Assembly (NCBI GenBank): GCA_905178155.1
Contig: CAJINV010000002.1
Coordinates: 208,354 to 272,353 of the forward strand
From: Amoebophrya sp. A120
Taxonomy: Eukaryota; Protista; Dinoflagellata
Direction of reading: 5' to 3'
Length of the DNA: 64,000 nucleotides
Shown: positions 1-64,000 of the stretch, in pieces
Numbering within the stretch: the first letter of the stretch is position 1
Layout of the letters: every line of letters begins with the position of its first letter
Program-made: the position numbers and the translations under genes
The notes under the pieces: model-generated
Databases searched by the model: none
Seen by the model: the letters and a program-made list of their open reading frames with translations, nothing else
What the model was told of the DNA's origin: nothing

Positions 1-3000
1 TGCAAGATTGCTGCCTGACTCAGAGGACCAGCACTAGCTGAGGACGAATTCTGTCGCGGTTCTTGCGGTCTTGATCTTTGTGTTTCTGAGGAGGTGCTGT
101 TGTTTCCATTTTTACTGCAGTTATTTGTAGTTCCTGCTGTTTGTAGTTGACCAGCAACAGAAGTACAAGTAGAGGAGGAAGATGAAGCTGCTCCTGCTGC
201 AGCGTTTCTGCTGTTTCCTGTTGAAGGGCCTCCAACAACCCCAGGGGATGAGAGAACTACTGCAGGGGCGTTCGCGTTGTTCGCCAGCACGACGTTACTA
301 GCATTCGGATTCGCCGGTCGCGGCGGCTGCGCCATAGAACTCCCCGCCGGGAGAGCTGTTGCGGCCGTAGGAGCTCCCCGTGTCGTTGTACTACCCGCCG
401 GTCGTGTAGTAGGCGCCGCAGTTGTAGTAGAGATCATCGGCCGGGGGTACACAGATGAGGGTAAAGCACCACTGTTGCTTATCCTGAGTAAAAACGTACC
501 CACACCAGAGTCAAGATGGGGACTTTGCAACAGAAGCCTAGAACTTTTGGGGGTCACGCATCACAAATTGCAGTCCGTAGTGTAGTGCAGGTTCGCAAGG
601 CCAGCTGCATCAGAAATCGATCTGCTCATCCTGTTTACAGCATTACAAATTCCAAAACACGACTAAAAATGCCTCTCCTGGCGATGCGCATTACAAATGT
701 TCCTGTCATTGCAAATCTGCATGACAACTCTGGTGTGGGTAGGTTTTTGCTCAGGATATTGCTCGACGTAACAGGACCACGAGTAACAACACCCGTGTTA
801 CAACTTCCCGTCAACGAGGAAAGGCTAGTACTTCCTGGGGGGCCGAAGATACTGGTGTTCGGGAAAGTGGTCTTGCTCAAGGGAGCAAAGATGTTGCAGC
901 TCACGGGAGCAGGAGCCGCGGCGGCAGTGCCAGCGCCGGTTGATGTCGACGTCCTGGAAGTAGCAGTAGACGCAGCTGCTGCTGCAGTAACAGAAGTTGT
1001 ACCGAGATTATTGGCCGGCCTTCTACTTACGTTCCGCGAACAAGAAGTCCTATTCGACGGCGACCGGGCGGGAGACCGGTCCAGGGCAGACCCCGGGGCG
1101 TAATTCGGGCTGTCGAAATAGGTGGCGAGCTTTTGCGAGGGAGGCTGGGGGGCTTGAACTTGGGGCCCGGAGGCGGAGGCGGTGGTCCTGGTGTCAACAA
1201 CAACAGGATTTGTGGCAATATTGTTGTTCGCTGTTGCCGTGGATGTGCTGGAAGAAGGTGCGGGGGCCACGACGGCTGCTGCTTCATCTGTAGTGGGTGG
1301 TCGTGCAGGATGGGGAACAGTAGTGTCGTGCCCACCTTCGTCATTCGGGGCTGTTTCAGTGGTGTTCGAGCTCGTCGCTGTATTTGCGCTTGCCTCGTTC
1401 ATCGCGGTAGAGGGAGCGGAAGCTGTCTGTCGTGATGCTGTACTATTCGAGTCAACTAGTACATTTGTGGCATCATCATCTACCTTCGCAGCAGAAGACG
1501 CTGCAGGACCTCCTGCAGCACTAGCTGTCGCGACGTCAGCACAACTTCTTGCCCCGGTTTTGGCCTCAGTTGTGGAGGACGTGATCGCGTCTGGTTGAGA
1601 AGTTCTAACCGAAAATGGTCCAGCACTATTCACGCCCGGGGGAGGAGTATCAAATGTAAAAATGTCTGGGTCTGGAAGATTCTGAGATTTGTCATGCATG
1701 TTTTGCATGACCCAGGATGTCTGTAATGCACGGCCGCGCATCACAGATTTTGAGAGGGCTTCCTGATGCCTACTCCGCATGGCAAACGCCCTCCCCGCGT
1801 AGCACAAACTAGACTCCTCTTGCTGGTAATGCAATACAGATTTTTCTAGAGTCCAAAGTTACCATCACAAGTTCCAATCTTCCAGACCCAGACACTTTTA
1901 CATTTGATAAGGAGCCGCACTGAACAACTCTCTCGTAGAAATCGTCGTGTCTATGTTCATATGCATTGCAAAAGTATCGTATTCGTATAAATGCATTACA
2001 AATTTTCCCAGCATGAGAAATAAAATTTGTATTGCGGATTTACCTTGAGAAAAAGATTTGTAATGCATGACTGCAATACGAGTACGATACTTTTGCACAG
2101 GATAGTTCAGACTCGGCACCAGTCCGAAAACGTTTGTGGGCGAGGTTCTGCTCTGGGTCGTGGTGCCTAAAAGAGGACCCACGACCGCAGATGTTGGTGA
2201 TGGTGTCATGGTACTACTAGCGCCGGTATGTATTGCACCAGTAGTTGCACCAGCCGGAAGTAAGACTCTCCTCGACAGTGGCGTGATGATTTCGGCTTGT
2301 CTCTGGGCCGTTGCCGTTCCATTTGCATGCCCGTGCTCCTGAGAGGTAATACTAATAGCTGCACTTGCCTCCTGAAGATCTTCTTCCTTGTCATCTTCAG
2401 CTGGTTTCGATCTATTTTCCGCGTTCGTCTCATCTCGAACAGGTGGAGAAACGACCCCTACAGTGGTCCTTTCATCTGCGAGCGGCAGGACAAGATCGGG
2501 TTGTAGTTCATCTCTGTCTTCCACCGCTGCGGAGGGGCTGCGGGTTTGTTGTTGTTCAGGAGGCAAATGACCATTTCTGCCCGCGCCGCGACTAGTATTT
2601 TCAAGAGTTGTTCCAGAGCAGCGACGAGAAGACCTCAAAGTAGAAGATCGGGGCACGTTTGATACCTGCGCGGACGACCCGTTCCTATCATTGTGCGTTG
2701 GACTTCTTCTCTCGTCCCCGGCAGTTGTTCCGGGGCCCTGTTCGTCGGCTTTATCCTCGTTGTTTTCCGCGTCATTCTTTTCATCTCCTGCTTGATGTTC
2801 TTCAACAGGAGACACGATTCTAACATCATTGTCGCTTTCCCGATAAGTATCTCGACGTTTCCTTCTTCGCTTGTTCGTCCTTCTGGGGGGGAGGAGGTCT
2901 TCTTGCTGTTCAACTAGTACTGGCTCGTTGCAGCTACCGCCAGATCGCCTTCCCTCCTCTCGTCGTCCCTGTTTCCTGCTCTTGTTTTTCCAAAACTTCT

Positions 3001-6000
3001 GCCGTAAATTTCTTCGAGGGCGGGACTGCGGGGGCCTGGGGTTGTCGTCGTCAGGCTCCGCGCCGTTGTAGGAACCTGTTTTATGTATTGCGGATGAATC
3101 GTGTAGCATGACGTAGAACTTGCATCGCAATTTTTTTCAAACCTCAAAATAGGGAAGTGGTGCTTGTCATGCAAAATCAGGTAAAGATGAATCACGTGTG
3201 GGTCTGTCATGCTATGTAAGAGACTGATATAACTACGACAACTATGTTGATTATGATACAAGAACCTTTTCTTGACGCTAAATACCTGCTCTGGAGCTGC
3301 GAGAAGAAGACATCGATCGCGACGAACGGTTGCTCTTCCGCTGACTACATTCCCGCCGAGGCCCGCTCTCTTCTTGTCCACGTTTATCAGAGCCACCACC
3401 AGACTGCTGGAAATTCGAGCCGCTTATCAAATGCAAAAATGTCTGGGTCTGGAAGATTCCGGGATTTGTGATGCATATTTTGTATGATCCATGACGCATG
3501 TAATGCATGATCTAGCAGCACAAATTTTTAGAGGGCTTCCTGATGCCTTTTCTGCATGAGAAATGCCTTCTCCGCGTAACACAAGCCGGACTCCTGTTGC
3601 TGGTCACGCAATACAGATTTTCTTGGAATCCAAAGACAGCATGACAAGTTGCAATTTTCCAGACCCAGACATTTTTGCAATCCATACCGCTTGACCGCAC
3701 ACCACGACGCCCAGGAGATCGCCCGTATCCTGTGCAAAAGTATCGTATTTGTATATTAATGCAAGTCTTGCATTACAAATCTTTGTCTTAAGGTAAATCC
3801 GCATTACAAATTTTTTTTCTCATGCTGAGAAAATTTGTAATGCATTTATACGAGTACGATACTTTTGCAATCCATAGCCCGCGTGGTGGTTCAAAACTGC
3901 TTGCTTCCGATCGAGAACGACACGACCTGGAAGCCCTCCTGCTCCCAGAAGATGAAGGGGCTGCGCGCGAGCTATGACCCGATCCAACATATGCATTGCA
4001 AATATGTCTGGGTCTGGAAACTTGTGATGCAGGTTTGCGGATCACAAGGAGCAACCTCCAATTATATGGGGACACGCATGACCACAAGTTTTGGTTTTCG
4101 GGCGACTAGGTCTTGCATAAACTGCACGAGAAACTGCGCTTTTCGAATTACAAAAAAGCAGCGCGGTAGCGCAACATGCATCACAGATCTTTCTCTCCTG
4201 TTAGCGGAGCATTACAAGTCTTGCACGATCCCAGACCCAGACATATTTGCATTTGATACGACAGACGAAGCCGCAAATCGGGATGATGATCTTCCTGACT
4301 CAACAGAATATGGAGTTCTCAAATGTTACATTCTCAACTGTTACATGATTTGTCATGCAAAACTCTCATCAGTATCTACATCATCAAGCTGCTTCGCATG
4401 ACAAATTTCCGAAGGGCTACACAGCATCTAAATCTGTGTCAAACCTGTGATGCAAAAAGCGAAATCTTGCCCCTTGCACTTTTGCCATTCTTGCATTACA
4501 AATTCATGTAACAGTTCAGAATGTAACATTTGAGAACGCCATACAGAACCAGACCTCCTGCTTCGGCAGCTGCTGCTTCGGTCAGCACTGCATTGATCTT
4601 CGTCAACATGAGAGTTGTTGTCTTCTGCTTTTCTCCTCCGGTAGCTGCTGTACCGACCACTGGTGTCTACTTCCTCCTCCTCCTCGTAAGGAACCACCAC
4701 CGCCGCCGCGCTCCTGCCACGCCTGTGTTTTTTTCGAGAATCTTCACTGTCGCAGGAATTATAGGATTCGTTCCCGTAGGAGAATGAGCGGTCGTGGGCA
4801 CGATTTTTTTGTTGACCTGCTCTGTTTACTCGTTTAACGCGAGATCTCTTCCATTTCACCTGCGATCTGGCTCGGGAAGGCGTGCGAGAAGATAAGGATG
4901 ACCGGCTTGTCCTGGAATTACGAACTCTGCATCTGCTGGGGCTTCCATTGCCACTTCTGCTACTACCAGCATCGTCGTCAGCATCATTCGCCGAAGAGCT
5001 GAAACGGCCTTCTTGACTGATGTTCTCGTCCCTACTCTCATTGTCTTCGCGTTCTTCGCACCATCGGCGGTTTGTTTCCCGCTTGTTCTTTCGCCTAAGA
5101 TTCTTGCGCTTGTTGTGTTTCTTTCTTTCGAAAGCCTCGACGCAGCTTGAATGACTGCTAGAAGTGAAGCTTCCATGTTGTGCACCTCCAGCAGCACTCC
5201 TTTCCCTTCGTTCCTGCCTCTCCTTCTTTTTTTCTTCCCGCTGCAGCCTGTCCGCCCGTCGCAAAGCCTGCCTCGCTTCCATTTTCAGTTTGTAACTCGG
5301 CAACTCCCGGTAGTCCGCGGGGCAGGATTTGGCGTTTCGCTTGGTCGGCTGCCAGTCGTGGTCTAATCGGTAATATTCTCCCGCGCGCCAACCCAGTGCC
5401 CGGCAGTATTTGAAAGGTTTTTTTTTCGGATCCTTCACTGCGTCCTGCAGCATGCCGCAGTGCTCTTGCGTCAAATTGTCGAAAATCTGGATTTTCATTC
5501 TCAACTGTTCCTCTGTGATGGTTTTCGCGGTAGTCTTGATGCTGGTGGTGTTGATCTGCGACGCGGATGCATTTGCATTTCCGCTTCCACCAGTGCGACC
5601 CTCCTGCTCCTCCCTCATTTTCTGGGCCAACATGGTCGCAAACGCCTGCGACCCCATCTGAATCGCCAGAGGCACGGAGGGGGTCATGGGGCAAATCGAG
5701 GTCGCCTTCCCCAGCGGTTGCGTGTGAAGCAGCATGTTCCCCTTGGGGTACAGGGAAATGTGTTCGGCCAGGCAGCCCTCCCAAACGTCTCCGAACGGTT
5801 GAGATGAACCGAATAAGCCACGGAGTGTTGGGTAGGGTGGATCATCGTGTAGTTCCACCGCCTCGTCTTTATGGTCTGTCGCTGCGGATGAACAATCCTC
5901 ATCTGCAGCTGTCCGTACTTCTGGAGGGAGGAGAAGTTCTGTGTTGCTCGGTCGTGTTTCTACTGTAGTTTCAGCACGACAAGTTTCGTTTGCTTCATCT

Positions 6001-9000
6001 CCTTGTACCACAGCCGACGGGGCAGGAGGTGCGGACTGTTGGTCTTCGTGCGGAGTAGATCCTGCTTGTTCCGCCGCTGGTTCCTGCAAAGTTGTTGCTG
6101 GTTCTGGCGGCACTGGTTCCTGCGGAGGCGCTGGTGTTTGCGGAGATCCTAGTACATCTTCCGGCACTGGTTCCTGCGGAGATGGAGATGCTGGCCCTTC
6201 TTCCGGCGGGTGCTCAACATCTTGCGGACGTTCTACTGCCTCTACTTCATACTCTTTTGACCTTATCACACAGAAAAAAGCTGGCAGGGCATATTTGTAA
6301 TGCAAAAATAAATACACAAAACAGCATGCTAGGAGGCCACCCATGACAAAATTTTGTGTGTATATATTTTTGCATCACAAATATGCCCTGCCAGCTTTTT
6401 TCTCTGGGATAGACCTCTCCTCCGTCTTGTGCACGAGTTCGTCCTTCAAGCTCGGCCTCCTATGCATTGCAAAAGTATCGCACTAGTAGAAATGCAATAC
6501 AAATGTCCTTAGCATGAGAAATGGAATTTGTCATGCAGATTGGCCTTAATAAAAAGATTTGTATATGCAAGACTTGCATTTATACGAGTACGATACTTGT
6601 TTTGCACAGGATACCTCCCCTGCAGCATCAATTGCGTGATTTCGTGGAACGTCGGGTACGCAAAATACCGGGGCGCCGTATCCACCACGTCGTTAAACAA
6701 ATCCGATAGGTAGGCTTCTTCGCCACAAGCCACATCGTACCCCTGCCTCGCGGCGTTATCGTCTAGTTTTGGGTTCCGCATCAAATTTTCGTCAAAGTGG
6801 GAAAACCCCATCAAAAGGCCTAAGACCGTCGGGTGGAGGACGTCGTTATTATGCTTTTGTAATGCCGCGAGAATGTCCGGACAATATTTTTCCCCGACGA
6901 GATTGATGTGCTTCACGACCGCCTGGGCCATAAGCGCGCCGATCTCCCCATATCAAGTGCAAAAGTGTCTGGGTCTGGAACGGTGTAAACTTGTCATGCA
7001 GATGCTCCATAACCCATGAGGTCTGGAATGCGGGGCTTAGCATGACAGACTCTGCGAGGTAACTGCCATGCCTGTCCTGCATGAGAAACTTCCTTCCAAC
7101 TTGGTCAAAAGTGGGCAGCTTTTGGCACTCATGCAACACAGATTTTTGCATGCTTCAGATTTACCATGACAAGTTGCCGCCTTCCAGACATCCAGGGATA
7201 TTTGCAATTGATACCCCATCGTCGCCAAACATGTTTTTGTCGTTCCTTAACAAGACGGAAGTTAAGCAGCTGTAGAAAATTTTCACGTAGCCCGCGTTCC
7301 AGGGGTATCCTGAGTAAAAACGTACCCACACCAGAGTCAGGATGAGGATTTTGCAACACAAACCTAGGAGTTTTGTGAGTCACGCATGACAAGTTGCACT
7401 ATGCAGTGTAGTGCAGGTTAGCAAGTGCAGCCGCATCACAGACTCATCTGCTCATCCTGTTCACAACATCACAAATTCCAAAACACAATAGGAAATGGAT
7501 CTCATGGGGATGCGCATTACAAGTCTTCCTGTCTTTGCAAATCTGCATTACAACTCTGGTGTGGGTACGTTTTTACTCAGGATAAGGGGACCGTGTCAAT
7601 CATGTCCTGCGCCCGCTGTTTCAATTTCTCCGGCAGATCCGGCCACAACCGGAACATGACCTCCTTGTCAAAGGTGGCCAGATTCATCACTCCGCCGTGA
7701 AACCGCTGGCATTCCAGCACTTCCTCATACGTCCGTGGGTCTTCTGGGTCGTCGCCAAGCGCGGCGTATGACAGTGCACAACTCCCGATCCCCCTCATTT
7801 GTCATGCAAAACCCCGACTCCAAGCGCTGCTCTGTGGTATCGTTTGCATGACAGATTCCGGAAGCCCAAACAGTACTACGTACAACAGGCGCATGCAGTT
7901 GTCATGCACAGGCTCCACAGGTGGGGGTGTTTGTATTGCTGTTCATGCAACGCAAGTGAGGCGGGAGGGGGAGTTGTGCACTGTCATACAGCGTGCCACA
8001 GTGTCATATAATGCCGCTCGAATTCCACGGAGTGCCTCTTGTCGACTTTTCGGCAGTCGATTAGCATTGCGAGGGCCTTTCTGTCTTCCCAGAGGCTGAT
8101 TTCCAATTGCGTGAAATTTCTGGTAGGGAGTTGTGGGAGGTCCTGACGTTGTTCAACATTGGGAAGAACATTTTCTTCTTCTTCATCTTCTTCTTCTGGA
8201 ACCGTAGGAAGCTGCTGCTGCAGAACCAGGGTAGTTGTACTAGCAGCTGTCGAGGCAGATGATGGAGCGGAATAAATTCTGGAAGAAGTAGTAGACGACG
8301 CGCTGGGTGGTTCTATTTCGTGGCTCATGTCGTCTTCGTCAGTGCGAGTAGCAGTACCAGCATGATCGTCGTCGTGGTCCGGAGCTGCACTAGTAGCGTT
8401 AGCGTCACGTGCCGCTACAATTTCCTGCGCAGTGGGAGCGGGATGAACTGTGGGAGGTCGTGGGGGCGGATTGGTCGTTTGATGTTCCGGCATTGATGTT
8501 GTTCCTTCTGGAAGAAGATGCTGAACCGCTGCAGCGACACGTCGTTCCTCTTGCCGCTCCGCAGCTATATCTGCTTCGATGAATATGGATGTGTCAGGAT
8601 TGAAATCGACAAAGTTGAAATAGTTTGTCATGCATAAAATGCAGCCCACAATAAAGTGCCTGTCTTCCAGAGTAGGCAAGTGAGGCAGATTGCAAGCCTG
8701 CTAAGGGGTAGAACCTGAGCTGCTCAAGTAACATGGCAAAAGGCGTCTTCCTTACCCAAACAGCGCGACAAACTGGATTTCACTTCTACCCAAATTTGCC
8801 TTGCGCCACTTGCAAACTGGGCCACGACTGTTATCCATTTTGTGCATCACAAACTATTTCACCTTTGACGATTTCAATCCTGACACATCCATATCAACCG
8901 CGGTCCGGGACGCCTCGGCCCAGGCCCTCCCGTGACGTGCCATGTACTCTTCAATATCCGCAACCACGGATATTTCCAGTTCCTCCTCGGAGCGAGAGCG

Positions 9001-12000
9001 CGTCAGATCTTGTTCGATGAACTCTTATGCATTTTTGCAAATGTGTCTGGGACTGGGTCTGGAAGTAGAATGCAAGTTTGTCATGCTTGTCTGGGGCGGT
9101 GACTCTTAAATCTGTCATGCACGTTACCCAAGAAGAGCCCCATTGTTCTGTCATGCAGAGACGCAATTTCTCATGCAGAATAGAAGGGAACACCTAGAAG
9201 TAGCTCAGAAACTTTTCATGCTCAGCCAGCACTTGTGGCCTCCTCCTGATATTACGCCACTCAGCATCACAAGTTCTTTCCAGACCCAGACATATTTGCA
9301 GTTCATAACTCTGCATATCCCGCGGCCCGGGCCTCTTCGGCCCAGGCCTCCCCCTGCGCTAAGCCCTCTTCCAACTCAACTACGGATATTTCCAGTGCCT
9401 CGGCTACGGATTTCTCCAGTTCCTCATCGGAGGTACTAGAGCGACCCATATCTGCTTCGATGAACTCTTGCTATGCAGTGCAAAGACATCGCACTCGTAT
9501 AAATGCATTACGAAGTAGTTTCTCAGCATGAGAAATAAAATTTGTAATGCTGATCTACCTCAAGAAAAAGATTTGGAATGCATGATTGCAATACGAGTAC
9601 GATACTTTTGCAGAGGGTAGTACTTGCGGGGTATCAACAACAACGACATCAGGTTCGACGTTTTCCTGCTCCTCTTGCTCGTCCCGTTCCCCTTCCTCGC
9701 TTTGGTTTTGTTCGTCCTCATCACTACACGACCCTCTCCTGCACGTGTTGGTCTGTCGCCGTTTCCGGGACGTAGTAGTAGCAGCTTGTCCTGAAGTGGT
9801 AGTAGTCGGGAGTTGTTGGCCTTGTTGATGTAATATGGAGGGTTGTGGTTGATGTGCAGAAGAAGATGAAGAAGAAGATGAGGGCTCTTGCTGTGCCTGT
9901 GCTGAAGATGTAGTACTAGTTCCTGTTGTTGGCAATGGAGCTGCTGTCGCTGTTGTAGCTGCTGGTGCCGATTCTCCTAGTTGTGCAGCTTCTTGATGTA
10001 GTGGTTGTAGCTGTTGTACTGGTGCTTCTTGTAGTAGTACTTCTTGTTGTTCCACTTCCTCTTGTACGCCTTTGGCATCCGGAAGACCGTCTAGCGCAGC
10101 CGTTGATGGAGAATTTTCCGCTCCTTCGTGCTGGTGGGAACCTGCGGTCGTTGCTATTTGGCCGGGTAGTTCCTTGTCGGCTGCAAGTTCTTCCTGCCTC
10201 GCGGCCACCTTCACGAGGGTCTCCGTCATGACCCGCACGATGGCGAGCACCCGGTCATCGTGCCGGGACAATGGCCCTGACACCATCGTCCCTTCTGCCT
10301 CGGAAGCTGGTGCGCAGCTGTGTTGTACTTCGTTTGCATCGTCTTCTTGTTGTGCTTCTTCTTGTTGTGCTTCTTCTTCTTCTACTTCTTCTCGCAGGTG
10401 GCCTTCTTGTTGTACAACTTCTTCTACTTGTGCTTGTTCCTCGGGTTCATCATCCTTCATGTTGTTCTGCTCCCCAGGAGCATCTTCAACCTGCTCCTGC
10501 TCTCCCTCTCCTGACACCAACGTAGCTGGCTGTATATGCACTGCAGAAGTATCATACTCGTAGTCATTGGAATTGCAATACAAATTGAAATTCGACGGCC
10601 AGCATGACAAATGGAGTGTGTCATGCTGATTTGCCTCGGGAACGGGATTTCCATTTGTGGTGCATGGCAGCTGCAAGAATTTTTACGTACGAGTATCAGA
10701 TACTAGACTTTTGCAGTGGATATTCATCCTCCTTCAGTTCGTCCTTGTGGCAAATCAGGTCGAAAGTTTATCAAATGCAAAGATGTCTGAGTCTGGAAGG
10801 ATGCAACTTGTGATGCTATCTTGGGATTCGAAAAAAACCTGTATTGCATGACAGGCAAGAGGAGTCCAGTTTGTGCTACGCGGCGAGGGCATTTCTCATG
10901 CGGAAGAGGCATCAGAAAGCACTCTAAAAATTTGCGATGCTAGGTCATGCATTACAGGCGTCACGGGTCGTGCCAAATATGCATGACAAACCTGGCAATC
11001 TTCCAGACCGAGACATATTTGCAGTTGATAAGGTTCTCCCGGTAGCATCTCTGACCGTCGCAAAGACCACCGTGTCCGGGCTGTTCGGGTCGAGGGTAGT
11101 TGTACTGGTGTTCGTGTTCGTACTCGCCCCGTTTTCTTGATGCAGTGACGATCCTGATCCAGCTGTCGCTGTATGAAGATTGTTGTCCTGCTCTTGGCGT
11201 TGTAGGCTACTGGTCCTCGAGGTAAGATCTGTATGGATTGCAAATATGTCTGGGTCTGGAAACTTGTAATGCTAAAAGTGAATGGTAGGCGCACTGCAAG
11301 AATACGCAGCTACGCAGGACAAATTTTTTGGCTCCCATGTCTTACGTATTCCGCATGGCAAACTGCGTTTTTGCATGACAGGTAAAAAGGCCTTTTCGTG
11401 CCTATGCAACACAGATACACGAGTCATGCCAGACAAGCATGACAAACTTGCATTCTTCCAGACCCAGACATTTTTGCATTTGATAATCTGGTTGGCGAGG
11501 CATCTTCGTCAAAATCTCGCTCATTTCTTCCTCATCAATGTCCACGAACATGTGGTCTTCCGTATGCAACACAAATCTCCCGTACACGCACAAAACGCAT
11601 CACAGACTTCGCCGTAAGCTTAGAGCTTGTCATGCTGACATAGAACTGCAGATAAAGTTTGTGATGCAGCAGTCGCATTTTCCTGTCGTGTGGTGGGAAT
11701 TTGCTGTGGATATTCGGCAAGTGGTGGAAGGACGACGGGGCGAACCTGCTCCAAACTCGGCCGCTCCCTCATCAGGGTGGGAGGGTCGTTACTGGTTCGT
11801 TGTTCCCTTGGTCTTGATGTTCTTTCCTCGCCATCCGCATGATGTTCTTGTTCTCGACAGGTTTCTTGCTCCTGGTGATCCTTGATTTCCGTCGACTTGC
11901 TAATATCACGGCTGTTGCCCTCGTCGGAGGCAGTTGTGAGTAGCGAGGGAAGCTGCTGCTGCGGCTGTTGCTGTTCCACCGGTCGTTCTGGAGGACGAGC

Positions 12001-15000
12001 ACCACGAGGACCATTCGTATTTGCTGCAGAAGATGAGGAGGAGGAGGAGGAGGAGACTGAAACACGACCCGTACCAGTTCCTGCAGCCGTTTCTTTTTCT
12101 CCATTTAATATCGTAGATGAAGAAGAAGAAGCTCTTGCACTTGTACTACAACTATCAGGAGCTACAATTGTCTCCACCCCGAACTTGTGTCTCAATTCCA
12201 TAAGACGAAAGAAATCCTTCTCGTCCAAGGAAACGCTCAGCCCAGTTCCACACTCGGACTCGTGCACGTTAAAGTTCACCGGCGCCCTATCCTGTGTAAA
12301 AACGTCCCGACCCCATAGCCAAGATGGCAAATCTGCTAGACAAATCTGCAAGCTTTGGCTGGTGCGCATGACAAGCTTGGCATCGTAGTGTAATCCTGTT
12401 TAGCTAGGTCAGCAGCATCACAGATCTACCTTGTTATGCTGATTGGAGAATGGCAAACTCCGACACACGGCTAGAAAATGCTTCTCACGGGGCTCCGCAT
12501 GAGAAATGTTTTCAACATGCAGATTTGCATTACAACTATGGGGTGGAGGCGTTTTTACAGAGGATACGCCCCTGCCGGGCCCACCTCTTTTCCATCCTTG
12601 TTCAATGGCTGCAGGGACAAAACATCGCCTATCGCAAGGAAAAATCCCCCCTCCCCATATTGAAGAGGTAGGTTTTCGAAAATTTGTGTTGCTGCTTTGA
12701 GGTCACAAATCGCGTTTGTGTTGCAAGAAGACAAAGGCAGCAGCTTCCGTCCCATTATGGAGGCGGTTTGTCATGCTGTTGAGCCAACATCACGGACGCT
12801 TTTCATGCTAAGCGCCTAAGTCAGAGCCTCTCTACTCAGGCTTGATATGGGTCTGCAGTCCTCTCCAGCAAGACATATGCGATTTGTGTACTCAAATACA
12901 GCAACACAAATTTCGCTTTCGATATGGGGAGGGGGGATTATTCCTCACAATATCGCCTTTAGTGTAACTGTCCGGTGGGGGCATATTAACCCAGAAGTCG
13001 AAGCCAGTGCCGTCACCAGGCTCGACCCTGATGCTAACGCAGTCTATTTTTGGAGGTGTAGAAGTCTCCTCGTTTTTAGTTCTATCTTCACTTGCAGGGG
13101 ATGAGGATGAAGAAGATGGTGCTGTTCTTTCAGGTCCACCAGAAACCGGCTGCTCTCCCGCAGTAGTTTCAACACCGTCTCTTTGTGCAGAAGCAGTGCC
13201 AGCAGCTGCGCCAGCGGAAGTATGCGTAGTTGGAGGTGCACGACCAGAGGTTTCGTTTTCACCAGGCTGCAGGTTCTTGTTGTTATCGCCGGGGGTCGTG
13301 GTAGTTGTACCGCGAGATGTTGACCGGCCCTCCGTTTTTTCTTCTCCCTCCACATTGCAGAACTCCTCGACCGAGAGCAGCCTCGTGCCCGCTCTCGTGG
13401 ACGTCCCTGTGGCCGTCGTGCTTTCGATGTTGGAACTACCTTCGTTGTTCTGCTGATTTAGATTTGCATTTTGATTTTGATTTTCGTTTTGATTTTCCTT
13501 TTGCTGTTTCTGTTCCTGTTCTCGCAAGGGTATTATGGATTGCAAAAATGTCTGGGTCTGGACGATTGCCAGATTTTGTCATGCAGGTTTTCCATGGCCC
13601 ATGAGGTCTGGTATGTGGGACATAGCATGACAGATTCTGCGAGACCTTTCTCATGCCTATCCTGCATGAGAAACTGCCTCTCGATTAGGTCAAAAGTGGA
13701 CAGCTTTTGGTAAACACGCAGCACAGATTTTTGCATGCTTCAGATTTAGCATAACAAGTTGCATTCTTCCAGACCCAGACATGTTTACATTTGATAGATA
13801 TCACCTCCTTCCGGATTTTCACCACCTCGGCCGGATTCCGCACCAGTTTAAACTGCTTTCCCCGCACCGATATCAAATGCAAAAATGTCTGGGCCTGGAA
13901 ACTTGTCATGCTGAATTGGCGAGACTGAAATACTTTCCAATGCAGCCAAGCATGACAATTTTGCAGAGCACTTTCTCACGCGCACTCCGCATGAGAAACA
14001 GGGCTTTTGTATGACAAAAACGCGCACACTCTTGCTAGTCATGCAATACAGATTTTACAGGAGTGTAGGGCTAGCATTACAAGTTCCATATTTCCAGACC
14101 CAGACATATTTGCAATGCATAATCGAAATCGCCCACACCCCCGCGGAGAGCCCGAGCCGCGCACGGAAACGGTTGAGCCCTGTCTTGAAGTTTTCCGGTT
14201 TATTGTCGGAGATCAAAACTTCGCTCGGGAAGATTTTGCTCAGAATCGTGTAGCTGTCAGTTGTCTTGTTGTATTCCTCGACCTTCATCCCCCGGACGGT
14301 TCCCAGCTCCGCGTATTCCTCCTCAATGGCCTGCTTTCCGATTACAAAACTGGCATACGCAGTGCCGAAGGGCAGGCGGGGTACGGGTCGTCTGCGGCGT
14401 GGTGGAGGTGCGGGGCGTGGTTCTCGCACCTCGTCCTGCTTGTCTTATGCATTGCAAAAGTATCGTACTCTAGTATAAAATGCATTACAAATTTTGCCAG
14501 CAGGAGAAATAAAGTCTGTCATGCAAATTTACCTTTAAGGAAATGGAAAACATTTGTAATGCATGACTGCAATTACTACGAGTACGATACTTTTGCACAG
14601 GATATGTCTTTGTCTTTGTCTCCACCCTCGGTGGACGTCGGGCTCCTCGTTGACCCTTCATTATCAACGCTTTTGCCGCCGTTGTCTTCAACGTCGACCT
14701 GCTCGCGCTCGGTGGAGGGTGAAGATGGAGCAGCGCCGCTATTTGCTGCATTCTCCCCGTCCACTTGTTGAACTTGTACTTGATCATCGCATTTGTCTTT
14801 ATTTTCTCCATCATTTTCCTCTGCTTTCTCTTCAAAAAGCTTTTCAATTGCCGGCGGGTTTTTGCATTCGAAGCTCCCGTTCACAATCCGGTCTCGGTTT
14901 GCGTCGTAGTAGTCGTAAAAGGCCTTCGTCCAGGCCAGGTTTATCTCTTCCTGTGTCTGGTGTCCGCGTGGTCGCCTCCGTGTCTGTGTCTGTCCCTCCT

Positions 15001-17432
15001 CGCGACCACGCCCACTGGCCTGCAGATTGTTGTTCATCATGCGCCTCTCCGCCGTTTCACGTTCCGCCATCGCGCCCCTGTCGTCCTCGAAGACACACGT
15101 CGACCAGTCCAGCGGCTCACCAGAGGTGTCCACGTACGACGAGCCATTATTTTGCCGGATGGTGGGCTGCGTTAAAAGTTTTGCGCCGACGTACTCCCTA
15201 TGCACTGCAAAAGTATCGTACTCGTATAAATGCATTACAAATTTCCTCAGCATGAGAAATAAAACTTGTAATGCGGATTTAGCTTGAGAACAAGATTTGT
15301 GATGCATGTTTGCAATTACTACGAGTACGATACTTTTGCACAGGATACTCCCTGGTATAGTAGTTCACCAAGTTCGGGTCTTCCCCCGGGGGTAATGCTA
15401 ATATCAAATGCAAAAATGTCTGGGTCTGGATGTCATGCAGATTTTACATGACACATGACGTCTGTAATGCATAACCTGGCATCACAGATTTTCAGCGGGC
15501 TTTCTGATGCCTATCCCGCATGAGAAATACCCTCTCCATGTAGTATAAACTGGAGCCCTCTTGCTGGTCATGCAAGACAGATTTTTGTATAATCCAGAGA
15601 CAGCATCACAAGTTGCAATCTTCCAGGCCCAGACATTTTTACAGTTGATAGCTAATCCGCTGCTGCAATTGCTCAAGTCCTCTTGAAACCGCATCGCCTG
15701 TTCAGCGAGGCTGGCCCACGGGATGTCGTCGGTGGTACGGGCCCGGGGCCTTAGAGTTGACGTTATCCCCGGCTGTTCTTGCCGGTGCGAACCAAGTTCA
15801 AACTCCTGCCGTCTCGCCGCCAGTCGGCCGACCCTGGGGGACCGTCGCACTGCGTCCGGAGTAGAGAGGTCTTCACCTTCAGTGGTGCGTGCTACTACTG
15901 GAAGCTGTTGCGCTTCACGCAAGGATGGTACCTGTTCAAGTTCCGAGCGGTTAGTTGTATTCTCGGTCGTGGTCAAGGAATTGTTTGTTGCACTAGAACT
16001 ACCCGGTGAACCACCGGGAGGCGGGAAAGCAGAAGTCTGTTGAGAAGTCGCAGTCGCGGAAGTTGCAGGGGTGTTGGAGCGTGGTCCAGTTGCAGCTTCG
16101 TTGCCATTTGGTGTCGTCGTGGATCCTGTATTGATAGAAGAGGAATCGCCGGCACCACGACGACGCGTGGGGCCCTGTGTCTGCGCCGTCGTGGGAGCAG
16201 CTCCTGCGAGTCTTCGTCTTGTACTAGAAGTGAAAGCTGATATAATTGCCGAGGGAGTTCCGGGTCCGGCTGTAGGTGTAGAAGTTTTCGGTAGTTGTAC
16301 ATGTAGTTGGTTGCTATCAGCTGGGAGTTGTAGTTGCGTCCTTGGCCGATTTGAATTATTCCTCGTCGGCGCGACGGTGTTTTGTACGGTGGAAGAAGCC
16401 GCTCCTGTTGCAGGTCCCGCACCACCACCAGCAGCCAGTCGCGCTGCTGCAGAAGCAGCTGCTGCAGGGGCTCGCTCTCTCGTTCTCGTCGCGTTTAATG
16501 TGCCTCCTGCGGAAGCAGTAGAAGGAGTGGAAGTAGCACTGGTACCAGAACCAGCCTGCCCCACAGAATTACTTGCCGGAGCTGTTGCTGTAATGTCGCC
16601 GCGCAAGTTTTGTTCGTTCTCATTCGCGTTATTGTCCTTCGCCTCCCTTTCCTTCTCGATCTCCGACGCCCTAGCCACGTATCCTGTGCAAAAGTATCGC
16701 ACTCGTATTGCGATCACGCATCACAAATCTCTTTCTCAAGGTAGATCTGCATTACAAAAAATTCAAATAAATATTTCTCATGCTGAGGAAATTTGTATTG
16801 CCTTTCTACGAGTACGACAGTTTTGCAGTTCATACAACGACCGCCGACGCAATTTTTTGCGCCGCAGAAAGTGCTTCCGCCGGACAGAACGTCGCTAGCA
16901 GCGCCGCCGTCGCCTGGTCGAGGTGCTTGGGAAGGTCTTGCCCCAACGAAATTCGCGCTGCTGTGTCCCGGAAAAGTTCGACCAGGTGGTCTTTTGTGGC
17001 TTGGTCGTTCAGGTGGAAAACTGGAGCGGCCGGTGCGGGTGCTGCGAGCGCAGTTGTTGTTGTTCCAGTCGTCTGAGAGCTGGTTTGGTTCCTGGTTGTA
17101 CTGGAGGGTTGTCCTGGTGTTGGTGTACGACTAGCACTAGCAGCCGGAGGAGCTACAACTTGCTGCCGAGCAGTTGTCGATGTGGTACCTCCAGACCGGC
17201 TTGCTTGTTCTTCTCGCGAAGTAGCCAGGGGAGGAGCAGCGGCAGTAGATCCGGGTCCGCCTGGTGCAACAACCACAGAGTTGTTGACGCGGGTAGAAGA
17301 AGTCGCGCTGGATGATGACGACGGTGTGGGCAACATCGCACCATTAGCCGGGCCGCTCACTGCCGCATTCGGTCCGCTGGTAGCCGGGACCATTTTGGTC
17401 GTGTTTTTGGCACGTCGCTTGTTGCCGGGCAT
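1..17432 (-). CDS. Gene 1: very large low-complexity (S/T/A/Q/E-rich) protein of unknown function, 28 introns, >3,600 aa, runs off the window start
   Basis: ATG at 17432 (MPGNKRRAK). Removing 27 introners (+5 nt each) and one GT-AG intron joins ORFs 16830..17600, 15482..16717, 14576..15307, 12892..13545, 9555..10676, 4428..6344, 1898..3130, 635..1834 and smaller exons into one open frame down to position 1. Confidence 0.8.
480..758. mobile_element. Introner family A (TIR TATCCTGAGTAAAAACGTACCCACACCAGAG)
   Basis: ~30-bp TIR, TSD TTGCT/TTGCT; removal restores frame (TSS-NSGALP). Confidence 0.93.
1648..1909. mobile_element. Introner family B (TIR TATCAAATGYAAAAATGTCTGGGTCTGGAA)
   Basis: TIR, TSD AGGAG/AGGAG; frame restored. 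Confidence 0.93.
1960..2104. mobile_element. Introner family C (TIR core GCAAAAGTATCGTACTCGTA)
   Basis: TIR, TSD GTTCA/GTTCA; frame restored. Confidence 0.93.
3076..3285 (-). other. Probable canonical GT-AG intron carrying relic introner motifs
   Basis: Minus strand CAG|GTATTT ... AAAACAG|; joins SSRA-G-SYNG in frame; no TIR. Confidence 0.6.
3425..3686. mobile_element. Introner family B
   Basis: TIR, TSD CCGCT/CCGCT; frame restored. Confidence 0.92.
3726..3876. mobile_element. Introner family C (opposite orientation to 1960)
   Basis: TIR, TSD GCCCG/GCCCG; frame restored. Confidence 0.92.
3990..4258. mobile_element. Introner family B
   Basis: TIR, TSD CAACA/CGACA. Confidence 0.9.
4309..4543. 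mobile_element. Introner family D (TIR TATGGAGTTCTCAAATGTTACATTCTCAACTGTTACATG)
   Basis: ~40-bp TIR, TSD CAGAA/CAGAA. Confidence 0.92.
6264..6411. mobile_element. Introner family E (TIR TATCACACAGAAAAAAGCTGGCAGGGCATATTTG)
   Basis: Long near-perfect TIR, TSD GACCT/GACCT. Confidence 0.92.
6461..6613. mobile_element. Introner family C
   Basis: TIR, TSD CCTCC/CCTCC. Confidence 0.92.
6951..7213. mobile_element. Introner family B
   Basis: TIR, TSD CCCCA/CCCCA. Confidence 0.92.
7306..7584. mobile_element. Introner family A
   Basis: TIR, TSD AGGGG/AGGGG. Confidence 0.93.
7767..7988. mobile_element. Introner family F (TIR TATGACAGTGCACAACTCCC)
   Basis: TIR, TSD CGGCG/CAGCG. Confidence 0.9.
8584..8893. 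mobile_element. Introner family G (TIR TATGGATGTGTCAGGATTGAAATCG)
   Basis: 25-bp TIR; no recognisable TSD, but element+5 nt keeps frame. Confidence 0.85.
9026..9307. mobile_element. Introner family B
   Basis: TIR, TSD ACTCT/ACTCT. Confidence 0.9.
9472..9622. mobile_element. Introner family C
   Basis: TIR with altered right tip, TSD CTTGC/CTTGC. Confidence 0.88.
10535..10722. mobile_element. Introner family C, degenerate
   Basis: Degenerate TIR, TSD not conserved; element+5 nt keeps frame. Confidence 0.8.
10769..11030. mobile_element. Introner family B
   Basis: TIR, TSD AAGTT/AGGTT. Confidence 0.9.
11232..11485. mobile_element. Introner family B
   Basis: TIR, TSD ATCTG/ATCTG. Confidence 0.92.
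11563..11679. mobile_element. Short, highly degenerate introner
   Basis: TATGCAAC...GTCGCATT, flanks TTCCG/TTCCT, internal TTGTNATGC motifs; 122-nt removal keeps frame. Confidence 0.6.
12288..12566. mobile_element. Introner family A (divergent interior)
   Basis: TIR, TSD CGCCC/CGCCC. Confidence 0.9.
12630..12952. mobile_element. Introner family H (TIR TATCGCAAGGAAAAATCCCCCCTCCCCATAT)
   Basis: TIR, TSD TCGCC/TCGCC; near-identical inverted copy at 54990-55312. Confidence 0.93.
13534..13796. mobile_element. Introner family B
   Basis: TIR, TSD GGTAT/GATAT. Confidence 0.9.
13871..14121. mobile_element. Introner family B
   Basis: TIR, TSD ACCGA/ATCGA. Confidence 0.9.
14446..14604. mobile_element. 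Introner family C
   Basis: TIR, TSD TGTCT/TGTCT. Confidence 0.92.
15199..15347. mobile_element. Introner family C
   Basis: TIR, TSD CTCCC/CTCCC. Confidence 0.92.
15402..15650. mobile_element. Introner family B
   Basis: TIR, TSD GCTAA/GCTAA. Confidence 0.92.
16680..16834. mobile_element. Introner family C
   Basis: TIR, TSD CCACG/CAACG. Confidence 0.9.
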
Positions 17433-20147
17433 GGTTTTTTTTAGGGGGGATGAGGAGCAATGTGTGAGATACTTGACAATGTGGGTTTGCAAGGAGTCGC
17501 TGTGAAGGAGCACTTGTGTTTGCTGGAAGTGGGTCGCTATACTGCAAAAGAACAAGCTAGGGCAATACAATAGAACTACACTATATAAAATCGCTTGCAA
17601 GAATAGGGTAGTAAAATGATTTTTTTCCGGCTTTTTACTCGTGCCGCCGAAACGGTCTAGTGCACAGATTTTTTGGTATAGATAACGTTGCGTCGCTTTA
17701 TCAAGCCTGCTATCAGAATCAGACTAAGATATGTTGATCCCGGAACCTATATCTAGGTCTTCTTCATCAAGTTTTTCTTCCTGACTGGAAAACCTTTTTG
17801 TGACATGCACATGTGTGGAAAATAAGCGTCAGAAATAAAAGTTGAGGCAATACTGGACGATAGCCACCATTATGGTGCACAAGTTGTGATTGCAAAAATG
17901 CAGGGAGAGTGTCGGTTTCGCGGTACGTACGGTAGCTCAGCAAGTCTCGGATCTGTGGGTCTGCAATGACAACGCAACACCAACATGGAACAGCAGTTGC
18001 AAGGCTGCATAAAGTGCCTAGACGGCAATGCGGCAGGACCATCGTCAAACCGGCCCTGTTTTAGCAGTGCCCAAGCTGATCCGCCTCAATTCACCGCATG
18101 GGCGCCGGGCTGGGTCGCTGGGTACTCAATCTCAAACCAATCTCGCCCAGTGCTTCCCACACGGATACGGCCGAAGAGGGGCAGTGGCTGGCTGGGCCGC
18201 GCAGCAACAATGCCAAAAGCTAGGTGTTGGCGGTGCCGCGCATACTGCATGGGGGGCGGGCAAGCTTCGTTCTCGCCGGCCACTCCCACCCTCCGATGAA
18301 TGTCAGGGCCTTCGTTCGCCGGCGCCCCCTTGGCCCACAAGAAACCACCGCGGGCCAACACCGACGGGCCCACAACCCTGGCCGCCCCCCCGGAATTCAA
18401 GCTCGGCACGCCGGGGCGCCCCGGGCTAGTCAGCGAGGGAGCGAGCGGCCCGGGCGCGCCGCCGGCGCTCCTCGCTCGGCCCCTTGGATTGTTGGCCACC
18501 TTGCCATAGGACGCCGCCAGGCGCCCAGGCCTGTCCAGCTGCAGGCAGACACGCACGCGCAGACGGCGCACGGCCGGCCCGAGCTCTGCAAAGAGCCGCG
18601 GCCCGACAACTCCGTCATCCCATCGGCAGGCGGCTCGCGCCCCGCTTCCCCTGCCGCGCCCGGGGCTCGGTTGCTCCTTAGCCTTGGCTGTGGCCGCGCG
18701 ACAGGCCCCCAGCGGCCCCGCGGCCCCTTGGGCGCGCGGGCGGGGCCGCGCAATGTAGGGCCGAAGGCACCACGCGGCGCAACTTCGCGCCAGCGCGGCG
18801 GAAGGGCCCGGGGGGAAGCGCAGCCGGCTGCGGATCACATGGAAGAACGCGCCTGCAGGGCGTTCGCAGTCGCCGCCCTGATGCATGGCGCCACGCCCGC
18901 CATGGCGCCCCCGGTCTGCTCAACCTTCGGCGACGTGGAGGGCCGCTTCCTGTAGCTTCGCAGCCGTAAACCACTGCGCGAGCCCTTCGGCCGTGGCACG
19001 CCGCCGCATTTTCAGGATGTAGCCGCTGGCCTCTGTCTCTAAGGTCCTGCAGTAACTGCCTGGCCGAGGTCCGCAAGCATTTGCATTCCTCTGGCGTCTG
19101 CGGCCGGCTGCTTGATGCTGGCAAAGCCCCTGCCTCTCCCGTGCGCTCGCTTTAACGATTCCGCCGGCATCCACGCCTCGGGCTCTTCGGACTGGGTATA
19201 GTCCCAATTTTGGGCGACCTCGGGATCGTCGACCAGAGGGCGACCATCTTGATCGACCAGCCAGCTCGGCAAACGGCCGCCAGAACGGTCGCCGAATTTG
19301 CAGCGCCCGGCCGCCGGGGTGATGCGTCGCCAGGCCGCCGGGCTAGGACGCCACGGCGCACGTTCTCGCGCTGCTTGATTTGCGGAAACAGATCGCACAA
19401 AACTCCAGACGAAAATAAATGGAGGCCCCTGCAGCGAAAGCTGGTAGCGCTAGGCCCGCCGAACTCAGGCAGCCTCGGCTCACCTATTAACGAACATCAG
19501 AGAAAACACTTGGCGGCGCGACCGAACGGAACAGCGCCGTTGAGCATTCATGTTGACTCACGGACAAACTTATCTAGATCCTTTCACTTTCGCTGCTCGT
19601 GCGTGTTTCGTGTTTTTTCAATCTCAAGTCAATCTTTGGAAACAACGGAATGCAGCAGAAAACGGCTTCATCTCCAAAGTGTTTCTACTTCTTCATCTGT
19701 CTACACTTTACAACTGTTTTCAGCTTCGGGCGGTTTCAACAGACAGGTAAAAAAAATAATTATAAATAGTTTCGGAACAAAACAAATCCTACCGCTTCAT
19801 GCCTTTCTATAACCTAGATATTTCTGTATTCGTATTATACCTGTAGCACGACAAAAATAAGTTCCGTGCCAGTAGCTGTAGTGCAGCTATAAAGGCAATT
19901 CCATCTGTATTCTCGCTTTAGTTATTCTTCCGTATAGACAAAGTACACCTACATCTCCCAGTTTCGAAACAGTGAACTGCCCCTGCAAGTCGTGCTGTCA
20001 ACTTCTACTTGGCATAACCACAATAACAAAAGATTCAGATCGGACTTCGCTTTATCAAACCTTCATCAACTATATTGAGACATCTGTATTCATAGATCTT
20101 TTTTTTTGCGTTGTATTAGTACGAGAAATTTCTAAAAAGGCGTTCAC

Positions 20148-23100
20148 TCAAATCAGAAACAGGCCCTTTCCACCCAACTCCGCCTCCGCGCCCTGCTCTC
20201 GTTGTTTTTGGTTGTGCTTATTATCGCTATCTTCCCGATTAACTCCCCCGTGCCCCTGCGGCACACTCCTGTTTGTAGCGTCTTTTTGTAGTACTGCCGG
20301 ACCCCCTTGTTGCACACTAACTGGGTGGTCGTGTTGAGCCGTGGCAGAAGTCAGGCCAGCATCATCGTCCACGATCCGATCCCGCATTTTCTGCAACTTC
20401 GCCTCTAATTCCGAGGAGCAAGAACCCGTGCTCCCCCCCGCAGCGGATGAACCTCCAGGCTGCAATGCTTGTTCCGTCGAACCAGTAGCAGTACAACTCG
20501 GGGTGCTGGTTGGACTTGTAGACGTTGCAGACACGAGTTTGGTGTTCATGATGTTCCCTGTTGATGCACTTGGACTGCGGAGTTGGAGTAGCGGTTGTGA
20601 TGTTGATGCAGAGCTCGGCGAAGCAGGTGTTGCTGTTGGTGTTGTTCTTGTTCCAGCAGTTCCTGCACAAGAACGCCCAGTGTCAGTGGTTTCGTCCATC
20701 GGAACTGGTTTGTACGACGGAGAAGAAGAAGAACCAATCCCGGTGGTCAGCAGTTCTTGTAACGGTCCTTGTTTCATCGCGTCATGAGCCGCGGCTCCCA
20801 GTTGGACGGAATTTATTTCACCACGACACCCGCCGTTCTTTCCACTGCTATTCGGGCTGACAATCACGAAGCTGACTTCCGGCGAGGGTGAGCGGTCAAC
20901 AGCGGACTCAGCACAGTCGTTCTCTTTCATCTTTTATGCACTGCAAAAGCATCGTACTACGTCGTGTTGATTGCATTACAAATTGGCTCAGCATGAGAAA
21001 TGGAATTTGTCATGCTATTTTCCCTTCAGAAGAAGATTTGTCATGCGTAATTGCAATTACCAAGAGTACCACGATACTTGTTTTCCAATGCGTATCTTTT
21101 TCGAGAACGCCGAGCTCTCCTGAAATTCCTTCCGCTCCTTGATTTCCGCGTCCAGAAACTCCAACCGCAAATCAGAAAACCGCTCCCGCTTCCGCAAAAT
21201 GTGGTCCACAATGGTGCGGCAGTTGATGTGCCCCTCGGTGAACGCGTTCTCCGCTTGCTCTAAATCCTCTCTCCGCCGGGTGATTTCTTTTTTTCTCAAT
21301 TGCTGCAGTAGCTGAATCTCCTCCTTCGGTGTGGGTAAATCGTTAAGGGACGAAGTGGAGCTGCTCGTTGTGTCAAGTTGGTCGCTTTCGTGTCCCATTA
21401 TACCGGTGATGCCATTGTCGACGCTACCTCGTCCCGTACTGCACCCTGCTGGGGAGGAAGGTGTTGTTAAAATTGCCGGTCTTCCTCCTGCTGCGTCACC
21501 TGCGCTGCTCTCCGCTGGAGGCGAGGATTCGTCTTCATTACCTCCACTCGGTGAAGAAGATCCCCCAGAACTCCCACACCCGTCCACGCTCATCCTACCT
21601 CCGGAGGTAGTAGATCCACACGTGCTGTGTCTCCTGCGTCTCCTGGGCAGCACCTGCAAGTGCACAAAGTCCAGTTCCTCCCCGGCGAAAAACTCGTCCC
21701 CAGGCTGGTAATTCGTACACGAATACCCCGCGGCCTTTCGTTTTTTCATCTCCCGCAACTCTCGCGAAACGTAGTCCGGGTAGGTCGCGTCAACCGTGAG
21801 CTGGATTTGCTCGCCCGGGAGGAGGTTTTGCAGCCTGCTGGTGGAGGAAGAAGTTGTGGAAACCTCGTCGGCTGCTCCGGAGGACCTTCTAGATCGGCTG
21901 TTTTTAGTACTACTACGTGTTGCACTGGCCGCAGAAGAAGTAGTTGCGCGACCCCCGCCTGCCCCGCCGATGAGACTCAAATCATGCAGTCCCAAACTGT
22001 TCAACCGCCGCTCGATGTCCAACGTATCGAAATTTTTGTTCAGAACATTCGAGATCCACTTGCTCGTCTTCGCAAGCCCGCCAATTCGGCTTGCGGAGCT
22101 GGACCGCGGCACGGCTTTCAGGTTTGGCTTGCTCGAGGCGGCGGCCTTGATAAATTGCGAAGACGGGGTTTGCTGAAACGCCTGGTAGGCTGGGAGGGTT
22201 GGCTCGAGCAGGCTGTTGTGGAGGGTTTTCAGCGGGGACGGGGTGCTGGGGAGGTTTGGGTCGTGGTGACCTTCGGGAAGATCAGTAGTTGTTTCTCCGG
22301 TCGTGCACGACCGGTCTACTTTGGGGGAAGCTTCACTTGCACCACCAGCTGTTGTCATAGTTTTGGTTGATGTTTCTTCTACCACGAAGATTTCTTTCGC
22401 AGCATCAACACAACCCGTCCCCAAGGATCCTTCTCCACCAATGGCCCTGCCACTACTGGACCGCTGTTCTGGGTCTACTACATCCATGGCGGAAGCAGAA
22501 CCACCTCCGCGGGTGGGTCGTGATAATGTACCAGCACCATCACGGCCCTCACTCGTCCACGTTGATGACTCTTCGTCTCGCCCCGAGGCGCCGTCCGCTG
22601 AAGTCATCATACCTAGTTGGTCCACTTTCAGCCTGCGGGATGAAGTAGCTTTCGTCGCTGTAGAAGAAGGTGGTCCACCGCCCGTAGCAGGTGCAACAGA
22701 ACAACTGTTGGAGCCTTGTTCCTTCGACGGCGCTCGACCAGAATTGTAACCAGGGTTCGGAACTTTCGGGATGGGAAGCTGATGTTGTTCCACTGCGTTC
22801 TCGCCTGCTGATGCTGAGCCCACCGCAGTATTTTCTCCCATACAAGCTTTCCGTTTTTCCAGCATCCGTTTCAATTCGTCTGACAGCTCTTCCTTCTTTT
22901 TCGAAGCGGCGAGTACCGCTTCACCAAAGCCCAAGTTTGATGTTGTACTTGTGTCTGTTTCGCCACTATTACAATGAAAGATGCCCCCTCCCCATATCAA
23001 AACGGAAATCTGTGATGCAGATTTGTGCCCACAAATCAGCTTCGTGATGCTAGAAGGCAAAAGATGCGGACTGTAGTGCTGTCTAGCGTGGGAAAGCCTT

Positions 23101-23961
23101 GCAGCTCCAGGATGACAGGAGGCAGCTGGAAGTGGGAAACAGCATGACAGATTACCTGCACTTTAGGCCGCAGCTTCGTCTCTTGGCCTTCTAGCAATAC
23201 AAGTCGATTTGTGTACTCAAATACAGCATCACAAACTCGCGCATCTTCCGTTTCCGATATGGGGTGGGGGCTTTTTTGACTTTGATAACCACCACCTGCT
23301 GACCCGTCATCCGCCCGTTGTCGACGGAGCTGTAGCTTTATGAGAGGGCACAATCCCCCTCCCCATCATTTGTCATGCAAAACCCCAAATCCAGATGCTC
23401 GACTCCTGTGGTATTGTTTGCATCACAGATTCCGGAATCCCAAACAGTACTACACTAGACGCATCATGAGTTTGTCATGTACAGACTCCACCCGTGGCGC
23501 TGTTTCTATTGCTCTTCATGCAATACAAATGAGGGGGAGGGCGGGTTGTGCACTCTCATAAGCTTCGTCCGCAATTCCTCACTGATCTCTTCGGAGAAGT
23601 CTAGCCCGGAGGTCGGCGAGATTGGTTTATTACCTGGTGCTGCAGCGGACAGAGAGTCAGAGTGATCCTGAGCGGCTTCGGTTCTGGTGGACGGAGTAGC
23701 TAATTTTTGGTCAGGGTGCTGGTCCTCTGCAGCGGAAGTTGTTGTGCCCACTGGTATTGTTGTTTTGCCCGCATCCTTTTCTGCGTTGGCCGGGCTGGGA
23801 TTACCTGACGTGGCCTCGTCGTCGTCCGGTTGCTGTGTACCGAGGGAGGACAGTACGGACAACGCAGCGACGAACGGGCAACAAGGCGGTGGGGCGACGA
23901 AATGAAGAAGGGTTGATGAGCAGAACAGGGGTAGCCGACCACGCCAAGCGTGTAGCCGCAT
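20148..23961 (-). CDS. Gene 2: low-complexity S/T/G-rich protein with short coiled-coil-like segments, 3 introns; start uncertain
   Basis: ORFs 23506..24060, 23036..23353, 21057..23060 and 20148..20930 join in frame after removing 3 introners; stop at 20148. Confidence 0.72.
20935..21094. mobile_element. Introner family C, degenerate
   Basis: TIR, TSD TCTTT/TCTTT. Confidence 0.87.
22967..23287. mobile_element. Introner family H
   Basis: Imperfect TIR, TSD GCCAC/ACCAC. Confidence 0.87.
23339..23560. mobile_element. Introner family F
   Basis: TIR, TSD AGCTT/AGCTT. Confidence 0.9.
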
Positions 23962-24077
23962 CCTGTTTGATATATTGCCTGCAGCAATAAAGCAAACAAA
24001 AAGAATTGCTCGGCTTCGGTAAGTGCCGTGCTCTGGTGAGGTCTGGTTGTTTACTTGCACTTTACCTCAGTGGTGAC

Positions 24078-27000
24078 GCCAATTTACATATCTGAAAACT
24101 TCGATCAACACCCGCGTCGATCATTGCTGATGATCAACATGCCACAACGTCAAACTGGCGACAGAACGGCCCCCGTGACAGCTCAGCTTCACAAAGGTGA
24201 TTTTGGATCGCGCCGGGTGGTGAACACTTATGCCGCTTTTCCGACAAGAGAAAAACCCCGCCGACAAGGGCTGCCCTCGCCTTTTCGCGACAAGAGAAAA
24301 GCCCCGCCTTCTAGCTACCCTCGCTGCTGCAGCGGCGTCCGGGGCTTTATTTTAGTTTGTTTTTGAAATTTGGCACGGAGGGCACACTAACCTAAGTGAC
24401 ACATGGACAAATCGGCGAGGGCGAGATGTCCCGGATAGTAGACTCCAAGCCGCGGCCCCGCTCCTTACCTTGCTCAGGCGGGAAGGCTGAGTAGGTAGGA
24501 GGACAGCAACCAAGAGGCGCGGGCCCTCCCTGGCTGGACAACAGCGAACAGGCACCGACCCACGGGCCCGACACGCCAGCGAGCGCTCGCAGGGTGAAGA
24601 CAGACCGGGCGCTGCGTGCGCTTTGTTTCTTTGCCTGCGCACGCGCGCCGTTTTGCGTGGGCAATCAAGAATAAGCGAGGCCCCTCCACCCCGCCTGACC
24701 GCAACCGGGCGCCAACGGCCGGCGCGTTGCATTTTTTGCAGATCGAACGATACCCCTGCCGGGCGGCACGGGGAACGAAGGGGCGCAAAACAGAAACAGG
24801 CAGCCCGAGAAACGAGGCCGCCACAGGCGCGCGGGGGCCACACAAGTGCCGACGACCGACCCGACCGCCCGCCCGCCGGCGCCCTGCCTGGCTGGCCACC
24901 AAGGCCGGGCAACCATCCACCAAAACACAACCCGGCCCCGGGCGAGCGCGGAGGGCTCCCAAACGGGCCCACGGCTCGCTCGGGGGCGTGGCGGGGCAGG
25001 CTCTTACTTTGTTCGGGGCCGGCGGCGCGCAGGTCCTGCGGGTTCTTCTTTCGAAACGTTAGCGCGCGCGCGGGGTTGAGCGCTCGCGCGCACGTCCTGC
25101 GCTGGAAAGCCTCGCGATACACCCCGGCCGCGTAACCGGCCAGAAACTGACCCGCCAAGGCCGGGGGCAGGTTGACCGCGCCCGCAGCCCGGCCAAACCA
25201 CCGCGGCGCGCCTCGGTCGCTCCCTCGGCGAAGACCTGGCGACGACATTTCTGCCTACGCAATGCGCCCGCCGCTTCACGGGGCCAAGAGACGCACGGAA
25301 CCACCGCTCGGCCAGGAGGCGCGCGCAAAAAACCAACCGCCCGCCATTGCGATCGGGCGCCCTGCTGTATCGCTGCCGCCCCGCGCCAAGCAAATCTGCC
25401 AGCCATGGGCCTCCGCCCGCCGTTTCCTGCGCAGGCAGTGGCGCCGCCAGGCCTGCCAATCCCGCCCGCCCCGCGCTTTCACTTCTCTCGATTTTCCCTA
25501 GTCGCGTTTCGCTTTTCGCGTTTCGGGATCAAGATCGCGCCCCCAACAACAGAGCGCCATGCCCCCCGGGCAGTGAGTACCCGCCGGGGCCGGCTTCATG
25601 CTGCCAGCCTTGCGCAGCCTCAGAGGCCGGCAGGCCAGGGCGTGTCTGTGCCAGAGTGCCGGCCCGGCCCCGCATCGTTATAAGGTCGTAAGTAGCCATC
25701 GCCACGCGCTTGAACCTAGTGCCAAGTCTGGCGCCCTGGCCCTTCTCCGCGAGCTTAGTCAGAGCCGCGCCCCTGACGGTGCTCGTATCGCTGCCCAGCG
25801 ATTTTGCAGCGGGGCACGCCGGTGGGCCACACAGAGCGCGAGCGATCTGCGTCGATGATATGATCGCCCTCGCGGGACCACGGAAGACAGGGTTACAAAA
25901 AACAACCGCAAACGCTTGCGGCCCCATGCGCCCCGGTGGACATACAACTTATCGCCATCGTTCTCGGTGCGGTCGATCGACAACGACGGCCGGGCCTGCT
26001 AAGCACAGGCGCGGGGCCGCCGGCTAGGCCCCAGAGATTCGCCAGCAGTTTTTTTGTTAAGGCGACCAACAGTGTCCACGCGGATCTCTTTCAAAATCAT
26101 GAACACAATTGCCGTACGGCGGATGCGCTGACGGATCTTCGAACTGTGCAACAACCTTTTGGGTTGGCGTTGCGTCATGTTAATTCTCGTTCTTCGTCTT
26201 CTTGTAGTACGATCATGACGTGCTCTTGTGCTATCTGTGTTTGTCGTCTTGATATTTCCATTCTCTTCACGTACGGTTATTACTTACGTGTTGTTTATCG
26301 TCTTGATATTTCCATTTTCTTCACATGCGGTCATTACTTGTTGTTTGAAAATACATCATCTGCGTGGTGCGTATAACCAATCTTCATGTTCCCTTTCGAG
26401 TGCGAAGTGACTTGCAGTCATGGTAAAAAAATCATCAGCTTCGTTGTGTGATCAGGGTAACGTAACGAGCGCGTTCTTAGTGCTGCGACGTGATCTGCAT
26501 CTGATGTTCTTTATTCTTCATGAGGAATATGTAAAACAAAAACTTCGGTATTGTACGTCATTCTTTATTCCCATTTCGTGCAGGTCGACAGCACGTCGAC
26601 CGACGTCGTAGCTCTTTATTCTCTAATATACCACATCACCCCTCCACCCGAGCAAGAACAACTTCCCCACTCCCCACCTCGATGTCGCCGGACGCCCGCG
26701 CTGGTTCTACCGGTTGCTTCTCCTGTGGAAGGTGATCTTCATCTTTATCTTCCCCAGCAACACTACTATTTTGCACAGAAGTCGAGGATGTAGCTTTTAT
26801 CGATGAATCCTGTTCAGCGAGGACCGCAGCTCTACTTCTGCTGACACCACTGTACTCCACTTCAAAACCGTACATCCTCAACACCCGCTCGCGAAACGCC
26901 GCCGACCCGGTGAGCACATAATCTGCGTCATTGTAGTTGCTCTTGTCCTCCTGTCTACGTCCAGATAAAGATTTCCCCCCAGCAGGAGCCCTCCTGGCCC

Positions 27001-29705
27001 CGCCCCGTATCCGTTCCGGCTTGCCTGCCAATTTACATATCTGAAAACTTCGATCAACACCCGCGTCAATACTTGCTGATGATCAACATGACAGACAAAA
27101 CGTCAAACTGGCGACGAAACGACCGCCGTGACAGCTCAGCCTGAGGGATGTGAAGGAGTGTATCGCGTCCGGGTGGTGAACACTTATGCCGCTTTTACGA
27201 CAAGAGGAGAACCCCACCGACCAGGGCTGCTCTGCTAGCTACCCTCGCTGCTGCAGTGGCGCCCGGGGCTTTTTTCAATTTGACACGGGGGGCATACCAA
27301 ATAAACACACGGACAAAAAAATCGACGAGGGCGTGGCGTGCCAATTAGATTCCACGCCGCAGCCCCACTGCCTCCCTTCGCCGGGCGGGAAAGCTTTGTA
27401 GGAGAACCAGGAGAACAGCAACCAGCTACAGGCACGGACCAGGCACGCTAGCGCGGGATCCAGGCGGGCCGCCCAGTGCGTGCGCATTGCCTGCACCGGC
27501 GCCCACGCCGTTTCGCGTGGCCAAACAATCAAAAGCCCCGGCGCAAGGCGACGTGGGCTCCTGGGTGCACCCTGGCGGCCGCGCTCGCAGATGCCCCCGC
27601 CGGAACGAGGGCGGGGCGCCAAGGTAACAGGCAACACAAGATAGAAACTAACGGCGCCGCCGGCCGCGGGCGCGCGGGGGCCACACAACTGCCGACGGCC
27701 CGCGGGAGCGTTGTGGCTGTGGTTGGCGCATTCGGCTCGGATACCGTCTTGCGGGAAAGGAAATGGATGTAGTAGTTGATCTTGCGAGCGCGATGCCTGC
27801 TGAAGTTCCGATCAGCCGCAGCGCCGACCTGGGCGCCCTTGCCGGCCATCTAACGCGGGCAACCATCAAAAAACTGCCCGGCCCCGGGCGAACGCGCAGG
27901 GGGGGCGCCCCCCCTGCGGCCTGCGGGCGCGCGCAGGGCGGGCCGTTTCCCACCCTAAGAGAAGCGGACGGCGCGCGGACGCGTGATCATTCAAGGGCCC
28001 ACCCACCTCGCGCGAAGGGCATGTTGTCGCCACAACCCGTTGGGGCAGGACCCATTGGCCCCCCACGTGTGACGGTGAAGCTATCCGCCTTCGCCTTTCG
28101 GGCCAGGTCGTGCAACACGCGCAGCACGCGAACAGGGTCCGCCCGCGTTCAACAGCTTGGCGAGGTTGGGGCCCACACCATTCCGGCCCCCCTCGCGCAC
28201 GTTCCCACGCAGGTTCTGCTTCGTCTCGCTGGCCGGTCGGCGGCATGGTCGAAAATAGCCCGGCGCCTCCCTCTTCGCGTCCACCGCCTTCTGCCGCTTT
28301 GTTCCTTCGCTTAGGGGGGGCGGCCGCCTCTTCTGATGCGCGGGAGCGCTTCCGGCGGGGTTTTTGGCTTGGGCTCGGCGGGGGTATTTTTCGGATTCCA
28401 TTTTGCCGCCGCTTCTTGAAAACGCCCAGAATGACAGAGCAAACGCCACCCGGGACAGCTCGACTCCCGGAACGCGTCCGGCGTCGCGAGATCAGATGGC
28501 AATGAATGCTGGCGCAAATCGGGCTGCGCCAGGCAGCCGGGCCTCGCCGAAGGCCTGGCGGCCCCATTTCTGCCCACACAATGCGCCCGCCGCGGGCGCC
28601 ACATGGCCAAAGGCACGGAGCCGCGCCCCAATCAGAAGGCGCGCAAAGTGAACCAGCCATCCGCCAGGCGCGGCCGCCCGCCGTCACGATGAAACAAACG
28701 CCGGGCCAAGTTTGGCGGCCATGGGGCGCCACCGCTTCGGAAGTGCGCACGCTCGCAATGGCGCCGCCCGGCCTGCCGACTGGGCAACATAAATCCGCGG
28801 GACTTATTTGCTAAAGCGACTAAACTCGATCCCACGGACCTCTTGCAAAATTATGAACGCAAGTGTCGGTGTCGCCGACGGATCTTCGGACCACGCAACA
28901 GCCCTTTGGACCGGCGTTGCGTGTTAGCTTTTGTTCTTCTACATCTTGCGACGATCATGCCGTGCTTTCGTGATTATCATTTCATGTTTACTTTCACTTC
29001 GATCATTCATTCCATTTTTCTCTACTTCACGCTGAGTTTATTTCGTTGACAAGTTCAAAATACGCAATGTTCCAGTTTTCTTTCGAGTTAAAATGACTTG
29101 CACTCGCGCTGAAAAGTTCAGCAGGTTAGAGGAGAGTAACGTGACGAGCTAGTTCTTCTTCTTGCGACGTGATCTACATCTGATGTTTATGAGGAGTACT
29201 TTCATGAATATCGTTGTCGTTCACTGTATTCCCATAATTTCGTGCAGGTCGACAGCACGACCGACGTAGTTCTTCTTCTTTATTCTCTAATATATCACAT
29301 CACCCCTCCACCCGCGGTAAGACCAACTCCCCCACTCCCCACCTCGGTGTCGCCGGACGGCCGGGCTGGTACAACTACAGGTTGCTTCTCCTGTGGAAGG
29401 TGATCCTGATCTTCCCCAGCAACGCTACTATTTTGCACAGAAGTCGAGGATGTTCTTGCTGATGAATCCTGTTCAGCGAGGACCGCAGCTCTGCTTCTGC
29501 TGACACCACTGTATTCCACTTCAAATCCGTACATCCTCAACACCCGCTCGCGAAACGCCGCCGACCCGGTGAGCAAGGGAACAGCAAAATGATCTTCGTC
29601 ATTGTAGTAGCTCGTGTCCTCCTTGCTACTTCCAGATAAATATTTTCCCCCAGCAGGACGAGCCCTCCCGGCCCCGACCCGTATCCTCTCCGGCTTGCCT
29701 GCCAA
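24078..29705. repeat. Tandem segmental duplication (24078-27031 and 27027-29705)
   Basis: GCCAATTTACATATCTGAAAACTTCGATCAACACCCGCGTC opens both copies; 26580-27031 matches 29240-29705; GCCAA microhomology at all three junctions. Confidence 0.88.
26636..27031 (-). pseudogene. Duplicated 3' fragment of gene 3 (end of RAP domain)
   Basis: AGKPERIR...LTGSAAFRERVLRMYGFEVEYSGVSRS nearly identical to the C-terminus of ORF 29295..30134; no upstream exons. Confidence 0.8.
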
Positions 29706-32700
29706 AACCACTGTGCCCCTCGGCCTTCGGTTCCGCAGCACCCCAAACACGCCCCGACTGGTGTGCCCATAGAGAAGCAGCTCGCGGCAGGCGGATTGAT
29801 TTTTTATTTCGTAGTTTTGATTGTGACGATTTCTGGCGAAAATAGTTCCGGTTCTAGTTTGCTGTTGTGCTTTATTTTTAGCGTGACTGTCACCCCCGTC
29901 CATTCCTGTTGCTGGTACCAACTTTGTGATTTTGAAGGGGTAGAGCGGGAGCTCTTCTTCGGTGGGAGTAGTAGATCTGCGGTTGCTCGGTTTGAAGCCG
30001 TCGCTTCTCGAATTTGAACTTGTTGCAGAGGAACTACAGGAAGAGCTGTGAGGAAGGTTCAATTGGTTTTCGAACCCAGCACTCCAGGTCGTCGTCCCTG
30101 TGTCGTTGAAAGTAGAAAAGGTTCTGTCCACCACCTGGTAGTATGCATTGCAAAAGTATCAAATATTCGTACTACATATGCACAGATGCATCATGACAAA
30201 TCTCCTTGTCAAGGTGAATCAGCGTGACAAACTCCATTTCCATTTGTCATGCTGACCAAGTCTGTAATGCAATTTGAATTTCTACCTAGTAGTAGTAAAA
30301 CGATAAGTACTTTTGCAATTCATAGATAGTTTCGCGCACCGAAGTGCGGACTGAACACGGTGTCGGGAAACTGTTTTTCCATCGCAAGGCAGAACTTCTC
30401 TTCCGCATCGGATAGTTGTGCAGGAAATGATTGTTCGATGATGTCAACGTAGTTACTATGCGGAGGAGGACACAACAAGTCCTCTCCAGATTCATCATCA
30501 TCGAACGTAGTTACTATCCCCAAGCTCTTCCCCGCCCGGACCGCTGCGTGGACGATTTGCGCTTTGTGCACGTCTTGCGGTGAAAGCAGCAAAGAACTGG
30601 ACGTCATACAGTCCGTTCCTAACAGCTGTGTTGCGATTCGACGATACAAAAGGTCGAAAAATTGGAGATCCAGAACGGGAGATGGCTGATGACTGCCAGA
30701 AGATGTTGTTGAATTTGTGTTGCAGTTGTTCCTGTTGCCGCGTCTTGGTCTTATTTCATCATCACTGAAAATCAATTTTGCGTAGTACAAGACCGGGATC
30801 AAGTGCATATCAACTGCAAAAATGTCTGGGTCTGGAAGATTGCCAGGTTTGTCATGCATATTTTGCATGACCAATGACGCCTGTAATGCATGCCCTAGCA
30901 TCCCAGAATTTTAGGAGGCTTCCTGATGCTTATTCCGCATGAGAAATGTCCTCCCCGTGTAGCACAAACTGGACTCCTTTAGCTAGTCACGCAATACAGA
31001 TTTTTTTGGAATCCAAACACAGCATCACAAGTTACCACCTTCCAGAACCAGACCATACATGTGATAGTGCACTGTGTGCAGCAAATGCGCCTCCTCGTTC
31101 AATTTCGTTGCTAGGAGGAACTTGAGGTCTGAAAGATTTGATGATGATGTCACTTTCATCGTTGCGGCCGATGTTTTTACTTCCACTTGCGGATTCATCG
31201 TGCTGTTGCCTTGTAAAAGTTCCTCGTTAATTATCCCGTTTTGTTGTTCCAGTGGTCGTGCACGAACATTTTTTGTCATGGTTCTTCTTCCTCCACCTAG
31301 TTCCCCCACGGCCTCGAGAATTTTGAGTAAGTCGAACAAATCCAAGTTTCCGTAATTCTGCCGAACGTAAAACTCCACAAAATTATTGTTTGCGGTCGTC
31401 GAATATGCATTGCAAGCGCATCGTACTAGTCGAAATCGCATCACAAATTCGATCAGAATGACAAATGCAATTTGTCATGCTGTTTTACGTTGAAATGGTA
31501 ATTTGTAATGCATGACTGCGATTACTACGAGTACGATGCTTTTGCACAGGATATCGAAGAAGAAGTTCTACCGCCCGCCGTCACCGGCTCTGCCCATCTC
31601 AAATCCACACAAGCTTCCAGCAGCTTCCAGAACTGAAATGCGGTGGGGAATATAGTTGGTGCTGATGTACTAGGCCACCGCGCACGAAGTTGGTTGATTT
31701 GTGATAGTACGGTTGGCGGAGCAAGAGGGGAGGATGCTGTGGATGATCGAAGCTCAGCTAACGCACTTTCATCCTCTTGCTCTTGCTCTTCATTGTTACA
31801 CAGTGTTGAGTCCGGGGGCGATGACGAGGGGTTAGCACCAAAGCTCCCACGACCTGTAGTATCCTGCTGGCCGGAAGAAAAGGCTTTTAGAGCGGTTTCT
31901 TCGCTCATTTTTTTTGGCTGCTCCCTAACATCTACTCCGACATCAAACGAAGTAATATTTGCATTGTTGCCAGAGGTCTTCCTCGTCGACGTCGGGCTTG
32001 TTTCATCGGAACTTCTTGAAAACACTTCCGCCTCGTTCTGTACCGGCATGAGCGTTTGTCCGATTTGGTCCAAAAGCAAGTCATTCACCTTCCGCTGCTG
32101 CTCGCGCCATGATCCGAACGCGATAGTCCTGCTATCTCCGGCTCCTGCCGCGTCACCTATTGTAGAAGTTCCAATGGCAACAGCCTTTTCTTCGCTCTTC
32201 GTGTTGAGAAAGTAGTCCTCTTCACTCGCCAACAAATGCGGGAAGAGGAGCAGAGAATTTTGCGAAAGACAAGAGAGTGGTTGCGGATCCTCATGCGGGA
32301 GGTGATTTTCCGCTTCAGGAAAAATAGGAGCGGTCGATTTATTTTGGCGATGATATAATAATGCCCGTAGTGGTTGCGCCTCGCATTGTCTTTGACTCCG
32401 AAGCAGTTGCAACATTGTGCCCTTAATTTTCGCCAGGAGCGGGAAGGTTGACATCATGCTCGTGCTGCTTCCGGACTGCGACAAGAACACAGAATTGGTG
32501 TAGTATTCATCTTGCGACGCGGCCGAAGATGTAGGCGTCATACCCCTACTTCGTCTCGATCCGTACCGATACAGGCAGCTATTCCGGACCAACCTCCGCA
32601 CCTTCCAGTCCCCCCAACTGGGCTCAATATCGGGCGGATCGGAGTCTTCTGTTTCGCGGGTTCTGCGCTTCTTGTTTCGCCGAATCGCTCGATCTAATCC

Positions 32701-35700
32701 TTGCAGGAACCTTCTCCGGTTAAAGTAGTAACCGCTGTGGACAAAATCCGCGCAAAGCTGGATCATGTCGTCCAAAGAGGCATATGCGTTGCAAATACTT
32801 ATGTCTTGGTCGGGAAGACTGCAGCTTGTGATGCTGTCTCTGGATTCTAAAAAAATCTGTATTGCATGACCAGCAAAAGGAGTCCAGTTTGTGCTACGCG
32901 CAGACGAGGGCATTTGTCATGCAAAATACGCATCAGAAAGCCCTCTCAAAATCTGTGATGCTAGAAGGCCATGCATTACAGGCATCGCGGGTTATGCAAA
33001 ATATGCATGACAAACCTAGCAATCTTCTAGACCCAAACATATTTGCATTTGATAAGGCAGAGCAGGAGGGAGACAAAGCCCGTTGCTCCACCTTCTGAAA
33101 CAACTCCGGTTCGTTATCCTGTGTAAAAACGTCCCCACCCCAAGATTGTCATGCAGAATTACAACCACAGGAAGACTTGTCATGCGCGTCCCCATGTTGA
33201 GAGGCATTTTCAATCATGTTATGCAAAAATTTGTGATGCTGTAAACAGGATACCAGGATGGCTTTGTGATGCGGTTGTCCTTGCTAACCCGCATTACAGT
33301 ACAGAGAAAAACTTGTCATGCGTGCAGTACGTTGGAATGTTGTTGCTGGTTGAGATGTTGAGCATCACTACGAAATGTTGAAAATATACTGCGACAGGAT
33401 TTTTGCACGCAAGCATCGCAAAAGCAAAAGCAAAGCAATGCCGTGCCCTTTTCCCTGTGAAAGCAAAGCAGAACATCCGAACCCGAAAAAACAACTCACA
33501 TCTCTCCAAGCCGATGGATTGCGCAAAACATTCGATCGCCGGAAAAAGAACAATCCAAGGAAAAACAGCAATGCAATGGTCTACGGGAGAAATGAATTGC
33601 TAGCAACGGTCACTCGTAGTTGCCCCGATGTGGTGTGGTTATTTTCTTGCGCGCACGCAAAAAAGAGAGCAAGTCACGATATCAACGGAAGGGCTTCCCC
33701 GCTGTCGCAACAAAAGCTAACTTTGGAAAATGGGCGAAAGAACTTAAAAGAAGGTGCTTCACGCAAAATAAAATGTAAAGAAACGCACGCAGCGCAAAAA
33801 ACAAAATAAATCGAAGCAAAACCAGCAATGCAATGGTCTAAGGAAAAAGCGCATTGCTGGCGCAAATGGCTACACCCACGATGCTTGCAACAGCGGCGCC
33901 GGCGCACCTTGGCCTTTATTAAATGCGAGCGCGAAAAGAAGAGCGCGAAGCCAGCAAAAGCGTGCGCTAGCTCTTATTTTAATGGATGCGCCCAAGGCGA
34001 AAGAAGATAACGTGGAGGGGAAAGCCAGCCCCTATAGAGAATAGCAATAGCTACGGGGGAGCGCTCCCTGCTACCACGGCAAGAGAGGGGCGGAAATCGG
34101 CGACGAGCTAGTAAGTTTGGACGCACGAGAAGCAGGGCGGCTGCGGTCAGTGGAGCTAGTTTGCTTCGGTGGGGCGAAGGGCAAAGCGATATTACGGGGG
34201 AGGGGGGGGGAAGGGCGCGGAGGTCTGCGCTTTCGCCGCGCGTCCGTTCGTTCCCCGTGCTCGGTGGCCTGTGCGCTTTCGATGCTCAGCGCGACGGCGG
34301 GCCTGGCGCCCGAAAAAAAAACCAGACGACAACAGCGCCGGCCCCCGAAATAACAAAAAGCACGATCGCGCCCGGCGCGGGGGCCTCGCAATACACGGAC
34401 GAGCGCGCGCATTTTCGAAGAGGAATGGGGGAGCACTGAATCCCAAGGCCACAGAATTGCAGCAGGCACCGCGCGACCAAACTGGCTCCGACGCAAGCGA
34501 GGCGCGCAGTGGCGCAAAAATAGGGCGCACAAGGGCGCGCGCAGGCGGGGGCCCTACGTCCTCCAGGAAACAAGAGGGGGCTGCGCGCCCTACGAGAGAT
34601 ACGGGGAGCCGTTGCTGCTGGTGTTTTTCAAGAAAGCCAGGCGGCTTTTTCAGCATGGTCATAAGGCCAGTTCGGATGTAATCCTGGCGACTTTTTCATG
34701 CGTTTTTGTGCGTTTTGAAATGATGAAAAACAATTCAAATTGCGAGCAGTATTGCACTTTTTCAGCAATCACTTTGAACGAAAACGACATCGAAAGGTTT
34801 TTTTTGAAGGGGAAAACCACATTTGAACGCGGCGCGCGATGGAATGTCCAAACAATCCAACTAAAACAGCAACCGATCGCAGCAGCTGTTTTATACCAAA
34901 ACTACATTCCATCGCAGCAACAATCGAAATTTCTGCATGCGTGACTCCCAAAACTTCTGGATCTGTGTTGCAGAATTTCCATCTTGGGGTTTTTACACCG
35001 GATATTCGTAGTAGTCCGCTTTCACGGCGATGCTCGAAACGACTCTCAACAGCAGTTTCATCGGTAGTTCCGCCATCACAATGCTGTCCTTCCGGCACAG
35101 CACTAGCGCACACATCCGGTAGAACCTTTCTCCCGTGATCCTGTGGTAAACCGTCTCCCGCTTCATACCGAGGTTGGCGCAACTGATCATCAAATCGCAG
35201 AGTAAAGTTGTCTTGTACGTCTGCACCTTCCGGGGGACCAGCCGCACTTATGACAGTGCACAGCTCCCCCTCCCCCTCATTTGTAGTGCATCTCCAGCAA
35301 CAGAAACCACCTCAAAAATGCAGTCTCTGCATTACAAATCCACGCACGGAGCATAGTGCAGTTTGGGCTTCCACCAGAACTTGTCATGCAAGCACAGCCA
35401 AAAGACTTAGACAGGGTTTGGCTTTTTTGCATTACAAATGAGGGGAAGGGGCGGGAGTTGTGCACTCTCATAGAACTAACCCGCGTACCGTGCGCTCGTC
35501 CCCAACCTGCAAGTCGCTCAGCAGGCGTATGGAAGTGTCAGAATCGAAATCAACAAAATCGCAGTGCTTTGCGATGCATAAAATCGATACCACTTGGAGC
35601 CTCAGTTTCCAAGTGGCGCATGACAAATTTCGGGAGCACCAAAATCCAGTCTGTCATGGCGATTGGGCAAAGAACACTGCTCCTGTCAGGCTACTCTGGC

Positions 35701-38700
35701 AGCGCATCGTCTTCCCCCAAACAGGCTTGCAACCGGTCTCATTTGCCTGCTCCCCAACACAGGCATTGCGTGCCCTACATTTTATGCATTACAGATTTTT
35801 CGATTTTGTCGATTTCGATTCTGACACATCCATAAGGCGCAACGCCCGGGCCGGGTAGGATCCGCGCAGCGGGCGGTCTCTGGCGGTTACGTACTGGTAG
35901 AGCTCGCAGCCGATGCGCTCCGCCAGGTCGGAGTGGCTTTGTTGGAATTCTGCTGGGGTTACCAGGAATTGTATGAACTGCAAAAGTATCGTACTAGTAG
36001 TAATTGCAACACAAATTCGCTCAGCATTAGGTAATGCGGATTTACCTTAATAAAAAGAGTTGTAATGCATGATTGCGATTACTACGAGTACGATGCTTTT
36101 GCACAGGATACATTGGTACTCGCTGGTATTGTAAGGTATTGGCGAGTTCTTGTTGTGCAAGGAGTTCTGGCCGTCAAATATCGCATTCGATGCGGCCAAA
36201 GGATCTACAGGAGCGAAGCCAGTACCTGCGGGTAAGTAGTTGTTCAAATGAAAGTGGACCATCGTGGTCGCTGTCACGTCTAGCTTTCCGAAGAAAGAAT
36301 TGCTACCACAGCTATTTGTGATGTAGTATAAATCAACCTCAAAAAATACCAGTTGAGCTGCCTCCGCTACTAAGAAGAGCACTTCCTTCCCGCCCCGCCC
36401 CAATTCCACCATCTCTGTAAAACAGCTTCGCGATGCTCTCTCCAATGTCGACGAGATATTACAACGAAAGATGCCCCCACCCCACAGCTTGGGGGCATTT
36501 GTATTGCAAGCATTTCCACATGAAACACTCGCCCTCTTGCATCTATCAGCATCACAGATTTGCAATCGTGATTTTTAGCAAAGATCTGTATTGCAAAAGA
36601 TCCCAGCAAGAACGGCGCTGGTCATGCAAGCAATGCTATATACGCCTAGACTCTGCATCAGAAAGATTCATACTCATTTCGCTTTCTTGCATGACAAAAA
36701 GTTTTCATTTGGAAACCTCGCATCACAAATTGTTGCAACTTTGGAGGCATTTTTCACTGTAATACGAGATTCCAGTGCTTCAGTTCGTGAATTCGCTTCC
36801 GGAAATTGTATATCCTGTGCAAAAGTATCGTGTTCGTATAAATGCATGTCTTGCATTACAAATCTTTTTCTTAAGGCAAATCCGCATTACAAATTTTATC
36901 TCTCATGCTGAGGAAATTTGTAATGCATTTATACGAGTGCGATGCTTTTGCACTGCATATTGTACTGGTTCAGCAGGCAATTGTTAAAAAAGTCCCGGCT
37001 TGGATAGCCCAACTGCGCAAACCCCCGTGCGAGTCGCGCGTAGTCGTCTTCGCAATAGCGATTGGCCTGCATTTGGGTGAAGCCCGCTAGGGTTTGCAAC
37101 AAGGGCTGAAGCTGTCGGCAGTGGTGTCCCTGGTTGGGAAATAGGGCGGCGAGCAGGGAAATTGTTTCGGTGATGGTACTATGCATTGCAAAACAAGAAG
37201 TATCGCACTGGTTGTACTTCTAATCGCATTCATGCATTTATGATAATCTCTTTCTCATCAAGGTAAATCCGCATTTACGAATTTCCTTTCCCGTGCTGAG
37301 AAAATTTGTGGTCATGCGATTTTTACGAGTACGATAGTACAACTTTTGCAGCATTTGATAAGTGCTGCTGCTAGAACTAGTCAAACCCCCGGGACAAGCA
37401 CGATTCTGGTGCAGCAGCTGCAAGGCAACGTGATCTTCCGAAAATTGGTAACAGAGCTGCTTCAGCGTTTTCACCACCTGGAGCCGCAGCTGCCGCTCAG
37501 GGGATAGTATTCTTTGATTTTGCTCATCTAGTTCTACTTGGATAATACTAACATGACTGTTGCTGTTCCGTTCGTGAGGTTCGGCGTTGCAGGAGACTGT
37601 GTCGCGGTCACTGTTGTTGTCTACCTGGAGCAGCCCGGAACTCTGTTCGCGAGAGCTGCTCGCCTCAACAGGTCTCGATGTTGGTGACCGGGCGTGGGGG
37701 CCGTTCGAAGTAGCTTTCTGATGCGCTGCCGCATGGTACGCCACAAAGAGCGCCCCTTTCTTCTTGAAGATCGACCGTCTCGCAGCTCTCGGAAGTAGAG
37801 GTATTTCCCGTATGCCAGTTGTGTGCCTGGTGTGGTTTATCCTGTGCAAAAGTATCGCACTCGTAGTAATTGCAGTCATGCATTACAAATTTTTTTCTCG
37901 AGGTCGAGGTACATACGCATTACAAATTTCATTTCTCATGCTGAACAAATTTGTCATGCATTTATACGAGTACGATACTTTTGCAATTCATATGGTTCAT
38001 TTTCCGCTGATGTCGCAGATGTTGAGTTTGATGGTTTCCAGTTGTCGCAGACGCCAGACTTTTTTCGATCAGTTTCGCCGTGCAGAGAACCTTCGCTCCG
38101 GCGGAAAGGAGGGGTAGAAAAGCCGCGCTGTGCACCTCGTTTGGCTTTTCTCCTATACGACAAAACAACCGGAAATATAGTTCAGCGTCGAAGAACATAT
38201 GGCGTTCTCAAATGTTACATTTCATGCATTTGTAATGCAAGAACGGCGAAAGTGAAAGGGGGAAGATTGCGCCGTTTGCATTACAGATTCGGCAAAGATT
38301 TAGATGCGGTTTAGCCCTTCGGATATTTGTCATGCGAAGTAGCTTAATCACAGCGACCTTGGTGGTAAATTTGCATGACAAATCATGTAACAGTTGAGAA
38401 CGCCATAGAACAGCAGCTCCCGGGCGCGCTTTTTCCTCGTCAACGTGCCAAAAGCGAGGAGTATCTTCACGCAGTCCGTAGGTGGTAATGTTAGGAAAAA
38501 TTTGTTGTCCAAATAAGCGACATTATCGTGGCCGCTTGGAGCAGCTCTTACTGGTGTTAGCTGCTTTAAAATTCGCTTGCTGATGTGGCGGAGAAAAGTT
38601 TGTTCCCTCCCCCGGCGTATGAATTGCAAAAGTATCGTACTAGTAGTAATCGCATTACAAATTAGCTCAGCATGAGAAATGGAATTTGTCATGCTGATTT

Positions 38701-41700
38701 ACCTTGAAAAAGAAATTTGTGTTGCATGACTGCGATTAGTACGAGTACGATACTTTTGCAGTTCATACGGCGCTTGAACGGGACGGTTTCGGTGATTAAG
38801 TGCACCAGTATCCTATTTGAAAACGTCCCCACCCCATTTTTTGTAATGCAAATCTGCATGCTGAAAATGTTTCTCATGCGGAGCCTCATGAGAAGCAGTT
38901 TCTAGAAGTCGCGTTTTGCAATTTGTCATGCTCCAATCAGCATGGTATGCTAGGTCTGTGATGCTGCTGAGCTAGCTGAAACAGCACTACACTACGAATC
39001 CAAATTTGTGATGCAAAACAGCCAAAACTTGTGGATTTGTCTAGCCGATTCCCCATCTTGACTATGGTGTGGGGACATTTTTACTCAGGATAACCAGCTT
39101 GTCTTGTTCACGACGTTTGGAGATCATGATCTTCTGTCGATGCAATGAAAGAAGATCCTCCTGCGAGGACGTCGCCGACGGCCCTGATCTATTGTGAGAA
39201 AAAGATCCCCCCTCCCCATATCGGACAGGAAATTTGTGATGTTGGATTTGCATTGGTTTGTATTGCTACAATGGCAAGACGAGACGCAGTTGTTGCCTTG
39301 TTTGCAGGCAATTCGTCATGCTGTTTCCTACTTCCAGTTGCCTCCTGTCATGCTAAACATGCAAGGCCTTCCTACGCCAGCCAGCACTAGAGTCCGGATC
39401 TTTATTTCCCTTCTAGCATGACAACATGGTTTGTGGTCACAAATCAGCATCACAAATTTCCAGTTTGAGTATGGGATGGGGGATTTTTCATTTTGATATG
39501 ATGCAAGAGAATTTTTCGCGATGGAGGTGGCGCACGTGGACGTGGTCGAAGTGCCAGATGATGGTGAACAAACAGAGCCGCTAGTACAACAAGCAGATGC
39601 AGGTGGGACATCAAGACCAGCTGCTGCTGGTGCTGTGTCGTCAATCGGCGTCGCGGCGGCAGCCTCGGATGTTGTGGAGCATAAATTCTTAGTCTTGTCC
39701 AAGACTGACGTCGAGGGCGCAGTGGCACTTCTGCCGGAGGTGCCGGCGCCGGAGTTGTGGGACGAACCAGCGCTGGAGCTGGTGTCCGGAGATGTATCAA
39801 ATGCAAAAATGTCTGGGTCTGGAAACTTGTGATGCTAAAATGTGCATGATGAAGACACTTCCGAATGCAGTCCGGCATGAGAACTTCCCAAAACGCTCTC
39901 TCATAGGCAATCCGCATGAGAAGCTGCGTTTTTGCATGACAAAAGAGGCTGCGACTTTTGTTGGTTATGCAATACAGATTTTCTAGGTATGGAAAGCTAG
40001 CGTTACAAGTTCCAACCTTCCAGACCCAGACATTTTTACAATCCATAAGATGCTGGAGCAGACGATGTCATGACAACTTCCCCGACTTCTGCTGCATGCG
40101 GTAGTTCTAGTTCACCGTGGGTTAACATCTCATCTGGTGGGGGTGCAGCAGGAGCAACTTCCAGTGCCAGCTGCGCAGGAGTTGTACAACGACCTGTTTC
40201 GAATTCGACGACACCAGGGACGCCATCTTCTAGGCCGGGTAATGCCGCACAGGGCGTGTTATGCATTTGCATTGCAAAAGTATCGCACTCGCATAAATTA
40301 TGCATTTCCTCACCGGCATGAGAAACAAAATTTGTGATGCGGATTAAGCTTAAGAACAAGATTTGCAGTTCATGTTTGCAATTACTACGAGCACGATACT
40401 TTTTCACAGGATACGTGTTCTTGTCCAGAGCTAGCTGCTTTTCAACGTCCTCCACGCTGGTCTGTGGCACTTTGATATCCTAGGGAAAAACGTGTTCCCA
40501 AGCCCGCAGTTACTATGTGGAGTCATCTGCTACACAAATCCACAAGTTTTGGCTGTCGCGCATGACAAGTTTAGGTTCGCAGAGCCGTATTATCCTATTT
40601 AGCTAGTGCAACCCGATCACAAAAAAACAACTACCTCATCCTGATTCAAGCATGACAGAGTCCCAGCAAGCATCCCCATGGGGCTGCGCATGAGAAATGT
40701 AAATGTTGTAGACCTGCAGATTTGCATGACAACTTTGGGCTGGCGACGTTTTTACGCAGGATACTTGAGACTCACCTCGTGCACCCCGCCCTCGGGCAGC
40801 TTATGGAAGCGTCAGGTTTGAAATCGACAAAGTTGAAATAATTTGTCATGCACAAAATGCATGGCCCGAGGTACGTGTGTTGCAGAGCAGGCAAGTGAGG
40901 CCGATTGTAAGCCTGTTTGGGGTTACAGTCCGAGCTGCTGAAGTAGCATGAGAAAATCACTCCTCTTTGCCTAAACAGCATGACAAACTGGATGTAGGGA
41001 CCACCGAAATTTGTCTTGCGCCACTTGGAAACTGGGTTCCAACTTGGTGCATCCGTTTTATGCATGACAAATTATCTCAACTTTGTCGATTTCAACTCTG
41101 ACACATCCATACAGCTGGTACTTCCGGTAGTGCGGCAGCGGAACGGCTTTCCGCCCGGTACGCTTGAACCGGAGTTGCCGTTGATTAACGCCATATGGGG
41201 GTGTCAGAATCGAAATTGAGAAAATCAAAAAACTTGCGATGCACAAAATCGATGTCAGTTGGAGCCTCAGTTCCCAAGTGGCGCATGACAAATTTCGGGA
41301 GCACACAAATCCAGTCTGCAATGCTGTTTGGGAACAGAAGACTGCTCCTGTCATGCTACTCTGGCAGCACCTTGTATACCCCTAAACAGGCTTACAGCGG
41401 TCTCATTTTCCTGCTCCCCAATACAGGTCTTCAGTGTCCTACATTTTACGCATCACAAATTTTTCGATTTTCGCGATTTCGATCCTGACACATGCATAAG
41501 CCAGGAGTTGTATTTATGGTACTAAAAACTACGGGCCTCCACGACGAGCAGCTCGAGGTCGGGCCAACTATGGAGTTCTCAGCTGTTACATTCTCAACTG
41601 TTGCATGAATTTGTCATGCAAAAACACCACCATCATCCTCACGATCAAGCTGCTCCGCATGACAAATTTGCGAAGGGCTAAGCCGCGCCTAAATCTGCGC

Positions 41701-42118
41701 CAAACTTGTAATGCAAAAGGCGCAATCTTCCTTCTTTCACTTTTGCCAGTCTTGCATTACAAACTCATGTAACAGTTGAGAATGTAACATTTGAGAAGCG
41801 GTACGCTTGAACCGGAGTTGCCGTTGATTAAAGCCTATGAACTGCAAAAGTATCGTACTCGTATAAATGCATTACAAATTTTCTCAGCATGAGAAATAAA
41901 ATTTGTAATGCTGATTTGCCTTGACAAAGAAATTTGTAATGCAAGACCTGCATTTATACGAGTACGATACTTTTGCAATGCATAAAGCCAGGAGAAGTTG
42001 TATTTATTTTCAAATCGGACCTCCACCTCCACGACGAGCAGTTCGAGGTCGGACCAACACCAACTTGCGTCGGATGAACCACGACATTGGCGGCCCGGTG
42101 TGAAACAAGCGCGTTCAT
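29295..42118 (-). CDS. Gene 3: helical-repeat protein with C-terminal RAP-like domain (organellar RNA-binding type), 23 introns; start uncertain
   Basis: Junctions checked join in frame. LLTGSAAFRERVLRMYGFEVEY resembles the RAP C-terminal motif. Helical-repeat-like segments (DDYARLARGFAQLGYPSRDFF, LLCDLMISCANLGMK, VVSSIAVKADYYEPELFQKV). Basic N-terminus. Confidence 0.7.
30142..30324. mobile_element. Introner family C, degenerate
   Basis: TIR, TSD GGTAG/GATAG. Confidence 0.87.
30808..31066. mobile_element. Introner family B
   Basis: TIR, TSD GTGCA/GTGCA. Confidence 0.9.
31404..31553. mobile_element. Introner family C
   Basis: TIR, TSD TCGAA/TCGAA. Confidence 0.9.
32783..33054. mobile_element. 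Introner family B
   Basis: TIR, TSD AGGCA/AGGCA. Confidence 0.9.
33115..35004. mobile_element. Introner family A expanded to 1.89 kb by a nested insertion
   Basis: TATCCTGTGTAAAAAC ... GTTTTTACACCGGATA, TSD TTCGT/TTCGT; removal joins ADYYE-PELFQK in frame. Confidence 0.88.
33325..34935. mobile_element. Degenerate hAT-like non-autonomous DNA element nested in an introner
   Basis: 8-bp TSD CATGCGTG (33317-33324, 34936-34943), CAG...CTG termini, imperfect ~22-bp TIR; no transposase recognised. Confidence 0.72.
35249..35472. mobile_element. Introner family F
   Basis: TIR, TSD GCACT/GAACT. Confidence 0.9.
35528..35834. mobile_element. Introner family G
   Basis: TIR, TSD AGGCG/AGGCG. Confidence 0.92.
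35972..36110. mobile_element. Introner family C
   Basis: TIR, TSD AATTG/CATTG. Confidence 0.88.
36457..36764. mobile_element. Introner family H-like
   Basis: TATTACAACGAAAGATGCC...GGCATTTTTCACTGTAATA, TSD CGAGA/CGAGA. Confidence 0.87.
36811..36959. mobile_element. Introner family C
   Basis: TIR, TSD TTGTA/TTGTA. Confidence 0.92.
37180..37360. mobile_element. Introner family C, degenerate
   Basis: Degenerate TIR, TSD GGTAC/AGTGC. Confidence 0.8.
37838..37992. mobile_element. Introner family C
   Basis: TIR, TSD TGGTT/TGGTT. Confidence 0.92.
38198..38407. mobile_element. Introner family D (opposite orientation to 4309)
   Basis: TIR, TSD GAACA/GAACA. Confidence 0.9.
38618..38767. mobile_element. 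Introner family C
   Basis: TIR, TSD CGGCG/CGGCG. Confidence 0.92.
38809..39092. mobile_element. Introner family A
   Basis: TIR, TSD ACCAG/ACCAG. Confidence 0.9.
39190..39498. mobile_element. Introner family H
   Basis: TIR, TSD TGATC/TGATG. Confidence 0.88.
39795..40047. mobile_element. Introner family B
   Basis: TIR, TSD AGATG/AGATG. Confidence 0.92.
40260..40413. mobile_element. Introner family C
   Basis: TIR, TSD CGTGT/CGTGT. Confidence 0.9.
40476..40763. mobile_element. Introner family A, degenerate
   Basis: Imperfect TIR, TSD TTTGA/CTTGA. Confidence 0.85.
40802..41111. mobile_element. Introner family G
   Basis: TIR, TSD CAGCT/CAGCT. Confidence 0.92.
41194..41498. mobile_element. Introner family G
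   Basis: TIR, TSD CGCCA/AGCCA. Confidence 0.9.
41569..41803. mobile_element. Introner family D at an exon-duplication junction
   Basis: Family D TIR, right tip altered (GAGAAGCGGTA), no matching TSD; element+5 nt keeps frame. Confidence 0.85.
41836..41984. mobile_element. Introner family C
   Basis: TIR, TSD AAGCC/AAGCC. Confidence 0.92.
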
Positions 42119-45030
42119 TTCTCGACGTCCAAAGCTGTTGTTGATCAAGGCAGCTGAACGGGATGAAGATGGCTTCGACAGTACTAGACCTCTAGCAGTC
42201 GTGCTCTTTTGGCCGCGACGCTGCTGCCTACTACTTCGACTTCCTAGGGCCGCACAGAAGATGTTGCAGCCTCTAGTAGCAAAGGAAGGACATGTTGTAC
42301 TTGTTGCAAATCCAACATCACGTTCTTGGTCGTACTGTTCACAACGTTGCGGAGATCACCTGAAGCCCAACCGAGGCCGACCCCCACGACGGAATCCACG
42401 ACCGCATAGTTACATCAATCTGATCCTCGTCACACTGTGAAGTAGAAGTAGTGGTCGAAGGTGCGCACCAGCTCCATCCACAAATCTTCCCCAGTTATTG
42501 TTTCGGCAGCCACCTGCTCGCGCGACGACGAGCTTGAGCCAATCTTCGTCACTTCCAGCCAGCTGCACGGCTTGGTGCAGCCCCTTCTTTGCGCGAGAAA
42601 GAACGGCTCGCATGGCATTTCACGTCGAAGCGCTGAGGATATAAAAACTTTGTGCGCGACCACAGCGCCAGCGCATAGGAGCAACCGATGCTCTCGAGAA
42701 AGAGAATTAACACAACTGGAGGTGCTTGACACAACTGGACGAGGTGCGGTTTTTGCAGTTGTCTGTTTCCAATGTATCGAGGACGACACTTGGCCCTGCA
42801 ATTGTAGTGTCAGAAAAGCAGTTAAAGTAGAACAATTCAATATGATTTCTCCGCAAGAAGTAGTACGTAGAACGGAGTAACATGTAATGCCAAAACTTCC
42901 GCGATGAAGCAAGAGCGTGTATCAAATCAAAAACGAAACGCCACGTAGAGCCGAATGTTGGACCATCAACTGAACAAAACCTCGTCTGACGCAATGCTTT
43001 ATCGATTCTTGAACTGATTGCAATTGGAACTGATTTTGAACGCCAGTAGCCGATTTGCCATGTAGTATCATCCAGTGAACAAAGTAAAAACATCTTCTTG
43101 AGCAGATCTTGATTACGTGCACCTAGACCAGTTGTATACGACGGAGTTTATTCTCCTCTTTCCTCGAAATAGTGGCACGGGACCGGCGAGAGTTCTTCGG
43201 CGGGGGAGTAGCAACTAAATTTCTACACCCCGGCGGTCTTCTTTTTCTTCAAGATCCAGATCATCATACCTTGAAATAGAGAATGTGAATCGAAGATGGG
43301 GCGATCGTACTCTGAAAAAGAACAAGTGCCTCACTTGATGCCGAAGAAAGCCATGGGAGGCCGCGATAGGTACTCGATAGGTGCTCCTACATGTTGATGC
43401 CCATATCGTAATTATTTCCTTCCCTCTTTTTCCTTCTTGTTCTTTTTAAATCAGTAGACCGTACTAGCCGCCAAGATGTCACAGGCTGGATTTGGTGCAA
43501 GCGGTTCAATCGTGGACTGATAACGGTTGGCCTTCGGCACGATCCGCGTTTCAAGGCTACGCCTTTAACTTTCTATGCATCATACATGGTTAAACAGTGC
43601 TATTAAGTACAAAGACCGTGGTCAGCACAAAATGCGGCAACAATATCAAGAGCGAAACAGGTTGTAACAGCAGCACGTTGATGCTATTAAGATAAGAGTA
43701 AGATAAGTGGGCCCTAATTCATGACGGAATGGCTTCTTCATCTTCATCTCGTGGCCACTTCCCCGTAGTTTCAACTTATCTATGATGGTACTACTTACTC
43801 AATCCACCACTAGATGATCACTAGAAGATCACAAAAGAAGTACACAAACCAAAAGCTGCAAAAGGTAACTGTCCAAATCAAAAGCTGCGAAACAGGCAAA
43901 AAAAAATATAGGAACGCAAAACCAGACCAAATCAAAACTGTGCACCCCCTTAGCCAGCATGCGAAGGAGCACACTTAACATTTCTAATGATAGAGACCAA
44001 TACGCTGCACCACCACCCCACACAAGCAAAGTCTTTGTATGAATATAGTGTTCTGGCTTTTGCTTTTTCGATCTGGGGCCCAGCACTACAACTTGTGGCG
44101 ACGGCAAGAATTCGACTCTATTCTATCCGAGCCGAGCCGAGTAAATCCTTTAAGGTTTTCAATACGGAAGCCAGTGCTTTGATATTTTTTTGCGATAGCA
44201 ATTTTACACTTGGCGCGGGGCCGCAATTCGGAACTGAGCCTCCAACCTCACCAGCTTCAGGAAAAAAGGCATGATACTGGTCGAAAGCGATGAGGCGAAT
44301 TTGCGTACGTGTACTTGTATCTTACCATGAAAAGAAATAATCATACAATCGGAGCGCTGTATTATGCATGCTGCATAAAACTACGCACCTTTAGATCTAA
44401 CTATCTACTCTAGCGCGATCAGTATATCCATTTAAGATTTGTAGTTGTACTTGATGATGTTGGCAGTGTGCCCTTTAGCGGACTGCTGCGTGCTACTCCC
44501 TCCTCCAGCCCGAGAGCAGCTGAACGCCGATCCTCTATGACGAACAGTTGATCTATACCATAAGGGCGCGGCTGTTATAAGGCTAGGTTTTTTCGGACTT
44601 GGGTGTGGGCCACACTCTCACACACGTCGTTCAGGGGGGACCAAAAACGCACACACCGCAGCACTGAGCATAAGTGTAGGGCGGGTCTGGTCAACGACCG
44701 AGCCGAGGCAATAAGCCTTGTTTTTTAGGTCCGGCGCGGGGAGCACTTAAGCTCCACAGCGGCTCGGTCGCTAAAGCTCGAGCACCGGACCCACTGCGTA
44801 TGCCATGACGCAGCACATACATGAACGACGTCCCACAGTCAGTGATTACCTCTGGACGAGCTTGGCCAGAAGAAGCACGCACCGACCTCCCAAACCGGCA
44901 GTTGTACTTACTTGTTGTAGAAATAATAAGATACCGCTTGCATTAAATTATCATTATACATTGTACTTATGAAAATGACCAGAGTTGTGGTTCTTGTCAA
45001 GAATAGTAACTCGTTGTCGGAAAGTTCCAG

Positions 45031-45179
45031 TATGAACTGCAAAAGTATCGTACTCGTATAAATGCATGACAAATCTTCTAAGTATGAGAAATGAAATTTG
45101 TCATGCTGATTTACTTTAAGAAAAAAATTTGTAATGCAAGACTTGCATTTATACGAATGCGATACTTTTGCACAGGATA
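45031..45179. mobile_element. Introner family C (apparently in the 3' UTR of gene 4)
   Basis: TIR, TSD TCCAG/TCCAG. Confidence 0.9.
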
Positions 45180-45363
45180 TCCAGGGACTGCAGTAGATAA
45201 ACGCTCGACGCTGCCACTTGCCAGAGTTTGCAGTGCTGAAGGACCGCACACAAGCATGAGGGCTTCCACTGAACAGCTTCACCAGTAGATCACTTTGGTA
45301 GAAGCAAGGAGCGAGAGCCTCTTTAGTAGGTACGTGCTAGATACCGTGCGTTGTCCCCGTCGA

Positions 45364-48300
45364 TTATAGGTAGATGCTAGACGGCCTTTTAGGCTTTTCG
45401 ACATCCGTAGGCATCAAGAGCTCAATGCTACCGAACAAACGGAGGGCATTATTCAAGGGGTCGCTGACGATCTGCAACTTTTCTACGGTCATCCCCCTTC
45501 CAAGCGCCGCGCTGTCAAACTTGAAAACGCAGTCTAATTGGTAGGACCTCCAGTGCCGCGCGGGACCATGGGCAGCGAAGCTGACGGTCAAATAGCGTTC
45601 CGTGCCACGAGTGGTTTCACTTGTTTCTGGGGTTGTTTGTTTCATCTCAAAGGCTCTTCCTTCCGGAGGCGTGCGTGAAAAGGAGGCGCGCACCGTGCTA
45701 CCCGTCCGAAAGTCCCGAAGGGAGAAATTGTAATCGTTATCGCTTCTCGATTATCGACATTGCAAAAGTATCGCTGGCGTGACCGTACTAGCAGAAATTG
45801 CATGACAAACCTTATTTGCAGAAATTCCTAATAAAAGTAGGCGGTGTTAATGCTGATTCGGGTTCAGGCAAAGAAAGAAGAAGACTCGTCATGCATTACT
45901 GCAATTCGCACGATAGTAAGCGCCTGCGATTCTTTTGCAGAGGATATCGATACCTGGCTCGCGAACGCCCGGGTAACGAACACCCACTCGCCTATGGTCC
46001 ACTGCTTGGATATCCTGAGTAAAAACGTACCCACGCCAGAGTTGTAATGCTAAAAGGAATTGCAGCACACTTTGCCCCCCCCTCTGCCCCAGGCCGCAGA
46101 TGGCTTGACACGCAGGGGGGGTAGGTCAGGCGGACACCGAAGCGCCATCACCATCATCTCCCGGCCGCTCCATACTATACTCGCAAACAACCAACTTTTC
46201 GCCACCAACCAACTTTTTTGCCAACCACCAACATTTTTTGCCAACAGTATCAACCTCATTTCCTACCAACTTTGCCAACTAACGCCAGAGTTGTAATGCA
46301 GATTTGCAAAGACAGGAAGACTTGTAATGCGCATCCCCATGAGAGCCATTTCCAGTCGTGTTTTGGAATTTGTGATGCTGTGAACAGGATGAGCAGATGG
46401 ATTTCTGATGCGTTTGCCCTTGCTATAGCCTGCACTACACTGCATAGTGCAATTTGTCATGCGTGACTCACAAAACTCCTAGGTTTGTGTTGCAAAATCC
46501 CCATCCTGACTCTGGTGTGGGTACGTTTTTACTCAGGATATTGGATGGCCGAGGAGCCGGTATCGTGGATACCGGCTCATTATCCTGTGCAAAAGTATCG
46601 TACTCGTATAAATGCAAGTCTTGCATTACAAATCCTTTTCTTAAGGTTAAGGCAGATCCGCATTACAAATTTCATTTCTCATGCAGAGGAAATTTGTAAT
46701 GCATTTATACGAGTACGATACTTTTGCAATGCATACTCATCGGCCGGCAGATTAATCTTCAGCTGCATGGCGCTGAGGAGCGGTTTGAGCTTTTCGATTC
46801 GTTCTGCCTTCCGCCGCCGTGCTGCCGCGAGCTGCCTTTGAAATCTCTCAGACTGCTGCCAGCGCGTGAGATCGGCGTAACCTGGCATCGCTGTCTCGTG
46901 GTCCGCCCGCGGGGGGCACAAGTATCTTCACATTCGCGTCGTCCTCCTCCTGAACATGCGGTGTGATGAAGCCGTAGGCCTCCTTGCCGGTCTTATAAAA
47001 CGTAAACTGCCCGATGGCCTTGCCGTCCTCGTTTCGCATGAAAGCCGGAATGGGAAGGTCTTGTGGCGGGTCCCGTCTGGGAGTGTTAATGCGGTGCATC
47101 TGCGCCTGGCCCCGGTTCTCAGCAGCGAACTTTGTACTGCTCTGGCCCGCTGCCGTCGTCTGCCTGTCGGAGCAAGTGTGTTGACCTCCCCCATATCGTT
47201 GCCGCGCACCAGCAGACGGCCCTGCATTGTTGTTGTACAATTCCTCCTCATCTGCATAGAGATGCGGATCGTGCGTATATTTCGCGCTGCCCACTGAGGA
47301 AGACGTTGGTGGGCTGACGAAGTTGCTCTTCGAAGTCTGTAAGCTGTTCGCCCTACTCTTCTGTTGCAAATCGAAGCCGTTGCGCGAGAAAGAGCGATCA
47401 CTTGTCAGGCGCACAGCGGTGGACGTTCCAAACGTTTGTTTCCCGCTTGACGAGGCGGCGCTCCTCAATATATTTTGACTGCCTCTATGCGTGGTGGGAG
47501 GGCCCATCATCATCTTGTTCCGCACAGTGCCTCTAGTAGTGCTGCTATGCGGTTCTTCTGCATCCTCCCCGTACGACATCGTAACCCGTGGCTCGTCTCT
47601 CGCCGGAGGAAGCAGTTTAGAAATTCATACTGGCATCTTCTCCCGACCCTCTTCAAAGCGCGACTCGTGCAGCGCGATTCGTGGCCAGTCCCACTTAGTC
47701 AAATCTTGCGTAGCCCGTGAAGATCACCGCGTCATCTCACGCGGAGAACATGACGCGCAAAAAAGAAAAAAACGTATCACAGTTCGTCGCTCGCCCTCGA
47801 CCGAAACGCGACCTGTAGCTGAAGAAAGACCGCGCACTCCTTCAGCAAGCTCCCACCAGCTAGTGCTCGGCATTTAACGTCCTCCGCAACGGTAAGAGAA
47901 CGGCAAAAGCAACGGTAGGAGAACGGTAAGAGAACGGTTACGCAGCGTTACGCAGCGTTTCTCATTTGTAGTATAATTTGTCCAAGTGAAGTGGCCGCGG
48001 CCATCAAAAAGGAGCCATTATCATACACCCGCGTTGATCATCATACACCCGCGTTGATCATCATCACTGTCTCGTGGTCCGCCCGCGGAGGGCACAAGTT
48101 CGGACACTGTGGGGCACGAAGACGATCGTCGTGGACACAGAGGTTCTCTTCTTTCTCGAAAAACAGCTCGGGCATATCAACTGCAAATACCGAAGACGGA
48201 TCGGGGTGTGAAAGTAGAGTGCAAGATGTGTCATGATGCGTCTCGCACTCCATAGTACGCAGCATGGTCTAGAATGCACACAAAGACATCACAGATAATT

Positions 48301-49339
48301 CTACTGCGAGATCTTCCTCAAGCCTATCCAAAATGAGGAGTCCGCACCTTGCCTAGCAAGAAGTGGGCAACTACTTTTGGCGTTCATTTACGCAATACAG
48401 ATTTTTATTTCGGGAAGATCAAGATCGAAGCTTGCTTTATTTATGACAATCTGTTTCCTGCTTCCAGACTTTAATCTTCGATATTTGCAATGCGTAGAAC
48501 ACATGGCGCAACAAAAAGGAAGCATCCATTTCGCCGAGCTCAATTCGCTCGCCATCAAGCATATCATATGTAAAAAGGTCCCCACCCCGTAGTGAAGTTG
48601 CTGCGAACTCTGCAGCACAAGTCCGGAAGTTTTATTGGAAGCCACGCATGACAAGTTGTGGTCCGTAGTGAAGTGCAGGGTCCTAGGAAGGACAGCCGCA
48701 TTACAAATCCATCTGCTTATCCTGTTCACAGCATTATACAAATTTCCAAACACGTCGATTGAAAACGTAAACGGCTGTTGTGGGATGCGCATTACAACTG
48801 TTCACGTTCCTGCACCCGAAATTACCAATCTGCATCACAAGTCAAACTCTGGGGTGGGGACGTTTTTCCACAGGATAAAGCATAGTAATTCTATCCGGCT
48901 CCCCCTGGCCGGCATCTAGCTTTTCTTCGAACGTTCTGCGAGCCTGTTCCAGCCGTTTGCCCAACAATTCGTGTACAGGCCGGCGCAAAGCGTCCTCTTG
49001 ACCACCGAAAACCGTCTTGACAAAGTGGCTGTAGAAGTGCGCCACGCCAATGGCGCGCATCGTGCGGTTCACACGCTCCAGATCTTGGGAAATAAACGGG
49101 GACGGTGCGGGAGAATGTAAAAAGCTCGCAATCTGCTTTCCGTGCAGGTCCAGCCGAAGAGCGCCATTGGTCTGGCTCTGGTGGCTGGCTTGTAGTTCCG
49201 CATGACCTTCTTCTTCCTGCGAACTACCCGTCCCGGAGGCCAAAGTCAACCCGGCCGAGGACGACGGCGAGGCCTTCAAGGCGACGACGAAAAAGTCTTG
49301 GCGCCCCAAGAGCGTCGCGACTGCCAAGCGCTTCATCAT
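45364..49339 (-). CDS. Gene 4: unknown protein, 5 introners, interrupted by a 1.14-kb insertion (possibly disrupted)
   Basis: MMKRLAVATLL... exons join in frame across introners; the frame LCPPRADHET at ~48090 resumes at the duplicate copy at ~46915; stop at 45364. Confidence 0.62.
45752..45946. mobile_element. Introner family C, degenerate
   Basis: Degenerate TIR, TSD TCGAT/TCGAT. Confidence 0.82.
46011..46540. mobile_element. Introner family A with nested 231-bp insertion
   Basis: TIR, TSD TTGGA/TTGGA. Confidence 0.9.
46051..46281. mobile_element. Nested insertion with 18-bp target duplication and CCAAC/GCCAAC-rich tail
   Basis: ACGCCAGAGTTGTAATGC at 46033-46050 and 46282-46299. Confidence 0.75.
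46581..46735. mobile_element. Introner family C
   Basis: TIR, TSD CTCAT/CTCAT. Confidence 0.92.
46924..48061 (-). other. 1.14-kb insertion between 38-bp direct repeats, carrying a truncated ORF that ends in a cold-shock/OB-fold-like segment
   Basis: Repeats at 46886-46923 and 48062-48099 (2 mismatches); ORF from 47579 ends GQFTFYKTGKEAYGFITPH. Confidence 0.65.
48175..48496. mobile_element. Introner family B-like, degenerate
   Basis: TATCAACTGCAAATA...TATTTGCAATGCGTA, TSD GGGCA/GAACA; frame restored. Confidence 0.78.
48562..48877. mobile_element. Introner family A, degenerate
   Basis: TIR, TSD AAGCA/AAGCA. Confidence 0.87.
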
Positions 49340-51342
49340 TGTGAGACTATATCGGTAGTTGACTGAGCAATCCTAATATCCGCCAACAGTAGTAGAGAAA
49401 GTTGCTGTAACAATAGTTGTCACGTTCTTGCAATAGAAAGAACGCGAATGAAGTCGATCCGTGAGAGAAACGAAAATAGAGCAATGCAACCGAAAGGAAC
49501 TGCGAGAATCTGTGTCGTCGGTATGGGTTTACACATGAAAGACGAGAGCAAGACGAAAATGAAAGTATTGCGAAGTAAAACCCCAGGGCGATGAAGTTTG
49601 AATTTTATTCAGTAGCGAAGCGAACCATAAGTTTGCAATGCACGATTTCCTGCGAGGTGTGGGTTGGAATTGGACAAGAAGATGAAGATCTACTTAAGCC
49701 AGCCTGGAACTTGACAGATTTATTTTTCTCAAAAATTCTACTGCGCGTACCGAGTGGCGACTTTTTAGGTCGCAAGCACAAGCCGTGACTGTTTTTGAGT
49801 CGGATTTGGTGCATCAAAGCGTCGAAGTCAGGATTTTGAAATGTTCTTTGTCTTTGATCTTTTGTGTACAGATCTCATGTAATTCCATGATTTCATCCTT
49901 CCCGGATCTCGATCTCATACTAGAGCCCCGATTTACAATTTATTTAATCAATCTGATTTCATCTCCGTCGACCGATGCAAGTAGTACTACAAGGATCTGC
50001 TCTTCCTCCATATTCAAAGGAAATACTGCTAGACTTTTGGTTTGTAGTTTTACTGGTGGATAATTCAAGCTCTTTACATCATCACAACTACGACCCTGAT
50101 ACAGGCGCCACCAGTAAGAAATGAAATAACATGTCGGCCCCAAAATGGAGTGCGTCGCGCTGCACGCCTTGCCTACACCATGGGACGACAGATCCCGGGG
50201 GTGACGTTGAAGATGATCGGGGGCCGTTTCATTGTTTTTCTTTTTTTGTACTTATGTTCACCTTGCTAGCCACTTTCTTTTTCTTGTCTGATTGATGTAG
50301 TACCTGATTTGCGGAAAAAATCGGGGTGGTTCAGCTGTGACTGCTTCTGCTTCTGCTTGCTTCGAGAAAGTTTTTCAACAGATGTTGTACTGTTTTTGGG
50401 AGCAGTGTTTCACGACGTTTTTCTCTTTCCATGTGTTCCTGCTGGGGAGTTTTTGCTCTTAAGCATACATACCGAGGATAGTACCTGCTTAGCAGTTGTA
50501 TGTATTTCCCTCCGTGCAATGTAGTTCCACATCAGGACATGCTGTGCAACAGAGTTTTCGTCCCAGTACGTGCCGTGCAATGGAGATTCTAGTTTTTAAT
50601 TCTTTCGTCATAAAAATAAATTTCATGGTGATAGTGCCACGTCGTCCAACAGCAGTGGTAAGTAGGGTGTTTTCAAAAAAAGTTCCCCGCTTTTAAAAAA
50701 TCAGTACTCAGTCCGGGTCACGAAGAACAACTGTTGCTCCAAAAATGATATCGTACTCGTCGTGGATAGAAGGAAAATAAATAGCTACAACCGGCGAAGG
50801 AAAGTGAAAAACTTCTTGAATAGGACGAGGTTGGTATAGAGACCCTCTTCGTGAAAGTGCTCCGTTTCCTAATTGGGCTGGCCGCCAATAGACTGCACCA
50901 ACGAAATTATAGGTTGGTCCTGTAATACGTATAGAGAAATGCTGGTTTGTTGTAGGAAGAAGAAGTAGAAGTCCCAAAAGAACTATCCAGCAGTGCAAAT
51001 GAGTACCAAAATGTCAAATCGTTCTACTGAGCAGCAAAGAACCTTGCTGACCTGTGCTGCTCCACCTGAATTGAAGTAGAAGTCGAGCCTGAGCAGCAGC
51101 ATGAAAGTGCAGCGGAACGCATTTTTTGGACAGCGTGTGAAACGTAGGTGCAGCCACTGTAGCAAGGTAAGTCAATGCTCGGCGGGGTGCAGTACTGATG
51201 CCGTTTGCAATCATAAATTGCGTCACAACTTATCATGTGGCGTAGCAGGGTGGTCAAGATTCTTGCCGACAGTGGCCAACCCCAACTCTTGCTGTGTAGA
51301 AGGGAGAGTTGGCCACCGTGGTCATATTGCTACATCCTCTCT

Positions 51343-52418
51343 CTACTCCGAGTCTGACCCATAAGAGGCCATCAACATCCCAGGTGGTTGTAAACCTCCG
51401 CCCGCGTGGTACTCCTGGTCCTGGTCCTCCTGCCCCAGCCCGAAAATTTCCGCAAAACTTGCCTGCGTGCTCTGCGTGCTCGGTGCCGGAGATGGTGATG
51501 TTGAATTTGAATTGTTTTTCCGCCACTCATATCCTGTGCAAAAGTATCGTACTCGTAGTAATCGCAATCATGCATGACAAATCTCCGTCCTAACCTAAAT
51601 CCGCATTACAAATTCCATTTTTCATGCTGAGGGAATTTGTCATGCGATTTATACTAGTACGATACTTTTGCAATGCATAACTCAGCACCGAAAACCCCCT
51701 CCTCCTCCGGATCGCCGTCTTCGCCGTACATGTCTGGCTTGTCGCCGCGCTTTTCCAACTCCTCCCTGCTGTATGACCGTGCGCAAGAAGATGAACTCCT
51801 TGTCAGCTGTCCCTCATTTTTTTCATGCAAAAAGTCTTTGCATTTTTGCAAGATCTCCGGCTATACTATCATTCTAGCACCAGAGGACTCACTTCGCAGT
51901 ATGATGACAAGCAGCAGCTCGGACGATTTTTATAATTTCAAGACATTTGCTGAACTAAAAGCCGTGGCCGTGCCTGGGATTTTTGTCATGCAAAATAAAA
52001 ATTTACAATGAGAGAGTTCATGATCTGTCCATGTGGCCTTCTCCACTTCTGTTCATGCACTTTATTTCATTCGAATGAGGACGAGGGAGACCCCACGACG
52101 AGTTCGTCTGCTTGTTGTGCACTCTGATATAATGCTAGCGGCGCTGCCCGTTGCGCGGTTTGCCTGCCGCAACCGGCCCAAGTCTGGCGTTTGTAGAAAG
52201 GTGGCCACTGTTGGCCAGAAGGTTTCTTCACCGGACGAAAAGTGGTCGTCATCCGCATGATCTCCCTGCTTGTTCTCCTGCGTTTTTCCCCCGGTCCGGG
52301 TCCGATTGAAGACAACAGCATTACTGTAGGCCGGCAGCGAACAAGCATGAACGAAAAGAACCAATGGCAATGCCGCCGCGCGGCTGGGAAAAATCATTCT
52401 CGGGCCAGCGCCAACCAT
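51343..52418 (-). pseudogene. Fragmented gene-like region with a weak F-box-like segment
   Basis: ORFs 51654..51851 and 51343..51567 join across an introner; upstream FWPTVATFLQTPDLGRLRQANR resembles an F-box; stops intervene. Confidence 0.35.
51530..51679. mobile_element. Introner family C
   Basis: TIR, TSD ACTCA/ACTCA. Confidence 0.92.
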
Positions 52419-54809
52419 TCTCCCTGATCCTGATGTGGTCCTCGTGGAAACAATAAATTTGAAACGGGGAGTTGAGATCCTGGTTGCGGGTATGGTATGT
52501 ATTGCAATGTAAAATCAAAAAATGTGCTCGTCGTGTGATATGTCAAAACAAGTAGTCATGGGCTAGTACTTTGATTGGAAAGAATGCAGGTCGCGTTTCT
52601 GTGCAAAATCTAGGCAGAGGCGCTAGTGGAAGACTTATGTGCCGTGTTTCTTTTGTTGTGGCTAAAACTCCTAAACCTCGTCGAAATTTTGGTTGTGATT
52701 TTAGATTTGATCTTAATTTGAATGGAGTTACGAGGACGGCTCAGCCTCAGCTACACAATACGACACGAAAACCGATCGAAGAAATACTTAGGCGGATTCA
52801 ATTTTTCTGTGCCCAAAAATTTTACTCACTTATACTGAAATACTACTTGCAACTGCGAATGGTGTTACTACTGGTGCATAAAACCGACGAAATGAGATTT
52901 CGTCTCTCCCTGTTGTGTAGTATGGTCGACATCAATGACTAGAGCTTGTTTCGGCCAGGTTGTGATCGCACCATACTAAATGTTTGTGCTTTGTGTGTTC
53001 GGAAGAAGTGCATGAACTTAATAAGGAGCAAAAAATGAGGATTTTGTAAAAAGGACCGCTTTCTGAGCGTACAGATTTGATTTTCGCCACACGAGACTTG
53101 AAAAAAAGACCGAATTCATTCATAGGTGCGAACTTGTTTGATTTGATTCAGATTTGGAGTACAAAATCAGGACTTTTCGTTGATCTTGGGTATTTTTCTT
53201 ACGGTTGCGTTTTGATGCGAAACTCTGGATTTTTCCACGATATTGACGTGATCTTCCACTTCCCACGACCACCTAGTACAGCATTTTTTCTTCAACGTGA
53301 TCGCTCTGGTTTGTTGAATTTAAAGCTGACCGAGCGGTCGTCAACAGCTGCATCTGCACAAAGGCGGAATGAATGAATTTCTGAGATTCATTTTCACCGA
53401 CGAGTTGTTCTTGATCTTATGATGGATCCAGCGAACGGAGTCGTGTCTTCTCCACCTAATATTTCGATTCTCATAATATCACAAAAACTTGTTCGCCGAT
53501 CGTTGCGCTATGCACTTCGCAAGAACAGAAAGATTGTGCCCGGGCCGCCCGAGGTCGCGAACACCATCGGACGAGAACCTTGTTCCAAAGCCTCACTCTA
53601 TATTGCGACAGCAGTTCTGGTTTTTTTCCTGTCTTTCAACATATGATGCGGTCGGACCACTGCTGTTCAACTTATGATGTAAAGATGATACGTATAGTAC
53701 ACGACTCGGGTGAAAATTTTGGGCAGTGCTCGACGTTCCTCCTTCTCCCCAATAAACTTCGCAGCGATGCGAGATGGGCTTTCATACAACTTTTCTCTCC
53801 TCTTCTTGGTTCGGGTTGCTCTCTGCGTTGTAATAAATGCCAATGGGTTTTCGTTTTCATAAAATGTGAATCGTACAATAGATATGTTGACTTCTGTGTC
53901 GTGTTTCAGCTCTACTACGGTGGTCGAGAAGATGTTTCTAAAATGATTTTGTGGTCAGCTAGAGAAAATAAAAAGACAGCACTTGTTGGCCGGCCCCGCA
54001 ACAGCCAGCAGACGGGGCCCCGCCGGACTTCTCATGATAACGCACCACTAATATACTGCAGCGTCATGACCTACAAAGTGGGTCATGTCTTTTTTTGTGT
54101 TTTTTTTTTGTATGTCGTTTCCCTTACTGTCTCCTGCTGTACTGGTTTAATAGTACTGGTTATGGTTTATTACTGTTGTGAAGACTCGACTTTGCGCTAG
54201 TACAATAGTTTTCTTTTTATGCTGGACTTACGTAACAAATGAAGCGCGACCACTATGTAGTACCGTGTACAGCTACTAAAAGTAAAAGATGAAATCAACC
54301 CGAACTATAATTGGATGCAAAGTTACAGAGAACATGGCGACCTCGTCGACGGGCACGGGGCGGCTGCTCAACTTTTACCTGTTTGTGCAACAACTCCCAA
54401 GCAAGCACTAATGATGTGCAGCGAACGACCCTCTGCGGCCACATTAGAAACAAATGCCGACGGACAAGTACTAGGACAGCACATAGAAAAAGTGATAAAT
54501 ACGATAAAAAAGAAACTGGTTAATAGTATTTAGGCTGCAAATTCATCATATAGACAGAAAACGGCTTCATCTCTGATATGCAATTCGGCTTGATGCAGCC
54601 CCTACAACTACTAAAGACAACAACATTTTCTTTTTCTCAACAACGCCCTCATCCCGGCGTCCCGTATCTATAGAATGCAAGCAAAAAATAAAATAGCAGA
54701 ATCGACACTAAGTAATGCAATGAACAAGAATAGTGCCATCATTAGCAGCGTGCTGACTACGGTAATGATGAAGATCATTGAAAATTATCACATCTTGTTC
54801 CCTTCTTCT

Positions 54810-57800
54810 CTAATCTGAGTGAGCCCCTACTATCCCCACCATTTTCCAGTGGTTGATCCCGTTGTGCCAGAGACGAATGCATTCGCGGTCCTGATCACAC
54901 GACGATGTACCACGTTGTTGTAGTTCGAGTTCCTCTCGTCCCGCTTCTCCTCCTCCGACCTGCAGGTTCGGAAAGCTCTGCATGCTGTATATTGTGAGGA
55001 ATAATCCCCCCTCCCCATATCGAAAGCGAAATTTGTGTTGCTGTATTTGAGTACACAAATCGCATTTGTCCTGCTGGAGAGGACTGCAGACCCATATCAA
55101 GCCTGAGTAGAGAGGCTCTGACTTAGGCGCTTAGCACGAAAAGCGTCCGTGATGTTGGCTCAACAGCATGACGAACCGCCTCCATAATGGGACGGAAGCT
55201 GCTGCCCTCGTCTTCTTGCAACACAAACGCGATTTGTGACCTCAAATCAGCAACACAAATTTTCGAAAACCTACCTCTTCAATATGGGGAGGGGGGATTT
55301 TTCCTTGCGATATTGTAAAAGTTTCGGTGGATCGGCTCGTAGTCTCCCGGCTCTTGCACCGCTTCCCCACCGCCGTCTTCGTGCTGCATATACAAGTGTA
55401 CAACTCCCCCTCCCCCTCATTTGTATGGCATGAAGAGCAATACAAACACCAGCGCACATGGAGCCGATGCATGACAAATCCATGTTTTTCCTAATGTAGT
55501 GCTGTTTGGGCTTCCGGAATTTGTCATGCATAATAGTGACGCAAGGGAGCAACTGGAATTGTGAATTTTGCATGAGAAATGAGAACGAGGGGGAGTTGTG
55601 CACTGTCGTATTGCAGAAGGTCCCTGGCGAAGGCGTACACCTCGATCGGCAGGCCCAACACGTGGGACAGCGCTTCGATCTCGTTGTCGCCGGAAAAGAC
55701 GCCCGGCTTGGCCAGCTCGTTCAAAATTTGTTTGTCCGTGCTGTCGGCTCCCAGCCGCAGTTCCATCTGAAAGTCCCGACGGTACGTCGCCCCGTGGGCG
55801 TGGGGGCTCACTTCGTCCAGCCTCGTGGCGAACCAGTCGCGGACCGCTTTGCGCAGGCTTCTTGGGGTAGGAGGTGGAGCACGAGCAGGAGCACGAGCAC
55901 CACCACCACGTCGGGCGACAGTATTGTCATTTCCTGGGAACAACGAGGAGGACATGATGATTTGGTCTTGATCGCCACCACCGGTAGCAATCCTCTTCCG
56001 CTGTTGCAGAGCGCGCAAATTCGCGATCACAGCGTGGTAGAGACAATCGCCGTCTCCAGGGACGTTGACTGTGTAGATGGATCTGTTCTTTTGCACGTCC
56101 AATACACGCCGCCGACCGGGTCGTGGTCTTTGTTCAAGAACATGATCCACAGGGTAGCGGCTTTTTCCACTGCTAGTGCTACTCCTGTCTTCAGAGATGA
56201 ATAAATCTTCGACTGTGTCCACCCCTGTCACCCGGTTTCCCGGTCGGATACTGCGCTGAAAAGCGACAAGCTCTTCCTGGGCCGCCCGGGATGAAGCAGC
56301 AGATGAGGTTCTGGAAGATACCCCCGTGGAGGTTCTTGCCGCACTTCTTAGGGATACAGCTACCTCACTGCTCCTTGCCGATACATCCGAGGGCACATGA
56401 CTGTCGGCCGAGCCGAACGGCGTTTCTGGTAAAAATATTCTTGTTGCAGGACGATTCCACGCCGAAACTGAATGCTCGTACTTGTTCTTCTCAGCATAAA
56501 ACATTAAATCTTGCTTCTTTTTTATCCTGAGTAAAAACGTACCCACACCAGAGTCAGGATGGGGATTTTGCAACACAAACCGAGGAGTTTTGTGAGTCAC
56601 GCATGACAAGTTGCGCTCTGCAGTGTAGTGCAGGTTAGCAAGTGCAGCCGCATCACAGATTCATCTGCTCATCCTGTTCACAGCATCACAAATTCCAAAA
56701 CACGATTCAAAATTGCTCTCATGGTGATGCGCATTACAAGTCTTCCTGTCTTTGCAAATCTGCACTACAACTCTGGTGTGGGTACGTTTTTCCTCAGGAT
56801 ATTTTTCACCCGTTGCAGCTGAAACAGAAAATATTTCTCGTTCCCCCGCAGATGCGTTTGCCCGCGTACCTTCTTGCGCACCGGAATTATGTTGTTGTCG
56901 GGACGAACATCAAAGGACGAGCTCTTGCGATTTCCGTTTCTACCACCTCTCGGTCGCGATGGAGACGACCTTCGACCACGGGTGGATGGGCGCGAGCAGC
57001 CTGAATAAACATTATTTGTGGTTCCTCGCGCCGCGACGACGGCGTATCGAAAGAAAAAAGTTCGTCACGATCACTCATGGGCATTTTTGCAATACAGAAA
57101 ATGCCTGGCATGCGTAGAAATGCATCACAGGCAAACAACATACGGGATTTCTCTTAGTGTTTCTGCAATACAAGATGAAGCTGTGACGCTAAAAAAATCT
57201 GTAATGCAAAACCTCCAAGTTAGTGACTGTGACAAACTTTTTTCTCTCCATACGGCGGAGGGGAGTTGTAGTCGTCCTCGTCCTCTCGGCTTAGAAGTTG
57301 TTGTACTGGTGTTCAGATTAATACGCCTCCTCATCGTCCTATCAAATGTAAAAATGTCTGGGTCTGGAAATTTGTGATGCTGTGTGGCATATCATGAGGA
57401 GGCCACAGTTGCTGGCTCAGCATGACAAGTTTCTGAGCTTCTAGGTCGTGTTACCTATTCTGCATGACAAACTACGTTTCTGCATGACAGAAAAGTGGGG
57501 GTCTTTGGCGATGTGCATGACAGATTTAAGAGTCATGCCAGACAAGCATGACAAACTTGCATTTTTCCAGACCCAGACATTTTTACACTTGATACATCCT
57601 TTCGCGTGGTGGTCCACCACCTCCTGCTCCACCGACCGGCGCGGAATAGCTCCGAGGACGGGTTGTAGTAGTTGTTGCGAAGCCCGCTTTGGCTTTGCTT
57701 GAGAATAAATTGCTGGCTTTGGCTTTGGCTTTGACCGCAGGACGAGCCACAGCTGCGGGAAAATTCTCCTTAGCAGTCTGCGGTGGCAGCACCGGCATGG

Positions 57801-59364
57801 AACAAGTTGTGCGATTTATCATACCGGAATAAGGAGTACATTCTTTTTCTTGCACGGCTACTTGTGTCGATGTCGGGGCGCAAATATCACAGGTTGAACT
57901 TGAGTTTGTCCTCTGCTGGATCTCTCCCCGCGCGGAGTGGGAGTAGTTGGCGCTAGAAGTGCGACCTTGTTGCAACGACCCTGCTTCTTGGGGGTCGACG
58001 CGACCACGGGAAAGTATGGCGTTCTCGAGAAGAGTTGAGAACGTCATAGAAAGTTCTTCCATTTCGCATCCGCTTTGTTGTTCCAGCTCAGACGACGGTA
58101 CAGCTGTAGAAGGTGTGTCCTCGTCGTCCTCAGCACAATTATAAACATGTCCGGGTGACGGTGGTCTGGTTTTCACGCGCTCCAGCCTCGCTTTTGTGAA
58201 CTTCCTGTTCCTTGGTCGTGCGCAAGGACCTGCCCACGTTGTCCTTGCGCTAGTTGTGTGAAGATCGTCATCCGCCGGCGACAAAATACCAAATGGAAAT
58301 GGCACGTCGACACTAGCTGGTGCACTATCGCCACTGCTGTTCGTAGCAGCTCTGTTGTTCCACCGGGGGCGCAGCAACCCTTCAATAACCTCCTTTGACG
58401 GCGGCCCGAGGTCGCAGAGGGGCGGGTCAAAATAAACACCAGTATCGGCTTTCGGTATTGATTTCCCTCTGGCAGTAGAGTCCCCTCGTGCGTCGTGGGT
58501 TCCAACTTTATTTGGTCCTCGCGCATCATGTTGCCCCATGTTGGCTCCTGCTTTCCTGGGTCCTCGTGCACCACCGGCACTCCGTTTAGCAGTGGCAATA
58601 GCAGCAGGCTGTATCCCAGGACGAGTAGGTTTTCGCGGCTGCGCCGTGCCCGTAACTATATTCGGGCAGCTGCAGTTCGCCCCTTTCTTTGCAAGGGAAG
58701 GTGGAGCAGGTCCTGCTCCGCCAGACGTTCGGGTGGTCCCTGTCTTTCCTGCAAGATTTTTTGGCTTCGTACTCGTACTGCTCCCATTCTTCTGGCCCCC
58801 GCCCAAACAGCTAGAGTGGCTCTTGTTCCACTTCCTCCACACGGTTTTGAAATAGCCTACCCAGGAGCCGAACCAATTTCGAAGCCACGCGACGGTCGTG
58901 CTGTGGCTCTTGCTTGTCGTGGTAGTCTTCTTGTTGCCGGAGGTCACTGTCGTAGTTTCTGACCTGCTGGTGGTGCTGAAGGTAGTTCTTGCTTTGATGC
59001 CCGTGTTCCTCTTGTCGAAAGCTGCACTAGTACCACCATCTTCCGGCAATTTCTCATCTGCACCAGCTGGCCTGATAACTGTCGGAGGTGGCAGAAGGGC
59101 GGGGGCAACAGAGGTGAACGTGTTCGTATTTCTGGTCTCGGCAAAAACAACGGAGAGGTTGGAAGTTGTTGTACTATATACGGCCAGAAACAGAGCGGCG
59201 AAATAGGAACGTGACGTCCCGAAGCCGCAACAGCGCGATGGGAAGTCAACGCTGTTTCTTCTTCCCATCGACATGAGCAACATCTCCCCCCTGCGTGAAG
59301 ATGATTTGGCGGACTCAAGATGTTGAACCTGGCGCTGTTTCAGTCGCAGAGGTGCCAGACCCAT
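54810..59364 (-). CDS. Gene 5: OTU-family cysteine protease (deubiquitinase) with a long disordered N-terminal region, 5 introns
   Basis: VPGDGDCLYHAV (Asp/Cys), SGDNEIEALSHVLGLPIEVY and IRLWHNGINHW (His) are brought together by removing introners; all 5 junctions in frame. Confidence 0.85.
54990..55312. mobile_element. Introner family H (inverted near-identical copy of 12630-12952)
   Basis: TIR, TSD CTGTA/TTGTA. Confidence 0.93.
55389..55610. mobile_element. Introner family F
   Basis: Imperfect TIR, TSD CTGCA/TTGCA. Confidence 0.87.
56523..56801. mobile_element. Introner family A
   Basis: TIR, TSD TTTTT/TTTTT; very similar to 7306-7584. Confidence 0.92.
57045..57252. mobile_element. Introner family I (TIR TATCGAAAGAAAAAAGTTCGTCAC)
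   Basis: TIR, TSD CGGCG/CGGCG; frame restored. Confidence 0.88.
57340..57594. mobile_element. Introner family B
   Basis: TIR, TSD CGTCC/CATCC. Confidence 0.9.
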
Positions 59365-60536
59365 TTTTTCTTTCCCTCTCGCTTTCAGTATTTTTCTCTT
59401 TTGGTCGTAATGTTACTACTTATTTTCTAGTTGATGTACCAATTTACTTTCTATGAATTATACAAGTTGAGGCCAATCTACTTCTTCGTTCTGAACTAAG
59501 CGTGTCGACGACAAATAAACCTCCATTTACTGACAAGGCCAACATCATCTTACTTTTCCATTCGATGAAACGCAGTGCCGATAAATCTACTGAAGCTCAT
59601 CGACTCAAGAAGACGAGCAGACAAATTTTACACATACTAGGTCAACCTGACCTGCCGCTGTTTTTTTTTTTTTCGGGAAGGGGAATGGATAAAGCGGATA
59701 CTTATCGGCATGGAATGAGCTGCGCGATTTTTCGGAACAAGCAAGTAGCCTAGATTTCTACAGGTGGATTCTTGGGAAGAGAGATGCACGATCTTCTTGT
59801 TCTGCAGACGTTTTCATTTTCATCGCCAACTGATCTCTTGGTGTCAGACACTGATGGATTGTCGCTTTCAGGTGGTGGATCCTTTTGGTGATAGATCGTT
59901 TCTTTTTCGGAAAATAAAAAAGGAAACTTGCAGCCTCGGCTGCGATGCCATGATCTCCGCGACTAATTTTTCTTGCAAACTACACGCAACCCACAGGCCG
60001 GAATTCGTTCTAGTCCCTCAGCGTTAAATAATGATGATCTGATGATCTTCGAGGTACGTTTTGAACACGTAAGAGTCAGATACTGGGTCCCCCGGGAAAA
60101 AACTCGCGGTGTTATTTTTGCTCATCTTGAGCCAAAGGCTCACAAAAGTTACAGTGTGTTTGTCTTGCGTGTTCTGGCTTCCAGGGACTATCTAATTGTG
60201 TTTTTCATGTTCCGGAAAAAACTTTCTCGTGCAAAGAAATACGAATCTGTGATGCGTCTTCGCGATATTGCGACGCAAGAGAAAAAACTTCACTACGAGA
60301 AAAAAGTAGTCACAAAAAACACAGACAGTGATCACGTGCACCGATCCGAGGTGAGAGTGAACAACACCCCTCCTCAAACTGGTACTAGATCGACAATCTG
60401 CGTGGTGTCTGTGTATCTACTATGGAAGATATGCCACCTCGCGCTGCTCTGTCGATTGAACTGGTTTGTGAAAAGAAACACTACTATGCTACTAGTACTA
60501 CTTATTTGCCCCATGTTATATTTTACTGGTGCTCTT

Positions 60537-60782
60537 TTATGGATTTATCATACTGATCAAAAAATTATGCACCTTGATCGGCAATGATTTTGTGAGAATG
60601 TCTGCATACTGGTACTTTGTTGATGCATGTATTACTCTAATTTCTTTTTTCTGATGAAGATCCTTGATGAAATTATGTCTAATGTCAATGTGCTTGGTCT
60701 TTCTCGTACTATCTGTAGTATGTATTAGGTCTATGCAGGACTTGTTATCTTCGAAAATTGGCCATAACTTGTTATAATACAC
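60537..60782 (-). mobile_element. Ty1/copia LTR-retrotransposon relic (RNase H C-terminus)
   Basis: IFEDNKSCI...TKHIDIRHNFIKD...ADILTKSL is the copia RNase H signature; no RT or integrase seen. Confidence 0.88.
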
Positions 60783-61415
60783 GGCTATAGGCCAGCGCCA
60801 GCGAACAAAGTAGAGACATTCCGAACACAGTTCTTCAGTACGTGCAATATGATTCTTCTCTTCTTAGACTTGCACGCAAGCTCTACTTCCAACCCCTGTA
60901 GAACCTAGTTTGTGAAAAAGGAAAATTCTCGGTCTCGCCTCATCATCTTAGTCTTCGTAGGGTGGTCTTTTTCGGGTGTGCTTTCTACCGGATACTATCT
61001 GTGATGCGAAAACATTGTAATGCGAAACGTTGAAATCTAATTTCTAATGCTGAAGCGATGAAGTAAATAAATTCCGGAGACAGTTTGTTCTCACTAAAGC
61101 GACGAAGTGTAAAGACGAACGAAGTTTTCCAAACGTAAAGAAGTGCTAGAACATCGGGAAAGTCCATACGAATCTACCTTGTAGTAGCTGCTGCTTATCC
61201 TGTTACTGCTTTTCAGAAGCGAGAAAGAAAGATGAAAAAAGTCCGTGGGCGTTCTGCAACGTTTTGCCGTCATCATCGTCGCGTTCAATTTTTGTAGTGC
61301 TCGTTGCTAGAACTCAGATCCATCATAGCGTCGCGAAAGGGCAAAGACCACACTTTTTATTTTCAGACTGTGGTTAGCTCGGGGAGATAATAATACTTTT
61401 TGATCACGCGCGCTA

Positions 61416-61451
61416 TCATCATCATCATCATCATCATCTTCTTCTTCTTCT
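61416..61451. repeat. Compound (ATC)n(TTC)n microsatellite
   Basis: Seen directly. Confidence 0.8.
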
Positions 61452-61709
61452 TTCACAACAACAATCCAGCATCACCGGGGCTCGCTGGAAAAGATAAGCA
61501 TTTTCGGACATCGAACCCTAAAAAAAAATAAATTTGTAATGCTGAAACGAAGTAAACTTGCATTGCTGCCCACATGCGCCACACGAAAATGCTTCAAATT
61601 TCTATTGCTGATTCTCCCCCCTTTCACCTCTCTCTTGTATCCTCCCCATCGACGATAGAACACCACCACAAACAAAAAAGGAGAATCACTTCACGGTCCT
61701 GGAACAAAA

Positions 61710-62995
61710 CTACGGCACGGCGCGCAGTGCGTTTTTCCAGGCCTTTTTCGTCCTGGCGACGTGCAACATGAACTGCGCCGCACGACCTCCGTCGAAAGCG
61801 TTGGCGCGTATGATTTCCTTCGCCGTGTCCAGTGCGGCCAGGTACCGCTCCTGGCTCGCCTGCCCCTGCCCCACCATGGTTTCGATTCCGCCCGCAATCG
61901 AGGTCGCCTGCAGTGCGTCCGGCCCCGGGTCCGGCTCGGTCTCACGGGGGTCGACGCGACCGATCCCCACATAAACGCCGACGTTAGCGCGGCTGATGGC
62001 CACTGCATTCGTACGCTGTTCGGGCTGGAAGGGAAGTGCGACCACCGGCACCCGGGCCTGCATCGCTTCGCCCAGGCTCGAAACGCCACAGGAGGAAGCG
62101 AAGACCAGGCGGCGTTGGGCACCAAAGTAGCAGAGCAAAGCGGTCTGGTCGATGCTGTTGCGCTCGAGTCGGATGAAGGGCGGCAAAGCCGATGCGGGTA
62201 CAACATCTTTCTTTAAGCTCAGGCGGAGTACCACGTAGTACTTGGCAGGGCCGAGGTGCGAAAGGTCGGCCACGATGTTGTCAAACACCTGTTTTTCCAC
62301 GTGGTAAAGCGTCCCGAGCGACAAATACACGATCTGCCGGCCCCCCGCCGCGGCTTCCAAGGATTGCAGAAAAAGCTGCGTCGTGTTGTCGGGGCTGGTA
62401 TAGGAAGTTATCTTGGTTCTGTCCGTAGGGCAAAAGCCGGTTTCCTCCTGTCCGGAAACCATCAACGCGGCAACGGGGGCTTCATTCGAAAAAACGCCTT
62501 CATCCTTAGCTAGAAAGGGAGCTGCAGGCGGGGATCTAGTGTTTCCGCTCGCGCCGCGGATGGGAAACACGCGACCCACGAAAATTTCTGCACCCTGGAG
62601 GTGTTCCTGTGAAGAAGAAGATGCTGAGGATATCATTTGTAAAAACGTCCCCAACCCAGAGTTGCAATGCAAATCTGCATGCTGAAAATGTTTCTCATGC
62701 GGAGACCCATCAGAAGCAATGTCTGATCGTGTTTCGGAATGTTCATGCTCCAATCAGCATGACGTGCGAGCTCTGTGATGCTGCTCTGCTAGCTAAACAG
62801 GATTACGCTACTAGAGCACGCCTGTCATGCGAAAGCACCAAAGCTGGCTGATTTGTCTAGCAGATTTCCCATCTTGACTCTGGTGTGGAAAGTTTTTACT
62901 CAGCATAGGGGACCGTCCTGCAGCCGTGGAGCAAGTAGCGGCAGAAGTGGTCTGAAGCCCCGGATCTTCGGTAGTTCCTGAGCTGTAGAGCTCCG
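61710..62995 (-). CDS. Gene 6: UDP-glycosyltransferase (GT1) 3' part; 5' end beyond the window
   Basis: IVYLSLGTL and DQTALL...FASSCGVSSLGEAMQARVPVVALPFQPEQRTNA (UGT signature region); exons join across introner 62631. Confidence 0.85.
62631..62907. mobile_element. Introner family A
   Basis: Imperfect TIR, TSD GAGGA/GGGGA. Confidence 0.87.
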
Positions 62996-63217
62996 TATGC
63001 ATTGCAAATATGTCTGGGTCTGGAACGCTGGAACTTGTCATGCTATTTCTGGATAGTGCAAAAATCTGTGTTGCATGAGGACCAAAAGCTGTCCGCTTTT
63101 GACCAAATTGAGAGGCAGGTTCTCATGCAGGTGAGGCATGATAGAGGTCGCGCACAGTCTGTCATGCCAGGCCATGCATGACAGACCTCATGCGTCATGG
63201 AAAATCTGCACGACAAA
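62996..63217. mobile_element. Introner family B, broken by a further insertion; right TIR not in window
   Basis: Left TIR TATGCATTGCAAATATGTCTGGGTCTGG; family B interior stops at ~63217. Confidence 0.8.
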
Positions 63218-63280
63218 CAAGGCCCACCCGAGCGTGGGGCCAGGGTCCCCACGCTGGGGCCTTGTGCTCGTCCCTAGTGG

Positions 63281-63464
63281 CGCTAGTGGGGGAAGGGTGT
63301 TCGGCATCGGGGCGGACAGCGTCCGCCCCTCGCCTCACACCAGGCGCGCGCGTAGTGGCTTAGTGCGCGAAACGCTAGTGGGGGAAGGGTGTTCGGCATC
63401 GGGGCGGACAGCGTCCGCCCCTCGCCTCACACCAGGCGCGCGCGTAGTGGCTTAGTGCGCGAAG
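63281..63464. repeat. Two tandem 92-bp GC-rich units, each with hairpin GGGGCGGAC-agc-GTCCGCCCC
   Basis: Units start at 63281 and 63373. Confidence 0.9.
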
Positions 63465-63885
63465 CGCTACTGGAAAAAGGGCGAACTAGGCGCACTGCAT
63501 TTTGCAAGAAAAAACAGAAATAGAAGCAAAGTGAGTATCTCTGTGTGGCTGCTGCAAAAAAGTTCTCTAGTGTTGAAGCGCAACGCCTTTCCGATTCCAC
63601 AGAGCAAAGTAAGCAGCTGTCGCCTGGCCGTGCATTGCAGTGATAGCCGCTTTTTTATTTTTGCATCGCAACGCAAAGACTTCTTTGTTTATGGAGGCAG
63701 TTTATGTTACGGCTTTAATCATTTTCATTTTTGATTTTGTTCGCGTCGCATTTTTTTGTTTGGGCGCTCTTACTTTATTTTTCACGTCAAGAGCGGAGGT
63801 TGGCTTGAAAAATAAATATTTGCGCCCAGGCCCTGGTCTCGCCTTTGCTTTATCCTCTCGCTTCGCCTGTCGCGGCCACCTCTCC

Positions 63886-64000
63886 AGGTCACCTGTCGAA
63901 GTCACCTGTCAAGGTCACCTGTCAAGGTCACCTGTCAGCGTCACCTGTCAAGGTCACCTGTCGAGGTCAGCTGTCAAGGTCACCTGTCAAGGTCACCTGT
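63886..64000. repeat. 13-bp tandem repeat (AGGTCACCTGTCA)n running off the window
   Basis: About 9 copies seen directly. Confidence 0.92.

Follow-up and report, generated by a model that had tools for sequence, protein, structure and literature searches.

In transcripts of Amoebophrya sp. A120, removal of TAT...ATA inverted-repeat elements with ends other than GT-AG is supported for 26 elements of one gene by a contig that is likely RNA-derived. At five junctions whose two flanks differ, a single register fits the cuts: the intron reads N-TAT...ATA-NNNN in transcript sense, extending 1 nt beyond TAT on the 5' side and 4 nt beyond ATA on the 3' side (five junctions, one contig, one run). The phenomenon is already reported with RNA-seq support in this strain (Farhat 2021, PMC7789003). 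Our literature search, with most subscription papers outside its scope, returned no paper resolving how more than 60% of the introns in this lineage are removed.

The window, i.e. the whole 64-kb stretch of DNA that was analysed, contains 65 complete elements of 139-1,890 nt (median 249, n=65) and one truncated copy at 62996, not counted among them. The preliminary description had put the number at about 67 in at least 9 families, which agrees with these 65, the truncated copy and one probably decayed copy discussed below, and with the 9 multi-copy clusters and 7 singletons obtained at the clustering threshold used. A 5-bp target duplication (TSD) with 0-1 mismatch flanks 60/65 elements (0, 1, 2 and 4 mismatches in 42, 18, 1 and 4 elements), and 63 distinct TSD sequences occur among the 65. 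TAT..ATA with an exact 5-bp repeat is found 54 times in the real window and 15-33 times per shuffled window, so this motif alone is no evidence; when a TIR of at least 14/25 is required, 36 are found in the window compared with 0-2 in 20 shuffles. Both orientations relative to the gene are seen in each of the 9 multi-copy clusters, and long ORFs contain 63/65 elements, the exceptions being those at 45031 and 51530. In minimum free energy (MFE) structures the ends are paired in 61/63 introns, with hairpin z values of -9.8 and -3.7. Such pairing would hide the sites for U2/U6 pairing, and it suits a structure-specific nuclease equally.

Family 0 comprises 21 copies of about 140-190 nt spanning 1960 to 51679 (orientations 13 vs 8), located at 1960-2104, 3726-3876, 6461-6613, 9472-9619, 10535-10722, 14446-14604, 15199-15347, 16680-16834, 20935-21094, 30142-30324, 31404-31553, 35972-36110, 36811-36959, 37180-37360, 37838-37992, 38618-38767, 40260-40413, 41836-41984, 45031-45179, 46581-46735 and 51530-51679. 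Family 1, with 10 copies of about 280 nt spanning 480 to 62907 (orientations 6 vs 4), is found at 480-758, 7306-7584, 12288-12566, 38809-39092, 40476-40763, 48562-48877, 56523-56801 and 62631-62907, together with a copy carrying a ~1.6-kb insert (33115-35004) and another with a ~250-nt insert (46011-46540). One TIR type is shared by clusters 2 and 6 and a singleton; these elements of about 250-280 nt span 1648 to 63218, at 1648-1909, 3425-3686, 3990-4258, 6951-7213, 9026-9307, 10769-11030, 11232-11485, 13534-13796, 13871-14121, 15402-15650, 30808-31066, 32783-33054, 39795-40047 and 57340-57594; the truncated copy (62996 to ~63218) has this TIR type too. Small clusters and singletons span 4309 to 57252. 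They include a cluster at 8584-8893, 35528-35834, 40802-41111 and 41194-41498, one at 4309-4543, 38198-38407 and 41569-41803, and one at 12630-12952 and 54990-55312, while two groups of small clusters or singletons lie at 7767-7988, 23339-23560, 55389-55610 and 35249-35472 and at 22967-23287, 39190-39498 and 36457-36764; the remaining copies are at 6264-6411, 11563-11712, 45752-45946 and 57045-57252.

The search for a transposase gave no relevant Pfam family in 31 window ORFs and no Pfam match for the ORFs of the 1.9-kb element copy, and the ORF at 61710-62753 has no homologue at E<=0.001 in one protein search. The elements show the traits of MITEs, or non-autonomous TIR transposons (TIRs, a TSD of fixed length and variable sequence, no coding capacity), and they are likely MITE-type transposons of the A120 introner kind.

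The preliminary description had claimed that deletion of the element plus 5 nt restores the reading frame, and this is what was found. Four host genes on the minus strand become open over 3,762, 1,985, 1,096 and 1,066 codons. The first (3..17723) is stop-free over 27 elements and one GT-AG intron, its first ATG lying near 17432. The others, defined from frame only, lie at 29298..42355 (1,985 codons, 23 elements and one GT-AG intron), 20151..24066 (1,066 codons, 3 elements) and 54813..59412 (1,096 codons, 5 elements). The latter encodes an OTU-like protease domain (Pfam PF02338, E 3e-9, at 55524-56660), and the words that we take to be its Cys-box and His-box share one frame once the five elements are removed, bearing out the earlier claim that removal assembles the OTU motifs. 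In a frame test over 24 elements, element+5 deletion gives a 2,972-codon ORF, whereas +3, +4, +6 and +7 fragment it and +8 breaks it. Removal of +2 leaves the ORF as open as +5, hence frame alone sets the removed length only modulo 3; +2 is excluded by length arithmetic on the RNA contig, which settles +5. The GT-AG introns of the window, both on the minus strand, are found at 3076..3285 (210 nt) and, from frame only, at 36226..36349 (124 nt). The former ends ATA-AAACAG, shows weak similarity to an element (E 8e-5) and, judged from sequence, is probably a decayed one.

The transcript evidence consists of one 14,785-nt contig (record 9, depth 111, minus strand) of a probable RNA run, X3, whose RNA nature is guessed, none of the listed runs that contain this sequence being recorded as RNA; the comparison covers positions 1-17800 and one gene, with junctions read from the aligner piece ends of the 8 contig pieces listed. 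The contig begins at 17570 and lacks 26 elements and the GT-AG intron. The element+5 model matches 8/8 of its testable coordinates, cumulatively over the 26 elements, which is the gap length that the preliminary description had expected in transcripts. GT-AG sites at most 12 nt away that would give an in-frame join exist for some elements, but the contig sums are free of any shift to neighbouring GT-AG sites, and splicing at such sites was set aside. Two raw RNA runs (X9 and X10) yielded 5 and 3 matched reads and are probably from another strain. In a DNA-like run, X1, 8/8 contigs listed pass from exon into elements (depth 42-49, 0 differences) and two of them bridge whole elements (10535, 11563); joint rows in this run are cross-matches between element copies and were left out. 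Element-free DNA, which had been suggested as a check, was found in none of these 8 contigs, in a single DNA-like run in which rare variants are not visible.

Three of the five register-informative junctions, at the elements starting at 9472, 10535 and 8584, lack a direct repeat in register, and in all three the contig uses the fifth base of the downstream flank. At 8580..8894 (all five introns on the minus strand; ends AT..CA) the cut is pinned exactly, the contig retaining the fifth base of the downstream flank (8579) and not the fourth (8580). The intron at 9468..9620 ends CT..AA and has the 5' triplet TAC, 9621 being retained in the contig and 9620 gone, while for 10531..10723 (AT..CA) the contig resumes at 10530, again the fifth base. 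The other two, 16676..16835 and 7763..7989, have one TSD mismatch at N4, and the upstream N4 is retained in the contig; 16676..16835, on its own resolved as element+5, is a family 0 copy in reverse orientation. Since family 0 fits in both orientations, it is the transcript that the register follows. Cutting does not depend on the direct repeat itself.

That sliding the cut within the flanks rarely gives GT-AG had been stated before and holds, since only 3/65 elements allow it (6264, 6461 and 9472); in the RNA-fitted register a single one, 6461, is GT-AG. Its GT-AG had been ascribed to chance. It is indeed reachable by sliding, but as it lies exactly in the fitted register, an interpretation as the canonical extreme of a continuum is preferable to one as noise. 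The elements do not have canonical U2 GT/GC-AG ends, AG closing 5/65 in the fitted register. Position +1 is free (G19 A18 T17 C11) and exon +1 has no base bias, while +2 is U and +3 is A in 65/65, a result partly built in by TAT..ATA seeding; +2 to +4 read TAT in 61/65 and TAC in 4/65. GTAT is also the start of the two canonical introns in the window. By sequence, the register would place the U and A of the TIR at intron +2/+3, which fits the canonical GUA.

In another assembly, 5/210 oriented elements are GT-AG in the fitted register, and 58 kinds of end dinucleotides occur among these 210. There +5 is the best reading frame in 58/72 clear cases; for elements with at least 3 TSD mismatches it is best in 2/4 clear cases, 12 being unclear. 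Among 335 oriented elements, variants number 2 at +2, 2 at +3, 14 at +4, 2 at -7, 4 at -6 and 4 at -5. Position +4 thus varies more than its pairing partner -7 (14 vs 2 of 335, p = 0.004; in the other assembly alone 10 vs 2, p = 0.039), unlike what a reader relying on pairing only, or a two-fold symmetric DNA reader, would predict. Conservation in the other assembly extends to U-6 and A-5 at the 3' end, which base pairing could explain. No U2 branch consensus was found before A-7, with U at -9 in 139/335. A skew of TSD mismatches in the window (16/18 single mismatches at TSD positions 4-5, transcript sense) was dropped as evidence, the other assembly giving 26 at positions 1-2 vs 25 at 4-5 with a strand caller that was right in 55/58 held-out window cases, and 14 vs 22 (p 0.24) with a cruder one.

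We favour, with a probability of about 0.55, a relaxed U2-type spliceosome, helped by the hairpin, as the machine that removes the elements from pre-mRNA by recognising the ends that the elements themselves provide. The 5-bp duplications would come from a DDE/integrase-type transposase supplied in trans; the TIR would provide U+2 and A+3 of the donor site, G+1 being dispensable, and the long TIR hairpin would draw the intron ends close to each other. The 3' cut would be measured 4 nt from AUA and not located by an AG, and A-7 may serve as branch adenosine. Every intron would take along one base from the left duplicate and four from the right, so that after a new insertion the mRNA would be exactly what it was before, whatever the target or orientation. 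In Amoebophrya, U2, U4, U5, U6 and 83/89 spliceosomal proteins are listed as found and U1 as not found, and 15% of A120 canonical introns have the DR/IR layout too (PMC7789003). The same source gives NT-NN for all top end motifs of A120, and TT-NN with IRs starting TTA for A25, which would put U+2/A+3 there too. The NT-NN motifs reported for A120 could reflect aligner preference. Stentor introns are described as retaining GUA, with a branch A that lies six bases away from their 3' end (PMC9505925), and a review reports the non-canonical introns of Fritillaria as spliceosomal. A 3' end that resembles no spliceosomal acceptor (AG in 5/65) speaks against a spliceosome. The preliminary description had proposed a dedicated non-canonical excision system; precise non-GT-AG removal stands, but a wholly dedicated system is not required, as the TIR aligns with the canonical GUA donor.

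A tentative alternative is that a structure-guided RNA endonuclease and a ligase, independent of the spliceosome, cut the TIR hairpin at 1 nt on the 5' side and 4 nt on the 3' side of its stem and join the exons, as proposed for Euglena. The strong hairpins would bring the ends together, no AG is used, +1 is free, both element orientations work and U1 was not detected in Amoebophrya (PMC7789003). Furthermore, the Euglena stem is also described as having overhangs of unequal length, the 3' one being the longer, N3 CDG ... CH'G N5-6|R (PMC12501133), and a review has these introns released as full-length circles. However, that motif is absent from the present elements, the register coincides with the canonical GUA at +2/+3 and GT-AG copies share it. 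Moreover, U+4 varies and A-7 does not, even though a wobble pair would survive an A-to-G change at -7, and TIR positions 4-7 are paired in only 118-206 of 335 elements.

That a domesticated transposase excises the elements from DNA during some stage of the life cycle, genes being transcribed from element-free templates, is very improbable. Ciliate IESs are transposon-derived, interrupt coding sequence and are precisely removed, leaving one flanking repeat copy; their excision takes place in DNA, at TA, and is two-fold symmetric. The present elements resemble them in their TIR/TSD anatomy and in precise removal from coding sequence of exactly one TSD's worth, which leaves one repeat copy; in addition, rare variants are lost from Logan contigs, and a single DNA-like run cannot represent every life stage. 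On the other hand, the elements stay in the DNA-like contigs, and the register and end constraint are polar to the transcript and do not follow the element, which disfavours the IES-like excision that the preliminary description had considered. As expected of an mRNA, the contig without elements is missing the GT-AG intron as well and has its start a little upstream of the ATG. Dinoflagellates are not known to have a separate germline nucleus, and excision without one would be inherited, leading to loss of the elements. Least credible is a cDNA artefact in otherwise broken genes, the "falsitron" effect in which reverse transcriptase skips hairpins between direct repeats: hairpins with short direct repeats are its classic substrate and all RNA evidence in this analysis is cDNA-derived, but three removed elements have no direct repeat, the 3,762-codon frame requires 28 removals and +5 is also the best frame in most clear cases of the other assembly. 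Cutting of the tRNA bulge-helix-bulge type was set aside by reasoning, given that direct repeats cannot form an exon-side helix.

The A120 introner IR is published as TAT, ~7 variable nt and at least 3 A, with 3-5-nt direct repeats at exon/intron borders, a length of about 240 nt, many families and a hairpin (PMC7789003). The window elements share this IR signature (A at TIR positions 11-13 in 286, 302 and 311 of the 335 oriented elements), the direct repeat, the repeated families, length and hairpin, and, for the 26 elements of one gene, RNA-supported non-canonical ends, which supports the earlier link to known Amoebophrya introners (Farhat 2021). Together with the clustering of the genes on one strand, the element signature points to Amoebophrya as host. 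They differ in that their five junctions fit one register, whereas the Fig. 3 legend of that paper calls splice sites variable relative to the hairpin, with no clear signature (PMC7789003), and in their removal without a direct repeat and the relaxed +4 relative to -7. Introners of Micromonas, Aureococcus, Symbiodinium and Polarella are described as TIR/TSD DNA transposons that make introns and leave mRNA unchanged (PMC9860276, PMC12130899), and A120 introners as arising from diverse TIR transposons, one family having integrase-like ORFs (PMC12130899). Introners in general are said there to carry or co-opt GT/GC/GA and AG, whereas the window elements need neither AG nor G+1, hence any target works. 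Euglenid nonconventional introns similarly lack GT-AG and have terminal pairing, TSD-like repeats and fixed stem-cut spacers with a longer 3' one, and circular excision products have been shown for them (PMC12501133, PMC11282704). Their signature N3-CDG ... CH'G-N5-6|R, in which the spacers are 3 and 5-6 and exon +1 is a purine, is not that of the window, where the ends read N-UA(U)...AUA-N4 with spacers of 1 and 4 and unbiased exon +1. Fritillaria introns, according to a review, are likewise MITE-derived and escape GT-AG genome-wide, a modified U2 spliceosome being implicated, but retain preferred ends AG-AC/AT, while the window end dinucleotides are essentially random.

What this analysis adds is the single register tied to the transcript, the relaxed +4 vs A-7 and the repeat-independent removal. 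Where splice sites had been described as variable, a fixed register with named positions (+2, +3, -7..-5, spacers 1 and 4) provides a short code that can be tested, comparable to that of Euglena. We hold at even odds a ruler code in which the machine would ignore G+1, the 3' AG and the direct repeat, read U+2/A+3 and AUA at -7..-5, and cut at distances of 1 nt and 4 nt from the 5' and 3' sides of the TIR stem. Such a machine, a U1-less spliceosome or else a new enzyme, would be adapted to the 5-bp stagger of the transposase, and the TIR A-7 would double as branch point. Fixed-register removal would explain how exons became saturated with elements (63/65 in ORFs) without gene breakage, and if the ruler code is true, each insertion is turned immediately into a silent intron, whichever way it is oriented.

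TAT...ATA pairs flanked by 5-bp direct repeats were sought in the window and the set was enlarged by BLAST, giving 65 complete introners (inverted-repeat inserts with a 5-bp target duplication, TSD) and one truncated copy; with nine clusters and seven singletons, this agrees with the about 67 elements in at least nine families of the preliminary description. The repeat motif alone is frequent by chance (15-33 per shuffled window); when inverted repeats matching at 14/25 or more are also required, it occurs 36 times in the window versus 0-2 times in 20 shuffles. The TSDs are of 63 kinds, their copies differ by at most one base in 60 of the 65 elements, and every cluster includes both orientations relative to the gene. 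An internal motif, TGTVATGC, is present in 63/65 copies, with 183 of its 195 occurrences within elements, and may be a common transposase-binding site. Two elements of family 1 (10 copies) carry inserts and keep the host frame when removed with 5 nt of flank (element+5): 33115-35004, with perfect TSDs and an insert of ~1.6 kb containing an internal ~50-nt repeat and giving no match in a Pfam search, and 46011-46540, whose ~250-nt insert holds short CCAAC-rich repeats. The truncated copy starts at 62996 and is cut off at ~63218 by other repeats, which within 62996-64000 comprise a tandem duplication of 92 nt (63281-63481) and, where the window ends, a 13-nt tandem array. Two host genes have internal coding repeats (8584-9619; 41194-41984) in which different-family elements lie at near-equivalent positions, which suggests insertion hot spots.

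Long frames are found on the minus strand only. Removal of element+5 yields a 2,972-codon frame spanning 24 elements, which is fragmented at other lengths except +2, and when two GT-AG introns, both starting GTAT (3076-3285, 210 nt; 36226-36349), are also removed the frames reach 3,762, 1,985, 1,096 and 1,066 codons. Of the 65 elements, 63 fall in the ORF spans, which total 27.2 kb against 19.8 kb for the remaining sequence (p 7e-13). The other two, 45031-45179 and 51530-51679, lie outside any long ORF and have perfect TSDs; if these are spliced in UTRs, removal would be automatic and not selected for coding. An element-free, GC-rich (55-65%) stretch, 24078-29705, holds diverged direct repeats (26378-27031 versus 29065-29705, 79%; 24078-24512 versus 27027-27424, 72%), its ORFs have no Pfam matches, and it is possibly another repeat class. 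The ORF at 61710-62753 shows a weak PF00201 (UDP-glycosyltransferase) match below the cut-off (E 0.03), and a homologue search with it gave none at E≤0.001.

Four sequencing runs were aligned to positions 1-17800. Two raw RNA runs gave 5 and 3 reads and were uninformative. Run X3, RNA by guess, gave one 14,785-nt contig (depth 111) that aligns piecewise to exons from 17570, ~140 nt upstream of the first ATG. Its coordinates, from 8 pieces among those listed, agree with the element+5 model at 8/8 testable positions over 26 elements and the 210-nt GT-AG intron, most removals being checked as sums (groups of 1, 2, 9, 3, 5, 4 and 2 elements) and not singly. The gaps anticipated in transcripts are thus seen in this contig, and the exact removal without GT-AG proposed earlier is supported. 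The 8 contigs listed for the DNA-like run X1 all pass from exons into elements (depth 42-49, no differences), and two of them span whole elements. Hence, element+5 is absent from the transcript-like contig and elements are kept in the DNA-like ones.

Where a base could belong to either of two pieces, the alignment assigns it to the upstream one, as piece ends at 15191, 4543 and 3073 show; a cut can therefore be placed wherever its flanks are unequal. At 16680 and 7767 the upstream fourth base is retained in the contig, while at 9472, 10535 and 8584 the downstream fifth base is used, 8584 fixing the cut between the fourth and fifth; at 8584 the upstream duplicate looks to have been removed by microhomology deletion. 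A single register fits all five junctions, the intron being N-TAT...ATA-NNNN in transcript sense, and from these junctions of one contig we infer the same register for all elements. Family 0 (21 copies) fits it in both orientations; an element-tied register would have placed the cut after base 1-2 at 16680. Three of the five junctions lack an in-register direct repeat, so the repeat is left over from insertion and is not a signal. With the fitted register, all 65 window elements have U at +2 and A at +3, a result partly built in by the search. Position +1 is free, AG closes the intron in 5/65, and GT-AG occurs only at element 6461.

A scan of metagenome contigs gave at least 141 loci (80 with full flanks among the matches listed), all in a single other assembly, where the window's families recur at best identities of 71-96% among the matches listed. 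These loci, partly overlapping, hold at least 355 TIR-defined copies in 404 kb; such density in a public metagenome assembly indicates that the lineage occurs in environmental data. Where the TSD had 0-1 mismatch, 72 cases were clear and 80 unclear, and +5 gave the best reading frame in 58 of the clear ones (matches listed). An end-symmetric detector found 317 elements there among the matches listed, 270 of them orientable, to which the window's 65 were added. Variants in this set numbered 2 at +2, 2 at +3, 14 at +4, 2 at -7, 4 at -6 and 4 at -5, again among the matches listed. Compared with TSD mismatches, whose 5% rate is an upper limit because either copy may change, all of these positions except +4 are depleted. 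The firm contrast, between +4 and its partner -7 (14 versus 2, p 0.004; other assembly alone 10 versus 2, p 0.039; matches listed), shows an end constraint polar to the transcript and not pairing alone. Single TSD mismatches in the window fall at positions 4-5, transcript sense, in 16 of 18 cases (9/16 at third codon positions); this skew was rejected as evidence as the other assembly, with 25 at positions 4-5 versus 26 at positions 1-2 among the matches listed, gave no replication. Predicted structures pair the ends of 61/63 introns of ≤400 nt (two examples: z -9.8 and -3.7), and TIR positions 4-7 are often unpaired, leaving a predicted 3-bp terminal stem and internal loop.

We favour removal by a relaxed U2-type spliceosome (probability about 0.55): a transposase acting in trans would make the insertion, the elements would be recognised at the RNA level and the spliceosome would be the catalyst. 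Consistent with this, the TIR sits on the GUA positions, GT-AG copies occur in the same register (6461; 5/210 oriented elements in the other assembly, matches listed), and the 210-nt canonical intron 3076-3285 looks like a decayed element. The spliceosome is described as nearly complete, without U1, in the available text of Farhat et al. 2021 (PMC7789003), and the part of PMC9505925 available puts the Stentor branch A six bases before the intron's 3' end. Against it stand the lack of AG and of a branch consensus, and hairpins that would mask snRNA sites. A Euglena-like nuclease-ligase, which on the partial sources available matches the geometry nearly as well as the spliceosome, is a serious but less probable candidate. 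Excision at the DNA level, as for ciliate IESs, had also been put forward and is now very improbable, given that the listed X1 contigs keep the elements and that register and end constraint are polar to the transcript. A cDNA artefact is, if anything, still harder to credit.

The system is real and already described. In the available text of Farhat et al. 2021 (PMC7789003), introners of Amoebophrya sp. A120 have an inverted repeat opening with TAT, followed by seven variable bases and then three As, direct repeats of 3-5 nt, a mean length of 240 nt and RNA-seq support, with the mechanism left open; the defining sequence features are found in the window elements as well. The preliminary description, which held such introners to be known and their removal unexplained, agrees with that text and with the accessible parts of later papers, where they are classed as transposons and their removal is reviewed as unresolved; our literature search found no paper resolving it among those listed. 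Farhat et al. describe splice sites whose position with respect to the hairpin varies, but the top A120 motifs in the portion of their Table S4 available are all NT-NN; in the window five junctions fit a single register, which their figures or Roy et al. 2023 may already contain. What is added here is a candidate splicing code, which makes the mechanism of introner removal directly testable.
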